Source of the DNA: Yuukianura sp. NJ FZ-2021
Taxonomy: Eukaryota
Reading direction: 5' to 3'
NCBI GenBank assembly: GCA_046563655.1
Contig: CM102285.1
Location: forward strand, 12,028,001-12,092,000
DNA length: 64,000 bases
Notes under the pieces: generated by a model
Database searches by the model: none
Told to the model about the DNA's origin: nothing
Seen by the model: only the letters and a program-made list of their open reading frames with translations
In this document: positions 1 through 64,000 of the stretch, one piece after another
Numbering within the stretch: position 1 is the stretch's first letter
Layout of the letters: each line of letters starts with the position of its first letter
Program-made: the position numbers and the translations under genes

Positions 1-1207
1 AAGACAAAAGAAAGGAAGAAAGGAGGCAAATCAACAACAACGGTCAAAAACCGTTGTTATTGAATTGACATGGACCAAGACGCTCTGGCGCTCTCCTTTT
101 ATGTTTCCGCTCTTTTGCAAATTTTGATTCACATCTTAAGCAATAGATACCACTAAAACTGCCATTTCGAACCATCAACGACGCCAACAATGCAAATAAA
201 CAACAATAAGTTCAACAAACAACAACAAGCAAAACGGTAAACAAACAATCCAACAACATAAACACAACAGTAAACAGAAAATAGTAAACAACCCGCTTTT
301 TGTTTCGTACAATTTCCCGCAAACACGAAAATTGGCGTTTCGTTGCTTAAAAGTCGACCGAAAATTTTCTTTTCGAAAAAGTCGAAAAATTTAAGCAAAA
401 ACTAAAAGGTTGTGGAAACGGAAACGTTGTGGAATTTTGGGAAAAGCAAACTACACTTCAGTAAGAAAAAATTTAGGCTTGAAATTTTTTGCTTTTCATT
501 TCGCTTTACGTTCAGACATTTCGTCAATACTTTTTTTTGACTGCAGCGTTGTGATTTTCATCAACAATAATAGAATTTTGGTGTACAATTTTTGGTAAAA
601 TGAATTGGTTTTAGTGCAATAACTTCATAAAAACTGCAATAAACAAAAGAATATGAAAAAATCTCTGGTTTTTAGCGCAGGGTGAGATGTCGGTCGTTGG
701 TCCTTGGGAAGGCTAAGGACCTTATTGACACCATTTTCTTGATGCGAATTTCATCTTGCAAGTTTTTCTACTGAAATCTTACCTACAGGTTGTATTGCTC
801 CTTGCTGAAGTGTTATAAAGTAGAGGTATTGCGTATTGTTGCAGATTGAATTGCAGTTTGTAGATTGCTTTTCACCTGCCCTCGAGAGATCTTCCATCTT
901 AGCATCTCGTTCTCCGTTAAATCAATTTCATTTCCTTTTAACCCGTTCAGATTGACACTGCTTTGTTGTTGGGCTAAGTGGTGGCTACCTACTCCTCAGG
1001 TCCACCAAAGTTTACCGTTCGAGTCAACAGTAAAACCCGGTGCACAAACAACAACATGCTAAAACCCTGAAAAACAACACAGTAAAAAGCTAAATTGGAA
1101 AAGATCCAATTAGATTTTCAGGAGAAATTGAATTTTGAAGTGTGTTGGTTTAGTCTCCCAAGTTTACACTAAAGTTTTCAATTTCAGATTTTTTTTTGTT
1201 GTCGAAA

Positions 1208-3922
1208 ATGAACCGAGGACCTGCTCCAGAAGTTACCCGGATTGATTTCCGCAAGGAAGGTCACGACTCAATGGACTTTTCAAAGGTAAACATTTTCCCA
1301 GCATATTTTTTGAAATTCAATTAACGACGATTTGTTCATGTCCAACGGTTTCTTAAAAAACTAACAGAAAATTGCGTTGTTTTGAATTTTAACAAGACAG
1401 GCTAATCTGAGTTCTGCAATGTTGCAGAAAGTTGACCTTTCGAAGTGAAATGAAAGTAGAAATTGCATCTCAAACTGGTTTGCCTCATATGAAAAAAGTG
1501 TATTCTACGAAATTGTAAATGGTTTTACAGTAATATACTCTCGCGTCAAGAGATTTAGAAATTTTGTAACAATTTTTTTTTTTTTTTGCAAATTCTGAAA
1601 TGTAATTCGGGCCTTTCATGACTCACTTACGAGTTGACGCTGTGGCTTTCGTTTCATAATTTTATGGTCATAATCATCATAGATCACCTCAACATCAATT
1701 GCTCAACTTATAACGTGTAAAAACTATGCATTTTGAAGTCTGAGCAAAAGTTTTGCTTGATTTCAGCGCGTGTCCCACCTAAGATCAAGCTTCGCTTCCG
1801 GAAAAACGCTGGACATAGACTTTCGATTGCGCCAGTTAAGGGCTCTCCTGCGACTGTACCAAGACAACAATGACAGAATCCTTGAAGCCCTGCACAAAGA
1901 CATGCGCAAGTCAGAACTTGAAGCCTACTTGTACGAAGTGAGCATGATGAAAACGGATTGTCAAAATGCAATTCGATTTCTAAAGACTTGGACGAGGACA
2001 AAGAAGCTCAAGAGGAATTGGCTTGTCTTGGCTGACAAAGCCTTCATTGAAAAAGTTCCCTACGGGGTTGTAAGGCCCAAAAATAGTTATTAATTGTTAA
2101 TTAACAATTGAAATTTAGCTGAAGTGTTGATTTTAATCTAGGTTCTTGTGATTGGTACTTGGAACTATCCGTTTCAACTGTCGCTTGTGCCAATGTGCGG
2201 AGCAATTGCGGCTGGGAATTGCGTAATTGTCAAACCCAGTGAAATTTCGGCCCATTCAGCATCTCTTATTGCTGAACTTATTCCAAAGTACTTGGATCCC
2301 GAATGCTACCAAGTTGTGTTAGGTCAGAGGTCAACAAAACAGCAAAAGCTGATTTGTTTTTCTCAAAATTTAACAAAATTTTGGTTTTAGGTGGGCCATC
2401 CGAAACGGAAAAACTTCTGGAAGAGAGATTCGATTACATTTTTTATACTGGATCGCAGAATATCGGAATGAAAATTCATGCTGCTGCGACAAAGTTTTTG
2501 ACGCCTATAACTTTGGAACTTGGTGGGAAAAGGTATCCTGGACAATTTAACCTAACTGTAAACTAGCATTAACCTAACATTATTGTTTTGAATAGCCCAG
2601 TATATGTTGATGATACTGTCAACTATGCTATGACAGCCAGGAGAATAGTTTGGGGAAAGTGTATGAACATGGGCCAAACTTGTGTCGCACCAGACTACAT
2701 TCTATGTTCTAAAAACGTAGAGAATGAATTAATCAAAGAAATTAAGAATGCCATGATGGAGTGGTATGGAAGTGACTGGAAGAAGTCTACGGACTTGTCC
2801 AGAATTGGACATCAGCGACATTTCGAAAGGCTGCGGCGATTCCTCGAAGTGGGAAGAATTGCAATGGGTGGAGCTGTTGACGAATCTGAACTCTGGATAG
2901 AACCCACAGTACTTGGTAACTCTAATTAAAGTTTTGAACTCAAATCTGCAAAATTCGAAAATGTAGAATTTGATTTAATTGTCACATAGTTAGGGTTGAA
3001 TTTTAACTTTTACTCTACTCTAACCTATTTTAGTTGATGTCCAACCTACTGATCCGATAATGCAAGAAGAAGTGTTTGGTCCAATTCTTCCGTTTTTGAC
3101 AGTCAACTCACCTGAAGATGCTATCAGATTTATCAACGCAAGGTGACAACTCGAATTGGCAAAGTTGCAAAAAAAAAAAAGATTCAAATTTTTGGTTCAT
3201 CCAAATCTTTTAAATTCCAAAATTTTAATCCAGGCCATCTCCGCTTTGTCTCTACGTATTTTCGGAAATTGAAGAAATTCAGAATAGAATGAGAGCAATG
3301 ACCCAGTCCGGAACGGCTGTAATTAACGATACAATTATCCAATTCGCAAGTGAGTTGAAATCAAACTTAATGCTAAACTTTACATTGAATTTAGATTAGT
3401 TTAGGCATAGAATCTAATCTTAACTGAAGAAATTTTGGTTGTATTTTATATTTGTCTTTTTAGTCGACGAGTTACCATTTGGTGGAATTGGAAGTTAGTG
3501 AAAACACAAAAAAGTTGAAGTAGATAATTGAAAATATAAATTATAATGTAAATCAATTGTTATAGATTCTGGTATGGGACGGTATCATGGTGAATTTTCC
3601 TTTGAGACTTTCACTCACGAGAAAGGAGTTGTGGTAAGAGACTTCAGTCTGATTGCAGACAAAGTCGGAGCCTTTCGGTATCCACCATATTCGAAACGGA
3701 AAATCAACTTTCTCAGTTTCATGATAAGGTAAACTTTTCAAAAATTGATTTTAGTTTTTCAAAATAACTAAAATGTTCTAAAAAAACACAATTTTTTTTC
3801 TTCCTTTCCCCACCAGTCACTGGAAGAAATTCAAGATCGATTACGACGACTATCTCATTTACTTTCTCTGCTTTCTCCTGGGAATTGGCTGTGTACTTTT
3901 GATTCAATTCATTCAAAATTAA
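1208..3922 (+). CDS. ALDH3: Class 3 (fatty) aldehyde dehydrogenase, multi-exon, with C-terminal membrane anchor
   Basis: Spliced exons give [30 protein letters not shown], catalytic [19 protein letters not shown] and [16 protein letters not shown]. Ends in a hydrophobic tail [20 protein letters not shown] then TAA at 3920-3922. The first exon (1208-1285) is in phase but less certain. Confidence 0.93.
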
Positions 3923-3968
3923 GTTTAGCAATTAGAAAAAGTTTAAACTTTTATAACTAAAAGTAATT

Positions 3969-4349
3969 CTACAGCGACACGCCTCTGTTACGTCTGGCCT
4001 CCTCGTTTGCAGCGTCATATTTGTCTCGCTGCTCTTTAGTTAATTTCGCGATAGTAAGTAGTTCGTCCCTCCGCTGCTGCGCTGGAAGTTGGAAATTCGC
4101 AAATTGTGGATCTTGGCTGAGTTCTTCTAAACGTTTTAAGAGTTTTCTGTGTTTAGTGTCAAAGCTGTAAACAATCCATAAAATGTTTATTTTATTTCGA
4201 GCATTCCTTTTATTCTTTTCCATATGATTGAGTACTTACAAGAAAACTAAGGCACCAAATAGAATTGCTCCCGCTGTGATACCCAGTGTTACACGATTCC
4301 GCAGTTTCTCAAAATTGCTACCCTTTATGTTCTCCGAGTACCAAGTCAT
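3969..4349 (-). CDS. Small (~100 aa) single-pass membrane protein, unknown family
   Basis: Two exons joined by an in-phase GTAAGT...TTTACAG intron: MTWYSENIKGSNFEKLRNRVTLGITAGAILFGALVFFFDTKHRKLLKRLEE...RRNRGVSL*. Confidence 0.7.
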
Positions 4350-4911
4350 CGTTGTCGTTCTTTACTTCTTATGTGGCTCTAGTGGATAATTTATTTACTT
4401 TGTCAAAGCTTGATTACAATTTAAGTTTAAAAAAGCTAATTCGTAACTAAATTTGTAAACTCACGCCGAGGAAAGTTAGTCGTTTCTTCAATCACATTCA
4501 CAACACAGAACAACAATCAAGAATCAAATTTATTTTAACAATGTCTAAACAAAAATTTTCGAAAATCCTATTTTTTCTTCAAATTTTTTGAAAAATCAGC
4601 TGTGGTTGGACTAAATATGAATTTCGCGGGTTCCTGCCCGGCCCCTTTTCTCGCATTGGCGTCGTTTTGCTTATGAAGATGAAACTAATAAGAACAGGAA
4701 ATTATACGAATCTATAAATCAATGTTTTAAATTAATGAATAATAATACCATAATTAATTGAATTGTCGATTGATTCTTTTTAATAAAATTTTCGCTGGTA
4801 AGGTAACCTGTTTATTTCGCCATTTCAGTCTTTGAGATAACTAGATTAGATGACTAAAATTTCAGCAACTGAAGACTTTTGAATAGGAATGCAAATCGTC
4901 TTGGAAAATTT

Positions 4912-5312
4912 TCATGCTTCCAGTAGTTCATCTCGAGAAAGTATTTTGTCTATTCCACGTTTTTTGAACGTACTGTTTTCAGAAATTCGACAACACCGGA
5001 ATTGCCAACCTCCCGGACATGGACTTGCATTGCCACAAAGAATTGTTCCAGTTGAGCATCCGGAAGCGGAAGAGACCCAGTCCGTCGGTACACATCCAGT
5101 CCAAGTACAATGACCTCCTTCAATCAATCGACTACAGACATTGGACTCCCACCGATCTAAGCCAGGAATTCAAAATTTTAGAAAACTTACACAATTTGTT
5201 TTTCAAATCTGATTTATAAAGTACCTAGGGAAGATGATTCCGTTTGAACAACTTGGCAAATTAAGGCAGCCACTAATGCAAAAACTAACTGGAAAGAACT
5301 CGTGAAATACAT
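4912..5312 (-). CDS. Secreted cysteine-rich peptide precursor (~110 aa)
   Basis: Signal-peptide exon MYFTSSFQLVFALVAALICQVVQTESSSL splices in phase 1 to DRWESNVCSRLIEGGHCTWTGCVPTDWVSSASGCSTGTILCGNASPCPGGWQFRCCRISENSTFKKRG...*. Confidence 0.75.
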
Positions 5313-7090
5313 AATGGCTGCCGAGTCTTTGCTTAAAACTAAACTTAAAACGCCGTTGAGTGCTGAGACGGTGAAAGTAAAGTGAAAGTACTGGAACCAT
5401 TTCCATTTTATACCAAATTCTTTCATCAAAATGTCACAGGTCGGTTCAATTAATTTGTTGTTTAGATTGATCATGTTTCATTTCAATCTCATACAGATCA
5501 GACTTTCACACCTCCGACAATCCGACATCCAAGACAACCCTGTCGCTAACCTAAGAGTTACATATAAAATACGAAACAAATGTGAATGTGAGGCATAATT
5601 GAAAATTCGGACTAAAATGTTTGTACTTTCTCCTTTTCATCAAGCTGTGAAACTTCAACCGCTCTTTCTTAATTACTTAAACGCCTATTCGAGTCAGTGA
5701 ACCTTAAGTTTGGCTTATTTTCACAACTAAAGACGTTTATTCTAGCTTGTATCCGGCAATCGTTCAAGCAAAATGAAGATGCATTTACTTTCTTTGACAC
5801 GAACCACGACGAGTCCTTTGGCATTTACGCAGTTCAATGACAACGGAAGGAGTTGAAGGATGACCATAGGAAATTCGCTTCGGATTTTAAAATTTGAGTT
5901 TAAAATTTAACCAAAAGTAGCCTTCAACTTTCTTTTAGAAAACAACTAAAATTATTCTGAAAATCCCTTGGTTGAAACTTGACAAAGACCATGAAACGCC
6001 TATTTTTACTTTTAGTTTTGACATAGTTTGTAAGGGTCCTTGGGCCTGAATCCTTGTTCCTCAATTGAAAACGAAAACAAAAGTTGCTTGGCACTTCTCA
6101 CGTATACCTCGAATGACGACTTTTGTGAAGTGGACTTTGTACCACAACGGATATGCATTGCTAAATTTCAAATACTTTTAAGCACAAGCTACGTGAGTTA
6201 TGCCTAGTATAAAAAGAAGTTAATCATGAAACAAATCAAAGTGACACAACGATTTCTTACAGATCTTATATAATCTTAATCTACGTGTTGAATGAATTAG
6301 GTTTTGAAGACGAGGACGACAATAGGTGTCACAGACGTTAGAATTAGAGTGACGTCAAGTGGTCTTCCCATGTCCTCTTAACCATTTTACACCAAATACA
6401 ATTAGTAATTACCAATTCACCTTCCCGTGAATTTCCTACGCCCAAGAGGAACTTACTAGAATTCATCCCCAATCTCTGAAAATGTTGTAACGTCAATACG
6501 TGCGAAAACGACTCATCAGTGGGATATAACGCCAAAGGATTGTTGGGGAGGCTGAAGGTTATTTTTTCAACCTTAAGAAACAAATACTTCCCCAAAGCAA
6601 AGAGACAATTGAGCAGTCTTCTTTTGTACTTGAGTCCACAAGGAACTTATAAGCTAAAGGAATTCAGTGAACCACAGCGGTTCTACCAGTTTAGACTTTA
6701 AACGTTGTAAATTTAACACGAGGTTTACCAATCTACATTTAGTTACAAAAGTTAACTCGCTGGAGGAGCTTCTAGGATTTGGAAAAATTCATTGACGGCT
6801 GGAATTTTCTGCCTTGAGATCAAGCTTTCAACTGATTTGCAGTTGCAGTCAACAGTTTAAAAGTAATTATTTTATAATTGCAAGCCACAAGGCTCTCAGA
6901 ATTTTGAAAAACAATTACAGCTTTGTTCTTTAAAAGAAAATTGCAAGTGCAAAGACGTTACGGTTCGCTACTCTTGCAATTTCTTCGTCATTATACAAAA
7001 TTCCGAGTTTTGGAGACTTTGCCAAACGAAATTTACTCCTAAAAATAAGGTCTTGATTTAAAACTGATTTCTTTTTTTTTTAGATTAGAA

Positions 7091-7312
7091 ATGGAGTGGG
7101 CATTTTTGTCTGAAACGACTGAAGGAGTAGTTGGCCTAATCGGTTTCATTGGATGGTTGATGATCCTGACACTGGCGTGCATGTGGCTGTCTTGCTTTTA
7201 TATCCTCTACAGTTGGAGAGGAAGCCACCAAATTCTACCGGAAGCCAATAAACTCAACAATAACTTCATTTTGGCCAATTCTGGAACACCTTCGTCATTC
7301 AGCTTGCGCTGA
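7091..7312 (+). CDS. Candidate 73-aa single-TM micropeptide
   Basis: ATG lies 7 nt after a strong poly-T/TAG splice acceptor; one long hydrophobic stretch VVGLIGFIGWLMILTLACMWLSCFYILYSW. Confidence 0.5.
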   Translation: MEWAFLSETTEGVVGLIGFIGWLMILTLACMWLSCFYILYSWRGSHQILPEANKLNNNFILANSGTPSSFSLR

Positions 7313-8072
7313 AATCCTAGGTAGCTAAATAGTTGAAGCTAAACCCATTAGTACTTTCATTTTTTAAAACAATCTTACTTCTCACCTGGAATTATGCTAT
7401 TGTATTTAATTTCGAAAATAATTCACTTCTTCTACGCCAGTGAGAAGAAAATTGAGTTTATTTTTAGTGTATTTAGCATGAGAGGAGAAGATAAATAAAA
7501 ATGGGAAATTTTTGAAGAAAATTTAACATCAAATATTGAATTAGAATTTGTAAAGAAAATTTTTCTTCCTGTGAGAACCGGAGCCGGAACTCTTGAACTT
7601 TATACAGAAACTTCCCCAGAGAACACAAAGTGTGTACAAAATGGAAATGATTTGCTTTTTTTATGATATTGCAAACAGAGAGTTTGCAAAAAGAGACTTC
7701 ATAAAACTTTCCATAAAATTGCGACATTTGATTTGACTTCCAATGAAATTGACTTGGTCAATTAGAAACATCGCAATGGTCTTGCATAGTATCCAGATAA
7801 TTTTCTGGACGAATTGGGAAACTGGAATTTTGCTTTTCCGGATTGCCTGAGAAAGTTCCCACGCTCGAGCTAGAGGTCAAAGGAATGTGGCGCTTATTCT
7901 TCACTTACGAGTTACGACACTCTCATTTACCACGTCATTTGGGAAGGCAGATTCGTCAGTTCTCTGATCTCACAAGTTCAAATTCATGCTTTTGTAAAAA
8001 TCTGTTTTCAAATTCTTGTCAATTATGGAAATTACATTTTGGAATTTGAGTGATCTAATCCGGTCGTTGCAG

Positions 8073-11000
8073 CAACGACGAAATGCATTCATCCGTCTCG
8101 TTTTAACATTGTACAACGACGGAATCCAAGGATTAGGTGGGATGTCACGGTGAGGAGGTGGGCCAAGGACGATTGTCCTGAGATTTTGAATCCGAAATTT
8201 TGAAATTTTGGAATTGAAAGTTGACAGAAGTGAGCCTCACTCAGAATTGACCTTTTGACTCCAGATTTTCGTCCTCGAGGTAAGAATGACAAGGTCAACT
8301 CTGAAATCTGGATCTAACTTCAGATTGTTGTCTAAAAGTATCCAGGACTTAGAAATGCCTTCGGCTGCCATCGGTTGGAACAACACAGAATCTGTTCTTC
8401 TACGTGGAGAATACTTGTCTCCTGATGTTGGGGTCAATGAGAACACGATGTCCATTCTGGCCAAACAGGACATTCCTCCGGACACTCTCATTCTCAGTGA
8501 TCCTCCAAAACTGGTTTATTCAACCTTCAGTGTCAATTGCTTCAAAGATTTCACTTACCGGTGCATGAGCATTCGAGATGGCGTGTATCCAAGTAGCTGG
8601 GTTTGCGTTTGTTGCTTGAAGGCAGTCGGCGGAATTATTCCAGGTAAAGGTCAAAGGTCAACTTGAGGTCAACAACGTCATAAGCATTGGCTTCAAAATG
8701 ATTTCTTCTTTCATGCAGTTTGGTGTCCACATTGTGATCTTCCTGTTTGTGCTGAATGTGGATCCAACGGGAAGCATGCACGGATCGACATCCTGTGCGT
8801 CTACGGTCACAAAGTGGTATGTTCAAAAATGAACACAAAAGTTGATCTTGAAAAAGAATTCAACTGAAACTTTATTTTAAAATTGCATGTTTGTTTCTGA
8901 TCCAGGGAGTCCGAGGACGCCGATTTCTAGCTTTGGATGACATTTACTTGGACACTTCCATCACACGGTTTATCTTATGGGAACTTTACTCAGAACCATT
9001 CCGAAAGGTCATTGAGGTCATCTTCCGTGACCCCATCAATCATCGTAAATTTACGAATTTCAATTGGGACCTCTTCAGAACAAAATTCACCAAAAAGCAT
9101 CTTCCGCTAGCACTTTGTGCTGCTCGGAAAGACATTTTACGTATTCGACGTGCCATCTACATTTTGTTCCGTTTTGGAGTCGAAATTCACCAAAAACCAG
9201 GGTTTGCTGCTAATTTATACCCAAAAGGCAGAAAACTATTCAAAATTGCACTTTTAATTCATTCGTACGCTTGAATTTAGCATGGGATTTTTCCATCCTG
9301 TATTCACCATGCTCAAACCTTCGTGTTGTCCCAACGTTGAAATGGTCTTGATTGAGCAACCGGTCATGATTGAAATTCGGACTACACGGAGAATCCGTTG
9401 TGGAGAAAAACTGTCCATGGATTTCCTGCAACTTCCGCTTCTTCCTACAGTGTATCGTCAAAGATTGTTCTACTCAAGGTGGAACTGTACTTGCGTCTGC
9501 GCAAGATGTTTGGATCCAACGGAATTCGGAACGTACATGGGATCCATTAAGTGTCAAAAGTGTTCCAGGGGCTTGCTGACACCACGGTTGAATGCTAACC
9601 TCAACTACGGGCCGTTCTACTACGACGCTTCGGACATCATTTGCTTTTGCGTCAGCCCTGGAAATCCAAATCATAAATGTACAAATATGGTGGGATCCAA
9701 ATACATAAAAAATTCAAATGCTTATCAAAGTTAACAAAAAAAATACAATTTCTGTTTTTAGTGTCCGCTCAACTTTGTCCTGGAACTGGATCGTGCAGCA
9801 AAAATTGACGCGTCAAGAATACTTGCTAAGATTTACTCCAAACCGCGTTTGCCAGAACTAGTCGCTACTAAACTCGAGGTGACTCGGCCACTAAAATTTT
9901 GAAACAAAACAAGTTGACCTTGATATTTTTTGTTTTAGAATTTGAAACGCTACTTGATCACTTGCTATTCAATGCACCGCCAATACTACATGATTCCCTT
10001 GGTCGGCGGAACCGGCGACATCGAAATAACTAAAATACTAAAGCTTGAGCTGGATGGGGCCTCTGCCGTGTACAAAGATCTGTTCAAGCTCAATTTCTAC
10101 ACGACTGAAGCTATTCACAAGAACTTAAAAAGTTTGAATGCTTGGAGTCAAACGATATCCAACTTCTCCAGACATATCGGTTTCAACGCACTTTTTTGCA
10201 AAGTACTTTCAGAAATATTGCATAATCAACGTTATTTACGAATTGCAGATCAATTGATCCTTCTACGGCAAAGTCAGCTTGGAACGACATTGTTCCATAA
10301 CATGCAATTGAAGAACTTGGAGCCGAAGTTTACAAAATGCTGGATGGACATACTAGAAGACATTTCGGACTCCGAGATGTCAGAGGTGATAGAAGAACCG
10401 ACGTGTTGGATTTCTGAAGTCGGGGTAGATACTGATTCTGAAGAAATGAGCATCCAAGACGTATCAAGCGACAGTTTCGTGTCGGAATTGAGTACACTAG
10501 ATGACGAAGTAGGCTATGAGGATGAATCTGCTAACAAATGCACAGACGTAGTGACCTTCATTCCCCAACAGCATTCTTTCGTGAGATGTTATTTCAAAAT
10601 TACATTTTGAAAAATTCATCTCTTTTGGGATGTTTGTCATTTCGAACAGGTTATGCTTCGGCAGCAAGAAATGGACAATCACGCGCATGCTCCAGCTAAC
10701 TCCGGTCATTCTAGAGAATCCAGTGTGCAACAATCCTATCAATCAGTCTCTGCAGCTACAAATTCCTTCTTATGTGATTACACACCCAGCGGAAGTGGTC
10801 GACGGAGACCGAATTTGCTGAAGGAAGCGCTTCTGCGTCAGGAAGCTGGTAGTAAGGGCTTCGCTAGAACCGAAAACGCAGAAAGCGACGGAATTTGCAT
10901 AGTCGGTAAGCCGGAAGATTTTGACGGAACTAAAGGTGACGCAGTAGAGACATCAGGAATGCCGAAGGCTAGATGCATCCCTGTACTTGAGCACTCCGCA

Positions 11001-11637
11001 CGACGAATTCAGGTTATTCCGCCAGCATGCTTTGGGAGGAGACGTTTTCGACAAAATTCCCTGAGACACAACGGTGTGGACTTCCCTTATATCGGAACTA
11101 TCACTCCGGTACACCTAAATCCAAAACAAAATTGCCACGATTCTCACTTGAAACTTCAATTTGTACTTTGTTATTTCTTTTCTCCAGAATATGATTGTTC
11201 GAAAGCCAGAGTTTCCAAAACCTCGTCAACTCATCGACTGTAGTTCCTACGTCAAGTCAATCCAGAATGCTGAAAGTGCTGCTGATGCTGCCGACGCTGA
11301 TCCTGACCATACAGCCGGAGCAGCTCATGCGTATCAAACGTTTTCATTTTCGCAACGTCCTCCACTTTACTCCGGACTGAAGTACTTGACCGGTTCCCCA
11401 CCTCCGTTGGGACTGGCAGCCTCCTCCACTGCTAAAAATATGCAACCAACATGGTGTCAAAACTTTCATAACGTTTCTACTGCTTCTGTTCCAGAAATGT
11501 CGCCTGACCAAGGTCATTTCCAAACATCCAATGCTTCTGATCCCAGTTACACCAATTATGACGACTTCGTCATAGACGAATATCCGCCAATGCCAAGGCC
11601 AGTTGAATCCAAGAGTCAATCGTGCAGATTCCTATAA
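8073..11637 (+). CDS. SET and MYND domain (SmydA/msta-like) protein with degenerate catalytic motifs; 5' end unresolved
   Basis: MYND-like CVCC...CPHCDLPVCAEC; SET C-terminus KPSCCPN...IRTTRRIRCGEKLSMDF; post-SET CTCVCARCLDPTEFGTYMGSIKCQKC typical of arthropod SmydA; long acidic/low-complexity tail. Internal introns are in phase. Confidence 0.8.
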
Positions 11638-11991
11638 ATTCAAAAAAAAAAAGAATTGTAAATTAATTGGAAGCTAAACAAGAGTGTTGTTATCAAACAT
11701 AAACAATCAAAAAACGTCACCAATTCCAAGCTAATTGAGCAAATTAATTCCTGCGGTCATCGTTTAAGAGACGTCATGCTTTCCTTTTGTTGTATTTTTT
11801 ACCTAACTTATAAAATGTTTAGCAAACCTGAACAAAATCGACATGAGTTAAAATGAGAAAGTTTCATGCCAAATGAAAAATTTAATATCTAAATTAGGTG
11901 GAAATGCATACAATACATGGAATGAATTATTTGAAATTTCAACTGGCGTCTAGGATATACTAAAAATTTGAACGCTTTCATTCCAGAGGTA

Positions 11992-12750
11992 TTTGGAATT
12001 TGGAATTATGTTATTTAAAAAGAGTGATTTTCCTACTAAATTTTTAACTTTTTGGAATTTGGAATTATGTTATTTAAAAAGAGTGATTTTCCTACTAAAT
12101 TTTTAACTTTTTGGAATTTGGAATTATGTTATTTAAAAAGAGTGATTTTCCTACTAAATTTTTAACTTTTTGGAATTTGGAATTATGTTATTTAAAAAGA
12201 GTGATTTTCCTACTAAATTTTTAACTTTTTGGAATTTGGAATTATGTTATTTAAAAAGAGTGATTTTCCTACTAAATTTTTAACTTTTTGGAATTTGGAA
12301 TTATGTTATTTAAAAAGAGTGATTTTCCTACTAAATTTTTAACTTTTTGGAATTTGGAATTATGTTATTTAAAAAGAGTGATTTTCCTACTAAATTTTTA
12401 ACTTTTTGGAATTTGGAATTATGTTATTTAAAAAGAGTGATTTTCCTACTAAATTTTTAACTTTTTGGAATTTGGAATTATGTTATTTAAAAAGAGTGAT
12501 TTTCCTACTAAATTTTTAACTTTTTGGAATTTGGAATTATGTTATTTAAAAAGAGTGATTTTCCTACTAAATTTTTAACTTTTTGGAATTTGGAATTATG
12601 TTATTTAAAAAGAGTGATTTTCCTACTAAATTTTTAACTTTTTGGAATTTGGAATTATGTTATTTAAAAAGAGTGATTTTCCTACTAAATTTTTAACTTT
12701 TTAGAATTTGGAATTATGTTATTTAAAAAGAGTGATTTTCCTACTAAATT
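11992..12750. repeat. Tandem array of a 59-bp AT-rich unit, ~13 copies
   Basis: Unit TTTGGAATTTGGAATTATGTTATTTAAAAAGAGTGATTTTCCTACTAAATTTTTAACTT shifts by one base per 60-nt line; only one substitution seen (~12703). Confidence 0.97.
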
Positions 12751-13146
12751 CCGAAATTCCACAATTTAATTAGATATTAATTAAGAATCGTATTTTCGTA
12801 TTGTATAATCTAATTTATTTTATTTCCAAATTTTAATTTCGAAAGCCAATATTACTTCCTAAAAGCATTTATAAAATAAGATGATTCACATTTTCACTTG
12901 AACATATCCTAAGCGTGTTTGGATTTGATTTTCATAAATTTAGTTAGCTAGTGTTCCGTTATTCATAATTCCTACAAAAAAATAAGTTTTTCCTAAAATT
13001 CCAAACTAATTGACTAATACTTCTGCACAAGCCTCTTGAGAGCACAATTTCTATTAATTTTTTAACATTTGAGTTATGTGTGGGAATCGTAAATCAAATT
13101 GAAGACTAGATAATTTTTAAATTGACGACTATTAAATATTCTGCCA

Positions 13147-14951
13147 TTAATATCCAAAATCTGACACAAATTCTTCCATTTTTTGAACCAGTTTCCCAAC
13201 TGGTTTGGGTAGAACTGGATGAGTGTAGAAAGAGATGAGGACAGTCTTCTTAAATGTGGTGCAATTGATTCCTAACGTTCCAGTTCGAGCACGGAAGACA
13301 TGTCCAGTGGCCGAAAGACAAGAGTAGATTGTTCCAGACAGAATTACTTTAGAAGAAGTAATGTACTCTCGTTTGGTCATCCCGGTCACGAGCGTCTGAA
13401 TTTCTTTCTTGGTAACTTTGCAACCTCGGCTCACTCCAAGCAGGTCACCATCGAAAGTAGCAAAGCAGCCATAAGTTAAAAGTGGTGATCGAAAGAATTC
13501 AATTTCGAGCTGCTTTCTCAAATCTTCGTTCACTGTAAACAACAAAAAGTTTTGTTAAACAAAACCCAAGCTACTCATACTCAAACTCAAAATGCTTGCA
13601 AGCTCACCAGCTAACCCGAGTTCAGTCCATGTGACTTGATATCGAAACGGCGAATTTGGAGAATTGAGTTGAACTTGTTGATTCATTTTGATTTCAGAAA
13701 GTGCTGGTTGTTTAACAGGCGACAATGGCTTTGTAGGCGGAGTGAGATATACTTCCGCAGGAGAAGATTCCGTGCCAAGGCTGCCATTTCTTGGCGGAGT
13801 GGAAAGCAAGATGTTCCTGACGGGGCTGGAAGCCGCAATTCGGACAGGACTGGATGCTGCGACGGTTCGCACGGGAGTGGAAGGTGCGACATTTCGTACA
13901 GGGCTGAATACGCTGTTTCGTACAGGACTAGAAGGCACGCCATTTTGAGCTGGACTGGAAGGCACGGCCTTTGGAGCAGGACTGGAGTGCACGCCGTTTC
14001 GAACGGGACTTGATGCCTTTTCTTTGATTGGCACAGACTTCTTCCCCGATGACTTTAAAGTCGGAGCAGCAGTAGTTGAACTTGCGGTGATAGTTCCTAA
14101 AAAAATTCAGAATTTAGTTTCAATGCTTCAGAGAATGCTGAACCAAGAGACACGCAAAACTTTTCAAAATCTTACGAGCATGCTGTTCAAAGCGCTGAAT
14201 TTTTTGCATGACGCTGATGGGTGTCGTTTTTGCAGATTCTGACTGACTACGGTAAAGTCCATTACGGCTACGATGCGGTTTCGACCAATCAGAGCCATCA
14301 GAATCTTCATTCGATCCTAAAAATACTTCTTCCTTGTCTACACTTCCAGAAATCGTTTGAACGCTGTGACCATTAGCAGGTCCATTAGTAACCGATCCCT
14401 GTTCGCTATCAAAACTCCAAAGCTGAGCACGTCTTCTGGAGCGTCTTTCGGAGAAACTGCGTTGTAATCGCATCGATTTGGACGGAGGGGACTGTCCCGA
14501 TCCAAGGTCCAATTGCTTCAAGGTACTCAAATCAGCTTCATCCGGGTGATGCAGAAAATGTTGAACGTGTCCTTTCAAATCTTGTGTATCAACATCATTT
14601 GGATCCAGACCTAAAACTGACAAACAGGAAAAAAGTGAATCAGAACTGCAATTCGGGAGTGTTGACAACTTTTTGCATTAAAAACTTGACTTCAGAGAGC
14701 AATAAACTCACCCGCATCGCATATTTTGTTTGCCTCTTGGAGATGACCTTCACGAAAGAGTTTTACAGAAGCAAGGCGTCCAATAATCAGAAATTCAGTT
14801 CTTTTGCTAATAATCAATACAATCATCGATCGATAGACGAATTCAAAAGTTATGCACGAGAAAATGATTTTTTGAAAAAGTTACGAACTTACTTTTCGAA
14901 ATCCGCCAAGTATTTGTCCAGCGGAGACGAGGATAGTTCCGTTCCTGCCAT
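13147..14951 (-). CDS. ~487-aa protein: disordered N-terminal arm with SSPVR repeats plus C-terminal divergent profilin domain
   Basis: Five exons (14893-14951, 14712-14806, 14176-14610, 13608-14096, 13147-13532), all GT-AG and in phase, total 1464 nt. The last exon follows the profilin pattern (FDGDLLGVS..KVTKKEIQTL..VILSGTIYSCLSATGHVFRARTGTLGINCTTFKKTVLISFY..VQKMEEFVSDFGY*). Confidence 0.8.
13700..14015 (-). repeat. Coding minisatellite: ~10-11 aa S/T-P-V-R repeats
   Basis: SSPVRNG, SSPAPK, SSPAQNG, SSPVRNS, FSPVRN, STPVRT, SSPVRI, SSPVRN, STPPRNG, LSPVK. Confidence 0.85.
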
Positions 14952-16776
14952 TTTTTCACGACTAAAATCGATCATAAGGAAGCCAATTGCTCAAAATGTA
15001 GAGCACCTCTGGCCCTTTTGCCTATAAATAAAAATTTGAACATTAAAAAACCAGTATCAAAAAGTGATTAGGAACAATGACTTTGCCACTTCTTCTTCAT
15101 CATCAAACAAATTTAACAACAAAAGTTTCGGCTTATCCTTGATGTCACGCTTGTACTTGTAGTAAAGCCAGAACAATTGGCAATTTCCACAGTTCCAAGT
15201 CAGTACTCTACCAAAAATGCTTGCAAACACTCACCCACTGCTGCTGCTGCTGCTGTTGCACAACAATTACTACCTCAGAGGACAATGATGAGGATGAGAC
15301 CAAGTGTTGACAGAAACACAATGGTGGAATCAGTTTCCCCAATCCAGAACCTACTGTACCAAAGCACAATTCAAAAAAGACTAAAGTTAGTAAGACTAAA
15401 GTTATTCCGTTATGGGAATTGAGCTTAGGTTGAAGCATTTGGCTTTTAGCTTACCTTTTATCAAGTGAGAACAATAGGATGAGCCGTAGGATAGGACGTG
15501 GACGACGCCTCGCTTCGTGGCTCAAGTGAATCTGCGCCAAATTGTCAGTGAACTTGATCTCGCACTGACAGTTAAACTCAAACTACCGTTGTTATGTAAG
15601 GTTGATTTTTAAGTTAAATTAAAGCTATAGCCTAACAGTTTCAGATGTCGATTCTTACTTGAAACGTAACTTATTATGCAAAATTTGAAAAGAACACCAA
15701 TGAACGCATAAAACTTGCAAAAATGAACAGAAAATTTGCAATTTGCAAATAAACTTGGAAAAATGACCAGAAACTTGCAATTTGCAAATAAGTTGTAAAA
15801 TATGCGTCTTCCTGATCTTCCTGAAACTTCTCTACTTTAGTCTTTTCCTGAATATTGACAGAAGCCAACTAACACCTAGGCAGAAGCTTCAACAAATTTC
15901 CAGTTCGCTTTGTAACGGCTCATTATCTTCGACTCATTATTGAAAAAAGCCATTAGAATGGGCGGAGGTTTACATTTTTCGGTAGCGAGTCTAAAGACAG
16001 GAAGTTTTAGTACAACCAAATCTAATCGTGTCCAATTCAATGACATTTACACGAAGGTCAAAGAAGGAATGACTTTGATGACAAAGCGTATTCACGGTTA
16101 TGGTCTAATGCATTTCAAATTTAGTTTAAATGTTAATTGTAATTAAACATGAACACTTTCAAGTTTAATTACAACTACCGTGTAGAGGGAGTTGACCTGT
16201 GAAAATTAGTATGCTGGATTAATGAAATTTCCAGCAAAGACTATAGAAACAATTGGTTTGTGCAAAAAGCAATCGAGATAGTGCCCAAATTATCTCGAGT
16301 GCTTAGCAAAACAATTGTTTTTTTCAAGTGCAATTTCATGGACAAGCGAATCTGTTTTAAAAGAGGTGTAAAGTGTAATTACGCATAAAAAATCAAGCAA
16401 ATACAAAACTATAAAAATGCAAAGGAAAATTACCGTTTCGTTATGGGTGATTTCGTTTTTTGAAACGCTCTAGTAAGATTTTGCAGTTTGAAATGCTTGA
16501 CCTCTTGCGTCAAGGTGAATTAATTTTTGCAAAGTTCACAGAAGTTACACCTTATGGAGCTTCCTTGATGCAAAGATTATTATTGTTATGATAACTTGGC
16601 TGCTTTACACTTTTTACTGCATTTGTTATGAATTTAAGAGTAAATCTTAGATTTATACGCGATCTTCAGAAATAAACGCGTGATTTCTCTGAAAATCCCA
16701 TAAATAATTCCAAATTGAAAAATATACATTGACATTCTGTTAAAAAGTTGGCCAAATGCATTTAGCGTAGATAATC

Positions 16777-19700
16777 CTACCAAATATTACTGTTCATACG
16801 TGACGTAGAGGTAGAAGGGGCATTGCTGCGTCCAGAAGTTCTTCTTGGACTATTTTGTCGCTCCCCTGATGCATCTCCTTCTCCAATAACTCTTTGCAGA
16901 TCATTCATTTCCGTTGTTGGCGGTCCGAATTGTGGACTTCCAAAAATAAACATTGATTGATCCGGACTCAACTGAAATCCACCAGCACTGGCTGCACTAT
17001 CCACATCAGAATTGGCGCTGTTGTGGGGAGAATCGCCATTTGCAGAAGAAATTCTTCTGCCAACATTCGGACGTCCGGGAGCATTAAAACTCTTGATTGT
17101 CAATTGATGTTGAAGATTTAGAATTTCCAGTTCTAGACGATGATTTATGGATTTGATGGACACGTATTTGTCTTCCAGTGCCTAAAGAAAACATTCATAA
17201 TTTCATATGCACGAAACTTTTAAATTAAAATAATTTGGTTTTGTCTTCACCTTGATTTGAATTTGGTATTCCATAGTCGCATCGTCCACAATCTTTCGTT
17301 CCTTTGCAATAATTTGATCTTTCTCAACAAGCTGAACCTCCAGGTCACGAATAAATCCAACAAAAGCTTCCATTTGAGATGACTTGGATTCCAACATATT
17401 CTTCAAATCTGAATTATTCATCACAAAATTAGACAAAACATCTACTAGTAGTAAAAAGCAGTACTGTTGTAAACATAAACTTCTAACCTGCAATTTCATG
17501 TTCACAAGTGAGACGCAAATCTTCCATTTCATACAGAACGTGCCGATTAGATTCGAGACTAGTCAAGGCTTCTTGTTGCTTGCGATACAATTCGCCAAGA
17601 AGCAGAACCTCCTTCTGCTGCGTCTCCAGAGCAGCCTTGAGCTGTCCATTCAGGATTACATACTTCTTGCACTCCTTGACTTCACTTTCCAGTTGGAAGA
17701 TATCCGCTTTTTTCTGGTCAATTTCCTGAAACAGAGAAAAGACGTCAGTTTTTCTTGAATTTGATTCTATTTCATCACTTTTTTTTTACATCAACTCTTC
17801 AATTCAGTGTACCTTTTGAGTCAAATTGTACTCTTCCGACAACTTTGCATGTTTTCTGTCGTCTTCAAACTTCTCATCCTTCAATTTACGAATTGTACTG
17901 GTCAACTCAGCAACTTTCGAATCCAAACCAGAAATGTTCTTTTGATATTCAGCTTCCTTTGCATTTAGAGCAGCTCTTTGTGTCACCAGTTCCTTTTTCA
18001 ATGCTGCCATTTCCTTTTCAAACATGTTCAATTGGATTTCCTGCAACAAGGGAAAACATAGATGAGATTTCTAGGAATTCCAAAAGCACATTCAAAAAAA
18101 TCCAGTTTAGAATTACCAGAGAGTAGTTTCTTTCCTCCTGCTGTTGAAACGCCCTGCAGCGTTTGGCCAAACTTCGATTCCTCAAGGCATGTGCTTCCCG
18201 TCGATGTCTTTCAAAGAGTAACTGAGCATGGAGTAACTCAACCTGTCCACGTAGAAGCGTCATATCATCGGCTTTAACTTTACCACTCAATCCATGAAGT
18301 GCAGCAGCCTTGCTGATGCACAGATCCAGAAGATGATGTGGTGATGAAATCTGAGAAGTGTGTTCTCCAGGATGCTGAAGAAAACTGGGCAGCACACCTT
18401 CGAATAAATGTTCGTATGGTTGGATTGGCTCTGGAGCTTTTGGAGTAGACGACGTATCATCTGACGACAGTTCGATTTGATTTGAAGGCGTTTGTACGCC
18501 GTCAATAGAATCAGTGGAAGATGGTCCTCTTGTTTCATTCACTTTCTTATAAAGATCGGGACAGGAACTGGATCTCTTGACTCTTCGAGTAATCTGGTAG
18601 GAAGAAGGTGAAGTGCCTGGAGACGGACCTCCACCGCTGGAACCGCTTTGATCAGTACACTGGCTGTAGAATCGAAGTCGCTTCACACGTTGAGCAAAAG
18701 CCATCAATACCCTGGTTGATTTTTGACAAAAACGAAACTTTAGTTAACAATGAAGGAAATTCAGTTGAAAACGTAAATGGTTACTTTTTATCAGGCATAG
18801 CTCTGGTGGTGTTACGTAATTCGTCCATTTCGTCGTCGACTTCAGCACTGCATTCAGCAAGTGAAAATGCACTTAGCATTGGAGTCAATGGTCCAGCACC
18901 AATTTCATGTCCAGAATGACCCAGCGGATCATGCGTACTGATTGTGGACAGTAAGCTGCCCACAGCCGTTGACGAAGTACTGCCAGCATCTCCCAAATTC
19001 AGAGGAACAGGTTTGATCACTGGTTCTTCCTTGTGATTTCCAGTTCCACCTTGTTGTTCCGACATTATCTACAAAATAGTTCCACGAAATGAGTTTAACA
19101 CAACCTGATTTCAACACACAAATAAAAAAATCAAGCAAAAACGTATAACTTCAGAAAAAGCAATAATTTCAAGACAACAAAGCCTAATGTCAACCTTTTC
19201 TAGTCTTCCAATCAACACCGAGTCCCTTCGCATCAGCGCAGTATCGAATATTGAGTCTCTTCGACTGTACTCGGCAGTATGTGGAGCCGGCGACGAAGGA
19301 ACGGAGCTTGGCGGAGTTTTTCCAAAGTTCAAATGTTTGACTGCCGGGGAAGTTGGTGGTGGTAGCTTGAAGTGAGTCGCCACATGCTTATCCTAAACAC
19401 AGTGCACCAACAAAGGCCACAACGGAAATTAAAAAACGAAAAAAAAAAATTATGCTAATGATATTAGAACGGCAAACAAATTGTAAACAAAATCAGCCAC
19501 ATCGCAGCATCTAACGTTGACTACTCTTTTACACTTAGGTTTGCGTAAGCGTTACCTTTACTGGAGTTTGCATGGGAGTATTTTCTGGCGTAGCTTCCAT
19601 GGCTGTTTCAGGAGGAGATGTAGTTGATTTTATGGAAGTTACAGCCGTAGGATATGGAAGCGGAGTGTTTCCTGTTGAATTGGCGTAAGACGAAGGTGTT

Positions 19701-21361
19701 GGAGGAGCAGATTCCTCTGTCTGGTATGCCAAAGCTGACAAATCCGTTATATCCGATTTGAGAAGTGATTGTTGAATGACGCTTGAAACAGGAACACGCA
19801 AAATGGCTGGAATACCGAAATCTGAAATTGAAAAGACAGTTCTGATTATTAGTACTAGCTCCCCAACAGAAAATGATAAAAATTCATTCTATGAGGACAA
19901 ACCACCACCGCCCCCATGAAGATCTCCAGCTATCGAAGTTCCAGACATACGAGTTCGCAGTTGAATTGGATTCACCTCTTCTTCGGGCAATCCAGACTCC
20001 AAAACATCAAGTGAAACCAAGGCACACTCGGCAATGATGTCGTCGTACGCCTTGTTCTTCCAGCGGCTTGTTAGCAATTCACCTTCTTTTGTTCCTGTCA
20101 CAAGCATTGGATGCATTTTCACAGTTTCCAGCATAGGCTGAAATAACATAAGTCAGTGGCTTTATTCATAAGTTTGGCTTAAATTGATAATTTAAGGCTA
20201 CTATATTTTTTTTGTAAGTACCTTTATAGTGTTTGCGAAAACAACACTCTTATCTCCATTTCCAAAAGTATGTCGAAGGTATGACAGGAAATTGCATGGA
20301 TACATAGCGTAGAGTCGGTGGAACAGCGAATAAAGACCGACCTGGAGATGCAAAATGTGTTCCTCCGGAATATTGTTCGACGTGTGAGCCCATGTCGTCA
20401 ATCGGCTGGAAAGAAAACGTTTTTAACTCAATGATGTCAAGTTTTACTATTTGTCATAAACTTGATCTTACCCAAAAACGTCGAAGATGTCGTTGGTGTA
20501 TTTAATTAAATACATTGGGAGAATCGGGAGCAAGCTCGTGATGGCCAACAAACCCGTCAGTAAAACAACAATGTCCGTGTCAGTCTAAAAACATAAAACG
20601 GTTAAAAGCATTCAATCAATTAAATTACTTTGAATCTCTTCAGCTATGCTCACTTTGAGTATGATCAGCAATTCTTTGAAGAGACCAAAATGGATAACTT
20701 TATATAACCAAGCGGGCTGTTTTCGGATCAAGTGTCCAACAAATGTTAAGCTCGTCTTCCTACTTGACTGCAATCGTAGACTGTCCATAATTCTGAAAAC
20801 AAAACACAAATTCTAAAGCATTGATGAAAACAAAGAGTGATCATTGCGGCAACTTCAAGCGCCCGCGTCCTCCAATCCAATCATTCTCCGCCATTCAAAT
20901 TATGAAAAATTGTGACTTTGCGTTACTATAGAAACCGGTCGGCGTGTTTTGGACCAAACTGGAGCTGAAACTCAGCAATCCATGACGCAAACAAATTATA
21001 CTGATCAATCAGTCATCAATCAATCTTCAATCGAATCTTTCAACGTCAACTGACTACTGCTTACTTCTCAATTAAGAACTTGTCGTGTGGTTCCTTGGAC
21101 AGTCCAATTAATATATCCATACATCGGTCTGAATTTGTCTGAAGATAATAGTCGAATAATCCATTGACCAACCAAGCTTCCTTCACTGCAATCCAAATCA
21201 AGGTAAATCGTTTGTAAACTGGTTAAATCATCACATCGAACGTTATGATTAGTTCATCGATTACCTGAACTTATATTTTCTTGAATAAGTTCTTTGATGT
21301 TGTCTACGACAGCCGGTTGGTTAGATTCCAGCAAATCAAAGAATTCGCTAGCACTGTCCAT
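16777..21361 (-). CDS. TSC1: Hamartin (tuberous sclerosis 1)
   Basis: Starts MDSASEFFDLLES; contains WLVNGLFDYY, EPHDKFL, hallmark LHLQVGLYSLFHRLYAMYPCNFLSYLR, VKMHPMLVTG, RSSSCPDL, LLFERHRREAHALRNRSL and a C-terminal coiled coil. Confidence 0.95.
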
Positions 21362-21684
21362 TTTCGTATCCAAACTCGGCAGTGGTTACTGTCGAGATAA
21401 CGCAAAATCTTTCACTGTGTGCTTAATTAAGTGTTAATCGGGCAGTAATCAATTAATGATCAATAGAACCACTTTACACTACAGATCACATGTTTTGAAT
21501 TTCAAAACAAAAACATCACAAGAAAAAAATTGCGGTTTTTTAAACTTACCGGAGTTTTTGTACTGATACGGACGCCTCCGTGAGTTTCTTATGGACATGG
21601 ACATTTCTTCAACCTAAATAAACTTAATTTATAGTTTTATACTTTATGATTTTAACACCATTTTAATTACTTGTAGTGTAAAAA

Positions 21685-24300
21685 ATGGACTGGAATACTA
21701 AAAGTGGTGCTGGAGACTCTGGAGCAGAGCTGCCAATTCTGTCTGACGATGAAGACGGAAGATCATCACAAGTTACTAATCATTCATCACAACATCAATT
21801 ACTCTCAACTGCTCTACGGACTACTGGACCACCGTTGAAAGAACCGTGGGTGCCTGCTCCAGGAAAAACTTCAAAGGTAACTGTTCAAAATCAATAGTCA
21901 ATTCAATTGAAAATGAACTTTGACCTTGAAGGTTCGCTCCCGTTCACGAGTCACTGTCACTGGAGCAATGTCTTTAAATCAGTTGGATCAACTTTCTTCC
22001 TGTGAAAATTCACAACATGCTGGAAGATCCGTAGCTTCAATTCTGTCTGGAAGGCAGACCGTATCGAGTGCTAAGCGTCAGCGCAAAGCTCGAAGTCGAA
22101 CGAAACGGTCAAGGTCAATTGACGAACGGAAAATGTCGGGGTACACTTTGCAGTCCAAGGACTCGCTGATTGACATTGTAAGTTTCAAATTACACTAACT
22201 TTAGGAATTCAAGTATAAATTGACGTTTGTCTTGTTTTTAGACTGCTAGTCTCAACAAAAAACGTGACGAAGTTTTTAAACTCTGGGAACACAATGTGCT
22301 AAATTGTGATAGTGACTTGTTACTCCAATTGGAAACTGCAAACATGCTGGCAATCGAGACTGCCAATGATATCAACGAACTGCGTAAAACAATTGACAAT
22401 TACAAAAAGGTTTGTCAAAAGACAAAATTTCTCAGAAAACTTTGGAGTTTTTCGTTAATTTTTTGAAACTTTGAAATTTAGAAATCTGCAAAACTTTCTA
22501 CTGAAGATGAAAAAGCCTTGACGGTCTTTCGAGTTCGGATTTTGAGCAAATTGAAGCGATTTGAAGAATCGCATGCATATATCCAAAAGAGTCTCAAAGT
22601 AAGTCGAGATTCCAGTAGAAATCCAAGAAGCGTCGACTCCAAACAAGCATCTGAACATGAAAGCCCGGGTAACACTGGACGCAAAACTTCTCGAGAATCA
22701 GTTCGTTCAAAAAAATCGAAATCAGTTCGCTCAAGCACATCAAAATCAAAGTCTCCAGCAAAATCCAAAGTTCCAAGCGAACGTTCTTCCAGCCTCGTTT
22801 ATCTGAAGACTATTGCTGAGAGTTTTGACAACGGAGATACCGATAATGAAGTTGACTATGAAGATTTTGATGATGCACCAGGTGAAACCAAAGCTGAACC
22901 ATCAAAGGTCACGTCTGACATTGAAGAGGTCAGGGACAAACCAGAATCAGCTCCAGAAGAAAAGCGTCAAGGCAAAGAACGGACGGCAAAAAGCAAAAGT
23001 CGAAGCCGCCCGAGCGCTACCGAAGCGGAAGCGTTGAATTCAGCGTTTTTGGTTGACAGAATTTACTATCGTGACAAGGTCAGTACTTCCTTTAACAAAA
23101 ATCAAATGTGATGTTCCAAAAAATTTCATTTTTGAAATTTCAAAATTTCAGATTCGTGGCCTGCATAGGAAACTGATCGAACAAGAATCGAAATGCGTCG
23201 AAATGCGACGAGAAATGAAACGAATGCAGTCTGAGAACTCCTACGATATCAAAATGCTCAAATCCAGCATGAAGGCTCAAATGGAAGACATGGGCCACTT
23301 ACCCGAAATGCTGCAAATCACTGAAAATCGGCTCAACGACTCACTGCATGCGAAGTTTGCAATTGAATCAACGCTTCAGCTCAAACTGAGTGAAATCACA
23401 GCGTTGAAAGTGGAGGTTAAAAAAAAAACAAAAACAAAAAACAAAGTGTGAATACTGTGATTGAAACCAAAACTGTTTAAATGAATTGTAAGATGCTGGT
23501 ATTTCATTTTTAGATTGGTCGGCTGGAAAAAGAACTGGAACAGGCTCAAGTCAAAGTTACAAAATTCGAAGCTAAAAACGAAACGCTTACTGAAAAATTG
23601 GAACGTTTGGAAAATGAAAACAAAGAACTAAGGTGAAAACAAGCTAGAGATAAACAGAAACAGATTAATTAATTAAGTAATTCATTAATTACGAAATCAC
23701 TTTTGACTTTCTTAGGATGGAAATTGTCACAAAGACACAAATGCTGGCAACTTCAGAAGCGAACAATGCTAGAGCCCACGCAGCGTCAGCTTCCCCTAAA
23801 GATGGAAAACCAAAACGGGATCACCGAGTGTTACTTCTGGAAGACAAAATTTCGGAGCTGGAGGCTGAACTGGAATCCGCCAACAAGGAAACGCTGGCAA
23901 TGCGACGTGCTAAACATGACGTGAGCTATATGCAAGATTGCAAGATGCAAAAATTTCAATTTCAACATTTTAAGTTAAAATTTTTGACTTTCAATTTTTT
24001 GTCCAATTTTAGACAACAATTCAACTGAATCGTCGAATTGATGAACTTGTGGATGCTCTGGAAGAGTCACGATCCAGAACTCGAACTCTTCAAACTGGAA
24101 TCAATCTGATCAAAACCAAATACTACGAAGTGTTCTATCCCAATGGAACGAGAATTGGTCCAGAAGAGATGTTCCCAGAATTGACAAAAGTTCTTGCCAA
24201 TATCAAACAAGTCATGGATTCTGGACCTCCGCCGCCCAGTGACTCTCCACTGCCAAGTCCACTTTCGTTAAGTCCTCGACGAGGCGCTTCAAATGTTTAA
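21685..24300 (+). CDS. Coiled-coil protein, ODF2/cenexin-like C-terminal half
   Basis: QMEDMGHLPEMLQITENRLND and ALEESRSRTRTLQTGINLIKTKYYEVF resemble, from memory, two conserved ODF2 blocks; N-terminal half is Ser/Arg/Lys-rich low complexity. Confidence 0.6.
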
Positions 24301-24444
24301 AAAGCTCAAACTTTCAAAAAATACTTAAACTCAAAAACTCAAACTCGTGTTAAATCGTCAACATTATTGTTTCCAATAAAAAATGAGAATCGAAACAAGA
24401 TCAATGGCTACCTCTCACATACAGAACTAATAGCAGCCTTCAAT

Positions 24445-27400
24445 TTAGGAAATATTGAGAACATCTAGAATTTTGGGGTGACGACGAAGCAAGTCCTTGA
24501 ACTCTTGGAACATGTCCACTGCTGCTCTGTTCCTGTTCAAATATACGAAAATTAGAACAAAACGAAGTGATGTTTTCAAAAAACGTTGATTTTCAAACCT
24601 TCGGAAAAATTTGACAGCAATGTCCATGAGAGGGATAGAATTTGTCCCACATCCGATTTCGTAGAGATGAATACACGTTTCCAGATTGAGTTGACAAGAA
24701 CAGAGTCTTTCAATACACTTGTCCCGGAGACCTCTGATCTCAAGTTCCTCTGCAGCCGAAATCAGTTCCAGAACAAGACCAATGTGGCCTGGACAAATGT
24801 CTTCACCATAAATGAAATTCAGCAGCATCTGAATCGCTTCGACGCTGTAATTCCCAATGTCAATCTCAAGCTTCGATGACATTCCAAAAACTTTTTCAAA
24901 ATGGCTGCTCATTGCTAGACAAACAAAATCAAAGTTAATTAATTCTCACGGAACTGCTAATTTCGGACAAAAAAAAGCACGTATTTCTTACCCGATAGAA
25001 TCACAGCATGAACTGGAGCTCGTAAAATTTTTGTTTTTCGGCCATCAATCACGTTTACAACTGCGTCAGAATCGGCTCCTTGTTGCAATTGTGTCAAAAG
25101 GCGAAGAGTGAAGGGCTCTGTGTTTACTGTCTTGAGGAAAGTCATGTCATACTTGCGATAATGCTGATAGCGGTGGTCAGTAGGTTTCATAACGCGAAAC
25201 GTCGGATGAAGTTGAACAGCTCCAAAGGAAATTCTGACCAGCATTTCACTAACGCCGTCCCAACTGGCCATGACGCTTGGTGTTATAAAAGAATTGACTT
25301 CCCAAAAGTAATGGTTTCCGTCTAGCAGCACTCCTGAGGTAAACATTAAACAAGAGTTCATGACCTTCAGTTTCTATTTTCACAAATGTTCAATTTGCTT
25401 CACCTCTTGTCATATTCGCAGTGATGATTCGTCCTTGAGAATCCAAAAGAGAAACCTTGAGGGTCATGCCAATACTTTCAGCGATCACGGACAAGTAGTC
25501 GCTTCGGCTGATTCCAAGCGACTCACTGTTTCTATCCAGTTCTCGATTCTCTCTCCGGGAATTTTCGCTCAAATCAGAGTTTGAAGTGACACGAAGGCTT
25601 ATGCAATTGGAACTTTTCTTCACCAGTTCGAAAAATCTGAAAGTCAATCAAACAAAAACCAATAAGTTTTAACTTTTTGAACAAAACTTCTAACAGCTAC
25701 ACGTAAGTGAAGCCATTACCAGAATACCAGTTCTGGTAATGGCTTCTTGTAATTTCCAGGACCAAAGTAAAGTTCTTATAGTGGTTTCTGGTAATTTCCA
25801 GAACCAGAAGTCTGGTAATGGCTACAATTCTCACCCCTTCTCAATTTCCAAATTTTGCAAAAGCGAAAACGCTTCATTCCTGCCACTCTTCGGGTCACTC
25901 AGGCAAGCTTCGGCCATGGATTTGCAATAATCTGTTGGAATGACATAGAGGTATCCAGTCCAATTTTCACTTGTCGTCTGGAAATTCAAAATTTCAAAAT
26001 GTGAATCAATTTCGTAGTAATTTCAGTTTCCAAATTAATCAAAAACGAAAAGGTGAAATACTCCAATCAGCTTGACTTCATCTGCTGGAAATTGAACCAA
26101 ATTGAGCACAGTATCGTCAGTGACGGGACAAGTTTTATCGTACAACGAAATCAAAATTCGGTTAAATTCTTCATCAGTTGTAGGACTTGTGATGGCCATC
26201 AAAGCCTTTGAGAATGGAAAGTCGATACATTTGTCTGTGTGTTTCATTCTAAAAACAGAGAAGAAAACAAAATGATAAAAATTACTCAAACTCAAATTAA
26301 TTGAATGCAAGTAATTGAATTAATTGTAATTTAAATAACACTCACATTCGGAAACACTCCACAGCTTTGTCTTTCAAACAAGCAGACTTAAGCATTTCTC
26401 CTAATTTGTAACAAGCTACAAGATGCTTGACATTAGTCACTGGATTGTTGAACATCATAATGATGTCTCGAACGCACTTGTCCTTCAATCCATAAACTTC
26501 CAGCCTATTTCCAACTTCAGCCAAGTTCACAAGAGTTGACAAGTCATTGCAATGAATTTCTCCACTGTAAAGGTAATCGATTAACACAAGAAGCGTAAAA
26601 TGATGAAATCCTTCCAGCACAATCTCCTCCCTTGGCCGAAGATATCCGCCAAGAGAATTGCTTTGAGCTAAAAAAAAATACAAAAACTAAATCAAAATTT
26701 GAAAAGTTTGAAAAATGCTGTTCCAGTATTCTTACCAGCAAGTAAGACGCGATGTGCTGGTAGGATCGTCACATTCTTGCTTTTATCCTGAATTCGAAGT
26801 TTCACATTTGCAAATTTTGTATTGCTGGCCCAACTTCTGAGGAACGAATTGTATTCTTCGTCTCGAACGATTTGGTAAAGTAAATTTCGAAATTTTGAGT
26901 CCAAAGTGTATTGGGCAATTCCATCACTGGAAGGAGCCGTTTCGGGTTGTGACTGCGGTGCCAAACTGTATCCAATGAATTGAATTCGGATCAAAAGGGA
27001 GCCGGTTTTAGTCAGAAGTGATCTTCCAGAAGTCGTCAGAGCATCCAGCGATATGAAGTCTTTGATACGAAAACAGATTCCACCTTTTGATCCACGTTGA
27101 CCTAAGGAACAAAATTTTCGGTAAAAACAAAAAGTAAATTGCAATTTGCAAATTGCAAATCGCTTACAGCATGCCAGTTTTTCTGCTTGCAGAAGATTTC
27201 CGTTGTCATCAACTACTGCAACGCTGAGAGAACTGCCTTTTATGTCACGCAGAATCGGAACAAGGTCTGCTGCTCCTGCTTCACAGTTCAAAACAGACCG
27301 TAAATGCAGCGCTGGAGAATTTCCAAGACGGTAAATAACGAATTTCCTAGCACAACAATAAATTGTGACAATCAGTTATTAAGTTACAGCATTTTTAAAA

Positions 27401-27940
27401 CTAATTGAGTAAGTTACATGGGAAACTCGCAGTCCACGCCCAAATGATTTCCAAAATCATATACGCGTGGTGACGTGTCGTCTTTCCCGTCAGACGCTGG
27501 AGATCGGTAAAACAATTCAAAAACACTGGAAGGTGGGATCTCGAAAACTAGCAGGAACTTGTGAGTGTCAAATCCCTGGAAAACAAAAACAATGAAAAAA
27601 ATTATAACTTTCAAATTAATTAGTCTACTTGTGTTGTTGAAATTAACTTACGCCAATAATTCGAAATGGATTGATGACATTGACTGGTGTGTCGACTACC
27701 ACAGGCGTCTCTAGCTTCTCGTACAACTTCACAGGGTGACTTGGTATTCCCAAGATGGATGCCAATCTTAGCTTGCCTGGACGAACCCTCAAGTCATCCG
27801 ACGCCATGTCACTGTTGAGGTCCACTCCAGATACACTTGGCTAAACTTAAAGTAAACTGTTAAAAACTTAGAAATTGCAAAGATTATGGAAATTATACCT
27901 TTCGTATCGCCGCGTTAATCGTTTTAAAATCAACAACCAT
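24445..27940 (-). CDS. Protein with two BTB/POZ domains, each preceded by a divergent MATH-like region (SPOP-like, duplicated)
   Basis: BTB1: ANVKLRIQ..ILPAHRVLLA..LIDYLYSGEI..LEVYGLKDKC. BTB2: SDAVVNV..APVHAVILS..SSHFEKVF..LLNFIYG..AAEELEIRGLRDKC. The linking exons appear to read through without a stop. Confidence 0.75.
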
Positions 27941-28186
27941 TTCAACAAATTGGGGAACTTTTAAAACATGACAACTAAACAATCGAATTTTAAAGTATTG
28001 CTGAATGTTTCCAAAGTATTCAAATACCATTTCATGCCAGCTTCCTTCTTTCGGAATTAGTTTAATTCACAATTGAATTAACTCGGGAGCAAAATTGTTG
28101 AGGAGTAAATGATTGGTGTCACTTGTGATATTTGACAGAATATTTAAACGTAGCATGGACATGATGAATTAGAATTAGTATGTTTA

Positions 28187-29912
28187 TCATTTCGATTTAC
28201 GGGAGAAGAAGTTCATGATAGCGTTCATACAGTCTTCTGATTGCCATCTTTCCAGTAGCCGATCACATTCGGCCTTGTTCACTTCATGAAGTAAAGCACG
28301 CTCTCTGCCTCGAACCAAGTCTTTGCCGTAGACAATGGACTGAAACGGAAAAAGAAAAAAGAATCATTGATTTTCAGAAACGGGGGTCTAATCCCAGAGA
28401 ATTTTTAGAAGGACGATTGAAAATACTTACCTTAACTGGAAACTTTGCAATTTGGTGTACTTTGTTCCAAGCTTCTACCTCAAACCGATCTTGCGGAATT
28501 ACTTCGCTAACGAGTCCCCAGTCTCTCGCTTGGCCAGCAGTAATTTTGCTGTTGAAGAAGAGAAGTTCACTTGCCTAAAGTGGAAAATGGAAAATGATGG
28601 TGTCGAAAGTAATAAGAGGTGACAAAAAAATTGATTGCATATTTTTACCTTGGCGTAACCCATGATCCTCGGGAAGGTATAAGAAGAGCAGCCTTCTGGA
28701 CTCTGTCCAAGAGCACTGAACGGAGTATGAAACGTTGCCTAGAAATAAACCCAGTCCTGGTGATGAAATATAACTGTCCTAAAATTTTGGAAAAAGCTAA
28801 CAGCTATCCACTGTGGGAATGAAATAAGCTTTGAAAAAAGTTCTTACAGAATCAGAAGCATACACAGCATCGCAGAGTCCTAGAACAGTCACAGCGATTC
28901 CAATTGCAGGTCCATGAATAAGCGCCACAATTGGTTTGCGACAATTGATATATGCAGCGACGTAACGCCTGTATAGTAAAGTTAGAGATATTCCAGTTAG
29001 TAAGCACGGTAAACTTTTGTTTCTAAAAACGCTTTAGCTTGGCTTACTGTAACCGAGTGTGTGCTTGTTCTGCAGTCGCTTTGACATCCGTTACTTTTGT
29101 GAAGTTGGCCAAATCATTGCCACTGCAGAACAATTTCCCGGAGCCGGCAAGAACGACGACATTTGTAGAAGCATCCTCGTTGGCAGCGTCAAGTGCTTGA
29201 GCAATTCCGTCATACATCTACGCAGATAAAAAATGTAATATATACTGCAGTGAATTGTAATGATTGATCTTTCAATCTCGTATAGACACTTACCTCAGGG
29301 GTCAAGGCATTGAATTTATCTGGACGGTTTAAAAATATTGTCCTAACTCCATCTTTGACAGTTATCTTTAATCCATCAGCAGAATCAATCTTCTTTTCTT
29401 CTCCTTTAGCACCGGATGCTCCAACTAGTTCATCCACAAACTTGATGTACTCCTTTTGAGCCTCTTCCTAAATAGAAATTCGTCGTGTTATACTATTAAT
29501 CGATGACGGAATTTTAACTTATTCGGAATTTACTTTGCTCATGTCTCCCAACGCATTCCATGCATCCCATTTAGCCTTCTTGACCAATTCCATTAAACCG
29601 GGACGAGACGTCGTATTTTGTCCAACCGTCGCTTGCTTATACAGTGCATAAAGCTTCAATTTTTGCTGATTATCCGTTTCCGAAACACCTTTAAGTCGTT
29701 CCACGGCAGAATCGAAGGCCGACGAATACATTCGAGCAAACACAGACGTTGTTCCAGCTCCAGTAAACCGGGTACATGTTGCACTATGTCATAAAACCAA
29801 GAACATGATTACTTTTCAGTCTTACATCTTTCTTCCTGTTGATAGGAAAACGGATTTACCCGAGTGCCGGTATTCGTCTAAGACAAGCGATTGACAGCGT
29901 TACTTGAGACAT
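28187..29912 (-). CDS. ECI2: Enoyl-CoA delta isomerase 2 (acyl-CoA-binding domain plus crotonase domain)
   Basis: ACBP motif [85 protein letters not shown]; basic N-terminal presequence. Confidence 0.93.
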
Positions 29913-31338
29913 ATTTTGGAAGTAGTTACTCTCACCAGTTACACGTTGACAGTGACACGACGATGCTAATCAACAACCTCGTTTTATTATGCGAATGTGG
30001 ATTGTGAAAGTTAGTAACAAAACGATTAAATTGATCTCGTGACAAACAAAACTCCTGTTGTGGAAAAGATATTTTGAGATTGTCAAACTTTGGACTTGAG
30101 GAATTGGACTTTGACCCTCGACTTATGAAGCCGATAAGCTCAATCTTGAAACCCAACTTCAAATACTAATACGAAAGCTAATTAAAATTCAGGAGTAATT
30201 TGAGTGACATGACCTTTGCGAAATTCCATAAAACTCATCTGTTGTCCCATTTTATCCAGCACTAAAGAATTTAGTGCATGGATTTTCCAAATTCCAAGCG
30301 TGTTAATTTTTTATTAAAAAAAACTGAAAATTAATTTCAAAATGTTCAACTCCCACCACATGTAAAATGCATCCCACGTGACAAGCTCATTTGCATTAAT
30401 CCTTTGTTATTATGACAGGACACACCAACAAACAGGTGATCGATGACTCACTGCTGATTTCTAGAGTCTTCCGTTTTGATTTCTACGCTGTTTACAGTTA
30501 ATAATTACACAGTTTCCAGTTTTTAATTAATTAACTTCTTTCGCATCTTCAGCTGACGAAGTTTCAGTATCTGTCCTATCCAGTTAAATTTGAAGAAGAA
30601 TCGATACTCAGCATTCAACGACCTGCACCATATCAAATCGTGTGGTGATTCTCTTCCGCACGTTCGTCAATCCTCAGTTTGTGCTCGCGGTCATCTCGTT
30701 GTCGTTAGCAGTTACTGAACGTTAATATGTAAGTCTTTGACAGTTGATCGTTGACATCGTTATTCTTGTTGTTTCGGGTGCTAGATATGCAGAAACACAG
30801 GTATTGCTGGAAACTTGCAAAAACTGGCTGGAGCGAATACTGTTGTACAAAAAAAATTACAAATAGTGGTGCACAACTAGCTAGTGTGATTGATTTCAAA
30901 TGCAAAGATTAAACCGGAAGTTAACTATAGGGAGTTAGGTCGTATCCGGGATGTGAAGTGCTTTTATACTAAGAATAAAATGACGTCAGGATATCAAGGT
31001 CATTTGTGAAAACCCAAAGTCATATCCCTTCTAATTGTAATGATGTTTCCATATTTGAACATTCATTTACACATTAGTGTATTTCTATCACCGCTTATTG
31101 CAACGCGACACATGAGGCATCTTCTTCATTAGAACCGCAAAACCAGTTTACAATTCTATCGCTCATTTGCAATCTTGTCTTTTTCCAGGTTGTTGCAAAA
31201 AAAAATTAACATTATGTAATATCTTGCGCCGTTTGTATAAACCAAAGAACCAAACTAACCAGTGTCAAAATTGTACCTCAACCAATGTAATTTCCTTCTA
31301 TCATCTATTTCATTTCAGCTCTTGCAAGTTCGAGGACG

Positions 31339-32957
31339 ATGATGCCTAGCAGTAGTAGAAGGAGTAGTTTCGGCAGCCGAAATGGTAGCGTCGCCAGTGC
31401 TTTACGACGCAGTATCAACAGTAGAAATGGAACTGCAGACAGGCAAGACCAAACTAATGGCAGCCACGGAGATGGAATAATGACAGTACCTGTTGTAGGA
31501 TATGAAGTTAAGGAGGAAACTGGTCGATTTACGGTAAGGAAGAGCACGGATTTATTATGAAAAGATGAAAGTACTATAGACCCTAGACACTAATAAGAAT
31601 CTGTTGTGTGAATTTTAGGTTTTTAAGCTACAAGTTACAAACGAGGAATTGTGCGAAAGCTGGCTTGTGTTCCGTCGATATACGGATTTTGAACGGCTTG
31701 CTGCGAAGGTAAATATTGTTCTTGCACTTGACTTTACTGAATCTTATTTGTCCATAACACAATCGTCTTCCCCAAATTTCAGCTGAAAGAAGACTACCCG
31801 CTGTTACCAATTCTCAGTCTTCCTCCAAAGCGTTGGCTTAAAAACAACTTTGATACGACTTTCCTTGAAGATCGAATGAAAGGAATCCAGGCATTTGTGG
31901 ACAATATTTTAATTCAGCATAAACTGGCTACAAATCATACTGTTCGAACGTTCTTTTGCCTTGACGAACCGCCAGTATATCCAGAAAATGCGGAAGAATC
32001 TAGGGTAAGGCGAAATATTTCTACGTATCTTCGCTTGTTTTATCATTGACTGAGATCTCACACATTTGTAAATTCATCATTCATCGTCATTATATTTAGG
32101 CAATTTTCGGGACGCTGGAAGAAGACATTTTGCAACTGAGGGATGATCTAAATAAACGTGATAAGGAAATTCGTGTGCTAAAACAGGAATTGGAACTTTA
32201 CAAACTCCGGAATGAGACTTTAACGAAAATGAACAGGTAAAATGTAACATCACTGACATTGTATACTAAATACTACTAAGTATTTTAAAATGAAACCATC
32301 ACCATAATGTGCTGTTCGTTTTTCAGTCGTCGTGTTTGTCGATCATGCAACACAAAACTGTCCAGCACGACTCTTTCATTCGGTCCGAGGACTTTTGTGG
32401 ATGGACTGCCCATTCCAATTCAGTCAAGTACCCCTAACCCCAGGAACGGACATTTTTTCAGGATCAGGAACAAAAGTGCCGGAAATGAAACTTTAAGCGT
32501 GCCTCCCTCTCCTGAGAGAAGATTTAGTTTGAAGATGGCAGAACGCGACTTAGCAACTACAGAACCCTTAGCAGCAGCAGTAGCAGCATCATACGAGACT
32601 GAATCACAAGTGCCATTATCCAGCGAAATGGATACTCCTGTCGAAACACTTTTAAAGGCGGAACACGAACAAGACTTACCAGCTTCCAGACCAATATTGG
32701 ACAATCATAAGGATTTAGATGCGGAAGATGGGATTGACAACAACGGGAATGGAAGTGAAGTCTTCATGGCATCTCCATTTGAAATTTTAAGTCCTACTGC
32801 CTCTACTCCCGTCAGTGCCTCAGATGGAACCAATCGAAATTCTAGCTTTGAACTCCTGTCTTCTTCGTGCCCAGAATCTGAATCTCCTAGCGACGACAAT
32901 CACAACAAAATCCCAACTGCTGCTCATCCGAAAACCACGATTGCTCCGGAAGACTGA
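31339..32957 (+). CDS. SNX16: Sorting nexin 16 (PX domain plus coiled coil)
   Basis: PVVGYEVKEETGRFTVFKLQV..WLVFRRYTDFERL..LSLPPKRWLKNNFDTTFLEDR..FFCLDEPP..EESRAIFGTLEE. Confidence 0.9.
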
Positions 32958-34405
32958 TACCCGTTGTATTGTTCGGCCTGTTCAACTTGATACTTGTGGC
33001 AGTGGAAACTTAAACTCAACATATTTACAACACTTTGCAGCGATTATGATTGGTTATACCTTTTGTAAAGTCTTTACCCTGGGTATGTTTTAAGACTTAA
33101 AACCAAAACTGAAAATTCTGAAAGCGAGTCCCGATTTTGTCTTATAGTAATTTCAATTTCTTTTGATTTAGCATTGAACTTTTTTTTTTGGATTTCGAAT
33201 GTGATATCCCAGCTAAAAGTCTCTCGTTTACTTAAAATTAGGCCAGTTCTTTACTTTTCTACAACCAACATTTTAAAGCAGCATTCTAAAAATTAGTTCA
33301 AATTGAAAGTAATCCAGTTTTTTTCCCATATGTTAGTAAATTTTGAAGTATTATTTTTTCATTCCGCGACGCTTTGGAGTTAGCAAGAGCTGGAATATTA
33401 CAGAACGTATTGAATTTCTACTTTATAAGAATACGAAATATTACAAAACTGTACTTCGAGGCCTCCTAATTCACTTAATTTTGATTGCAATTTAGTTACT
33501 AAAGTACAGTAAGGTACAAAATAAATTGAAACACGTTGTGCAATTTTTTTTCTTCACCTCCAAGGTAAAAATTTCGATTCTTTTACAATTTTTTTTCCTT
33601 CTTGAGTGAAGCGTGCAATTTTTTTTGGTTAACTTGAATATTCTGAAGAACTCGTAGAACAAATTTGTCAAATGGGAAGTCCATTGTTAGCAGTTTTAGC
33701 GCTTGCGTTTGGTAAATTTGGATGTGCAAAATGCTCATTGAAGTAGAAGTTGAAGGATTTTGATCAAGTATGGCAAAAAACGGAACTTCGCATGACGTAA
33801 GTTTGCCACCTACTACTAGTACTCCCTCTTAAACTCCAGCGTCAACCACGCTCGTCTGCCTCAAACTGTACTTTCCGTACCGGAAAAAGTAGAACTGAGA
33901 ATGAGACATGCCTGGTAAAAGTTTCATCAGAAACAAACTCCAACGGTGGTGGTGCAAAATCGGATGTTAAATTCAGTTATCCACGCTCTATCATTTTCAT
34001 TCAATCTTCAGCATCGAACGAAGTAACAACTAAAACTAACTCACTTTTCAGTGCTTGTGCTAAAAACTTACTTAACCACTTCTTTACTACACTAAATTGA
34101 TCATATTTTGAAATTAGACTCACGTTGTTACCACTGAAGCAGTCAATTGTCATCAATTCCAACAATCAGCGTCACCGATTCTAAGAAAGCTTTTCTCAAC
34201 CAAGTTAACAAACAAATTCTTCACTTTTCGGTTTGTATCTTGTTTAAGTGAAAGTTAGTTTTTAACTAAAAAGTGAAATCAAACTTATTTTTTGCAAAGT
34301 GTTTCAACGTGTCATGAGAGTCACCAACTACAGAAAGAAAGAGGTCAACATTTGGTCACCTTCACAGCAAGCACTGAACAGTCATCCACTAATCACTATT
34401 CAGCA

Positions 34406-37400
34406 ATGGTTCAAAATGCTGCTGAATGCTGTAAACAAGGTAAGCTTAAGATCGCTGGAAGTTTAAAACTAAAACTTTGCTGTTCATTTTAATGTTTCAA
34501 GGTTTGCGTTTTTACTAAATGGCTTTCCTATTAAAGTTAACCCAAATACAAACATCTTCGTAGTAAAGTAATGCATTAAGTTAGGGTGTAGTTCGATGTA
34601 ATTGCAAAGGGAATTGAAAATGTGCGAGGAGAAAGTTAACTTTCTCTTCTCATTTGTCTTTGTCAACTTTACATTTAATCCCCTAGCTAGCAGCTAACGT
34701 TCATTTTATTTGGAGTACTTGTCACTTTTGAATTGATTTTAAGCGACAAGGGACATGAATAGATAGAAATTAGAAAGAGACAGATTCAGTAAGTTTTCGC
34801 AAAACTGAATGCAAGAGACGGTGAAAGTAAGAGACAAGAGAGGAAAAAGCAATCGATTGTTCTCATGAGCTCAGGGAATTCAGTTGACGGCTGTACTGCT
34901 GCTAGTCATGGTGGCAGCTCAAATCATGCAAATTCTTTGAATTTCCGGAGTTCCATGCTGACAGCAGCTTTAGAACTAATGCAGATCCGAGAACATGTCA
35001 AAGTATTAACGTCAAGTCTGAAAATGCAGAAAACTTGTTTCCCTTTTCAAAGTCCCAGTTCATGCATACAGAATAAAGTTTAACGGAGATCCTCTCCGAC
35101 CAAGGTCAAAGGTCACAAGAGAAAATTTCACTTTCACTAGACTTTCCCTCAGGACTGACTGCAATAGTCTATTCCCTTGGATTATGATTCTCATTTCCAA
35201 TGCCAAGAGTTAAAAACTAGAAACTACGTAGGTAGGCAAGTTAAGTAAAAAAGTGAGAGAACGCGTCCAATTTGGTGGAGCAAATTAATCAAGACTTAGC
35301 AGATTTAATTTCCAAAAGTATATTTATAAAGTATTTAGTATAAAGTATAAAGTATTAAGTATAAAGTCGTTCCCCGATTAATTTCCGAAGTAATTGAGCA
35401 ATTTTTCCCAGTTGCTTAATTTTTTATTCCTGGGAGACTAGGTTAAGTAGTTGTTTCCCCCTTGCATAGGTAGTCGTGTGGTGACAACTGAATCTATTAT
35501 GTAGGAGATGAAGAGATGATGGAAGTCGATGAAGATGATAGAATTTGATTCGGCAGAAATAATTTTGAAAAGATTTTCGCAAGATGCATTTTCATTTGCA
35601 TCATTTCATAATCAATGTAAAAGTCAGCTTTGCTGTATTCGGACGGACGGTATAATCAACAAACTGACGAATTAATAAGTTAATCAGTCGAGAATGGGTA
35701 GAAATTTCGAATGCCGTTTATGCACTTTTTTCAGTAACGTTTCTAAATGCTTTGAAATTTGACCTCTGACCTTTTGACCTCAGGGAAGGAAGTCAACGGA
35801 AGCAGGAAGAGACTTGATGTTGCGGAAGATGGGGCTGGAACTGTGGAACGCCGTGGCCTGGAGCGGACGTTCTCAATTCCAGCTGACGCTGTTCACCTCA
35901 AGAGACGGGTGGGACTCTTCAGTGGGGTGGCTCTGATTGCAGGCGTCATGATTGGTATGGCCCCACCAAAAATACATTTTCAATTAATCAATCTCCAGTA
36001 ATTAATTTTGACATGAACATTTGTTAAGGGAGTGGGATATTCGTATCCCCGGCGGATGTGCTGGAGAGAACAGGATCCGTGGGCATGAGTCTCGTGGTTT
36101 GGGCTGGCTGCGGAGTTTTAGCGATGCTTGGTAAGCGATACTGCGAAATTTTCAGCTAAATCCAATTAGGATAGTGATGACCTCTGACATTTGGCGCAAA
36201 GGAGAAGGAATTCGATTAAGATAGATTGCATCTCGTGTCGATCCAGCTTAAGCCCCAATGTGCCCAATCACGTCACGAATCCCAGACGCTGGAGACTCCA
36301 CGACGTTCCAGAGCTGCCCCAGTTGCACCAATAATTCATCATCTTCATGGATTTTGAAACTGAAATGTCTACCCTGAAATTTGTTCAGTTAATTAACGTT
36401 TCACAATCTGATTGAATTTTGATTCCACTTTTTCGGATCCCTGTTTCTCAGGAGCGCTAGCCTATGCTGAACTGGGCACGATGAATCCAAGTTCTGGAGC
36501 GGAGTATGCCTATTTCTCGGATGCTTTCGGAACTGTTCCAGCATTTTTGTTTTCGTGGGTATCGACGCTTGTGCTCAAACCTTCACAACTGGCAATCATT
36601 TGCCTCACATTTGCCAAATATTCTCTGGAAGCTTTCATTGACGGAACAGCACCACAAATTTCTATCAAGCTCGTCACGGCTGCAACAATCGGTAAAAATT
36701 AACGCTTGGATGCTGTGCTGATGTTCATGACCTTTGACCTGACCTGTCTTTTTTGTGTTTCTCCAGCACTGCTTCTATTTATCAACTGCTACAGCGTAGA
36801 TCTAGCCACTGGAGTCCAGAATGTGTTTGCTGCTGCCAAATTTTTGGCAATATTGGTCATTTGTATGGGTGGAATTTACAAATTCATTGAAGGAAATCCA
36901 GCAACTGAGAACATGGGATTCGCTGGTACAACTGCCAGTGTTGGCCAAATTGCAACAGCATTCTACTCATGTCTGTGGAGCTACGATGGATGGTAAGTTA
37001 GATTCGTTTTTTAATCAAAAAGAAATTGTAACTGATCAGTTTTCGAAAAGTTGAAAATGAAATTTTTGCTTTCAAAATTTCAGGAACAACTTGAACTATG
37101 CAACAGAGGAAATTAAAGATCCAAACAAGTAAGTAGAAGAAAGTAAAAAGAAAATTTTGAGTGTTTTTTTTTGAAATTTCGTTTCCTTTTTAGAAATCTT
37201 CCGCGTTCAATCATAATTGGTATTCCACTGGTCACCATTTGCTACTGTTTGATCAATGTCGCCTACCTGTTCGTCCTCACTCCTGAAGAGATGATTTCTT
37301 CACCAGCAGTAGCCTACGTAAGTACACTTCAAAATTTTCAAAAAATTGACTCTTTTTACCAAGATCCACTTTTGTTACAACTGCCTTTCACTTTCTCCAC

Positions 37401-38583
37401 TTTCACTTTGAATTGAAAAGTAATTGAATGTTGTAGACATTTGGACAACGAGTTTTGGGCAGTTTTGCTTGGATTATTCCCCTAAGTGTTGCTGTTAGCA
37501 CTTTCGGAGCAGCCAATGGAACATTATTTGCCGCTGGACGGTACGTTGTTGAAATCAAATCAAAATTTAAAAAAAATTCAATTTCATAAATTCAACTTCA
37601 ACTCGCCTCTTCTTCTATTGAATCAGTTCTCGTTTTTGTTGAAATTTTAGATTATGTTTTGCTACAAGTAGGGAGGGGCAATTTACTGACATTTTGTCCT
37701 ACATTCACGTCCGACGCTTCACTCCCGTACCGGCGCTTGTCTTTCACGTTAGTCTATTTTCAAAAAGTTTCAAAAATGAAAATTTAAGTTTTAGATTCAA
37801 AAACTTTGTGTGTAAAATTTGTATTGTTCAAATTTTCAGGCAATAATTGCTATCATCATGGTTCTAACTGGAAACATCGAGTCCCTCATCGATTTCTTCA
37901 GTTTCACTGCTTGGATTTTTTATGGTGCTGCCATGTTGGCAGTGATTGTACAAAGATTTACGAGGCCAAATGTACCACGCCCTTACAAGGTACTTCCATT
38001 AACTGTTCTAGGTCAAGTGTCAACATGGATTTGCTTTTTCGCAAGATATTTGCAATTACGATTTCGCAATTTCTCAAATTGGCAAACCCTGTTCTCTGTG
38101 ACCTTCCAGGTACCTATAGTTGCTCCAGCGTTTGTTCTTCTAGTGTCTCTGTACCTCGTATTCGCTCCAATCATCGAAAATCCACAACTGGAGTACTTGT
38201 ATGCTACTCTCTTCATCATTGGTGGTAAAATCATAGTTTTTAACAAAATTACACAAATTAAAAAAAAATTAAATCAGATTTATTACGAGTTTTTTATTGT
38301 ATTTGTAAAAAGTTGCAAAAATTTTGCAGGGCTCATCTTCTACGTCCCGTTCGTCCACTATGGATACACAGTGAAGTGCATGGGTGAGTATTTAGCAAAA
38401 CCAAAATCAGTTTTTTAATTTTAGTTAAAATTTAACATATTAAAATTCAAGCTAAAACTCAAAACATAGGCAACCAGAAATACTCCAAAATCTTTTCTTT
38501 TAGAAAACGTGACTATTTTCCTACAAAAAATTTTTCAAGTGGCAGCTACCGAAGTAATGGAAGAAGAACGACATTTTCTCTGA
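34406..38583 (+). CDS. SLC7 light-chain amino acid transporter (b(0,+)AT/LAT family), paralog 1
   Basis: [92 protein letters not shown]. First coding exon tentative. Confidence 0.92.
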
Positions 38584-38968
38584 GCTTATCCAACCTGAGC
38601 TGGTTTTCAGAAGATGCCAAACTGTAGATTCAAATTGTATCAAAAACATTCAAAACAACGTTGAACATATCGCACAAGCGATATCCAGCATATCGTAATA
38701 TCGAAACATTTCCAGAAAGTATTTTTAGAAGCTTTCAAGTTTTAGAACAAAATATTCTTGAACTTTGATCTTTTACTTATAAAAAAAATTGCTCAAGTAT
38801 CAAATCTTCTTTCTCCATTTAAAAAGCATTCTTTTGCGCTTTCCTGTTCTAATTTAAGTGTTAAATTGTTTCGTAATTGTATATTACAGAATAAATCAGT
38901 TAATTAGTTTCGATTTTTTTTTTCAAATTCTGAACAACTCAAAATTTTACTTTTCAAATGGATTGATT

Positions 38969-41156
38969 TTACCAGTAGCCAATGAGTACTGCTGGTTCGT
39001 CACGACCAATACAGATAATTTTGGTATCATGAATGAAAAGATGCTCAACACGTGTCGGACTGTGGACAATTTTGTGTAAAAGTTCTCCAGATTGTACATT
39101 GTAGACGCTGAGTTGTTGACCATCTTTAGCAGTAATCAGGAAATCGCTGGAGCATTGGAAGCCTCTGGAGATTCCAGCTGATGCTGAAGTGACCCAGATG
39201 ACCTCTCCAGTCCAATTCAGCGCTGTGACAAAACCGTCATATTGATGATAGACAATTCTTTCCCCGTGCACAATCAGACTGTCCACATAAGCTTCACTGG
39301 TTTTCACAAAAATCGATTCCTAAAACGCAAGAAACGTCTTTTTCAAAAGTTTAGAGAAAACGGAAAATTCTTGCTTGAAGAGTTCTTCAAAATTTCTACC
39401 TGTGTTAAGATATTGGCAGCGTAAATTATGGAATCTTGTGCAATCCAAACGATTTTGTCAGCATTTCTCGGATCAATTCGAATCTCTTCTGTTAATTCCT
39501 GGGATCGGAATTCCGTGAATTCAAAAGGTTCTTGAAAATCGTACATGAACAGAGAAATTGTCGTGTCAAATCGCTGATTCATTCTTCGTTTCTTCGCGGT
39601 GAGGTAAATCGCTGAAGCAGAAACGAAAGCCTGAGAAAAAAACGTTGAATTTCAAAATTTTTAAAACTTCGAACAAATTTTGTTTGAATTGACCCTACAT
39701 TTCTACATGCTTGGACACCTTGCGGAACTTGAATTTTTTTGATCAAATCTTTTGTGTCAAATCCAAAAAGTAAAATGCAGTTGCACGCGTATCCAGAAAC
39801 GACCAAATACTTTTGAGTGACCAGAACAATTAAATCTGATGCCAAGTAGTCACTGTCCAACCAAGGCTCGATCAAGTTATTGTTAGGTTCAGCGATTTCT
39901 GGAGCAGGGTTAGAGGTCAAATTTGAATTTTCATTTACATTCACTTGCTCCAAGGTGTGGTCAGAAGCCAAGCTTAAAGTTTCCGTCGTTTGTTGTATGT
40001 TAGGGTCAGAGGTCAAGGGGTTTTCAGTGATCTGCTGCAAGTTAGAGGCTCTTGGTGTGACAGCCAGTGAATCTCTAAATTTTTGTGTGAAAAGTGTATA
40101 TTCGTTTTGGATATTTGGAGTTGGAAGGGCCCAAATTCTAAATTGAAACACGGGGTCAAGGGTCACTGTAGCTTTGGTTTTAGTAAATCCTGGCGGGATT
40201 TTGTATGCTCTGGTAACACCATCTTGATACAAAATCGCTAGCAAATCTTCGCTGAGTCGCACTTGCTCAACAACCGTTGAGTACACGATCGTATCCTTGA
40301 GTTTCGGAACTCCTAGAACCAATACAATACAAAATATCGTTAAAAATGTTTAAAATGTGCTTTAATTTTCAAAATTACCAGAAATAGACCAGAGGTACAC
40401 TGATCCAGAATTGGATCCCATTGCAAGTATGCCCATTTCGGAATTGGAGTCTGCGCATGTGCAGAGATCGGATCCTTTCTTGTTGTCCGGAACGTTCATT
40501 TGGTGGATGACATTTCGTCCTTGACGCCAATTCTGTCTGAGATGGTGACATTGGCGGAAGTAGCGACCCCATGGACACAAGCTTGGAAAAATCAAGGTCA
40601 AAGGTCAAAGTTTTGTACGCGTGCGCTTGTGTTAAACATATCTGACCTGGAGATTCTACTTGAAGCAATCGGTGGTAGCATGAACGCTGGAGACGCGCGA
40701 CGTTCACGTCCAAGCGTAGCTGAGTCAACGTGTGTCGCTGATTCGGTCCACTTGAACGGATCCGTTTCGTCCAATGGTTCTTCCACTAGACGAAACTGTT
40801 TGCAGCGATTCATCCTAGACACATAAAGAACCCAAAGGTCAAAGGTCAAGAGTAGCAGACTAACATTGACCTAATTTAACAATACAATAGTTTTACCATT
40901 GTGTATTGTTGTTTATGACGTGTCTCCATTGAATTGACACTTGACAACAAGTCATGAGGTCTTTGCATGGGAGAAAACCAAACAGTTTGTCACTGAGTTC
41001 TGGAGGGAACAGATCCACAAAATCCATAGCTATAGCTCTAGTCGTTTCTGGTTTGACCTTGACTGGCCCTGCTGTGTTCGCATTTTCGTCATCATCGTTT
41101 GGGTCAAGAGCCGGAAACAACTGAAAATGGCTCGAACTTCGTCTCTCATAACTCAT
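38969..41156 (-). CDS. F-box protein with divergent beta-propeller (WD40-like) C-terminus
   Basis: F-box DFVDLFPPELSDKLFGFLPCKDLMTCCQVSIQWRHVI; then LRQNWRQGR, LAMGSNSGSVYLWSI and QLSVYNVQSGELLH beta-repeat segments. Confidence 0.8.
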
Positions 41157-42525
41157 TTCTTTTCAGTTTCTGCAATTTCTTCAAAAGAATGAATTTCTAA
41201 TTTACAAAGATTTACTTTGGTTCAATTGCGTTTTGGAGGCCATGTCATGAATGCTACGTTTTTTGGTGTATTACCGCTATATGTCCTTCTGATCCTTCTG
41301 CTTTCTATTCAAAGGCAGAAGATTGCCTAAAACCTAAAATTTTCTGATTTGAGTCAAGTTTTAATTAAAACAGTTCAAAATTTATTCAGGTCTAAATGGG
41401 GACTTCCAGGGCAACTAATCTCAGTTCAAATTAAGTTCACATTATGCCTGGAAAGTGATGCGGAGGGTTAAGTTTTAGTTTTGCTAACCCTGTTTCCAAA
41501 AAATCATTCTGGAAGGAGTCCTTGGACTTGAAAGAACATTCCGTAATTTATTTTTAGTGCTTAATTGACTGCAAACAATAAAATTTTGCATTGTCGCTTG
41601 CACTGTTTTACGAAACCTTTTTCAAATCACGTCGCTGTAATAAATATTTTTTAGTGTATTGAAAACAGAAGCTGCGTCAAAATATGCAGTGTTTTGAGCT
41701 CGTATTTCCATTTTGGTGACCTGGAGCATACCAACATTAATTCATTAAATTGTACAATTACACACTAAACGTAATAAGATTATTACAACTTTCAAAATTT
41801 CTTGTGCAATTTCCAGTTAAATTTTCAATTTGAGTGATAAATGGTACACTAAAATCTGGAGAATTGTGAAAGGTGTGGTGACCAAATCCAAAATTTCGAA
41901 CTGCCGAAAAATTGAAACTTCGGGTGTGTTTGTTACATCGAATATTTCTACAGATTTCTGTAAGGTAGAGATTTTGGCTTATTTTTAAAACAATACTAAT
42001 TACTTTGCTTTGTTCAAAACAGTTGAGATAATTACAGAAGTGATTTGAATTTAGTACTAACTTGATCATAAACTTGTAAATTATAACAGGTTTTGGAATA
42101 CCCGAATCATGATTTAGAAACACTTTTGCCAAAAAAAGTGAAGTAACAAATGGAAACGCTTTCACATTTTTAATCTGTGGAATTTTGTTTTTCTTTTTAA
42201 ATTTTGTTGTGTTAAAACGGTGAGCAGCTACTTGGCTGTTATGCAATCACAGGAGATTACAAAGTGTGAAATCAATTCCGTTATAATTTGTGTTAGTTGA
42301 CATTGTCATTAAACTTAACTCTACTTATTTTTGTTGCAATCGCGCTACGTTAATTAAGCGTTAATTAAGCGATTAACTTAGACCTTAACCTTAAATATCA
42401 AAATTTTAACTCATTTAAGCATTTTAGATACGTTTATTCAATTCAACTGTAAATTCAAGTTTTAGTACATGAAAAATTTTCAAAAAATTATTCCAGTTCG
42501 AAACTAAGCAGATTATTATGAAAAT

Positions 42526-45206
42526 ATGGACAATCCAACATTTGAGTCAGGTAATTAACTGTTGAATTTAGAATATTTTCAAAATTTTGAAAAAGATCCT
42601 AGTACCATAAATCAGAGAGTTCAAATTTTGTTCAAATTTTTTTCAGAACAAGTAATTACTGAACGTAAAAATGCAAACAAATTGAACGGTAGTGTACCAA
42701 TATCCGAAATAGTAAAAACTTCAAATGGCCACGCCCTTTTTGCAAATTCCGGGGAACAGAAGGTGGAGCTACAGCGGGAAGTCGGTTTGCTCTCCGGTAT
42801 TGGACTCATCGTAGGCGTCATTATCGGTAACATCAAAAATTTCAAAAACTGAAAAATTTGTTAAAAAATTAAGTTAAAATAAATTTTATTTAAAAAAAAA
42901 TTCAAAACTTACTCTCAAACTGCCGCAGGCAGTGGGATTTTTGTGTCACCCGGAGGATTATTAGCAGAAACTGGATCGGTATGGCTGTCATTGTGCGTAT
43001 GGCTGGCATGTGGGTTCATCTCCACCCTAGGTAAAGCAGAATCAATTGCTTATGAATCAGAATCACTACTATTAATTATGTAATGTTAATTAATGTTAAT
43101 TATTCACTGAAATCACTGGAAATCTTAATTCCCTGCCGATCCTTGCCGATTCCTTTAGGTTCCATTGCGTACATTGAGCTCGGAAGTGTCGTTCCAAGTT
43201 CGGGTGGTGAATATGCTTATATTGGCGCAGCATTCGGTCGACTGCCAGCATTTCTGTACTCCTGGATAGCCACAATTGTGCTTAAACCCTCCGGGGTAGC
43301 CATAGTTTGCTTAACGTTTGCAGAGTACTGCATTTCCCCATTTCTGCCGATGCTGGGATTTGAAGAGGGTACTGGATTCGAAGTACCGGCGCTGAAGTGG
43401 GCATCGATCCTCATATGCTCCGCAACGTTATGTAATACAAAAATAGAATGCTTTTTTGTCAGTTTTCAGTTTAAAGTGAACATGAGGTCAAAGGTCAACA
43501 TTTTCCCGTTTTTCTTTTCAGTACTCGTCACGTACATCAATTGTGTGAGCGTCCGTGTTGCCGTGTTGGTTCAAAACTACTTCACACTTGCTAAACTAGT
43601 TGCTCTTCTAATCATCATAGTCGGTGGAATTTACAATCTCGCGACAGGTATTTCCAGCAGATTACCTTGACCTTTGACCTGCTTCATACCATCTTCAATT
43701 TTCGCGAAATTTTTTGATTTTGATTTTTACAAAATGGTTCCAGGACAGGTTGGTCAATTAAACACGGGTTTTGATGGAAGTAAATGGGAATATGGGCCAT
43801 TAGCTGCCGCTTTCTATTCAGGTTTATGGGCATTTGATGGCTGGTAATTTTTTTAAAATTTGAAAATTTTGTTTCACTTTCCCGAAAAAGTGAAAAGCAT
43901 TTCATAATTTTTCGACTTAAAACTCTAGGAATAGCTTGAATTACATCACAGAAGAAATTAAAAACCCGTACAGGTACGTGTAAATGAAAAACGCTTCCAC
44001 TTTTTAACAAAAAGAAAATTTCAATTTTAAAGTTCAAAAATCATAGAATTTTGATATTTCACAGGAACTTACCAGTGGCAATTTTAGTTGCTCTACCACT
44101 TGTCACCTTTGTGTACTTTTTTGTCAATGTGTCCTACTTCACGGTGGCTACAGTTGACGAAATTATCAATGAGCCAGTAGCTATCGTGAGTTAACATTTC
44201 TCTGAAAAGATTTTCGAAAAAGGTGCTAAAAATTTCGTTTCTGCAAAATTTTAGATTTTCGGGACACGAATGCTAGGTCCCATGGCGTTCTTGATGCCTC
44301 TAGCAGTATCGATTTCAACATTTGGTTCTGCCAATGGAAGTCAGTTTACTGCTGGAAGGTAATTAACGTTTTTCAAAATTTTAATCGTCTAAAGCCAAAG
44401 TGATTTAGTTTTATTCTTTTTTTCGTTAAAGGTTGTGCTATGTTACTGCTCGTGAAGGGCAGTCGATTGAAGCTATAGCCTACATCGATGTCCGACGCAA
44501 AACTCCGTCGTTTGCTATGGTATGAAAAACTTAAAAAAAGGGGTGAAAATTTTTTCACTGAAAATTCGAAATTTCGAACGTTATGTTTGTCACTAAGTAC
44601 CTCTTCACGTTTCGATAGGTTTTCAATGCTGTCCTAGGAATTTCGATGACAGTTTTTCTGGATATCGGAAGTTTGATTCACTTTTTTAGTTTTACGGCGT
44701 GGATTTTCTATGCTGGAACATTTGCATCGCTCATCCGACTTCGATTTACTCGCCCCGATGCTCCACGACCTTTCAAGGTTCAACTAAAACATAATTTCAA
44801 AATTTCTTTTTAAAAAAAATGAAACAAAATGAGTGAATTTTACCGTATCCACTAGGTTCCAATTGTGATACCAGCAGTTCTTCTACTGATCTCAATCTTC
44901 TTGGTAGTTGCTCCAATAGTGGATAATCCACAGGTAGAGTACCTCTTTGCTCTTGGGTTCATCGCTCTTGGATTCTTCGTCTATTGGCCATTTTGCCACT
45001 ACCATTATGTTCTTCCTGGAATGGGTTAGTGTTCACAATTTTCTAAAAAAAAAAACAAAAACGAATTCATAAGGTTCCTTAATCTGCTATGTTTTTCAAT
45101 GAAAATAGGAAACTTTACTTACTGCATGCAAATGTTGTTCAAAATCATTCCACCCGAAATTGACGCAAATGCTGTCAGCGTCTTCACAAATCCGACCAAG
45201 AAGTAA
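42526..45206 (+). CDS. SLC7 light-chain amino acid transporter, paralog 2
   Basis: [93 protein letters not shown]. Confidence 0.92.
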
Positions 45207-45761
45207 ATCCAGTTTTTCAAAATTCCGTTGATTGCTGGAAGACAGGTTTTCCAGGTCCTTGTATTGTTATAGCCTTTAGGGCTTCAAGATTTGTTGAGAT
45301 GTCTTGGGGGTTGTGCATTTTCTTAGCCGGTCATAACCGCGAAATCAGCAAGCTGGCAACAGTGGACGTGAACCCTGGGGTAAGGTTTCATTCAGTGGTG
45401 CCAACTTGTGGAATTCGCGCTTATTGTTTTCGCGCTAATGATCTGGAACCGTACATTTTATATTTTACAATTAAAATTAACTTAACAACCTTGAATAGGC
45501 GGAAGTCATTACGTAAGCGAGGCTTATTTTATCTGAAATTTATTCAACAATATAGTTTGTAACGTATAGGTTCAAGTTGCCAACCAATGAAACGAACAAA
45601 TGAAAACTTAGAAACGATTTCTTCAATGCCGAAACATGATTTTAAACAAAGTCAATCGCAAAGATAATTATACCGAGACTATTTAGGTATTAATTTCTAA
45701 TTATTTTGGTCTGAATTCGTGATTGATTTCACATGAGGTCGTCACTGCTCTAATTTCCAAA

Positions 45762-46494
45762 TTAATTTGATCTGAGGAAGAAGAATCGGAAGGCCAAGGA
45801 AGCCGTTAGAGCCAAAACCATTGGGATAACCCAAGATTTCCAAGTGCTGAAAAGAGGAAAAAACATTCAAATATTAGCAAGAGAACAAGTCAATTTTCAG
45901 AAGGAAGTCGTGGGAAAACACAACTGCGTGAATAAGTCAAGACAAAGTCAAATGAATTGCGAAAGTTCAGCAATAAACTCGACTCATTCTTCAGTTTCTA
46001 AGATGAAGATTGAAAATCTGTGTACAAATTGCTTGAAGACTTTCAAATTGATCAACTAAAAAGCAACTCACCTTCCCTCTTCCTTTTCCTCTTCATAAGC
46101 ACCCCATTTCTTGGAAGCTTCCGCCGAATTTGTCTTATCCTCATCTCGAAGTTCACCGACTAAATATTCCTTCATCATCGTACGAGCATCCGTTGAATGT
46201 CCAACATCCTCAAAGTGTTCAGTAGCATCTTTTCCTGCTTGTTCCAACAGTACCTCTTCACCTCCAGGATGCTGAAATGTAAAAAATGTCAAAGGTCAAC
46301 TCAGACGCAAGATGGAAAGAAATCTTGGATTCTTTAGATACGATCTTTGACTTTAAATTATTCCGTACCTCTTCCAGGAATTTGGTGACGTCGTATACTT
46401 TGTCGTGAATAACGATCCAAGTGGAACTTTTATCTTTGTGAGTTTCGACGTCTTTGAGTGCGAACTTCTTAAGGGTAGCGGTTTCTTCAGTCAT
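45762..46494 (-). CDS. Cyt-b5: Cytochrome b5, tail-anchored
   Basis: [47 protein letters not shown]; third exon encodes the TM tail [22 protein letters not shown]. Confidence 0.97.
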
Positions 46495-48141
46495 TTTAGG
46501 ATGTTGGCGATCCGGAATGTTAGATTCAGCGGGTTAAATTCTGTAGGCTAGAAACAAGCCTTACTCCAACACGGATCTGAAATAAAAGTCCAATTTTAGT
46601 CACACGACTTTACAGGTTTTAAAGTGGGTACTCGAAAAATTGATAATGAAAGGGATCATCCGCATTGTCATCTGATCTAGTACTATAGCATTCAACGATT
46701 CCTGCACTAAAACTGAAAGATCTATTGTTCAGAAGATAATTATACTGCAAACGCCTAGTTACGAGCTACTACACACAGTCAGAACATTCAGAACATTCTA
46801 GATCACTTGCTGATTACTATATTGCAAGTGCTTTCCAAATTCCAAACCACGTTTGACCCAATGATGATGACCGCGGGGAAGGTCAGCAGGTTAACAGATT
46901 CATACTAGAATTGCAAAGCAATGCCGTTGCTACCAATCAGATAATACAGTTAACTAACTTCGTAGATGCGATTGAAGATGATCTTGATTGATTTAAGGTG
47001 ATCGTTCCTGTTTTTGTAGCGAGTCCTTGTAAACTTATTCAACGCAGATTGAGATTATTAAGAAACTGAAAATGAGTTAACAGAAGCCTGCTGAAATACA
47101 ACTGAATTGAATTAAACCACTTTGGTTTTTAGTGTCATCCATGTGGGTATTTCAAAGTAAGCCTGCCACTTTAGTTTTTTCCTTGTTACACATGCATTCA
47201 AGAGTTTCAAGGTTAACTCCTTTCGTCAGAGTCATCCTATCTCCCTCGCCTCATCCTAATAAGCTGCTACACGGGTCATTTTTTACGAAGCATACAATTC
47301 AGATCCAACATCCAACCAGAGAAAAGAAGATCTTGCATAAACCCCGAGCCGATTTTCCATCAATTGCTTGCCTGCTAGACAATAAATAATAAATTACATT
47401 CCACACTATCACGTTATTTCAGGTTTTGCGGCTACATTAAGCGTAGTATCTATGTGGGACACACGAGGACATTAAATTGATCAAATCGCAGATGCCACTT
47501 ATACCCCTATGCTGCTTATTCTTCCCTTTCCAATCCATTGAAATTGAAACTGAAAGTCGCAAACTTGCAATTAAAAATGCCTAAAATAAGCTTTAAACCG
47601 TAGTATTCTAATAAAATTGGATGGAATGGGGAATCAATTAGAATTTCAATCTAACATTAACATAGGAAACAACCAGGACAGCAACAGCTGATCTCGAACT
47701 CGATGTTTAGTAGCAGAGTCCCACCAGGGTAAGATGACTTCAATGATTTTTCAAATGACAAAATGTTGATTTTTGAGAACAACTTGTTAACTTATAGTTT
47801 AGTATGAGTCTTCTCTTAACACCGACATTATAAAATGATGTCATTTTTATCGAAAGCCGGTCCACCGATGGACAAAGAATAGGATTTTACCTGAATTGAC
47901 TTGGATTGCCTTCTCAAATATCAAACTGGTAGTTGTAGCATTGATTCTTGTTTGCTGATTAGTGATTTGATTGATTAATCAATGAAAATTAACGGCAGTT
48001 CTGATGAAAATCGCGAAGGGAAAGTGAAGTGACAAAAGAAAGAGAGGTGTGGTCTGTGGTATTTTATTTGCTGATTTAGTAATTCCCTAAGTACACGTGG
48101 ACATGCAATTCAAAAAGCCCGCGAAAGCGCTACACCATGTA

Positions 48142-49188
48142 CCGTATGTCCGGCTGCCAACTTTAGCCAAATTCGACTTTTCTAACCTAACCTAAAGTAA
48201 ATTCACTTCAAACCAATGTAATAATTAACGCAACATAATTAATTAATGTTTAATTTAACCTAACCTAGTTAATTAGCGTAATTACTTATCCTAAAATAAA
48301 TTTAATTATAAATTATTATGAATTGACCTAAAATTAGAACAAACTAACCTTTTTTGAACTAGTTTTGAACTTTTTCAGTTTTGAACTCATCCCAAAATTT
48401 TGAACTTTTTTTTAAAAAAATTTTGAATCTTTTTCAAAGTTTTGAACTTTTTTCAAAATTTTGAACTTTTTTCAAAATTTTTAACTTTTTTCAAAATTTT
48501 GAACTTTTTTCAAAATTTTGAACTTTTTTCAAAATTTTTAACTTTTTTCAAAAGTTTTGAACTTTTTCAAAATTGGGAAAAGTTCAAAATTTTGAAAAAA
48601 GTTCAAAATTTTGGGAAAAGTTTAAAAAATTTTTTAGAAAAAAAAGGTCAAAATTTTGAAAAAAAAAAGTTCAAAATTTTGGGAAAAGTTCAAAATTAAA
48701 AAAAAAAGTTCAAAATTTTTGGAAAAGTTCAAAATTTTGAAAAAAGTTCAAAATTAAAAAAAAAAGTTCAAAATTTTGGGAAAAGTTCAAAACTTTTCAA
48801 AAAAGTTCAAAATTTTGAAAAAAGTTCAAAATTTTGAGAAAAGTTCAAAACTTTGAAAAAGTTCAAAATTAGTTCAAAAAAAGTTAGTTTATTCTAATTT
48901 TAGGTCAATTCATAATAATTTATAATTAAATTTATTTTAGGATAAGTAATTACGCTAATTAACTAGGTTAGGTTGAATTAAACATTAATTAATTATGTTG
49001 CGTTAATTATTACATTGGTTTGAAGTGAATTTACTTTAGGTTAGGTTAGAAAAGTCGAATTTGGCGACAGAGCTCGAAAAGTACTACTAGCCTCGCAGAG
49101 CGTAGCTGCCGCATGGCAGAACTCAGAATTGGGGGTGGGAGGGAAAGGAGGGAAAAAAAGTTTTTAAAGTTGGCAGCCGGACATACGG
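48142..49188. mobile_element. Non-autonomous foldback/MITE DNA transposon with TA target-site duplication
   Basis: Perfect 24-bp TIR CCGTATGTCCGGCTGCCAACTTTA / TAAAGTTGGCAGCCGGACATACGG flanked by TA on both sides; ~200-bp near-perfect inner inverted arms plus mirrored arrays of AAAATTTTGAACTTTTTTC; no ORF. Confidence 0.9.
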
Positions 49189-50109
49189 TATGTCATTGTC
49201 CTTTTATTTGTCGTTCGGATTAAGATTGTGTAAATAAAAACAGGTGATTGAGTCATTCTCATTCATCTGCTGATGTCGGAGTCGGACTTCCGTTTCCGGC
49301 GTTGACATTCGTGATTAGTGGTGTCTTTGGTGAAAGGTCATCGCTCGTAGTCATAACTGATACGTCTCTGGTCACTGGTCAGTGGTCATCATCCTCAGCA
49401 TGAAACGGCGTTAGCCCGGCAACCGGCAAGGTATGTCTGCCTACGGGCGATTTACGTAAGGAATTTACAGGGCATATTTGCACTTTTCAGTCATTCACCT
49501 CTTATTACTAACCACTACATCAAACCGCGACTGACTGACGACGTGTGGTTCGACTGGTACTGGTTTGGTGGTACCCTGGTCTGTATATTCTTGTATTCTT
49601 CTGTAAGTTGGTGCAAATCTTACTCACCGATGGGTAGTTCATTGTTTCGGAAAATTGCAGTTGTTTAAGTCTCTGTTTATCCTAATTGCTATTTTATTGC
49701 TACAAACTTTTAAAACTGATTGAATTCAAAGCGGTAATACTAGATACTACTATTTTATTATTCTCTTCAATTTTTCGTGGAATTGAAATGGATTAATTGT
49801 ACACTGGTAAAGTTCAATTGATAAAGCGAGTTTAATCGTTTAATCCCAACTCGCTTTGGCTTGGCCGCATTTATTGGTCACTGTAATTTCGGGTGAATTC
49901 ATTTTCTACGTACTAGGATAAGTTTAATAGAAATTATCACTCCGCTCCGGCGTTTCCTAGAATCGTCTGACATATTCGTTAGGTTAAATCTACACCGTAG
50001 ATTAATTAAAAATCGCTGAATTTTTGTTCTTTTCCTCACATTTACCTTTTTTTCTCTTTCGCAGGAGCACTGTTCGATTTGACTTTATCCTGCCGCACAT
50101 CAGATCAAG

Positions 50110-52299
50110 ATGGCGATCAAGAAAATTTGCTGCATTGGAGCTGGATATGTGGGTGGACCCACCTGTAGTGTAATTGCATACAAATGTCCAGAGATCCAAG
50201 TCACAGTTTGTGATCGTAATCCTGAACGAATTCAACAGTGGAATTCTGAAAAATTGCCAATTTATGAGGTGAGATCAAAACGAGTTTTTTTCAGTCTCAT
50301 TCAATATGATTAACACCGTGGGGAAAAGGTATCACCTTGAGTCAAAATGCTCAAAGTTTCAAAAACAAAGGTCAAAATTTTTGAACTGAACTGTACTGTA
50401 TTAATTGAATATGTTGATCTTTAACTTTTACAATATTTTCTTGTTCATCTGTCTTTTTTTCAGCCTGGGTTGGAAGAAATCGTCCTAAAATGCCGAGGAC
50501 ACAACTTATTCTTCACGACGGAAATGGACATTCCTATCAGAGAAGCGGATCTCATTTTTATTTCTGTAAATACACCAACGAAGACATTTGGCATTGGAAA
50601 GGCAAGTCCCTTGGCCTTGAGCCTGATTTGTGAATTGATTTGATTTGGCCTTGGCCTGTCTAGTCTATGCTTAAAAAATAATTCTACTTGATTCCAATTT
50701 CTGCAGGGAAGAGCAGCAGATTTGAAATTTGTTGAGTCTTGTGCGAGACATATCGCTGAATTGTCAACTGGCAAGAAAATTGTTGTGGAGAAAAGTACAG
50801 TTCCTGTTCGAGCTGCTCAAAGTATTCTACGAATTTTAACTGCCAATACTCATCCGGACGTTGAGTTCCAGGTATGGCTTGCGAAATTGAATTCCATTAT
50901 TAAAGCTTGACAGATCACGAATCGTTTTTTTTTTACATCCAAATCAGGTTCTATCAAATCCAGAATTTCTCAGTGAAGGCACTGCAATCAACGATCTTCT
51001 CAATCCGGATCGCATATTGATCGGAGGTGACTCATCTGCTGCGGGGCAGAATGCTGTCGAGGAATTGTGTACAATTTATTCACACTGGGTAGACCGAAAG
51101 AGAATTTTTACTACGAATACTTGGTCGTCGGAATTGTCAAAGCTCGCCGCCAATGCATTCCTTGCTCAGCGAATTTCCAGTATTAATGCCATGTCAGCCA
51201 TTTGCGAAGCAACTGGTGCGGATGTTTCTGAAGTTAGTCGCGCCATTGGTATGGACACGCGAGTGGGGCCGAAGTTCCTGGAAGCATCCGTGGGATTTGG
51301 TGGCAGTTGCTTCCAAAAGGATTTACTTAATCTGGTTTACATCAGTGAGTGCCTACATCTCCCAGAAGTCGCTGCATATTGGCAAAAGGTGAGATTATTT
51401 TATTTTGTATTTTTGCTGAGTTGTTATTTTTTTTTACGACATTGCGTTAGATATTTTTGTCGAAGAGGAAATATGTCTCAGAGAATTAGGATTGACCTGT
51501 GGTGCTGCCTGCGTTTCCTGTGAATTATAAGTTTCTTGAAAGTATTTTCTTTTTTCATTTCAGGTCATTGACATGAACGAATACCAAAAATCTCGTTTTG
51601 CTGCTCGGATTGTCGAGAGACTTTTCAACACCATTACGGACAAGCACTTGGCAATTTTGGGCTTCTCTTTCAAGAAGAACACAGGAGATACCAGAGAGTC
51701 GCCAGCTATTTATGTTTGCAAATATCTGTTGGAAGAAGGAGCTGTTTTGCACATTTATGATCCCAAGGTTCGCTCTTTTAAGTATTTTCGCAGTTAAAAA
51801 ATTTGGCTCTGACAAATTCAAGAAACGATACAAATTGCTAATATATTCTAATTTATTGCTTTCTCGCAGGTTGAACACAAGCAAATTATGCTCGATTTGA
51901 CATCGCCATTCGTGACGGACAATCCTGAAGAAACCAAGAAACAGATCCTTCTTCATGACGATGCTTATTCAGCTGTAAAAGGGACTCATGCCATTATTAT
52001 TTGCACGGAATGGGACGAATTTGTTGTAAGTTTTTCAAGTGTTTATAGATTCCGATGATTCTGGGATTATGATTTTTATGAAAATCTGTTTAAACTTTTG
52101 ACAGACTCTTGATTACGTGAAAATGTACGGAAGTATGCTCAAGCCAGCTTTTATTTTCGATGGACGACGAATCACCAACTGCGAAGAATTGAAGAAAATT
52201 GGATTCCACGTTGACGTAATTGGTAGAAGGATTAGCAACGGTAATGGAGGACGCAGGGGATCGGAAATTTTGGACAAAGAATTTCAGTCTTCGTCTTAG
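50110..52299 (+). CDS. UGDH: UDP-glucose 6-dehydrogenase (sugarless)
   Basis: [64 protein letters not shown], catalytic [29 protein letters not shown]. Confidence 0.98.
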
Positions 52300-52809
52300 T
52301 TTTCCATCTTTGCGTCATTTCCGTTGTTTACTATTTCCTATGTTAACATTTTTTGAATTTCCATAACGGACTACTGCGTATAATTTGATCTTAATTCCTT
52401 TGAACAATTAAGTATTGTGCTATATCTCAAAATTTTTACGAATTCTCTCCTATCCTAAATTGCTTAACCTTAATGATTTTTTAAAGTTGTTAGTTTTTAC
52501 AACTGTTACGACTCGACGCCGATTTTGGTGATTTGAAAAACTTTTAACAGGGATAATTTTTTTTAAATGTTATAAAAACTATTGTAAGTTTAAAACAACC
52601 GAAAGTTCTGTCAATTTTTTAAGCAAAAATCGAAATTTAATGTTAGAATTATGAATCTGCTCGTTTTGTACACAATTGATAGTCTAATTTTGGAATCTGT
52701 TCAAATTTTGGTAAGTGAATGACGTTATTTTGTTGTAAATGGCGTTAATGAATTTAGAAAACAAAAGTTGTAGGTTGAAGAATTTGACTTGTATTTTGGA
52801 ATGTTGATT

Positions 52810-53417
52810 TCAGCGACGACCACCTCCGAAGTACTGCTCTGGGCTGATCTGGAACGTGAACGGTTCAGCGACTCCGTTTCCACTCGTCGGAAGTGCAGCG
52901 TTGATGACGAGAGGCTCCATGGCCGGAAGTGGGCCCAGCTTTGATCCAGAATTTCCGACTTGGATTGGAATGGAGATGGGCTGGATGTCACCTTTTCCAC
53001 CTGGATACATACAAAATCAATTAAGTAAGCACCATGACAACAATATATCAAAACAAATTTGGAAAAATAATAATCAAACAAACCTTGTCCAGGAATGCTC
53101 ATGAAGGCCACGGGGGCTGGTGGAGCTGGACGATTCGTAGAGCTCATCGCTTGAGGCTGGACAGGCATGGTGTAGGTGTAAGATGGCGCCGACGATTGTC
53201 CGGAGTTCCCTCCCCAGCTGTAGTTGGAATTCCCCTGCAATTCCATTGGCAACGAGTTGGTCCAAGAGAGACAGTCACGGACAGTGTCCTGGCGACCTCC
53301 GAAGGGTCCCATCAAGTTTGTTTGTGACAGGGCAGCAGACCGGGCTCCTGGACGATGGCCACCGAACATGAAGGGGGCGTAGGACGGTGACGAGTTGGGG
53401 AAGCAGTTGTTTGGCAT
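52810..53417 (-). CDS. Two-exon Gly/Ser/Pro-rich low-complexity protein (~175 aa), unknown
   Basis: MPNNCFPNSSPSYAPFMFGG...FMSIPGQ splices in phase 1 to GGKGDIQPISIPIQVG...EQYFGGGRR*; a core promoter lies directly upstream. Confidence 0.7.
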
Positions 53418-53511
53418 GGTGACTTCGGACGGGGTCAATGAACTTGAAAAGATTTTAGAAAATTGCGAGAGCAAAAGAAAGAACAACCGTCTTCTTCGGG
53501 AGACAAACAGC

Positions 53512-53548
53512 GACTGAAGGAAAAGAATCGCTGCTCTACCTTTTATAG
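53512..53548 (-). promoter_or_regulatory. TATA box plus arthropod initiator
   Basis: Minus strand TATAAAA begins at 53547; TCAGTC initiator has its A at 53515, 32 nt downstream. Confidence 0.7.
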
Positions 53549-54019
53549 TTTTTGGTGCAAGCCAGTCTGAAAACGATTGTTACTTATGTGAAACACAAAT
53601 AAAAGTCTGAGGTTTCCTAGGCAACAAATATTTAGCGACAAGAATCGCTGCAAAAAGGAAAATGTTACTAAGTTAGGCTTAAAAGTTCGTCAGCGTATTC
53701 ATTTTCTGCAATTTTGAACACTTGAAAGCGTTTTAGGAGCGATTGGAAGCGATAGAAGATGAAAGAGTTGGAAAAAGAAGCGATTGAAAGCAGTGGTTCT
53801 GATGCTGGTTTGGCACTGAAATTTTGACAGAAGTTGACCGGATATTATACAGCACGAGAAGGTTCCTCTCCCTCCTTTGCTAACGAGAGAAGCGAGTGCG
53901 GGAAAATAAAAAGTTGAGGTGGGCAGGGAGCCTTTCTGGGCCGTACGATCCCCTTGCAGCTCCGATCACTTTCGAAACAGGCTCCTCATCTTCCCCATGT
54001 TAAATCTCTCAGAAAATTT

Positions 54020-55301
54020 CGAAAAATCAAAAACTTTAAAAATTCATATCTCGCGAACGGAAAGCGATAAAAAGCTAATTTCTTCGCGAGTCAACTTTAA
54101 AAAATGCGAAGAATAGTTCAAAATTTTAAAAATTAAAAAAAAAATTCACAAAAAAAAAAAATTTAGAAATTCGCCGGAAACTTCTTGTTCGCTTTTAAAC
54201 TCTTTTAAAACTTAAAAAATACCTACTGTACGTTGTTCTGAATTCAGCAATGAAGAGATCTCGCAAATAATGCACTCCGTTCCTGAGTTATGAATTTTGA
54301 AACTTTTTTGATTTTTGAAATGTTTTGTATGGAAATAAGTTTGAATGGACGAAAAAGTTGAGGGATTAATCCATTCAAAAGTCATCACTTTTCGACTCAA
54401 CTTTTTCACTCCCACACAAACACCCTCATTTTTCGGTCGTTTTTAACTTCGAAAAATTTCAACTTTGCAGCGATTTCTGTGGCTCCAGCGCTCGGATCTA
54501 GTCATCCGACATCGTCCTAAACAATTTGATGCAAAAATTTTAAAAAATAAAAAACAGGAAGTACAGAAAAAAAGCACACCATCAAAATTTTGACAGCTTT
54601 AGGGTGCTTTTTAGAATTTTTTAAAAATTCTACACATTTTTCTGAATTCAGGCGTGTAGAGTAAAATTCTCTATGTCTTTCCGTTCAAAAGTTATGATTT
54701 TTTAAGGTTTTTTGAATTTTGAAATTAAGTTTGAATGGAGGAAAAAGTTGAGGGATTAGCCCATTCAAAAGTCATCACTTTTCGACTCAACTTTTTCATC
54801 CCCCTCCAAGCACTCATTTTACCAGTTTTTCACTTCGAAAAATTTCCACTTTGCAGGGATTTCTGTGGCTCCAGCGCTCGGATCTAGTCATCCGACATCG
54901 TCCTAAACAATTTGATGCAAAAATTTTAAAAAACGAAAACAAACTAGTATAGAAAAAAAACACAGCATCAAAATTTTGACAGCTTTAGGGTGCTTTTTAG
55001 AATTTTTTAAAAATTCTACACATTTTTCTGAATTCAGGTGTGAGAAGCTTAATTCTTTATCTCTTTCCGTTAAAAAGTTATGAATTTTTAAAGTTTTTCG
55101 AATTTTGCAATTAAGTTTGAATGGACGAAAAAGTTGAGGGATTAGCCCATTCAAAAGTCATCACTTTTCGACTCAACTTTTTCACTCCCACACAAACACC
55201 CTCATTTTTCGGTCGTTTTTAACTTCGAAAAATTTCAACTTTGCAGCGATTTCTGTGGCTCCAGCGCTCGGATCTAGTCATCCGACATCGTCCTAAACAA
55301 T
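54020..55301. repeat. About three diverged tandem copies of a ~390-bp unit plus one partial inverted copy (probable transposon-derived repeat)
   Basis: GATTTCTGTGGCTCCAGCGCTCGGATCTAGTCATCCGACATCGTCCTAAACAA recurs near 54471, 54858 and 55248; 54020-54130 resembles the reverse complement of 55005-55100. Confidence 0.85.
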
Positions 55302-55480
55302 AAGACTCTTATTCCATGGCGTCTTTTTCGACAAAAAAAATTTCCTCGTGACAACAAAGGTGTTGATTTTGGAAGAAACGTAAATGAAATCGTATTTTAC
55401 ATGAAAAAACTTGAAGGAATGCTTTGATTTATTAAAAAATGGCTTCTTCTGATCAGTTTATTGTATGAAACTCAGGCGAC

Positions 55481-56487
55481 ATGCTAGCCACAATACTTGG
55501 AACGAATCGTTCCGTGATATTCCTTCTAGTCAGTGTCAGCTTCGTCGTCAGCGTGTCTTCTCTGGACAGATACAAGCGAAATGATGGAAACAGTTACGAC
55601 GAGCCAACAAAATCAGAAATGGATCGACTTTCCAAGCTGTATGGACGTGAAACTGTCGAAGCCCGCAGAAATGATTTTATACAAGTTGGGGAACTTGGTC
55701 AGCGTCAACAGGTTTGTGGCTTTTTATAAGCAAATAGTACGGAGTTTAACGTGCATTTGATGTTTTAAAATACAGAAACGATTAATTTAACGTTCTATTT
55801 GTAGCCAATTTTTCATCCTCGCCCGGCTCCACTTGACGCTCGAGACTTCCGAGAGTACCGACAAAACGAAATCAGGACACAAGCTCAGCAGTTGCAGAAC
55901 CAGCCCTTGACGCCGTCAATTGTCAAGAGTCTTCTTAGAGAACTGTTGCAGCGTCTAGACACTCTGGATATGCCAGAGCGAAACGCCGACGACACTGGAG
56001 CTGGTAGACCGACTCCTGGAGAAGGTCGCTGTTCTCTTCACGGACTTTGGATTTCGGCCATAACAGGAGTAGCTTTTCAACTCGAACCAAGTCTTTCCGC
56101 TGGATCCCATTCTAATGTTCTCCATGTTCAAGTTGTCGATGTCGGTAGCGTCGGTAAAAGTCCAGAAACGCAGTTCGTCACGAGCGAATGGGCTGGAACT
56201 GCTCAAGTATCCACGGAAAGTCCCACAACTATCAGCATCATCCTGCAAGAAAAAATGACCGTAAGAATAATGCCAAAAACAAATCGAAAAAATATTGTTA
56301 AAAATGCAATTCTTACGTTCAGAATCCAGAAGTGGAACCAAAAACGGCAGTTTTTGTCGGCCAATGCGTAGTCTGCAACACATCACCAACAATCCAAGGA
56401 ACTTGGGTGCTGTTTCCCAAGAATCAAATCTGCTTCCAGGAAGCTAACCCTCCAACATCAGATGTCATGTACCTTCTAACAGCTTAA
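55481..56487 (+). CDS. Secreted 283-aa protein with C-terminal avidin-like domain
   Basis: Exons 55481-55711, 55805-56260, 56323-56487, all phase 0. Signal peptide, then RCSLHGLWIS...TAVFVGQCVVCNTSPTIQGTWVL, resembling avidin KCSLTGKWTN...TTVFTGQC...LKTMWLL. Confidence 0.7.
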
Positions 56488-57864
56488 AAATGGTTGTAGT
56501 TCCACCACCATCTTCAGTAAACGTAATTTGGTGGTGTTTATTTAAATAAATTGTAGTAAAAACACTAAAATTCTTGTACTGTTGTCTACAATTAAAATAC
56601 GTGTTTGCGACTCTTGGTCAAACGACCTTTTGCTAAAGCAAAATCAAATTGTAAATGTGATGTATAACACTACGATAACAAAGTTCTACATAGTAGTAAC
56701 AACAAGCGAATTCAGATACAAAAACAGAACTTAACATTAGTGACAATTCTGCACTAATTAACTTCCCTATAATCCTAACTCTAAATGTTATTTGGTAAAC
56801 GATGCTGAGTAAAGCTAACTGAACTTTACGCAGCGCTGTCACTCATAAAGTGCCAACACGTTAACAACTATTGAGGTAAAACTGAATTTGAACCACCAAA
56901 AACACAAAGACTGCAGAAGTTCTTTTCTAAAGAAGCGTCCAACGTACCAAACAAAATCTACTTTCCAAGTATTAATACTAAATTCTATAAATACTTAACG
57001 TTAATTTGAAACTTTCCTTGTTAAAGTTAACAATTTCGTTAAAGTTACATAGTAAATATGGCAGCAGCGTTCTTTTTCAAAAGGGGATGAGACACAAGGC
57101 AAGTCAAAATATAAAATCCTAAGGTCATACGCATACCCTGCCTCGTTCAATTTTAAAACTGTGAAGCAGTAGCTTTTCTCATTGAACAAATTCCTATTTG
57201 TGTCTTGTTTTAAACTAAAGCAACGAAAAAGTACTTTATACTTAAAAACTCTCCCCAATTTTTGTCAAATCACAATTTCGATATTACCCAGTACCATCAG
57301 TCCAGTTATAACCTGCCTCCACTCAGTATTTTTAGTAGGTAACACCTAACAATTAATTAAGTTACTCGTTCAAACACGGGCCAATTTCAAATATTTGGTT
57401 AAGCTTAACTCTTGACAAAAAGTTTAGTTATGCCGAGAAGGACACAATGAAAATCCCAGTCTTATCATGGTTAGGTCTGAAACTTGACTGCAAGCTTTTC
57501 TAAAAATTAATTGTGCCTCGCGTTTTAAAAAATTCTGAACGTTCATCCGCTCAATTCGTCCCTCCTGGCAAACTTAGCATTATGTCAACCTGAATTTGCG
57601 TTAAATACTAAAGACAAGTGACCATTGATTCAACTATCACATAGTTAAAATAAGTTTAGAAGGTTAACTTATCAAAATGGCTTCGTCACCTAGCAGACTA
57701 AGCTTCGTCTGAAACTAATTTCAGCACAGCAGGGTTGAAGAAAGTTTTGCTCGCCTATTACGTAGACGTATGAACAACTTCTAAAAACTTGCTTTGGTTT
57801 TGACCTCTGCTGCTATCCAGAAAACAGCTAAGAAAGTATGAGGTTTTGGCTGTCGAAAGTAAAG

Positions 57865-60800
57865 CTAACATTTAAGGACATCCAGTTTCTCATACTTTCG
57901 GTCCGTGGCAATAAAATTTGCCAAAGTTTTCTTGACTCTGAGAGCTGTCAGTCTTGCTGCGGCATTTCCGTACCAGCATTCCTTCATCAACTTTGACATC
58001 AGTTTCAGCTCCTGCAAGAAATCACGTTTAAGTTTAGTCTTAATTTCTTCACAAAGTTTAAAAGCACATTCTCGGAACTAGTGTCGCTGTAGGTCGAGAC
58101 AGGATTTTTCAAACACTTGTCGCGTAAAAAGCTATAGTCACCACAAGTCAAAACTTACATCGCACTGCCATCGATTTGGGATGGACGGTCTCTGTTGCTC
58201 CACACAAACGGCCTTTCGCATGTCTTCAATGCTTGGATCTGTTGGGACGACATCGTAGTACGGGAGCTGGAACTCGTCATAGATTCCTAAATGAACACCA
58301 AATCAACAACTTTTAGAAACAACGACACGTTTACTTCAAAATCAATCTATTTTGGCAATGTACAACATCTTCCATACCTCCAACATTGCATCTCCTCGCT
58401 ATCTCCCAGAAACATAGTGCCAAGGCATACACGTCCGCCCTTTTAAATGAGTCAAAGTGCTTCATATTTATGGTTTCATCCAAAACCTAAAACAGAAAAG
58501 AAAACGTGAATAAATTCAGAACTCGCATTTATTGGCAAGCGTCCCCATTCGCCGCGAGAACTGCATGTCGTGTTACATACTTCTGAACGTGACAAGTTTT
58601 AGCAATAAAAGTGCTACTCTATGACTTCTGGAGAAAATGCTGCCAAAATCTAAGCTTACCTCTGGTGGCATGTATCGTTTTGTCCCGCATCGATTGTTGA
58701 TGGGTATGTCCACCTCGTCTGTTTCGGTCGCATAACGCACAGCAAGTCCAAGGTCTCCAATGCAACAGGTACCATTGCTCTTGACCAAAATGTTCTTTGT
58801 TTTCAAATCTCTGTGGGATATGGCCGGTTTTCCTTGAGTCCCAACAATTTCCATGTGCAAATGAGCCAAGCCAGTAGCAATTGAGAAAGCCATTCTGATC
58901 ATCGTCACTGGATCCACAGTATTTCGGCTCAAATAATCAAACAGGGATCCCTTCTCATGGTAGTCTGTCACCAGCCAAAGTTGAGTCCAAGTTCCATTAT
59001 CTAAAAAAAAGAAAGAATTTTCTCAAAATTGAGCTAATTTAGAAGCTGCGAATAATTCTTGTTGGAATATTTAAACGCGAAGGTGGGTAATCACAATCCG
59101 CAACGTTAAGAGCTCTCTAGAAATTGCTAGGAAGCTTGAAATTCTGAATTTTCCTACAAACAGTCTCAAAACCTATTTGTAATACACATTTTTGAAATGA
59201 ATTTTCGTTTTTGAAAATTATAAAACTCACCGTACAAGTAAAAATCAAACCTTTTTATTGCTACAATCAGACGCCACACTAAAATTAATTATTTTCTTCC
59301 CGGGATTTCAAGCCTGAATTACGACCAGAAAAATATAAAAATTTTAATACGGCGTAAGGAAACAGCAAAATTTTTTCTTTCATTTTCTTCAAATTTTTTA
59401 ACGACAATTGAAATTAGTTAACTGAAATTGAGTTGAAAAGCAATGAAACCCGGAGAAAACGCGAAAATAAACAGCGATTTGGTCTTCAACGCCTTTGACC
59501 TTTGGAGTCATTGTGGGTTCAACTTCTCTATGCATCAATGAATCAATAGATTTGAATTTGATTAGCAAAAAAACCTATTCTTAGAAATAAATCATAAAGC
59601 AAAAATACTGTGATTTCTAAAATTGGATCCAGTCAACCGAAACACAGTATTTGTGCCTAGTTAGACTGAATAGACTCCAATTTGAAGTCAAAGGAGAAGC
59701 TGTAACGATCTTAATCAGCTTTACAAACCTTGTCATTTCGAACAAACTTTCGCCTTCTGCCAAAACATTTTGGCAAATCAAACAGTAATTTTTGAACCTA
59801 ACTTTCTTTCCTCAAATGCATTCTCACAAAGAAGAAAGCAAACCTTTGTGCTTTGCTGATTTCTTCTTACCTTTATTGTCCGCTGCAATAAATCCAAGGA
59901 TGTTTTCATGCCTCAGCATCACCGTTTGGTAAATTTCAGCTTCACGAAACCAAGATCTTTCCTCTCGTGACGAGAATATTTTAACGGCGACATTTTCACC
60001 TCTCCAGCGACCGCGCCAAACTTCTCCGTAGCGTCCTTTGCCAACTTCTTCAATCAGTTGCACTTGTCGAGCAATACTTCGCTGCACCAAAAGCGGTAGA
60101 CCTGCAAATTCCAAAAATCCGTAAGATTAGATAACCAAAATTACTAGAAATGTCAACATCTCATAAAATTTCAACCTCATCTAATCAATTCAAGACTAAA
60201 ATTTTAGCTAAAGTTTTCATGTGTTAAAGAAAAGCTTTCGATTTTCTCTAAAAACTATCCTTTGGCACAGAAAACAAAAGACATTCGCTGAGCCAACGTG
60301 ACTTTGACCTTGAACTCTGATCTTTGATTTTTCCTCAGACTCGCGTTTGTGTAAAGTGCGAATCTAGATTTAGCGGGAGATGAGAAGGTTAGGCTAGGAT
60401 TAATTAAATTTGATTTGTTGGCTTTACCAGAACCGGATCCGCTCGTTGTCATTTCAATTAAATCTTTTATGCGTGGCCCCGACGGATCCGTGTCAATCCC
60501 ATTTCCGATGCTCTTGATAAACGGATCTTGTTCGTCCAAGAACTTGTTCACATTCTGTTGTTTCTTTTGCCAGAGGTAGAAGAAGATCAGTACCACGCAG
60601 AGGCAGATAACAATGATCGGACCAGCAATTACGAACGTCATCTCCCAAACACCCAGTTCGTAACTTGATCCATGTTTTTCTGTAAATGATTAGCACAAAG
60701 CAAAGTTCATATTTCAATTTACCCAATTTCGTTCATCAAGTCCTTGAATTCTACAATTTATAATTTTCCCAAAAGTTGGCAGTCTCTCAATCCAATACAA

Positions 60801-62931
60801 TGAAAAAAAAAAAGTAACCTTCCGTTAATTTTCTGAAAATTTTAGAAATTCTATGACTTTGGAAGGGAAATATTTTGTTCTCAGGAGAAAAGCAAAGCAA
60901 GTTTTAGCTTCAAAATTAAAATTCAAAGATTCGTCGTCTTTTTTTTTAGATGAACATTAGCACGTTAGTTAAGCTTGTTAGTTAGTAATGAATTAATAAA
61001 GTGCTGGTGGTGCAAATTATTAGCCGATTTTAGTGAGGCGGTAAGTGTTTGTGCAAATGTTAGAGTCGTGAGCTTGTCTTAAACCTAATTTACTGCATTT
61101 CGCAATTTCGGAAGCATAAAAGCCTTAAGAACTAAGATTTGAAAAATCCCCGGTGCTTTGACACAATCTTCAAAGAGCAATTTAAAAAATAATTATTTCT
61201 ACTACAAATTCGTTTTTACGAATTGAAACCTCCAATTCAATACTTATCAGTAAGACTTAAAACACAAAAGCTTAGCTAACACTTAAAAATTAATTCCGAA
61301 AACAACTCATCGGTTCCATTGCCGCTTGAAGGGCAAAAGTGGAATCGTAGATTCAGGAATAACAAAATCAGATACAGAATAACAATTCACAAAAATTCTC
61401 CAGAATAAAAATTCAGACGAAGTCAAGCAGTCTGCCGTCTTCAATTCGTTTGCATTTAAAATTTCTAGTTTCAATGTAGATTGGAAGCAAATAGAACAAA
61501 AGGAAAAATGTATTGCCTCTTTTTCGAGTGGGAGGCCAAAGTTGTTTTTTTTTTTAAATCAAATTTTTTAAAAAACCAAGACGAAGCCTCGTAAATGTCA
61601 AAGAAAAAGAACCAATAACATCTTTCGCAACTTACTTTTCAAATGGCTGTTACTTGAAATGGATTTCAATAAGCCAAGAACAACAACAAAGGCAGAACCA
61701 AAAGCTAATTTTCGCATACTTGTGTAGCAAAATTATTCAAAAGCGCCCCAATCAATCAGAAAGCGGAGGCTTTGGCTTCTTCTAAATAAAAATTACTAGT
61801 TTCAGCACAAACATTACGTCTGTCAGCATCATTCATAGTCCCAGCGAAAATTATTCGTAAAATAACTTTTCTTCCCTTCATACCAGTTACGTACTACGTG
61901 AGAACCTTTCAAAATTTCAACACAAGCCTCACAAATACACATTTTACGGCTCCAGCTCCTCCCAACAACATCGTTAAAACGGAAATTTCAAAAACAGTAA
62001 AATACTTTCGTTTTTCCCCTTGACCCAGGGAAGGGAAAATGCGTGTAACAGGAGGTTAATGACAAGTTGTAAACTTTTTCTGCAGCTTCTCTTAGAATTT
62101 TGCGAAAAAAAAAATGGTCTCAACAGGATAACATCTGCTTCACCTTCAACAATTTCATGCTCTTCAACTTTACCTTATAGCTTCCCCCGATTTCAAATCC
62201 AATGGAATCCGATTGGCAACTCCAAATCTCTTTTCACAGAGATCAAATTCATTTGAACGACAAAATTCAGACCTTGCGCTACGAAATTCCAGGAAAATCG
62301 TCTCAGAATATCCAGAAGCAAAGTCTAACAGAATTGCGAGGTGTACCAACAAGAATACAATATCTAGCCATAAGAAGTTACCAGAGATGCTTAACGATAT
62401 CAATTCATGCAACAAAAGCCCTTTTTAAAGAACGTCCCAGCAGAGAACCACCTTGGCAAAAAATTTGAAAGTAGAAATTTGAAAATATGACATGAAAAAT
62501 ATGAAAAAAATTTATTCAAAGCCCAGAAGCACCATGAAACCGAAAGACAACAATTTCCAGTTGAGAGAAGAAGAAAAAATCCCAAATAGCACCACCAGTT
62601 CCACCAGCGAAAAGCCAAAAAACGAAAAATTTAAATTGCAAAAAAAAATCCCAGTAGCGACAAACAGAAATTGAAAGATTTCCCCAGCAAATGCAGAAGT
62701 TTTTTAGAAGACGATGCTGTATCTTGATCCGATGAAGATTGGACTTGAAGATGAAGATGCTCACCTAGGGCAAGGTAACTTTGTCTTTCGAGTAGTGCAG
62801 CAGCAAGTACTTGACACATTGGACTCAATTGAGCATTACAGTAATCCTGGTCGTTGCAACATTCTGTACACTTGTCTATGTCACCTACTGCTGGACACTG
62901 TCGAACGTCGAACAGACCGCGCCCAGTGCAG
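57865..62931 (-). CDS. babo: TGF-beta/activin type I receptor (ALK4/5/7 class), 5' exons outside the window
   Basis: Cys box [11 protein letters not shown] helix, GS box [32 protein letters not shown]45 loop [14 protein letters not shown] (Smad2/3 type), [20 protein letters not shown]. Confidence 0.95.
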
Positions 62932-64000
62932 CTACAAAGTGGAAAAAACAAAACAAACGAAATAGTAATGGGTTCACACGTTGCAAAATTCCTTCCTTGT
63001 TACAGACAAAAACGAAACTTCAAAGTTGGTAAAAAGTCAGAATTTTAGAAATACCAAAATCTATAACTCCAGCAAAGTCTTAAATACTTCGAAAATTTTA
63101 ACGAAATAATTAATTTTAAATTGCTCCTTAAAATTATATCGCACCGTACCGTACCATCGACCAAATTTTCCAAAGCTGCTGCAATAATTAGTCATTTCCA
63201 GGCATTTTTTGCTTTTAGTTCTTAACGTTCTAGCTACAGCGAAATCTACACACTACAGTAGTAATTCCAAAAAAGGAAATTAAAAACCAAAAGAGTCCAT
63301 TCACCAGTACGACAAAGCTTTTCAATGGACGCTTTGCGCAATGCAAGCAAATATGGTTAATCATCACCAAAATCAGGGAGTTCAATGTGTGCCATTCAAA
63401 AACCATACCCCTAGTTTCTTTTCTCGAATTCAAAATTGAAAACTGGAAATTTTGAATGTGCAGGATGAAAAATATCGATAGTAAGTAACTCAGCACTTGG
63501 AACCACAGAAAAACACAAGGGAATTCTAAATTATTCAATTGAGGTCAACCACAAATCGTTCTCAAACTCAAGTTCTTATAATCTGAAACTTGTGTTATTT
63601 TTCAAAGACGACGCATTTGACAGAATATCGTGGGAAACTGAATCCAAACACAAATTCAGTCCAGGATGCATGGAATGAAATAAAAAAATGCTAGCTTGTG
63701 GCTATCTACGGCATAAGTAAAATTTTAGCACATAAACTACCAATGCGGTGCATGGATTGTTGCTTACTGCTTACTGCAAAAATTGCGACTATGTTCAGCA
63801 TATAATTCGGATAATCCGATCTTAGAACAGTTAGCAGTTTAGCCATCACCAGCACAATTCCAAAAGCTCAAAAACTAAACCGTCACCAATTGCCGAGTCC
63901 TAATTTTAAACGTGCTCAATTGAATGATACCGCAATTTAAATTTTAAAAAATGGATAGGAGAGATTTAAAAAAAATTGTATTGGATTGGATTCGAGACGA

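Follow-up and report, generated by a model that had tools for sequence, protein, structure and literature searches.

Perfect receptor-type DR1 motifs in short introns of Yuukianura sp. NJ FZ-2021: local copies of a genome-wide feature

Introduction

What keeps a perfect 13-nt word, two AGGTCA half-sites joined by a single adenine (DR1), in intron after intron of the genome of Yuukianura sp. NJ FZ-2021? The word was noticed in a 64,000-nt stretch of contig CM102285.1 (hereafter the window), and a preliminary description had read it as the sign of either a nuclear-receptor-controlled metabolic domain or a genome-wide intronic mark. The motif itself is textbook; its placement in short introns is not. 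In the accessible parts of the literature, the DR1 elements of RXR/USP, COUP-TF/Seven-up, TR2/TR4/Hr78, HNF4 and PPAR-RXR have the same 13-mer consensus, with RGKTCA halves and an A spacer. An adenine spacer is favoured at DR1 according to the accessible part of PMC6555819, and that of PMC3019231 reports a DR1 preference of TR4 with A or G as spacer.

Motif copies in the window

Genes were modelled with a self-trained ab initio gene finder in whose emission scores AGGTCA/TGACCT had been masked. The seven exact copies reported for the window are real (Table 1): shuffled sequences contained 0.01 copies on average and none of 100 reached seven, and with up to two mismatches allowed there are 18 DR1 matches against 1.9 expected. 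As had been described, all seven are intronic in the gene model, six of them in predicted introns of 65-96 nt belonging to four genes, while the seventh, at 35103, lies in a long 5′ intron. The near-matches fared unevenly, since those at 35760 and 36178 were recovered, whereas the one placed at 46287 starts at 46286 and the one near 60300 has a gap, being shorter by one base. Further inexact DR1s at 2321, 21914, 38010, 40003 and 40153 had been overlooked, and those at 40003 and 40153 both fall within a predicted coding exon (39699-40312). No IR1 occurs among the sites of the window's finding.

Table 1. DR1-type sites and their host genes in the window (introns and genes predicted ab initio)
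Feature	Position	Strand	Context
Perfect DR1	8648..8660	+	4 nt past donor of 75-nt intron 8644-8718 (+); third half-site at 8666
Perfect DR1	35103..35115	+	Long 5′ intron, SLC7-type gene A; both models make it intronic, although exon structure at the 5′ end is uncertain
Three half-sites: DR2 + DR1 with G spacer	35753..35780	-	Directly before acceptor at 35783
DR1, two mismatches	36178..36190	-	Gene A intron 36131-36451
Perfect DR1 + overlapping half-site	36728..36740	-	SLC7-type gene A, 75-nt intron 36692-36766 (+)
Perfect DR1	40595..40607	+	65-nt intron 40582-40646 (-) of minus-strand F-box gene
Perfect DR1	40836..40848	+	F-box gene, 82-nt intron 40815-40896 (-)
DR1, two mismatches	40003..40015	+	Coding exon of F-box gene; another at 40153
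Perfect DR1	43485..43497	+	SLC7-type gene B, 90-nt intron 43432-43521 (+)
Perfect DR1	43668..43680	-	Gene B, 96-nt intron 43648-43743 (+)
DR1, one mismatch	46286..46298	+	Cytochrome b5 gene, 97-nt intron 46272-46368
DR1 with G spacer	2321..2333	+	Across donor of 68-nt intron, aldehyde dehydrogenase gene
DR1, one mismatch	21914..21926	-	Within 55-nt intron
SLC7/LAT-type amino-acid transporter gene A (AA_permease_2)	34406..38583	+	DR1 host
F-box protein gene	38969..41156	-	DR1 host
SLC7/LAT-type gene B	42526..45590	+	DR1 host; 49% amino-acid identity with gene A
DR1 host gene	8025..11637	+	No Pfam match in three exon pieces tested

A chance expectation far below one, as first given for the window, is a misleading baseline. 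At the genome rate of one copy per 21.5 kb, 2.97 copies are expected per window, against which seven are a modest excess (P=0.032), and the density of perfect DR1 in the window is only about 2.4-fold over the genome rate. Five of the six short-intron copies fall inside 7 kb (P=0.007, tested post hoc). The seven copies are thus local instances of something found throughout the genome, and the metabolic domain has to be given up, as the motif occurs genome-wide, the local excess is small and the host genes are functionally mixed.

Genome-wide abundance and pairing grammar

In 98.7 Mb the perfect DR1 with A spacer occurs 4,585 times, compared with 52 occurrences of the reversed word, and AGGTCA is the most over-used hexamer in an 864-kb genome sample, on which the intron/intergenic, repeat and flank statistics given below are also based. 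The sites have the make-up of DR1 response elements, namely two RGKTCA half-sites, a 1-nt spacer with A favoured and a predominance of DR1 (5,846) over DR0 (2,373), DR2 (1,052) and DR3-5 (2,111 together, about 700 each). The spacer is A in 4,585 of the 5,846 DR1s, with G second, and 0.65 of this preference of 0.78 follows from the flanks of lone half-sites. Inverted half-sites show a sharper peak still, with 981 perfect IR1 sites (AGGTCA-n-TGACCT) against 155 for IR2-4 combined (about 52 per spacing); tandem duplication cannot be the source of this 19-fold excess over neighbouring spacings. The two halves of DR1 are unequal, with 817 variants at position 2 versus 350 at position 9, and 233 at position 3 versus about 386 at position 10. 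Outside repeats, single mismatches fall 7 times at the centre (positions 5, 6, 8 and 9) and 25 times at the ends (1, 2, 12 and 13), and the consensus is very sharp (35 perfect versus 53 one-mismatch sites). The pairing grammar of the half-sites fits nuclear receptors.

The genome encodes the conserved DNA-binding domains of USP, COUP-TF/Svp, TR4/Hr78, HNF4 and EcR. An expansion of the nuclear-receptor family was considered as a cause and rejected, the 38 zf-C4 exon matches being an ordinary arthropod set. HNF4-specific elements are of the CAAAGTCCA type, with a GTCCA variant beside GGTCA. The HNF4-type variant AGGTCAAAGTCCA is rare here (7 among the first 100 of 439 rows, compared with the thousands of perfect DR1s), so HNF4 is not singled out as the reader, and the accessible parts of PMC4362205, PMC12856210 and PMC5569996 yielded no receptor-specific matrix by which a reader could be assigned. 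The IR1 sites resemble the EcR-USP IR-1 element in their perfect halves and sharp spacing peak, with EcR and USP both encoded. In the accessible text of PMC1885670, however, the perfect IR1 is an idealised, non-natural high-affinity EcR-USP element and natural elements, such as the hsp27 element hsp27pal, are degenerate, unlike the IR1 sites of this genome. As natural elements usually are degenerate, such perfection is odd for ordinary selection.

Placement in and around genes

Perfect DR1s are 30-fold denser in introns of at most 150 nt than between genes in the 864-kb sample, and this bias, with the genome-wide count, bears out the reading as a genome-wide intronic mark. A perfect DR1 is present in 20 of 863 short introns (about 2%) and a half-site in 77 of 863 (9%). 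Paired sites concentrate in introns of 55-150 nt in both orientations, within which DR1s are spread from the donor to 4 nt short of the acceptor. Relative to intron composition, TGACCT is found 75 times in short introns where 14.1 are expected (5.3x) and AGGTCA 37 times where 4.7 are expected (7.9x), so that each orientation is enriched, in agreement with the DNA-level signal that strand independence had been taken to indicate. The raw sense-strand excess of TGACCT is 3:1 (24 versus 7 introns) and parallels the avoidance of AG near acceptors. The sites show no first-intron bias (5, 11, 5 and 5 by gene quartile), and the intronic sites show no branch-point-like peak and have normal splice-site scores.

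Coding sequences carry the motif as well, with half-sites 2.6x and 2.3x over synonymous shuffles in the two orientations and 6 DR1s versus 0.1, although the control word ACTGGA is likewise 1.6-1.7x over such shuffles. Thirty motif-centred 3-kb loci, all from one end of C1 and poorly served by gene prediction on such short pieces, divide into 8 short-intron, 7 long-intron, 6 exon and 9 intergenic cases, and this weaker split tempers the short-intron share. With 3 events in 326 kb, intergenic DNA has the lowest DR1 density in the 864-kb sample; enhancers are usually sought in such DNA, which counts against the explanation favoured below. Human-cell TR4 sites lie near promoters, first exons or introns, with under about a third carrying DR1 (accessible part of PMC3019231), in contrast to the thousands of perfect copies in internal short introns found here.

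Host genes

The DR1 hosts extend beyond metabolism to an F-box gene, a calpain, a rhomboid, a homeobox gene and receptors, DR1 introns are absent from many metabolic genes (UGDH, PKS, P450, asparagine synthase) and no single-pathway link was seen among the hosts. The host at 8025..11637 (+) may be SET/SMYD-like, judging by eye. In 29 hand-picked core genes, 3 of 271 short introns bear a DR1 versus 29 of 592 elsewhere (p=0.006, in a comparison that was not blind), and core genes are depleted both in introns and in CDS (0.75 versus 1.23 half-sites per kb). Hosts and non-hosts do not differ in GC3, CpG o/e, CDS length, intron length or splice-site strength. Clustering within the same gene is non-significant (7 versus 5.8 pairs, p=0.34) and is marginal between neighbouring genes (p=0.038) and between neighbouring introns (p=0.049).

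Paralogous genes allow homologous introns to be compared. Gene B intron 43432-43521 is homologous to gene A intron 36692-36766, and their DR1s are oppositely oriented. Among 25 homologous intron pairs, a paired site is common to both copies in 2 and confined to one copy in 3, and arginine kinase copy 2 is without the paired site of its paralogue. Within half-sites, paralogues agree at 23 of 31 third codon positions versus 18.5 expected (z=1.7). As evidence of conservation these comparisons are thin, a point against the explanation favoured below. In aligned copies 36 of 52 intronic half-sites are conserved versus 23% of control hexamers, a figure that is not relied on, as each pair enters in both directions, most cases come from repeat arrays and the motif itself had guided the choice of some loci.

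Repeats, slippage and other origins

A repeat screen covering about 1% of the genome (about 1 Mb), which would miss families outside this sample, gave a repeat cover of 6.8%. Several own-genome repeats are full of DR0/DR1 arrays (L001-L003, L018 and one array on C5), and 10 of the 30 motif-centred loci lie within repeats or gene families. In metagenome contigs, 92 of at least 120 motif loci form one dispersed-repeat cluster, and Alu-borne HNF4 sites are a precedent for very high copy numbers of DR1-like receptor sites carried by repeats (accessible part of PMC3252374). It is therefore conceivable, if improbable, that non-autonomous elements dispersed AGGTCA arrays, of which the short-intron copies would be decayed remains. 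These copies, however, lie in ancestral introns with unrelated flanks (identity 0.293 among 32 DR1 introns versus 0.299 in controls), 22 of 23 perfect ones overlap none of the repeats detected in the sample, and they are accompanied by IR1, which the metagenome repeats, with DR0/DR1 present, lack altogether in 272 kb; moreover, the match between metagenome and own-genome repeats is limited to the 23-34 nt of the array itself. Shared flanks or a fixed position within the intron, as expected of remnants of a dispersed repeat or introner, were not found in the roughly 1 Mb screened, and an origin in the flanks of one dispersed repeat, which the preliminary description named as a refuting outcome, finds no support there. 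Slippage that copies units of 6-8 nt built on a frequent hexamer does contribute, as only 12 of 75 A-spacer copies are not full 14-nt duplications where 24 are expected from the flanks of lone half-sites, and a 7-mer array makes up most of one intron. As the main cause it is largely refuted and very unlikely, because under slippage DR2 should be no rarer than DR1, mismatches should gather at the centre, the halves should be symmetric and IR1 should be missing, and each of these four expectations fails, because non-duplications among G-spacer (9 of 17, 10.3 expected) and C-spacer copies (4 of 6, 4.0 expected) give no duplication signature, and because the rank of the hexamer itself as top word is left unexplained.

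An RNA-level role, with UGACCUUUGACCU acting as branch-point plus pyrimidine tract, or as filler, of short introns, would suit the sense-strand excess of TGACCT and the lean of the sites to the 3′ half. We give it hardly any credence, since the opposite orientation is the more enriched over composition, the sites range from donor to acceptor beside normal splice-site scores, CDS is enriched on both strands and IR1 is palindromic. Taken together, mismatches sparing the centre, unrelated flanks and the lack of a branch-point peak argue against slippage, one transposon and splicing filler. A different possibility, which we rate as unlikely, is that perfect sites accumulate non-adaptively but protein-dependently: alleles bound by a receptor would be spared mutation or would gain an advantage in repair or gene conversion, and sites would build up in short introns, the oldest and least-churned part of the non-coding DNA, and even in exons, comparable with the DNA uptake sequences of some bacteria. 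The sharp consensus, the sites in CDS, hosts without a single common pathway and site turnover between paralogues all speak for it, whereas the depletion in core genes fits gene-specific use better; we know of no germ-line mechanism for it.

Proposed receptor elements in gene bodies

On balance, we think it somewhat probable that a sequence-reading protein maintains near-perfect receptor elements in gene bodies throughout the genome and that the seven copies are part of this layer. From the motif we infer receptor binding at these sites, with the resident NR2-class receptors USP/RXR, Seven-up, Hr78 and HNF4 as putative readers of DR1 and EcR-USP as the putative reader of IR1. Selection for binding would maintain the sites, which may serve as intragenic enhancer or silencer anchors, mostly of non-housekeeping genes, and, more speculatively, short AT-rich introns may be favoured as exposed linker DNA of compact genes. 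Perfect sites with receptor-type pairing in tiny introns suggest an unusual intragenic regulatory layer. We are more doubtful of a broader version, in which receptors would form a general gene-body marking system, with DR1/IR1 in linker-DNA short introns organising or silencing tissue-restricted genes, or with binding biasing mutation or repair such that sites propagate, exons included.

If receptors read the sites, introns of 60-100 nt, usually deemed inert, would give hormone and lipid sensors control of a compact genome, and thousands of EcR, USP, Svp, Hr78 and HNF4 targets would be predicted in an early-branching hexapod-like lineage. If the accumulation is non-adaptive, the sites would point to a protein-guided mutational or repair bias that can create copies of a transcription-factor motif across the genome of an animal. 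An incomplete survey of the literature on the motif, the lineage and EcR elements gave, among the matches listed, no account of a comparable preference for introns. Bacterial DNA uptake sequences are likewise near-perfect short words in genome-wide excess, which occur on both strands and reach into coding regions; to our knowledge there is no uptake or drive process for such a eukaryotic motif, and the word described here differs from them in its eukaryotic transcription-factor grammar and its intron bias.

Genomic distribution and placement

The copies of the perfect DR1 in the window (a 13-mer direct repeat of AGGTCA with an A spacer) are part of a genome-wide, short-intron-centred set of near-perfect putative nuclear-receptor elements. 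All seven copies in the preliminary description were confirmed (shuffle mean 0.01), and with up to two mismatches allowed the window holds 18 matches against 1.9 expected. The window spans 12,028,001-12,092,000 of contig C3, and across the 98.7 Mb searched (22 contigs) the perfect 13-mer occurs 4,585 times (2,325 forward, 2,260 reverse) and the reversed word 52 times. As this rate predicts 2.97 copies for the window, the seven seen are only a mild cluster (P=0.032). An 864-kb sample combined the window with 200 kb of surrounding sequence and twelve 50-kb blocks from eight contigs; it contains 40 perfect DR1, and AGGTCA/TGACCT is its most over-represented hexamer (902 copies, 2.8x the order-2 Markov expectation). 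The words GTTAGGTT (7.4x) and TAGGTTAG (8.5x), TTAGG-like and resembling the arthropod telomere repeat, are also strongly over-represented in this sample, away from contig ends.

Genes were predicted by a self-trained finder written for this analysis, with half-sites masked in the emission scores, which called 32% exon and 30% intron (1,123 introns, median 87 nt); its models of two transporter genes agree with a separate reading of the sequence, and tested exons match Pfam. In these models all seven window copies are intronic. Perfect DR1 in the sample reach 31.3 per 100 kb in short introns (150 nt or less), compared with 5.5 in introns above 500 nt, 1.8 in exons and 0.9 in intergenic sequence. 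With arrays collapsed, short introns hold 20 events in 73 kb and intergenic sequence holds 3 in 326 kb (30-fold, p=2e-12), and leaving out the window retains 14 short-intron events (21.6 per 100 kb). Among 863 short introns, 20 carry a perfect DR1, 32 a degenerate DR1 and 77 a half-site. The genome-wide intronic mark that had been offered as one option is supported, with the window just one sample of it, and a window-specific domain is rejected. Thirty motif-centred 3-kb loci give a flatter split (8 short intron, 7 long intron, 6 exon, 9 intergenic), so the short-intron share differs by region and the genome total is partly repeat-borne.

Of 31 introns with a single orientation, 24 have TGACCT on the sense strand; over intron composition, TGACCT is enriched 5.3x (75 vs 14.1) and AGGTCA 7.9x (37 vs 4.7), the latter lacking only in the final 20 nt, a stretch in which introns generally avoid AG. 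No fixed distance to donor or acceptor was found in short introns of the sample, and both splice-site scores equal those of motif-free introns. Coding sequence exceeds synonymous shuffles in both orientations (151 vs 58, 153 vs 67; DR1 6 vs 0.1), a control word being itself 1.6-1.7x over. Taken together, these results show the strand-independent, DNA-level signal proposed earlier, filtered by splicing constraints.

Host genes and paralogues

In the sample, 30 of 162 multi-exon genes have a DR1 intron under a relaxed pattern. Hosts include enolase-like, threonine aldolase, arginine kinase, two SLC7 transporter, cytochrome b5, ABCA and sphingomyelinase genes; others encode F-box, calpain, rhomboid and M16 peptidase proteins, and DMRT, homeobox and receptor genes were added by eye. 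With a hand-made core set, not chosen blind, DR1 occurs in 3 of 271 short introns in 29 core genes and 29 of 592 elsewhere (p=0.006), and coding half-sites number 0.75 and 1.23 per kb, respectively.

The SLC7-type paralogues A and B of the window share 49% amino-acid identity, with third positions near saturation (0.36). A homologous intron has a perfect DR1 in each, with differing offset and opposite orientation, which in this one case fits function retained or regained rather than shared sequence. Of two arginine kinase genes duplicated in tandem, which have the same two introns and share 67% amino-acid identity, only copy 1 carries the DR1. Over 25 homologous intron pairs, two of five paired sites are common to both paralogues.

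Element grammar and candidate readers

Genome-wide counts (reversed-word control in brackets) are 2,373 (228) for DR0, 5,846 (138) for DR1, 1,052 (97) for DR2 and 2,111 (371) for DR3-5 combined, and 981 (62) for IR1, the inverted repeat with a 1-nt spacer, and 155 (73) for IR2-4 combined; under independence, each direct spacing would be expected ~54 times and each inverted spacing ~27 times. The sharp peaks are DR1 and IR1. RXR-class receptors recognise RGKTCA half-sites, favouring adenine as the DR1 spacer (PMC6555819); for TR4 the preferred element is DR1 spaced by A or G (PMC3019231), and the perfect IR-1 serves as an idealised EcR-USP element of higher affinity (PMC1885670). The DR1 peak shares half-site type and spacing with the RXR-class and TR4 elements, and the 981 IR1 sites share the spacing of the EcR-USP element. 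Two perfect IR1 lie in one 67-nt intron of a UDP-glycosyltransferase gene (L105, a locus on contig C7), and its paralogue has one perfect IR1 and one with a single change, making both genes candidates for ecdysone response.

Single mismatches at positions 1-13 of non-repeat sample sites number 8, 8, 1, 0, 1, 1, 10, 2, 3, 7, 3, 6 and 3 (chance <0.5 per position), that is, the ends vary and the centre is spared. The halves tolerate changes unequally (position 2, 817 variants vs position 9, 350; position 3, 233 vs position 10, ~386, from 88 among the first 100 of 439 listed). Of 70 perfect copies, 61 have a purine just before them. The GTCCA variant, which we take to be HNF4-specific, is rare among the first 100 of 439 listed.

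The nuclear-receptor set is unremarkable (38 exon matches to zf-C4), with DNA-binding domains matching RXR/USP, COUP-TF, TR4, HNF4 and EcR. One predicted C1 gene combines C2H2 fingers with nuclear-receptor-type fingers; no ligand-binding domain was found in its model, and its non-canonical P-boxes make it an unlikely reader of AGGTCA. The genome is that of an arthropod, probably a springtail: a UDP-glucose dehydrogenase exon is closest to the springtail Orchesella dallaii (82% identity, one point above the next hits listed), and EcR and USP are encoded.

Origin of the elements

Both the spacing spectrum and the mismatch profile suggest that a protein reads the elements, which we consider probable whether copies are kept by selection or accumulate non-adaptively in a protein-dependent manner; ordinary selection for intragenic regulation is favoured among the single readings, at slightly better than even. 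Transposons may have seeded some sites, since repeats with AGGTCA arrays exist in the genome (L001-L003, L018 and an array on C5). However, 22 of 23 perfect short-intron copies are free of the repeats detectable in the sample, and flanking sequences of 32 DR1 introns resemble one another no more than those of controls do, which also argues against the flanks of one dispersed repeat, a source raised in the preliminary description. Slippage appears to lengthen some sites, given an excess of A-spacer duplications and one intron that is largely a 7-mer array, but a 7-mer copied next to a lone half-site would be expected to place mismatches in the centre, which non-repeat DR1 spare. Neither transposons nor slippage explains the overall pattern. 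Readings of the motif as a neutral micro-repeat or as splicing filler are likewise disfavoured by these tests. The motif class is already known; for the placement and perfection of the copies, no description was found in the literature searched, with partial coverage.

In a metagenome scan for the motif, one dispersed-repeat cluster made up 92 of the first 120 loci listed. This high-copy repeat (L141-L260) has DR0/DR1 arrays, without IR1 in 272 kb among the loci listed, and lies on eukaryote-like contigs of several records; its likeness to the genome's own repeats is confined to the array.

Coordinates of features (C, contig; L, sampled locus)
Location	Strand	Feature
Window 8648, 35103, 40595, 40836, 43485	+	Perfect DR1
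Window 36728, 43668	-	Perfect DR1
Window 34406-38583	+	SLC7-type gene A
Window 42526-45590	+	SLC7-type gene B
Window 24445-29912	-	Predicted model, starting as acyl-CoA-binding protein and ending BTB-like; probably a predictor fusion of at least two genes
Window 11992-12750		59-bp tandem satellite, 12.9 copies, 99% identical; source of the top 12-13-mers
Window 48393-48885		19-bp AT-rich tandem array
Window 54332-55301		386-bp unit, 2.5 copies
C1:0.23-0.28 Mb (L001-L003)		Large palindromic dispersed repeat, >1.1 kb, nested inverted arms, DR1 arrays
C1:1,919,765-1,923,250 (L076, L070, L069, L061)		One predicted gene, ~12 C2H2 fingers, then four or five divergent C4 double fingers (four Pfam zf-C4 matches)
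C4:1,522,354-1,522,420 (L088)		66-nt calpain intron, largely seven TGACCT/TGACCC 7-mer units
L039:4564-5830		Arginine kinase, copy 1
L039:6250-7520		Arginine kinase, copy 2

Follow-up and report, generated by a model that had tools for sequence, protein, structure and literature searches.

Profilins are usually seen as small, free and diffusible adaptors which join actin monomers to polyproline tracks. The locus described here lies in a 64,000-nucleotide stretch of contig CM102285.1 from Yuukianura sp. NJ FZ-2021 (that whole stretch being referred to as the window), and it raises the question of whether a profilin domain can be carried at the end of a long arm and be uncoupled from such tracks, as a sequence-only reading of this DNA had proposed in describing a tethered, regulated profilin-fold protein that has lost polyproline binding. 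The profilin variant found at this locus is real, lineage-restricted and previously undescribed, and we consider it probable that it is an animal gene for a long arm with a diverged C-terminal profilin-fold domain, the mechanism proposed below being included in that judgement.

Structure of the predicted gene

The gene was predicted as five exons on the minus strand (Table 1), with introns of 75-101 nt that are GT..AG throughout and a product of 487 aa (489 aa with an alternative acceptor 6 nt upstream of exon 3), which divides into a 360-aa arm and a 127-aa profilin domain. This bears out the earlier description of five in-phase exons giving an ORF of about 487 aa, with a clean G/GTGAGC...TTTACAG/TG intron before the profilin exon and no ATG near the 5' end of that exon, where the first methionine of the frame does not occur before residue 51; the peptides SVMQKIQRFE and DGDLLGVS, picked out in the same reading, were both found in the predicted product. 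A search of Rfam gave no match within the window.

Table 1. Positions of the gene and its features in the window (a slash marks an exon-intron boundary)
Feature	Position	Strand	Description
Whole gene	14951 down to 13147	-	Predicted; five GT..AG exons, matching phase
Exon 1	14893-14951	-	Predicted only; ATG 14949-14951 in good context (aaaATGG); donor AA/GTAAGT, phase 2
Exon 2	14712-14806	-	Predicted only; 32 codons; acceptor TTATTAG/C, donor G/GTGAGT
Exon 3	14176-14610	-	Ser-rich arm; alternative acceptor 14616; donor C/GTAAGA, phase 1
Conserved island 1	14177..14263	-	G-L-x-R-S-x-S-E-S-x-K-T-x-x-I-S-V-M-x-x-I-x-R-F-E-x-H-A, 29 aa; contains SVMQKIQRFE
Exon 4	13608-14096	-	Basic linker rich in Ser/Pro/Thr; acceptor TTTTTTTAG/GA, donor G/GTGAGC; phase 1 at both ends
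Conserved island 2	14029..14055	-	K-x-x-G-K-x-S-x-P; from three-way alignment of window, P0003 and L001
Tandem array	13839..14010	-	27-nt (9-aa) units; TRF period 27 at 13839-13906 and 13916-14010
Pre-domain segment	13609..13647	-	F-R-x-Q-..-W-T-E-L-G at exon 4 3' end; conserved in window, P0003 and L001
Intron 4	13533-13607	-	75 nt, GTGAGC...TTTACAG, phase 1; directly precedes profilin domain
Exon 5	13147-13532	-	Profilin-fold domain 13150-13530 (127 aa); TAA stop 13147-13149

In sequence simulated with matched composition, 64 kb is expected to yield about 1.2 open frames of at least 160 codons, and since a single frame of this length thus arises roughly once per window, the locus could in principle be a chance run of open frames beside a decaying profilin pseudogene. 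Chance is not credible here because three adjacent frames on the one strand (135, 183 and 185 codons) can be joined without a break in phase, and other genomes conserve two of the three. The profilin domain was, moreover, shown to be under strong purifying selection, with pN 0.162, pS 0.71 and dN/dS of about 0.08 for the profilin exon against that of a syntenic metagenome contig (L001), and with 45% identity at the third codon position versus 88% at the second in the same comparison; for island 1 of the arm, pN against L001 was 0.161 and synonymous sites (pS) were saturated. Together with five intact family members, conserved synteny and intron positions, and a confidently predicted fold, these values stand against a pseudogene, a reading which the conservation seen in the sequences already contradicts and to which we assign a negligible probability.

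The 5' part of the gene is assigned by prediction, by which exons 1 and 2 (the first 51 aa) would belong to it: their in-phase splice sites are canonical and the ATG lies in a good context, while a second in-frame ATG at 14973-14975, 8 codons upstream of the first, has a weaker context. A sensitive tblastn search with arm residues 1-200 matched only island 1 in L001, so that no counterpart is detectable there for exons 1-2 or for roughly the first 110 residues of exon 3, and the 233-aa relative P0003 begins only at a methionine inside island 1; the true N-terminus is for these reasons uncertain. The arm might accordingly be shorter, with exons 1-2 excluded and translation beginning within exon 3, such as at the island 1 methionine as in P0003, or in unrecognised 5' exons, the product still being an arm-profilin fusion of ~300-390 aa. 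This methionine is conserved in the window, P0003 and L001, and exons 1 and 2 are so short (19 and 32 codons) that finding them open means little statistically. However, protein conservation of island 1 between the window and L001 reaches 18 residues upstream of the methionine, which indicates that coding extends further 5', and the exon 3 frame is open for ~46 codons upstream of its first methionine; with the canonical exon 1-2 splice sites, this makes a shorter arm or another 5' end somewhat unlikely in our view.

The last exon as a profilin domain

Both profile matching and fold identify the last exon as a genuine profilin domain, as had been supposed. Its translation (P0001) scored 46.2 bits for Pfam PF00235, where the cut-off is 25, with an E of 6.3e-12 over positions 27-125 of the 127 in the profile, and P0003 matched the same family with 51.1 bits over positions 10-127. 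An AlphaFold2 (AF2) model of the window's domain was predicted with a mean pLDDT of 91.2 and a pTM of 0.86, showing a helix at residues 2-13, seven strands and a helix at 108-123, and when compared by VIA with Acanthamoeba profilin (1acf) it gave a Z of 20.1 and an rmsd of 1.8 A with 125/125 residues aligned; all 50 of the 50 entries shown in the VIA comparison were profilins or profilin fusions. Foldseek returned 3d9y_A as the best match to the P0003 model (E 5.9e-10, TM 0.89), all 25 matches of the family profile to PDB sequences were profilins, and hhalign against 14 canonical profilins gave a probability of 99.4%.

Among canonical stand-alone profilins the closest library matches to the domain were P0006-P0012 (31-36% identity), which are probably arthropod-type. 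The domain resembles canonical profilins in its length of 127 aa, in a fold that extends over the whole of the Acanthamoeba protein, and in its conserved C-terminal aromatic positions and final G-Y. It differs from them in following a 360-aa N-terminal arm in place of a free N-terminus, in the residues at positions of the polyproline site (below) and in a basic pI, which is 9.0-9.4 versus a median of 5.7 for the 14 canonical profilins, although 3 of these 14 also exceed 9. The five family members, known from a handful of environmental sequences, form a separate clade (SH-aLRT 100) on a long branch within profilins, its stem amounting to 2.06 changes per column, and share their own invariant signatures, Y-S-C-L-S-A-T and P-V-L-P-K-P-x-G-K-L-V-Q. 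The small stand-alone size of about 125-140 aa is not shared by the window's protein or by P0003, the predicted product being of 487 aa and P0003 a continuous protein of at least 233 aa.

The fusion and its arm

Tethering of the profilin fold, the central proposal of the earlier reading, held up for the 3' end of exon 3 and for exon 4, and relatives with the same fusion were found. P0003, which is 80% identical over the domain, runs as an unbroken frame from MQKI..FE..AR through WTELG into the domain, across both 3' junctions. L001, in which the family gene lies downstream of hamartin/TSC1 as it does in the window, comprises an exon with the arm motif, a linker exon that closes with WTELG and an exon for the profilin domain, separated by phase 1 introns, of which the one preceding the domain is at the identical site and the one after the HAR motif lies a codon away. 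Conservation among the window, P0003 and L001 spans the last junction, and in the gene call P0004 an intron was read through as junk residues at the same site as intron 4. At least two other organisms were thus shown, at the sequence level, to join the domain to island 1, island 2, a variable S/P-rich linker and FRxQ..WTELG, which supports expression of the domain as a fusion with, at least, the 3' end of exon 3 and exon 4.

Canonical profilins do stand alone, and the 48 library matches were of 174 aa or less once two spurious long ones had been set aside, so that the profilin exon might also, or only, be expressed by itself from an internal promoter as a protein of ~130-155 aa, starting for example at a methionine that precedes the donor of exon 4 by 26 codons. 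Exon 4 has one such methionine (K-M-N-Q-Q), upstream of WTELG, but it is missing at that place in P0003 and L001, exon 5 offers no early methionine of its own, the intron phase and the conserved cross-junction segment imply splicing to exon 4, and the P0003 frame continues unbroken a long way 5' of the domain. We therefore regard separate expression as very improbable.

Other long relatives were sought with a single-sequence search of 149 candidates of 224-2000 aa, which returned P0003 only, and with a five-sequence profile, for which none of 7999 scored candidates of 409-2000 aa reached an E of 0.01 or below, a result that is weak evidence of absence. The two spurious long matches, P0014 (3717 aa) and P0026 (1027 aa), were rejected as profilin fusions, being repetitive and having no Profilin Pfam match; one of the pair carries bacterial surface Ig-like repeats.

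Within the fused arm, island 1 was 64.5-66.7% identical to L001 3597-3689 (tblastn), and P0003 too contains the final part of the island. SVMQKIQRFE, which had been likened to short actin-associated helices, sits in this conserved island, and the analyses run gave neither a Pfam match nor a link to actin for it. Pfam searches at E up to 10 found no family in most of exons 3 and 4, and none in exon 2, in two exon 3 sub-pieces or in the exon 4 3' end. The linker varies in length among relatives (155, 86 and 108 aa), and the tandem array within it comprises, in the window only, nine SSPVRN-like copies which create S/T-P-x-K/R sites, this nine-copy repeat being absent from P0003 and L001. The window's linker has 9 such sites (shuffle mean 0.68; reached in 0/2000 shuffles), which are not independent since the high count stems from one tandem repeat, compared to 3 in the linker of P0003 (reached in 5/2000 shuffles) and 2 in that of L001 (116/2000 shuffles, not significant). 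The regulated character proposed for the protein would rest on these motif counts.

The arm had also been described as a disordered, phospho-repeat region of ~360 aa. Its length and its repeat were found as described, and it is probably mostly unstructured, basic and Ser/Pro-rich, residues 1-95 of the P0003 AF2 model having a pLDDT of 46-55 from an arm alignment that is effectively one sequence deep. In a charge-hydropathy plot exon 3 fell on the low-hydropathy side, but exon 4 fell on the 'folded' side of this crude plot, which counts against disorder in that part.

The polyproline site and possible ligands

The polyproline patch of profilins is described in PMC2694148 as Trp3, Tyr6 and Trp31 with two C-terminal aromatics. 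Three of these five aromatic residues are replaced in the window's domain (Trp3 by Leu4, Tyr6 by Gln7 and Trp31 by Leu31) and the two C-terminal positions are retained as Phe121 and Tyr127, so the domain's own sequence does not supply a complete patch. The same register was given by an ungapped structural overlay (model 3..127 on 1acf chain 1..125), by HMMER, which places Leu31 opposite Trp29 of 1prq, and by hhalign in local mode. From these residues we infer that polyproline binding has probably been lost; that earlier suggestion is upheld at Trp3, Tyr6 and Trp31 and tempered by the two aromatics that remain.

The tryptophan of FRxQ..WTELG, which lies 11 residues before helix 1, might rebuild part of the aromatic site. 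It would then fold back beside the C-terminal helix, restoring the groove so that proline-rich partners are still bound. Such a role would suit the invariance of WTELG in the window, P0003 and L001, its pLDDT of 67-73 and short helical turn in the P0003 AF2 model, unlike arm-like disorder, and the retention of both C-terminal aromatic positions; MAFFT and global hhalign also align this tryptophan with Trp3, across an insertion of 7-11 residues. That placement is, however, one of forced global alignment: in ungapped overlays of both models the fold starts no earlier than the residue that follows the WTELG tryptophan by 11 positions and overlays Trp3, hhalign in local mode excludes WTELG, and the equivalents of Tyr6 and Trp31 are non-aromatic in all registers. 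Mammalian PFN4, which is without these residues, is reported in PMC2694148 not to bind poly-L-proline. A retained polyproline site thus seems to us quite unlikely.

We favour instead the fusion with a lost polyproline site, in which the domain would be uncoupled from the tracks of polyproline that formins or Ena/VASP provide, the arm would position it in cis via its two conserved short motifs, and multi-site proline-directed phosphorylation of the linker (S/T-P-x-K/R, CDK/MAPK type) would tune it. As to what such a domain might hold, acidic phosphoinositides have about an even chance of being its ligand, the basic pI and, by analogy, the PFN4 precedent pointing that way; G-actin, which is compatible with phosphoinositide binding, has a slightly poorer one. 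The actin surface of PFN1 is given as Phe59, Arg74, Arg88, Lys90, His119, Lys125 and Tyr128 (PMC2694148), and in a hand alignment that is unreliable several of these residues are not those of PFN1 even in the nearest canonical profilins. A more elaborate and distinctly doubtful idea is that FRxQ..WTELG acts as a built-in pseudo-ligand, its tryptophan docked in the degenerate polyproline groove, and that multi-site CDK-type phosphorylation of the adjacent linker releases or locks it; if true, the protein would be a profilin that caps itself and is gated by the cell cycle, a kind of control not found in the open-access and bioRxiv literature searched.

PFN4, the atypical testis profilin of mammals, binds phosphoinositides only, and not poly-L-proline or actin, in vitro (Behnen et al. 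2009), and is without polyproline-site and actin-site residues (PMC2694148 and, for the binding, PMC8387879). The window's domain is like PFN4 in combining a profilin fold with a largely missing polyproline aromatic patch, a likeness that is functional only. PFN4 is short, stand-alone, armless and ten residues shorter than PFN1, whereas the window's protein has a long arm and, unlike PFN4, its domain keeps both aromatic positions near the C-terminus. Among Asgard archaeal profilins, heimProfilin (PDB 6YRR) also has its fold preceded by a disordered extension, which has been proposed to modulate ligand binding (PMC8410842). The Asgard extensions reported there are of 25 residues or less, in 12/256 homologues and with uncertain start codons, whereas the arm described here is of ~360 aa, over four exons and with conserved motifs, and the two have no evolutionary link.

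In the open-access and bioRxiv literature no paper on a long-armed or fused profilin was found, by searches partly swamped by 'profiling'. A conserved paralogue permanently tethered to a long arm with short motifs and phosphorylation sites, and with half of its polyproline clamp lost, would show that the profilin fold is reusable as a localised module and, like PFN4, would offer a natural separation-of-function variant, bearing on the role of profilin folds uncoupled from formins and Ena/VASP; with so few environmental sequences in the family it is as yet of limited practical use.

The family and its canonical neighbours also differ in the site of the intron, which lies just before helix 1 in the family and apparently before V-S-K-E-E in the nearest canonical matches, as judged from read-through junk in the latter.

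Gene model and the joining of arm and domain

When joined, the five predicted exons of the arm-profilin gene (E1 to E5) are all in phase on the minus strand with canonical splice borders and introns of 75-101 nt, giving a predicted product of 487 amino acids (489 with the alternative E3 acceptor), an arm of 360 aa followed by a C-terminal domain of 127 aa, as the sequence-only reading had proposed. The intron quoted there (G/GTGAGC...TTTACAG/TG) was located before E5, the motifs SVMQKIQRFE and DGDLLGVS are both in the predicted protein, and the profilin exon does lack an ATG near its 5' end, the first Met in its frame coming not before residue 51. Use of a second in-frame ATG, in poorer context than the chosen start, could extend the N-terminus by M-I-D-F-S-R-E-K. 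About 1.2 frames of at least 160 codons per 64 kb arise by chance when the window is simulated as a first-order Markov sequence, so single frames are not decisive; what is decisive is that three adjacent same-strand frames join in phase and that two are conserved elsewhere.

Positions of the features in the window (E1-E5 are the predicted exons, all with GT..AG borders)
Feature	Position	Strand	Remarks
E1	14893-14951	minus	ATG 14949-14951
E2	14712-14806	minus	
E3	14176-14610	minus	second acceptor at 14616, 6 nt upstream
E4	13608-14096	minus	
E5	13147-13532	minus	TAA 13147-13149
Second in-frame ATG	14973-14975	minus	8 codons 5' of chosen start
Intron before E5	13533-13607	minus	interrupts Val codon (G/TG)
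27-nt tandem repeats in E4	13839-14010		
Hamartin/TSC1 gene	16780 to at least 18999	minus	1-2306 in L001
80-codon frame	15208-15450	minus	between hamartin gene and E1
(CTG)7 run	15238-15259		poly-Gln in the 80-codon frame
Open frame of 211 codons	14392-15027	plus	antisense to E1-E3 and their introns
Minisatellite	11992-12750		12.9 copies, 59-nt unit, 99% identity
BTB domain fragment	24445-24945		
Amino-acid permease fragment	43056-43670		
UDP-glucose dehydrogenase fragment	50891-51523		
Protein kinase exon	58573-59022		

The case for the fusion was built on comparison with relatives, which had been suggested as a check. The sole relative in a search limited to 224-2000 aa, P0003 (233 aa, from a 1185-nt contig, 80% identity over the domain), is a single frame in which M-Q-K-I-K-C-F-E-Q-Q-A-R, a stretch rich in Ser and Pro, A-W-T-E-L-G-A-S-V-N-E-D-L and the domain follow one another unbroken, and so spans the equivalents of the E3/E4 and E4/E5 junctions, where it has the residues expected from splicing. 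A scan of metagenome contigs yielded one true relative among 14 pattern matches, the 5161-nt contig L001, three exons of which match those of the window gene: the first ends ..I-S-V-M-E-R-I-E-R-F-E-E-H-A-R, the linker exon ends W-S-W-T-E-L-G-G-T and the third is the profilin exon. Its two introns are both phase 1; the pre-domain intron lies at a site identical to the window's and the intron after H-A-R is one codon off. In the gene call for its profilin exon (P0004), residues from intron read-through appear at that pre-domain site. The gene directly upstream is hamartin/TSC1 (Pfam PF04388, 57.7 bits) in both the window and L001, making the gene pair syntenic; the exons that the two share are 48-81% identical.

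A three-way alignment of the window, P0003 and L001 contains four conserved blocks: island 1 (G-L-x-R-S-x-S-E-S-x-K-T-x-x-I-S-V-M-x-x-I-x-x-F-E-x-x-A-R), within which P0003 begins at a Met; island 2 (K-x-x-G-K-x-S-x-P); a segment straddling the last junction ([F/I]-R-x-Q..W-T-E-L-G..V-N-x-D-L-R, the WTELG segment); and the whole profilin domain. The profilin exon has a dN/dS of about 0.08 (pN 0.162, pS 0.71), while island 1 has a pN of 0.161 with saturated synonymous sites. No conserved internal start was found, the sole E4 Met upstream of WTELG being absent from P0003 and L001. The joining of the end of E3 to E4 and E5 is well supported by these comparisons, and to this extent the proposed fusion stands, but E1, E2 and the 5' portion of E3, to which no similarity was detected in L001, are predicted only.

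Around the gene, the minisatellite lies about 400 nt 3' of the stop codon. The antisense frame had no Pfam match and no conservation in L001; about 0.1 frames of at least 200 codons are expected per simulated window, compared to 12 in the real one. The 80-codon frame, also lacking a Pfam match, could be part of the 5' UTR or represent a small, unannotated exon.

Profilin fold and altered polyproline site

Both the HMM search and the fold place the last exon in the profilin superfamily. Its translation scored 46.2 bits against Pfam Profilin (cut-off 25) and matched Acanthamoeba profilin IA in a phmmer search of PDB sequences (E 6.6e-07); all 25 matches of the family profile to PDB sequences were profilins, and hhalign against 14 canonical profilins gave a probability of 99.4%. 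The AlphaFold2 model of the domain (mean pLDDT 91.2, pTM 0.86, from a 35-sequence alignment) has a profilin-like secondary structure, with one helix per terminus and seven strands between, and VIA-align placed residues 3..127 onto 1acf 1..125 (125/125 aligned, Z 20.1, rmsd 1.8 A); the 50 matches listed are without exception profilins or engineered profilin fusions. No second profilin was found in the window.

Behnen et al. (PMC2694148) place the polyproline patch at Trp3, Tyr6, Trp31 and residues 133 and 139, and the central actin-binding residues at Phe59, Arg74, Arg88, Lys90, His119, Lys125 and Tyr128. By ungapped overlay, Trp3 and Tyr6 correspond to Leu4 and Gln7 in the window (Ala at the latter in P0003 and L001) and Trp31 to Leu31, which HMMER pairs with Trp29 of 1prq; local hhalign extrapolates to the same register. 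Three of the five aromatics are accordingly lost, in agreement with the sequence-only reading, and a loss of polyproline binding is predicted from these residues; Phe121 and Tyr127 stand at the equivalents of positions 133 and 139. The Trp of WTELG, which is invariant and lies 11 residues before the Trp3 equivalent, might instead occupy that position, as MAFFT and forced global hhalign pair it with Trp3; structural overlays of both models (window domain and P0003) do not cover this Trp, and its segment in the P0003 model forms a short helical turn at pLDDT 67-73. The pI of the domain is 9.0-9.4 in the family compared to a median of 5.7 in 14 canonical profilins (3 of them above 9).

The arm and its possible function

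The window arm (15% Ser, 9% Pro, pI 9.7) matched no Pfam family in any of its pieces. Its claimed disorder agrees with residues 1-95 of the P0003 model (pLDDT 46-55, without secondary structure, the alignment there being effectively one sequence deep) and with E3 on a crude charge-hydropathy measure, which puts E4 on the folded side. The phospho-repeat is present in E4 as nine 9-aa SSPVRN-type units, but neither P0003 nor L001 has the array in the three-way alignment. The CDK consensus is S/T-P-x-K/R. Such linker sites number 9 in the window, a count inflated by the tandem repeat (shuffle mean 0.68, reached in 0/2000 shuffles), 3 in P0003 (0.36, 5/2000) and 2 in L001 (0.40, 116/2000), lending modest support to a common tendency.

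The protein, which is conserved and under selection, combines a motif-bearing arm with a profilin fold whose polyproline clamp lacks its N-terminal half. Such a domain would no longer be coupled to formin and Ena/VASP tracks, the two arm islands could localise it in cis, and proline-directed phosphorylation of the linker may modulate it. Its ligand might be G-actin and/or acidic lipids, with a precedent in PFN4, for which PMC2694148 describes binding of phosphoinositides and not of actin or poly-L-proline.

Extent of the family and neighbouring genes

A library of 1.84 billion representatives gave 50 proteins at E <=0.001, among which only P0004 (72% identity) and the fragment P0005 (65%) were close relatives; apart from two spurious matches, the rest were ordinary profilins or exon fragments (<=174 aa, 21-44% identity over matched stretches). 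The spurious matches, P0014 (3717 aa, with bacterial surface Ig-like repeats) and P0026 (1027 aa), were rejected as fused profilins, being repetitive proteins without a Pfam Profilin domain that reached E <1e-4 against the profilin exon via short repeated stretches, a warning for automated counting of such fusions. A profile search found no relatives of 409-2000 aa, a blank that is weak evidence. The five known members (window, P0003, P0004/L001, P0005 and P0054) form a clade in a tree of 24 rows (SH-aLRT 100, stem 2.06 changes per column), from which partial and read-through canonical rows were left out and in which P0003 was cut to its domain region.

Unlike a textbook profilin, the window protein has neither the stand-alone size nor the aromatic polyproline patch, and the N-terminal extensions of Asgard archaeal profilins are at most 25 residues (PMC8410842), compared to its predicted 360-aa arm. 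No profilin with a long N-terminal arm was found in open-access and bioRxiv literature (long or fused profilins and arthropod paralogues, the results partly swamped by 'profiling'). Arm-profilin is real and conserved, though lineage-restricted.

The four gene fragments above 24 kb in the window (kinase, UDP-glucose dehydrogenase, permease and BTB) are animal genes. The GC content (about 38%) together with the short introns of the arm-profilin gene points to a compact invertebrate genome.
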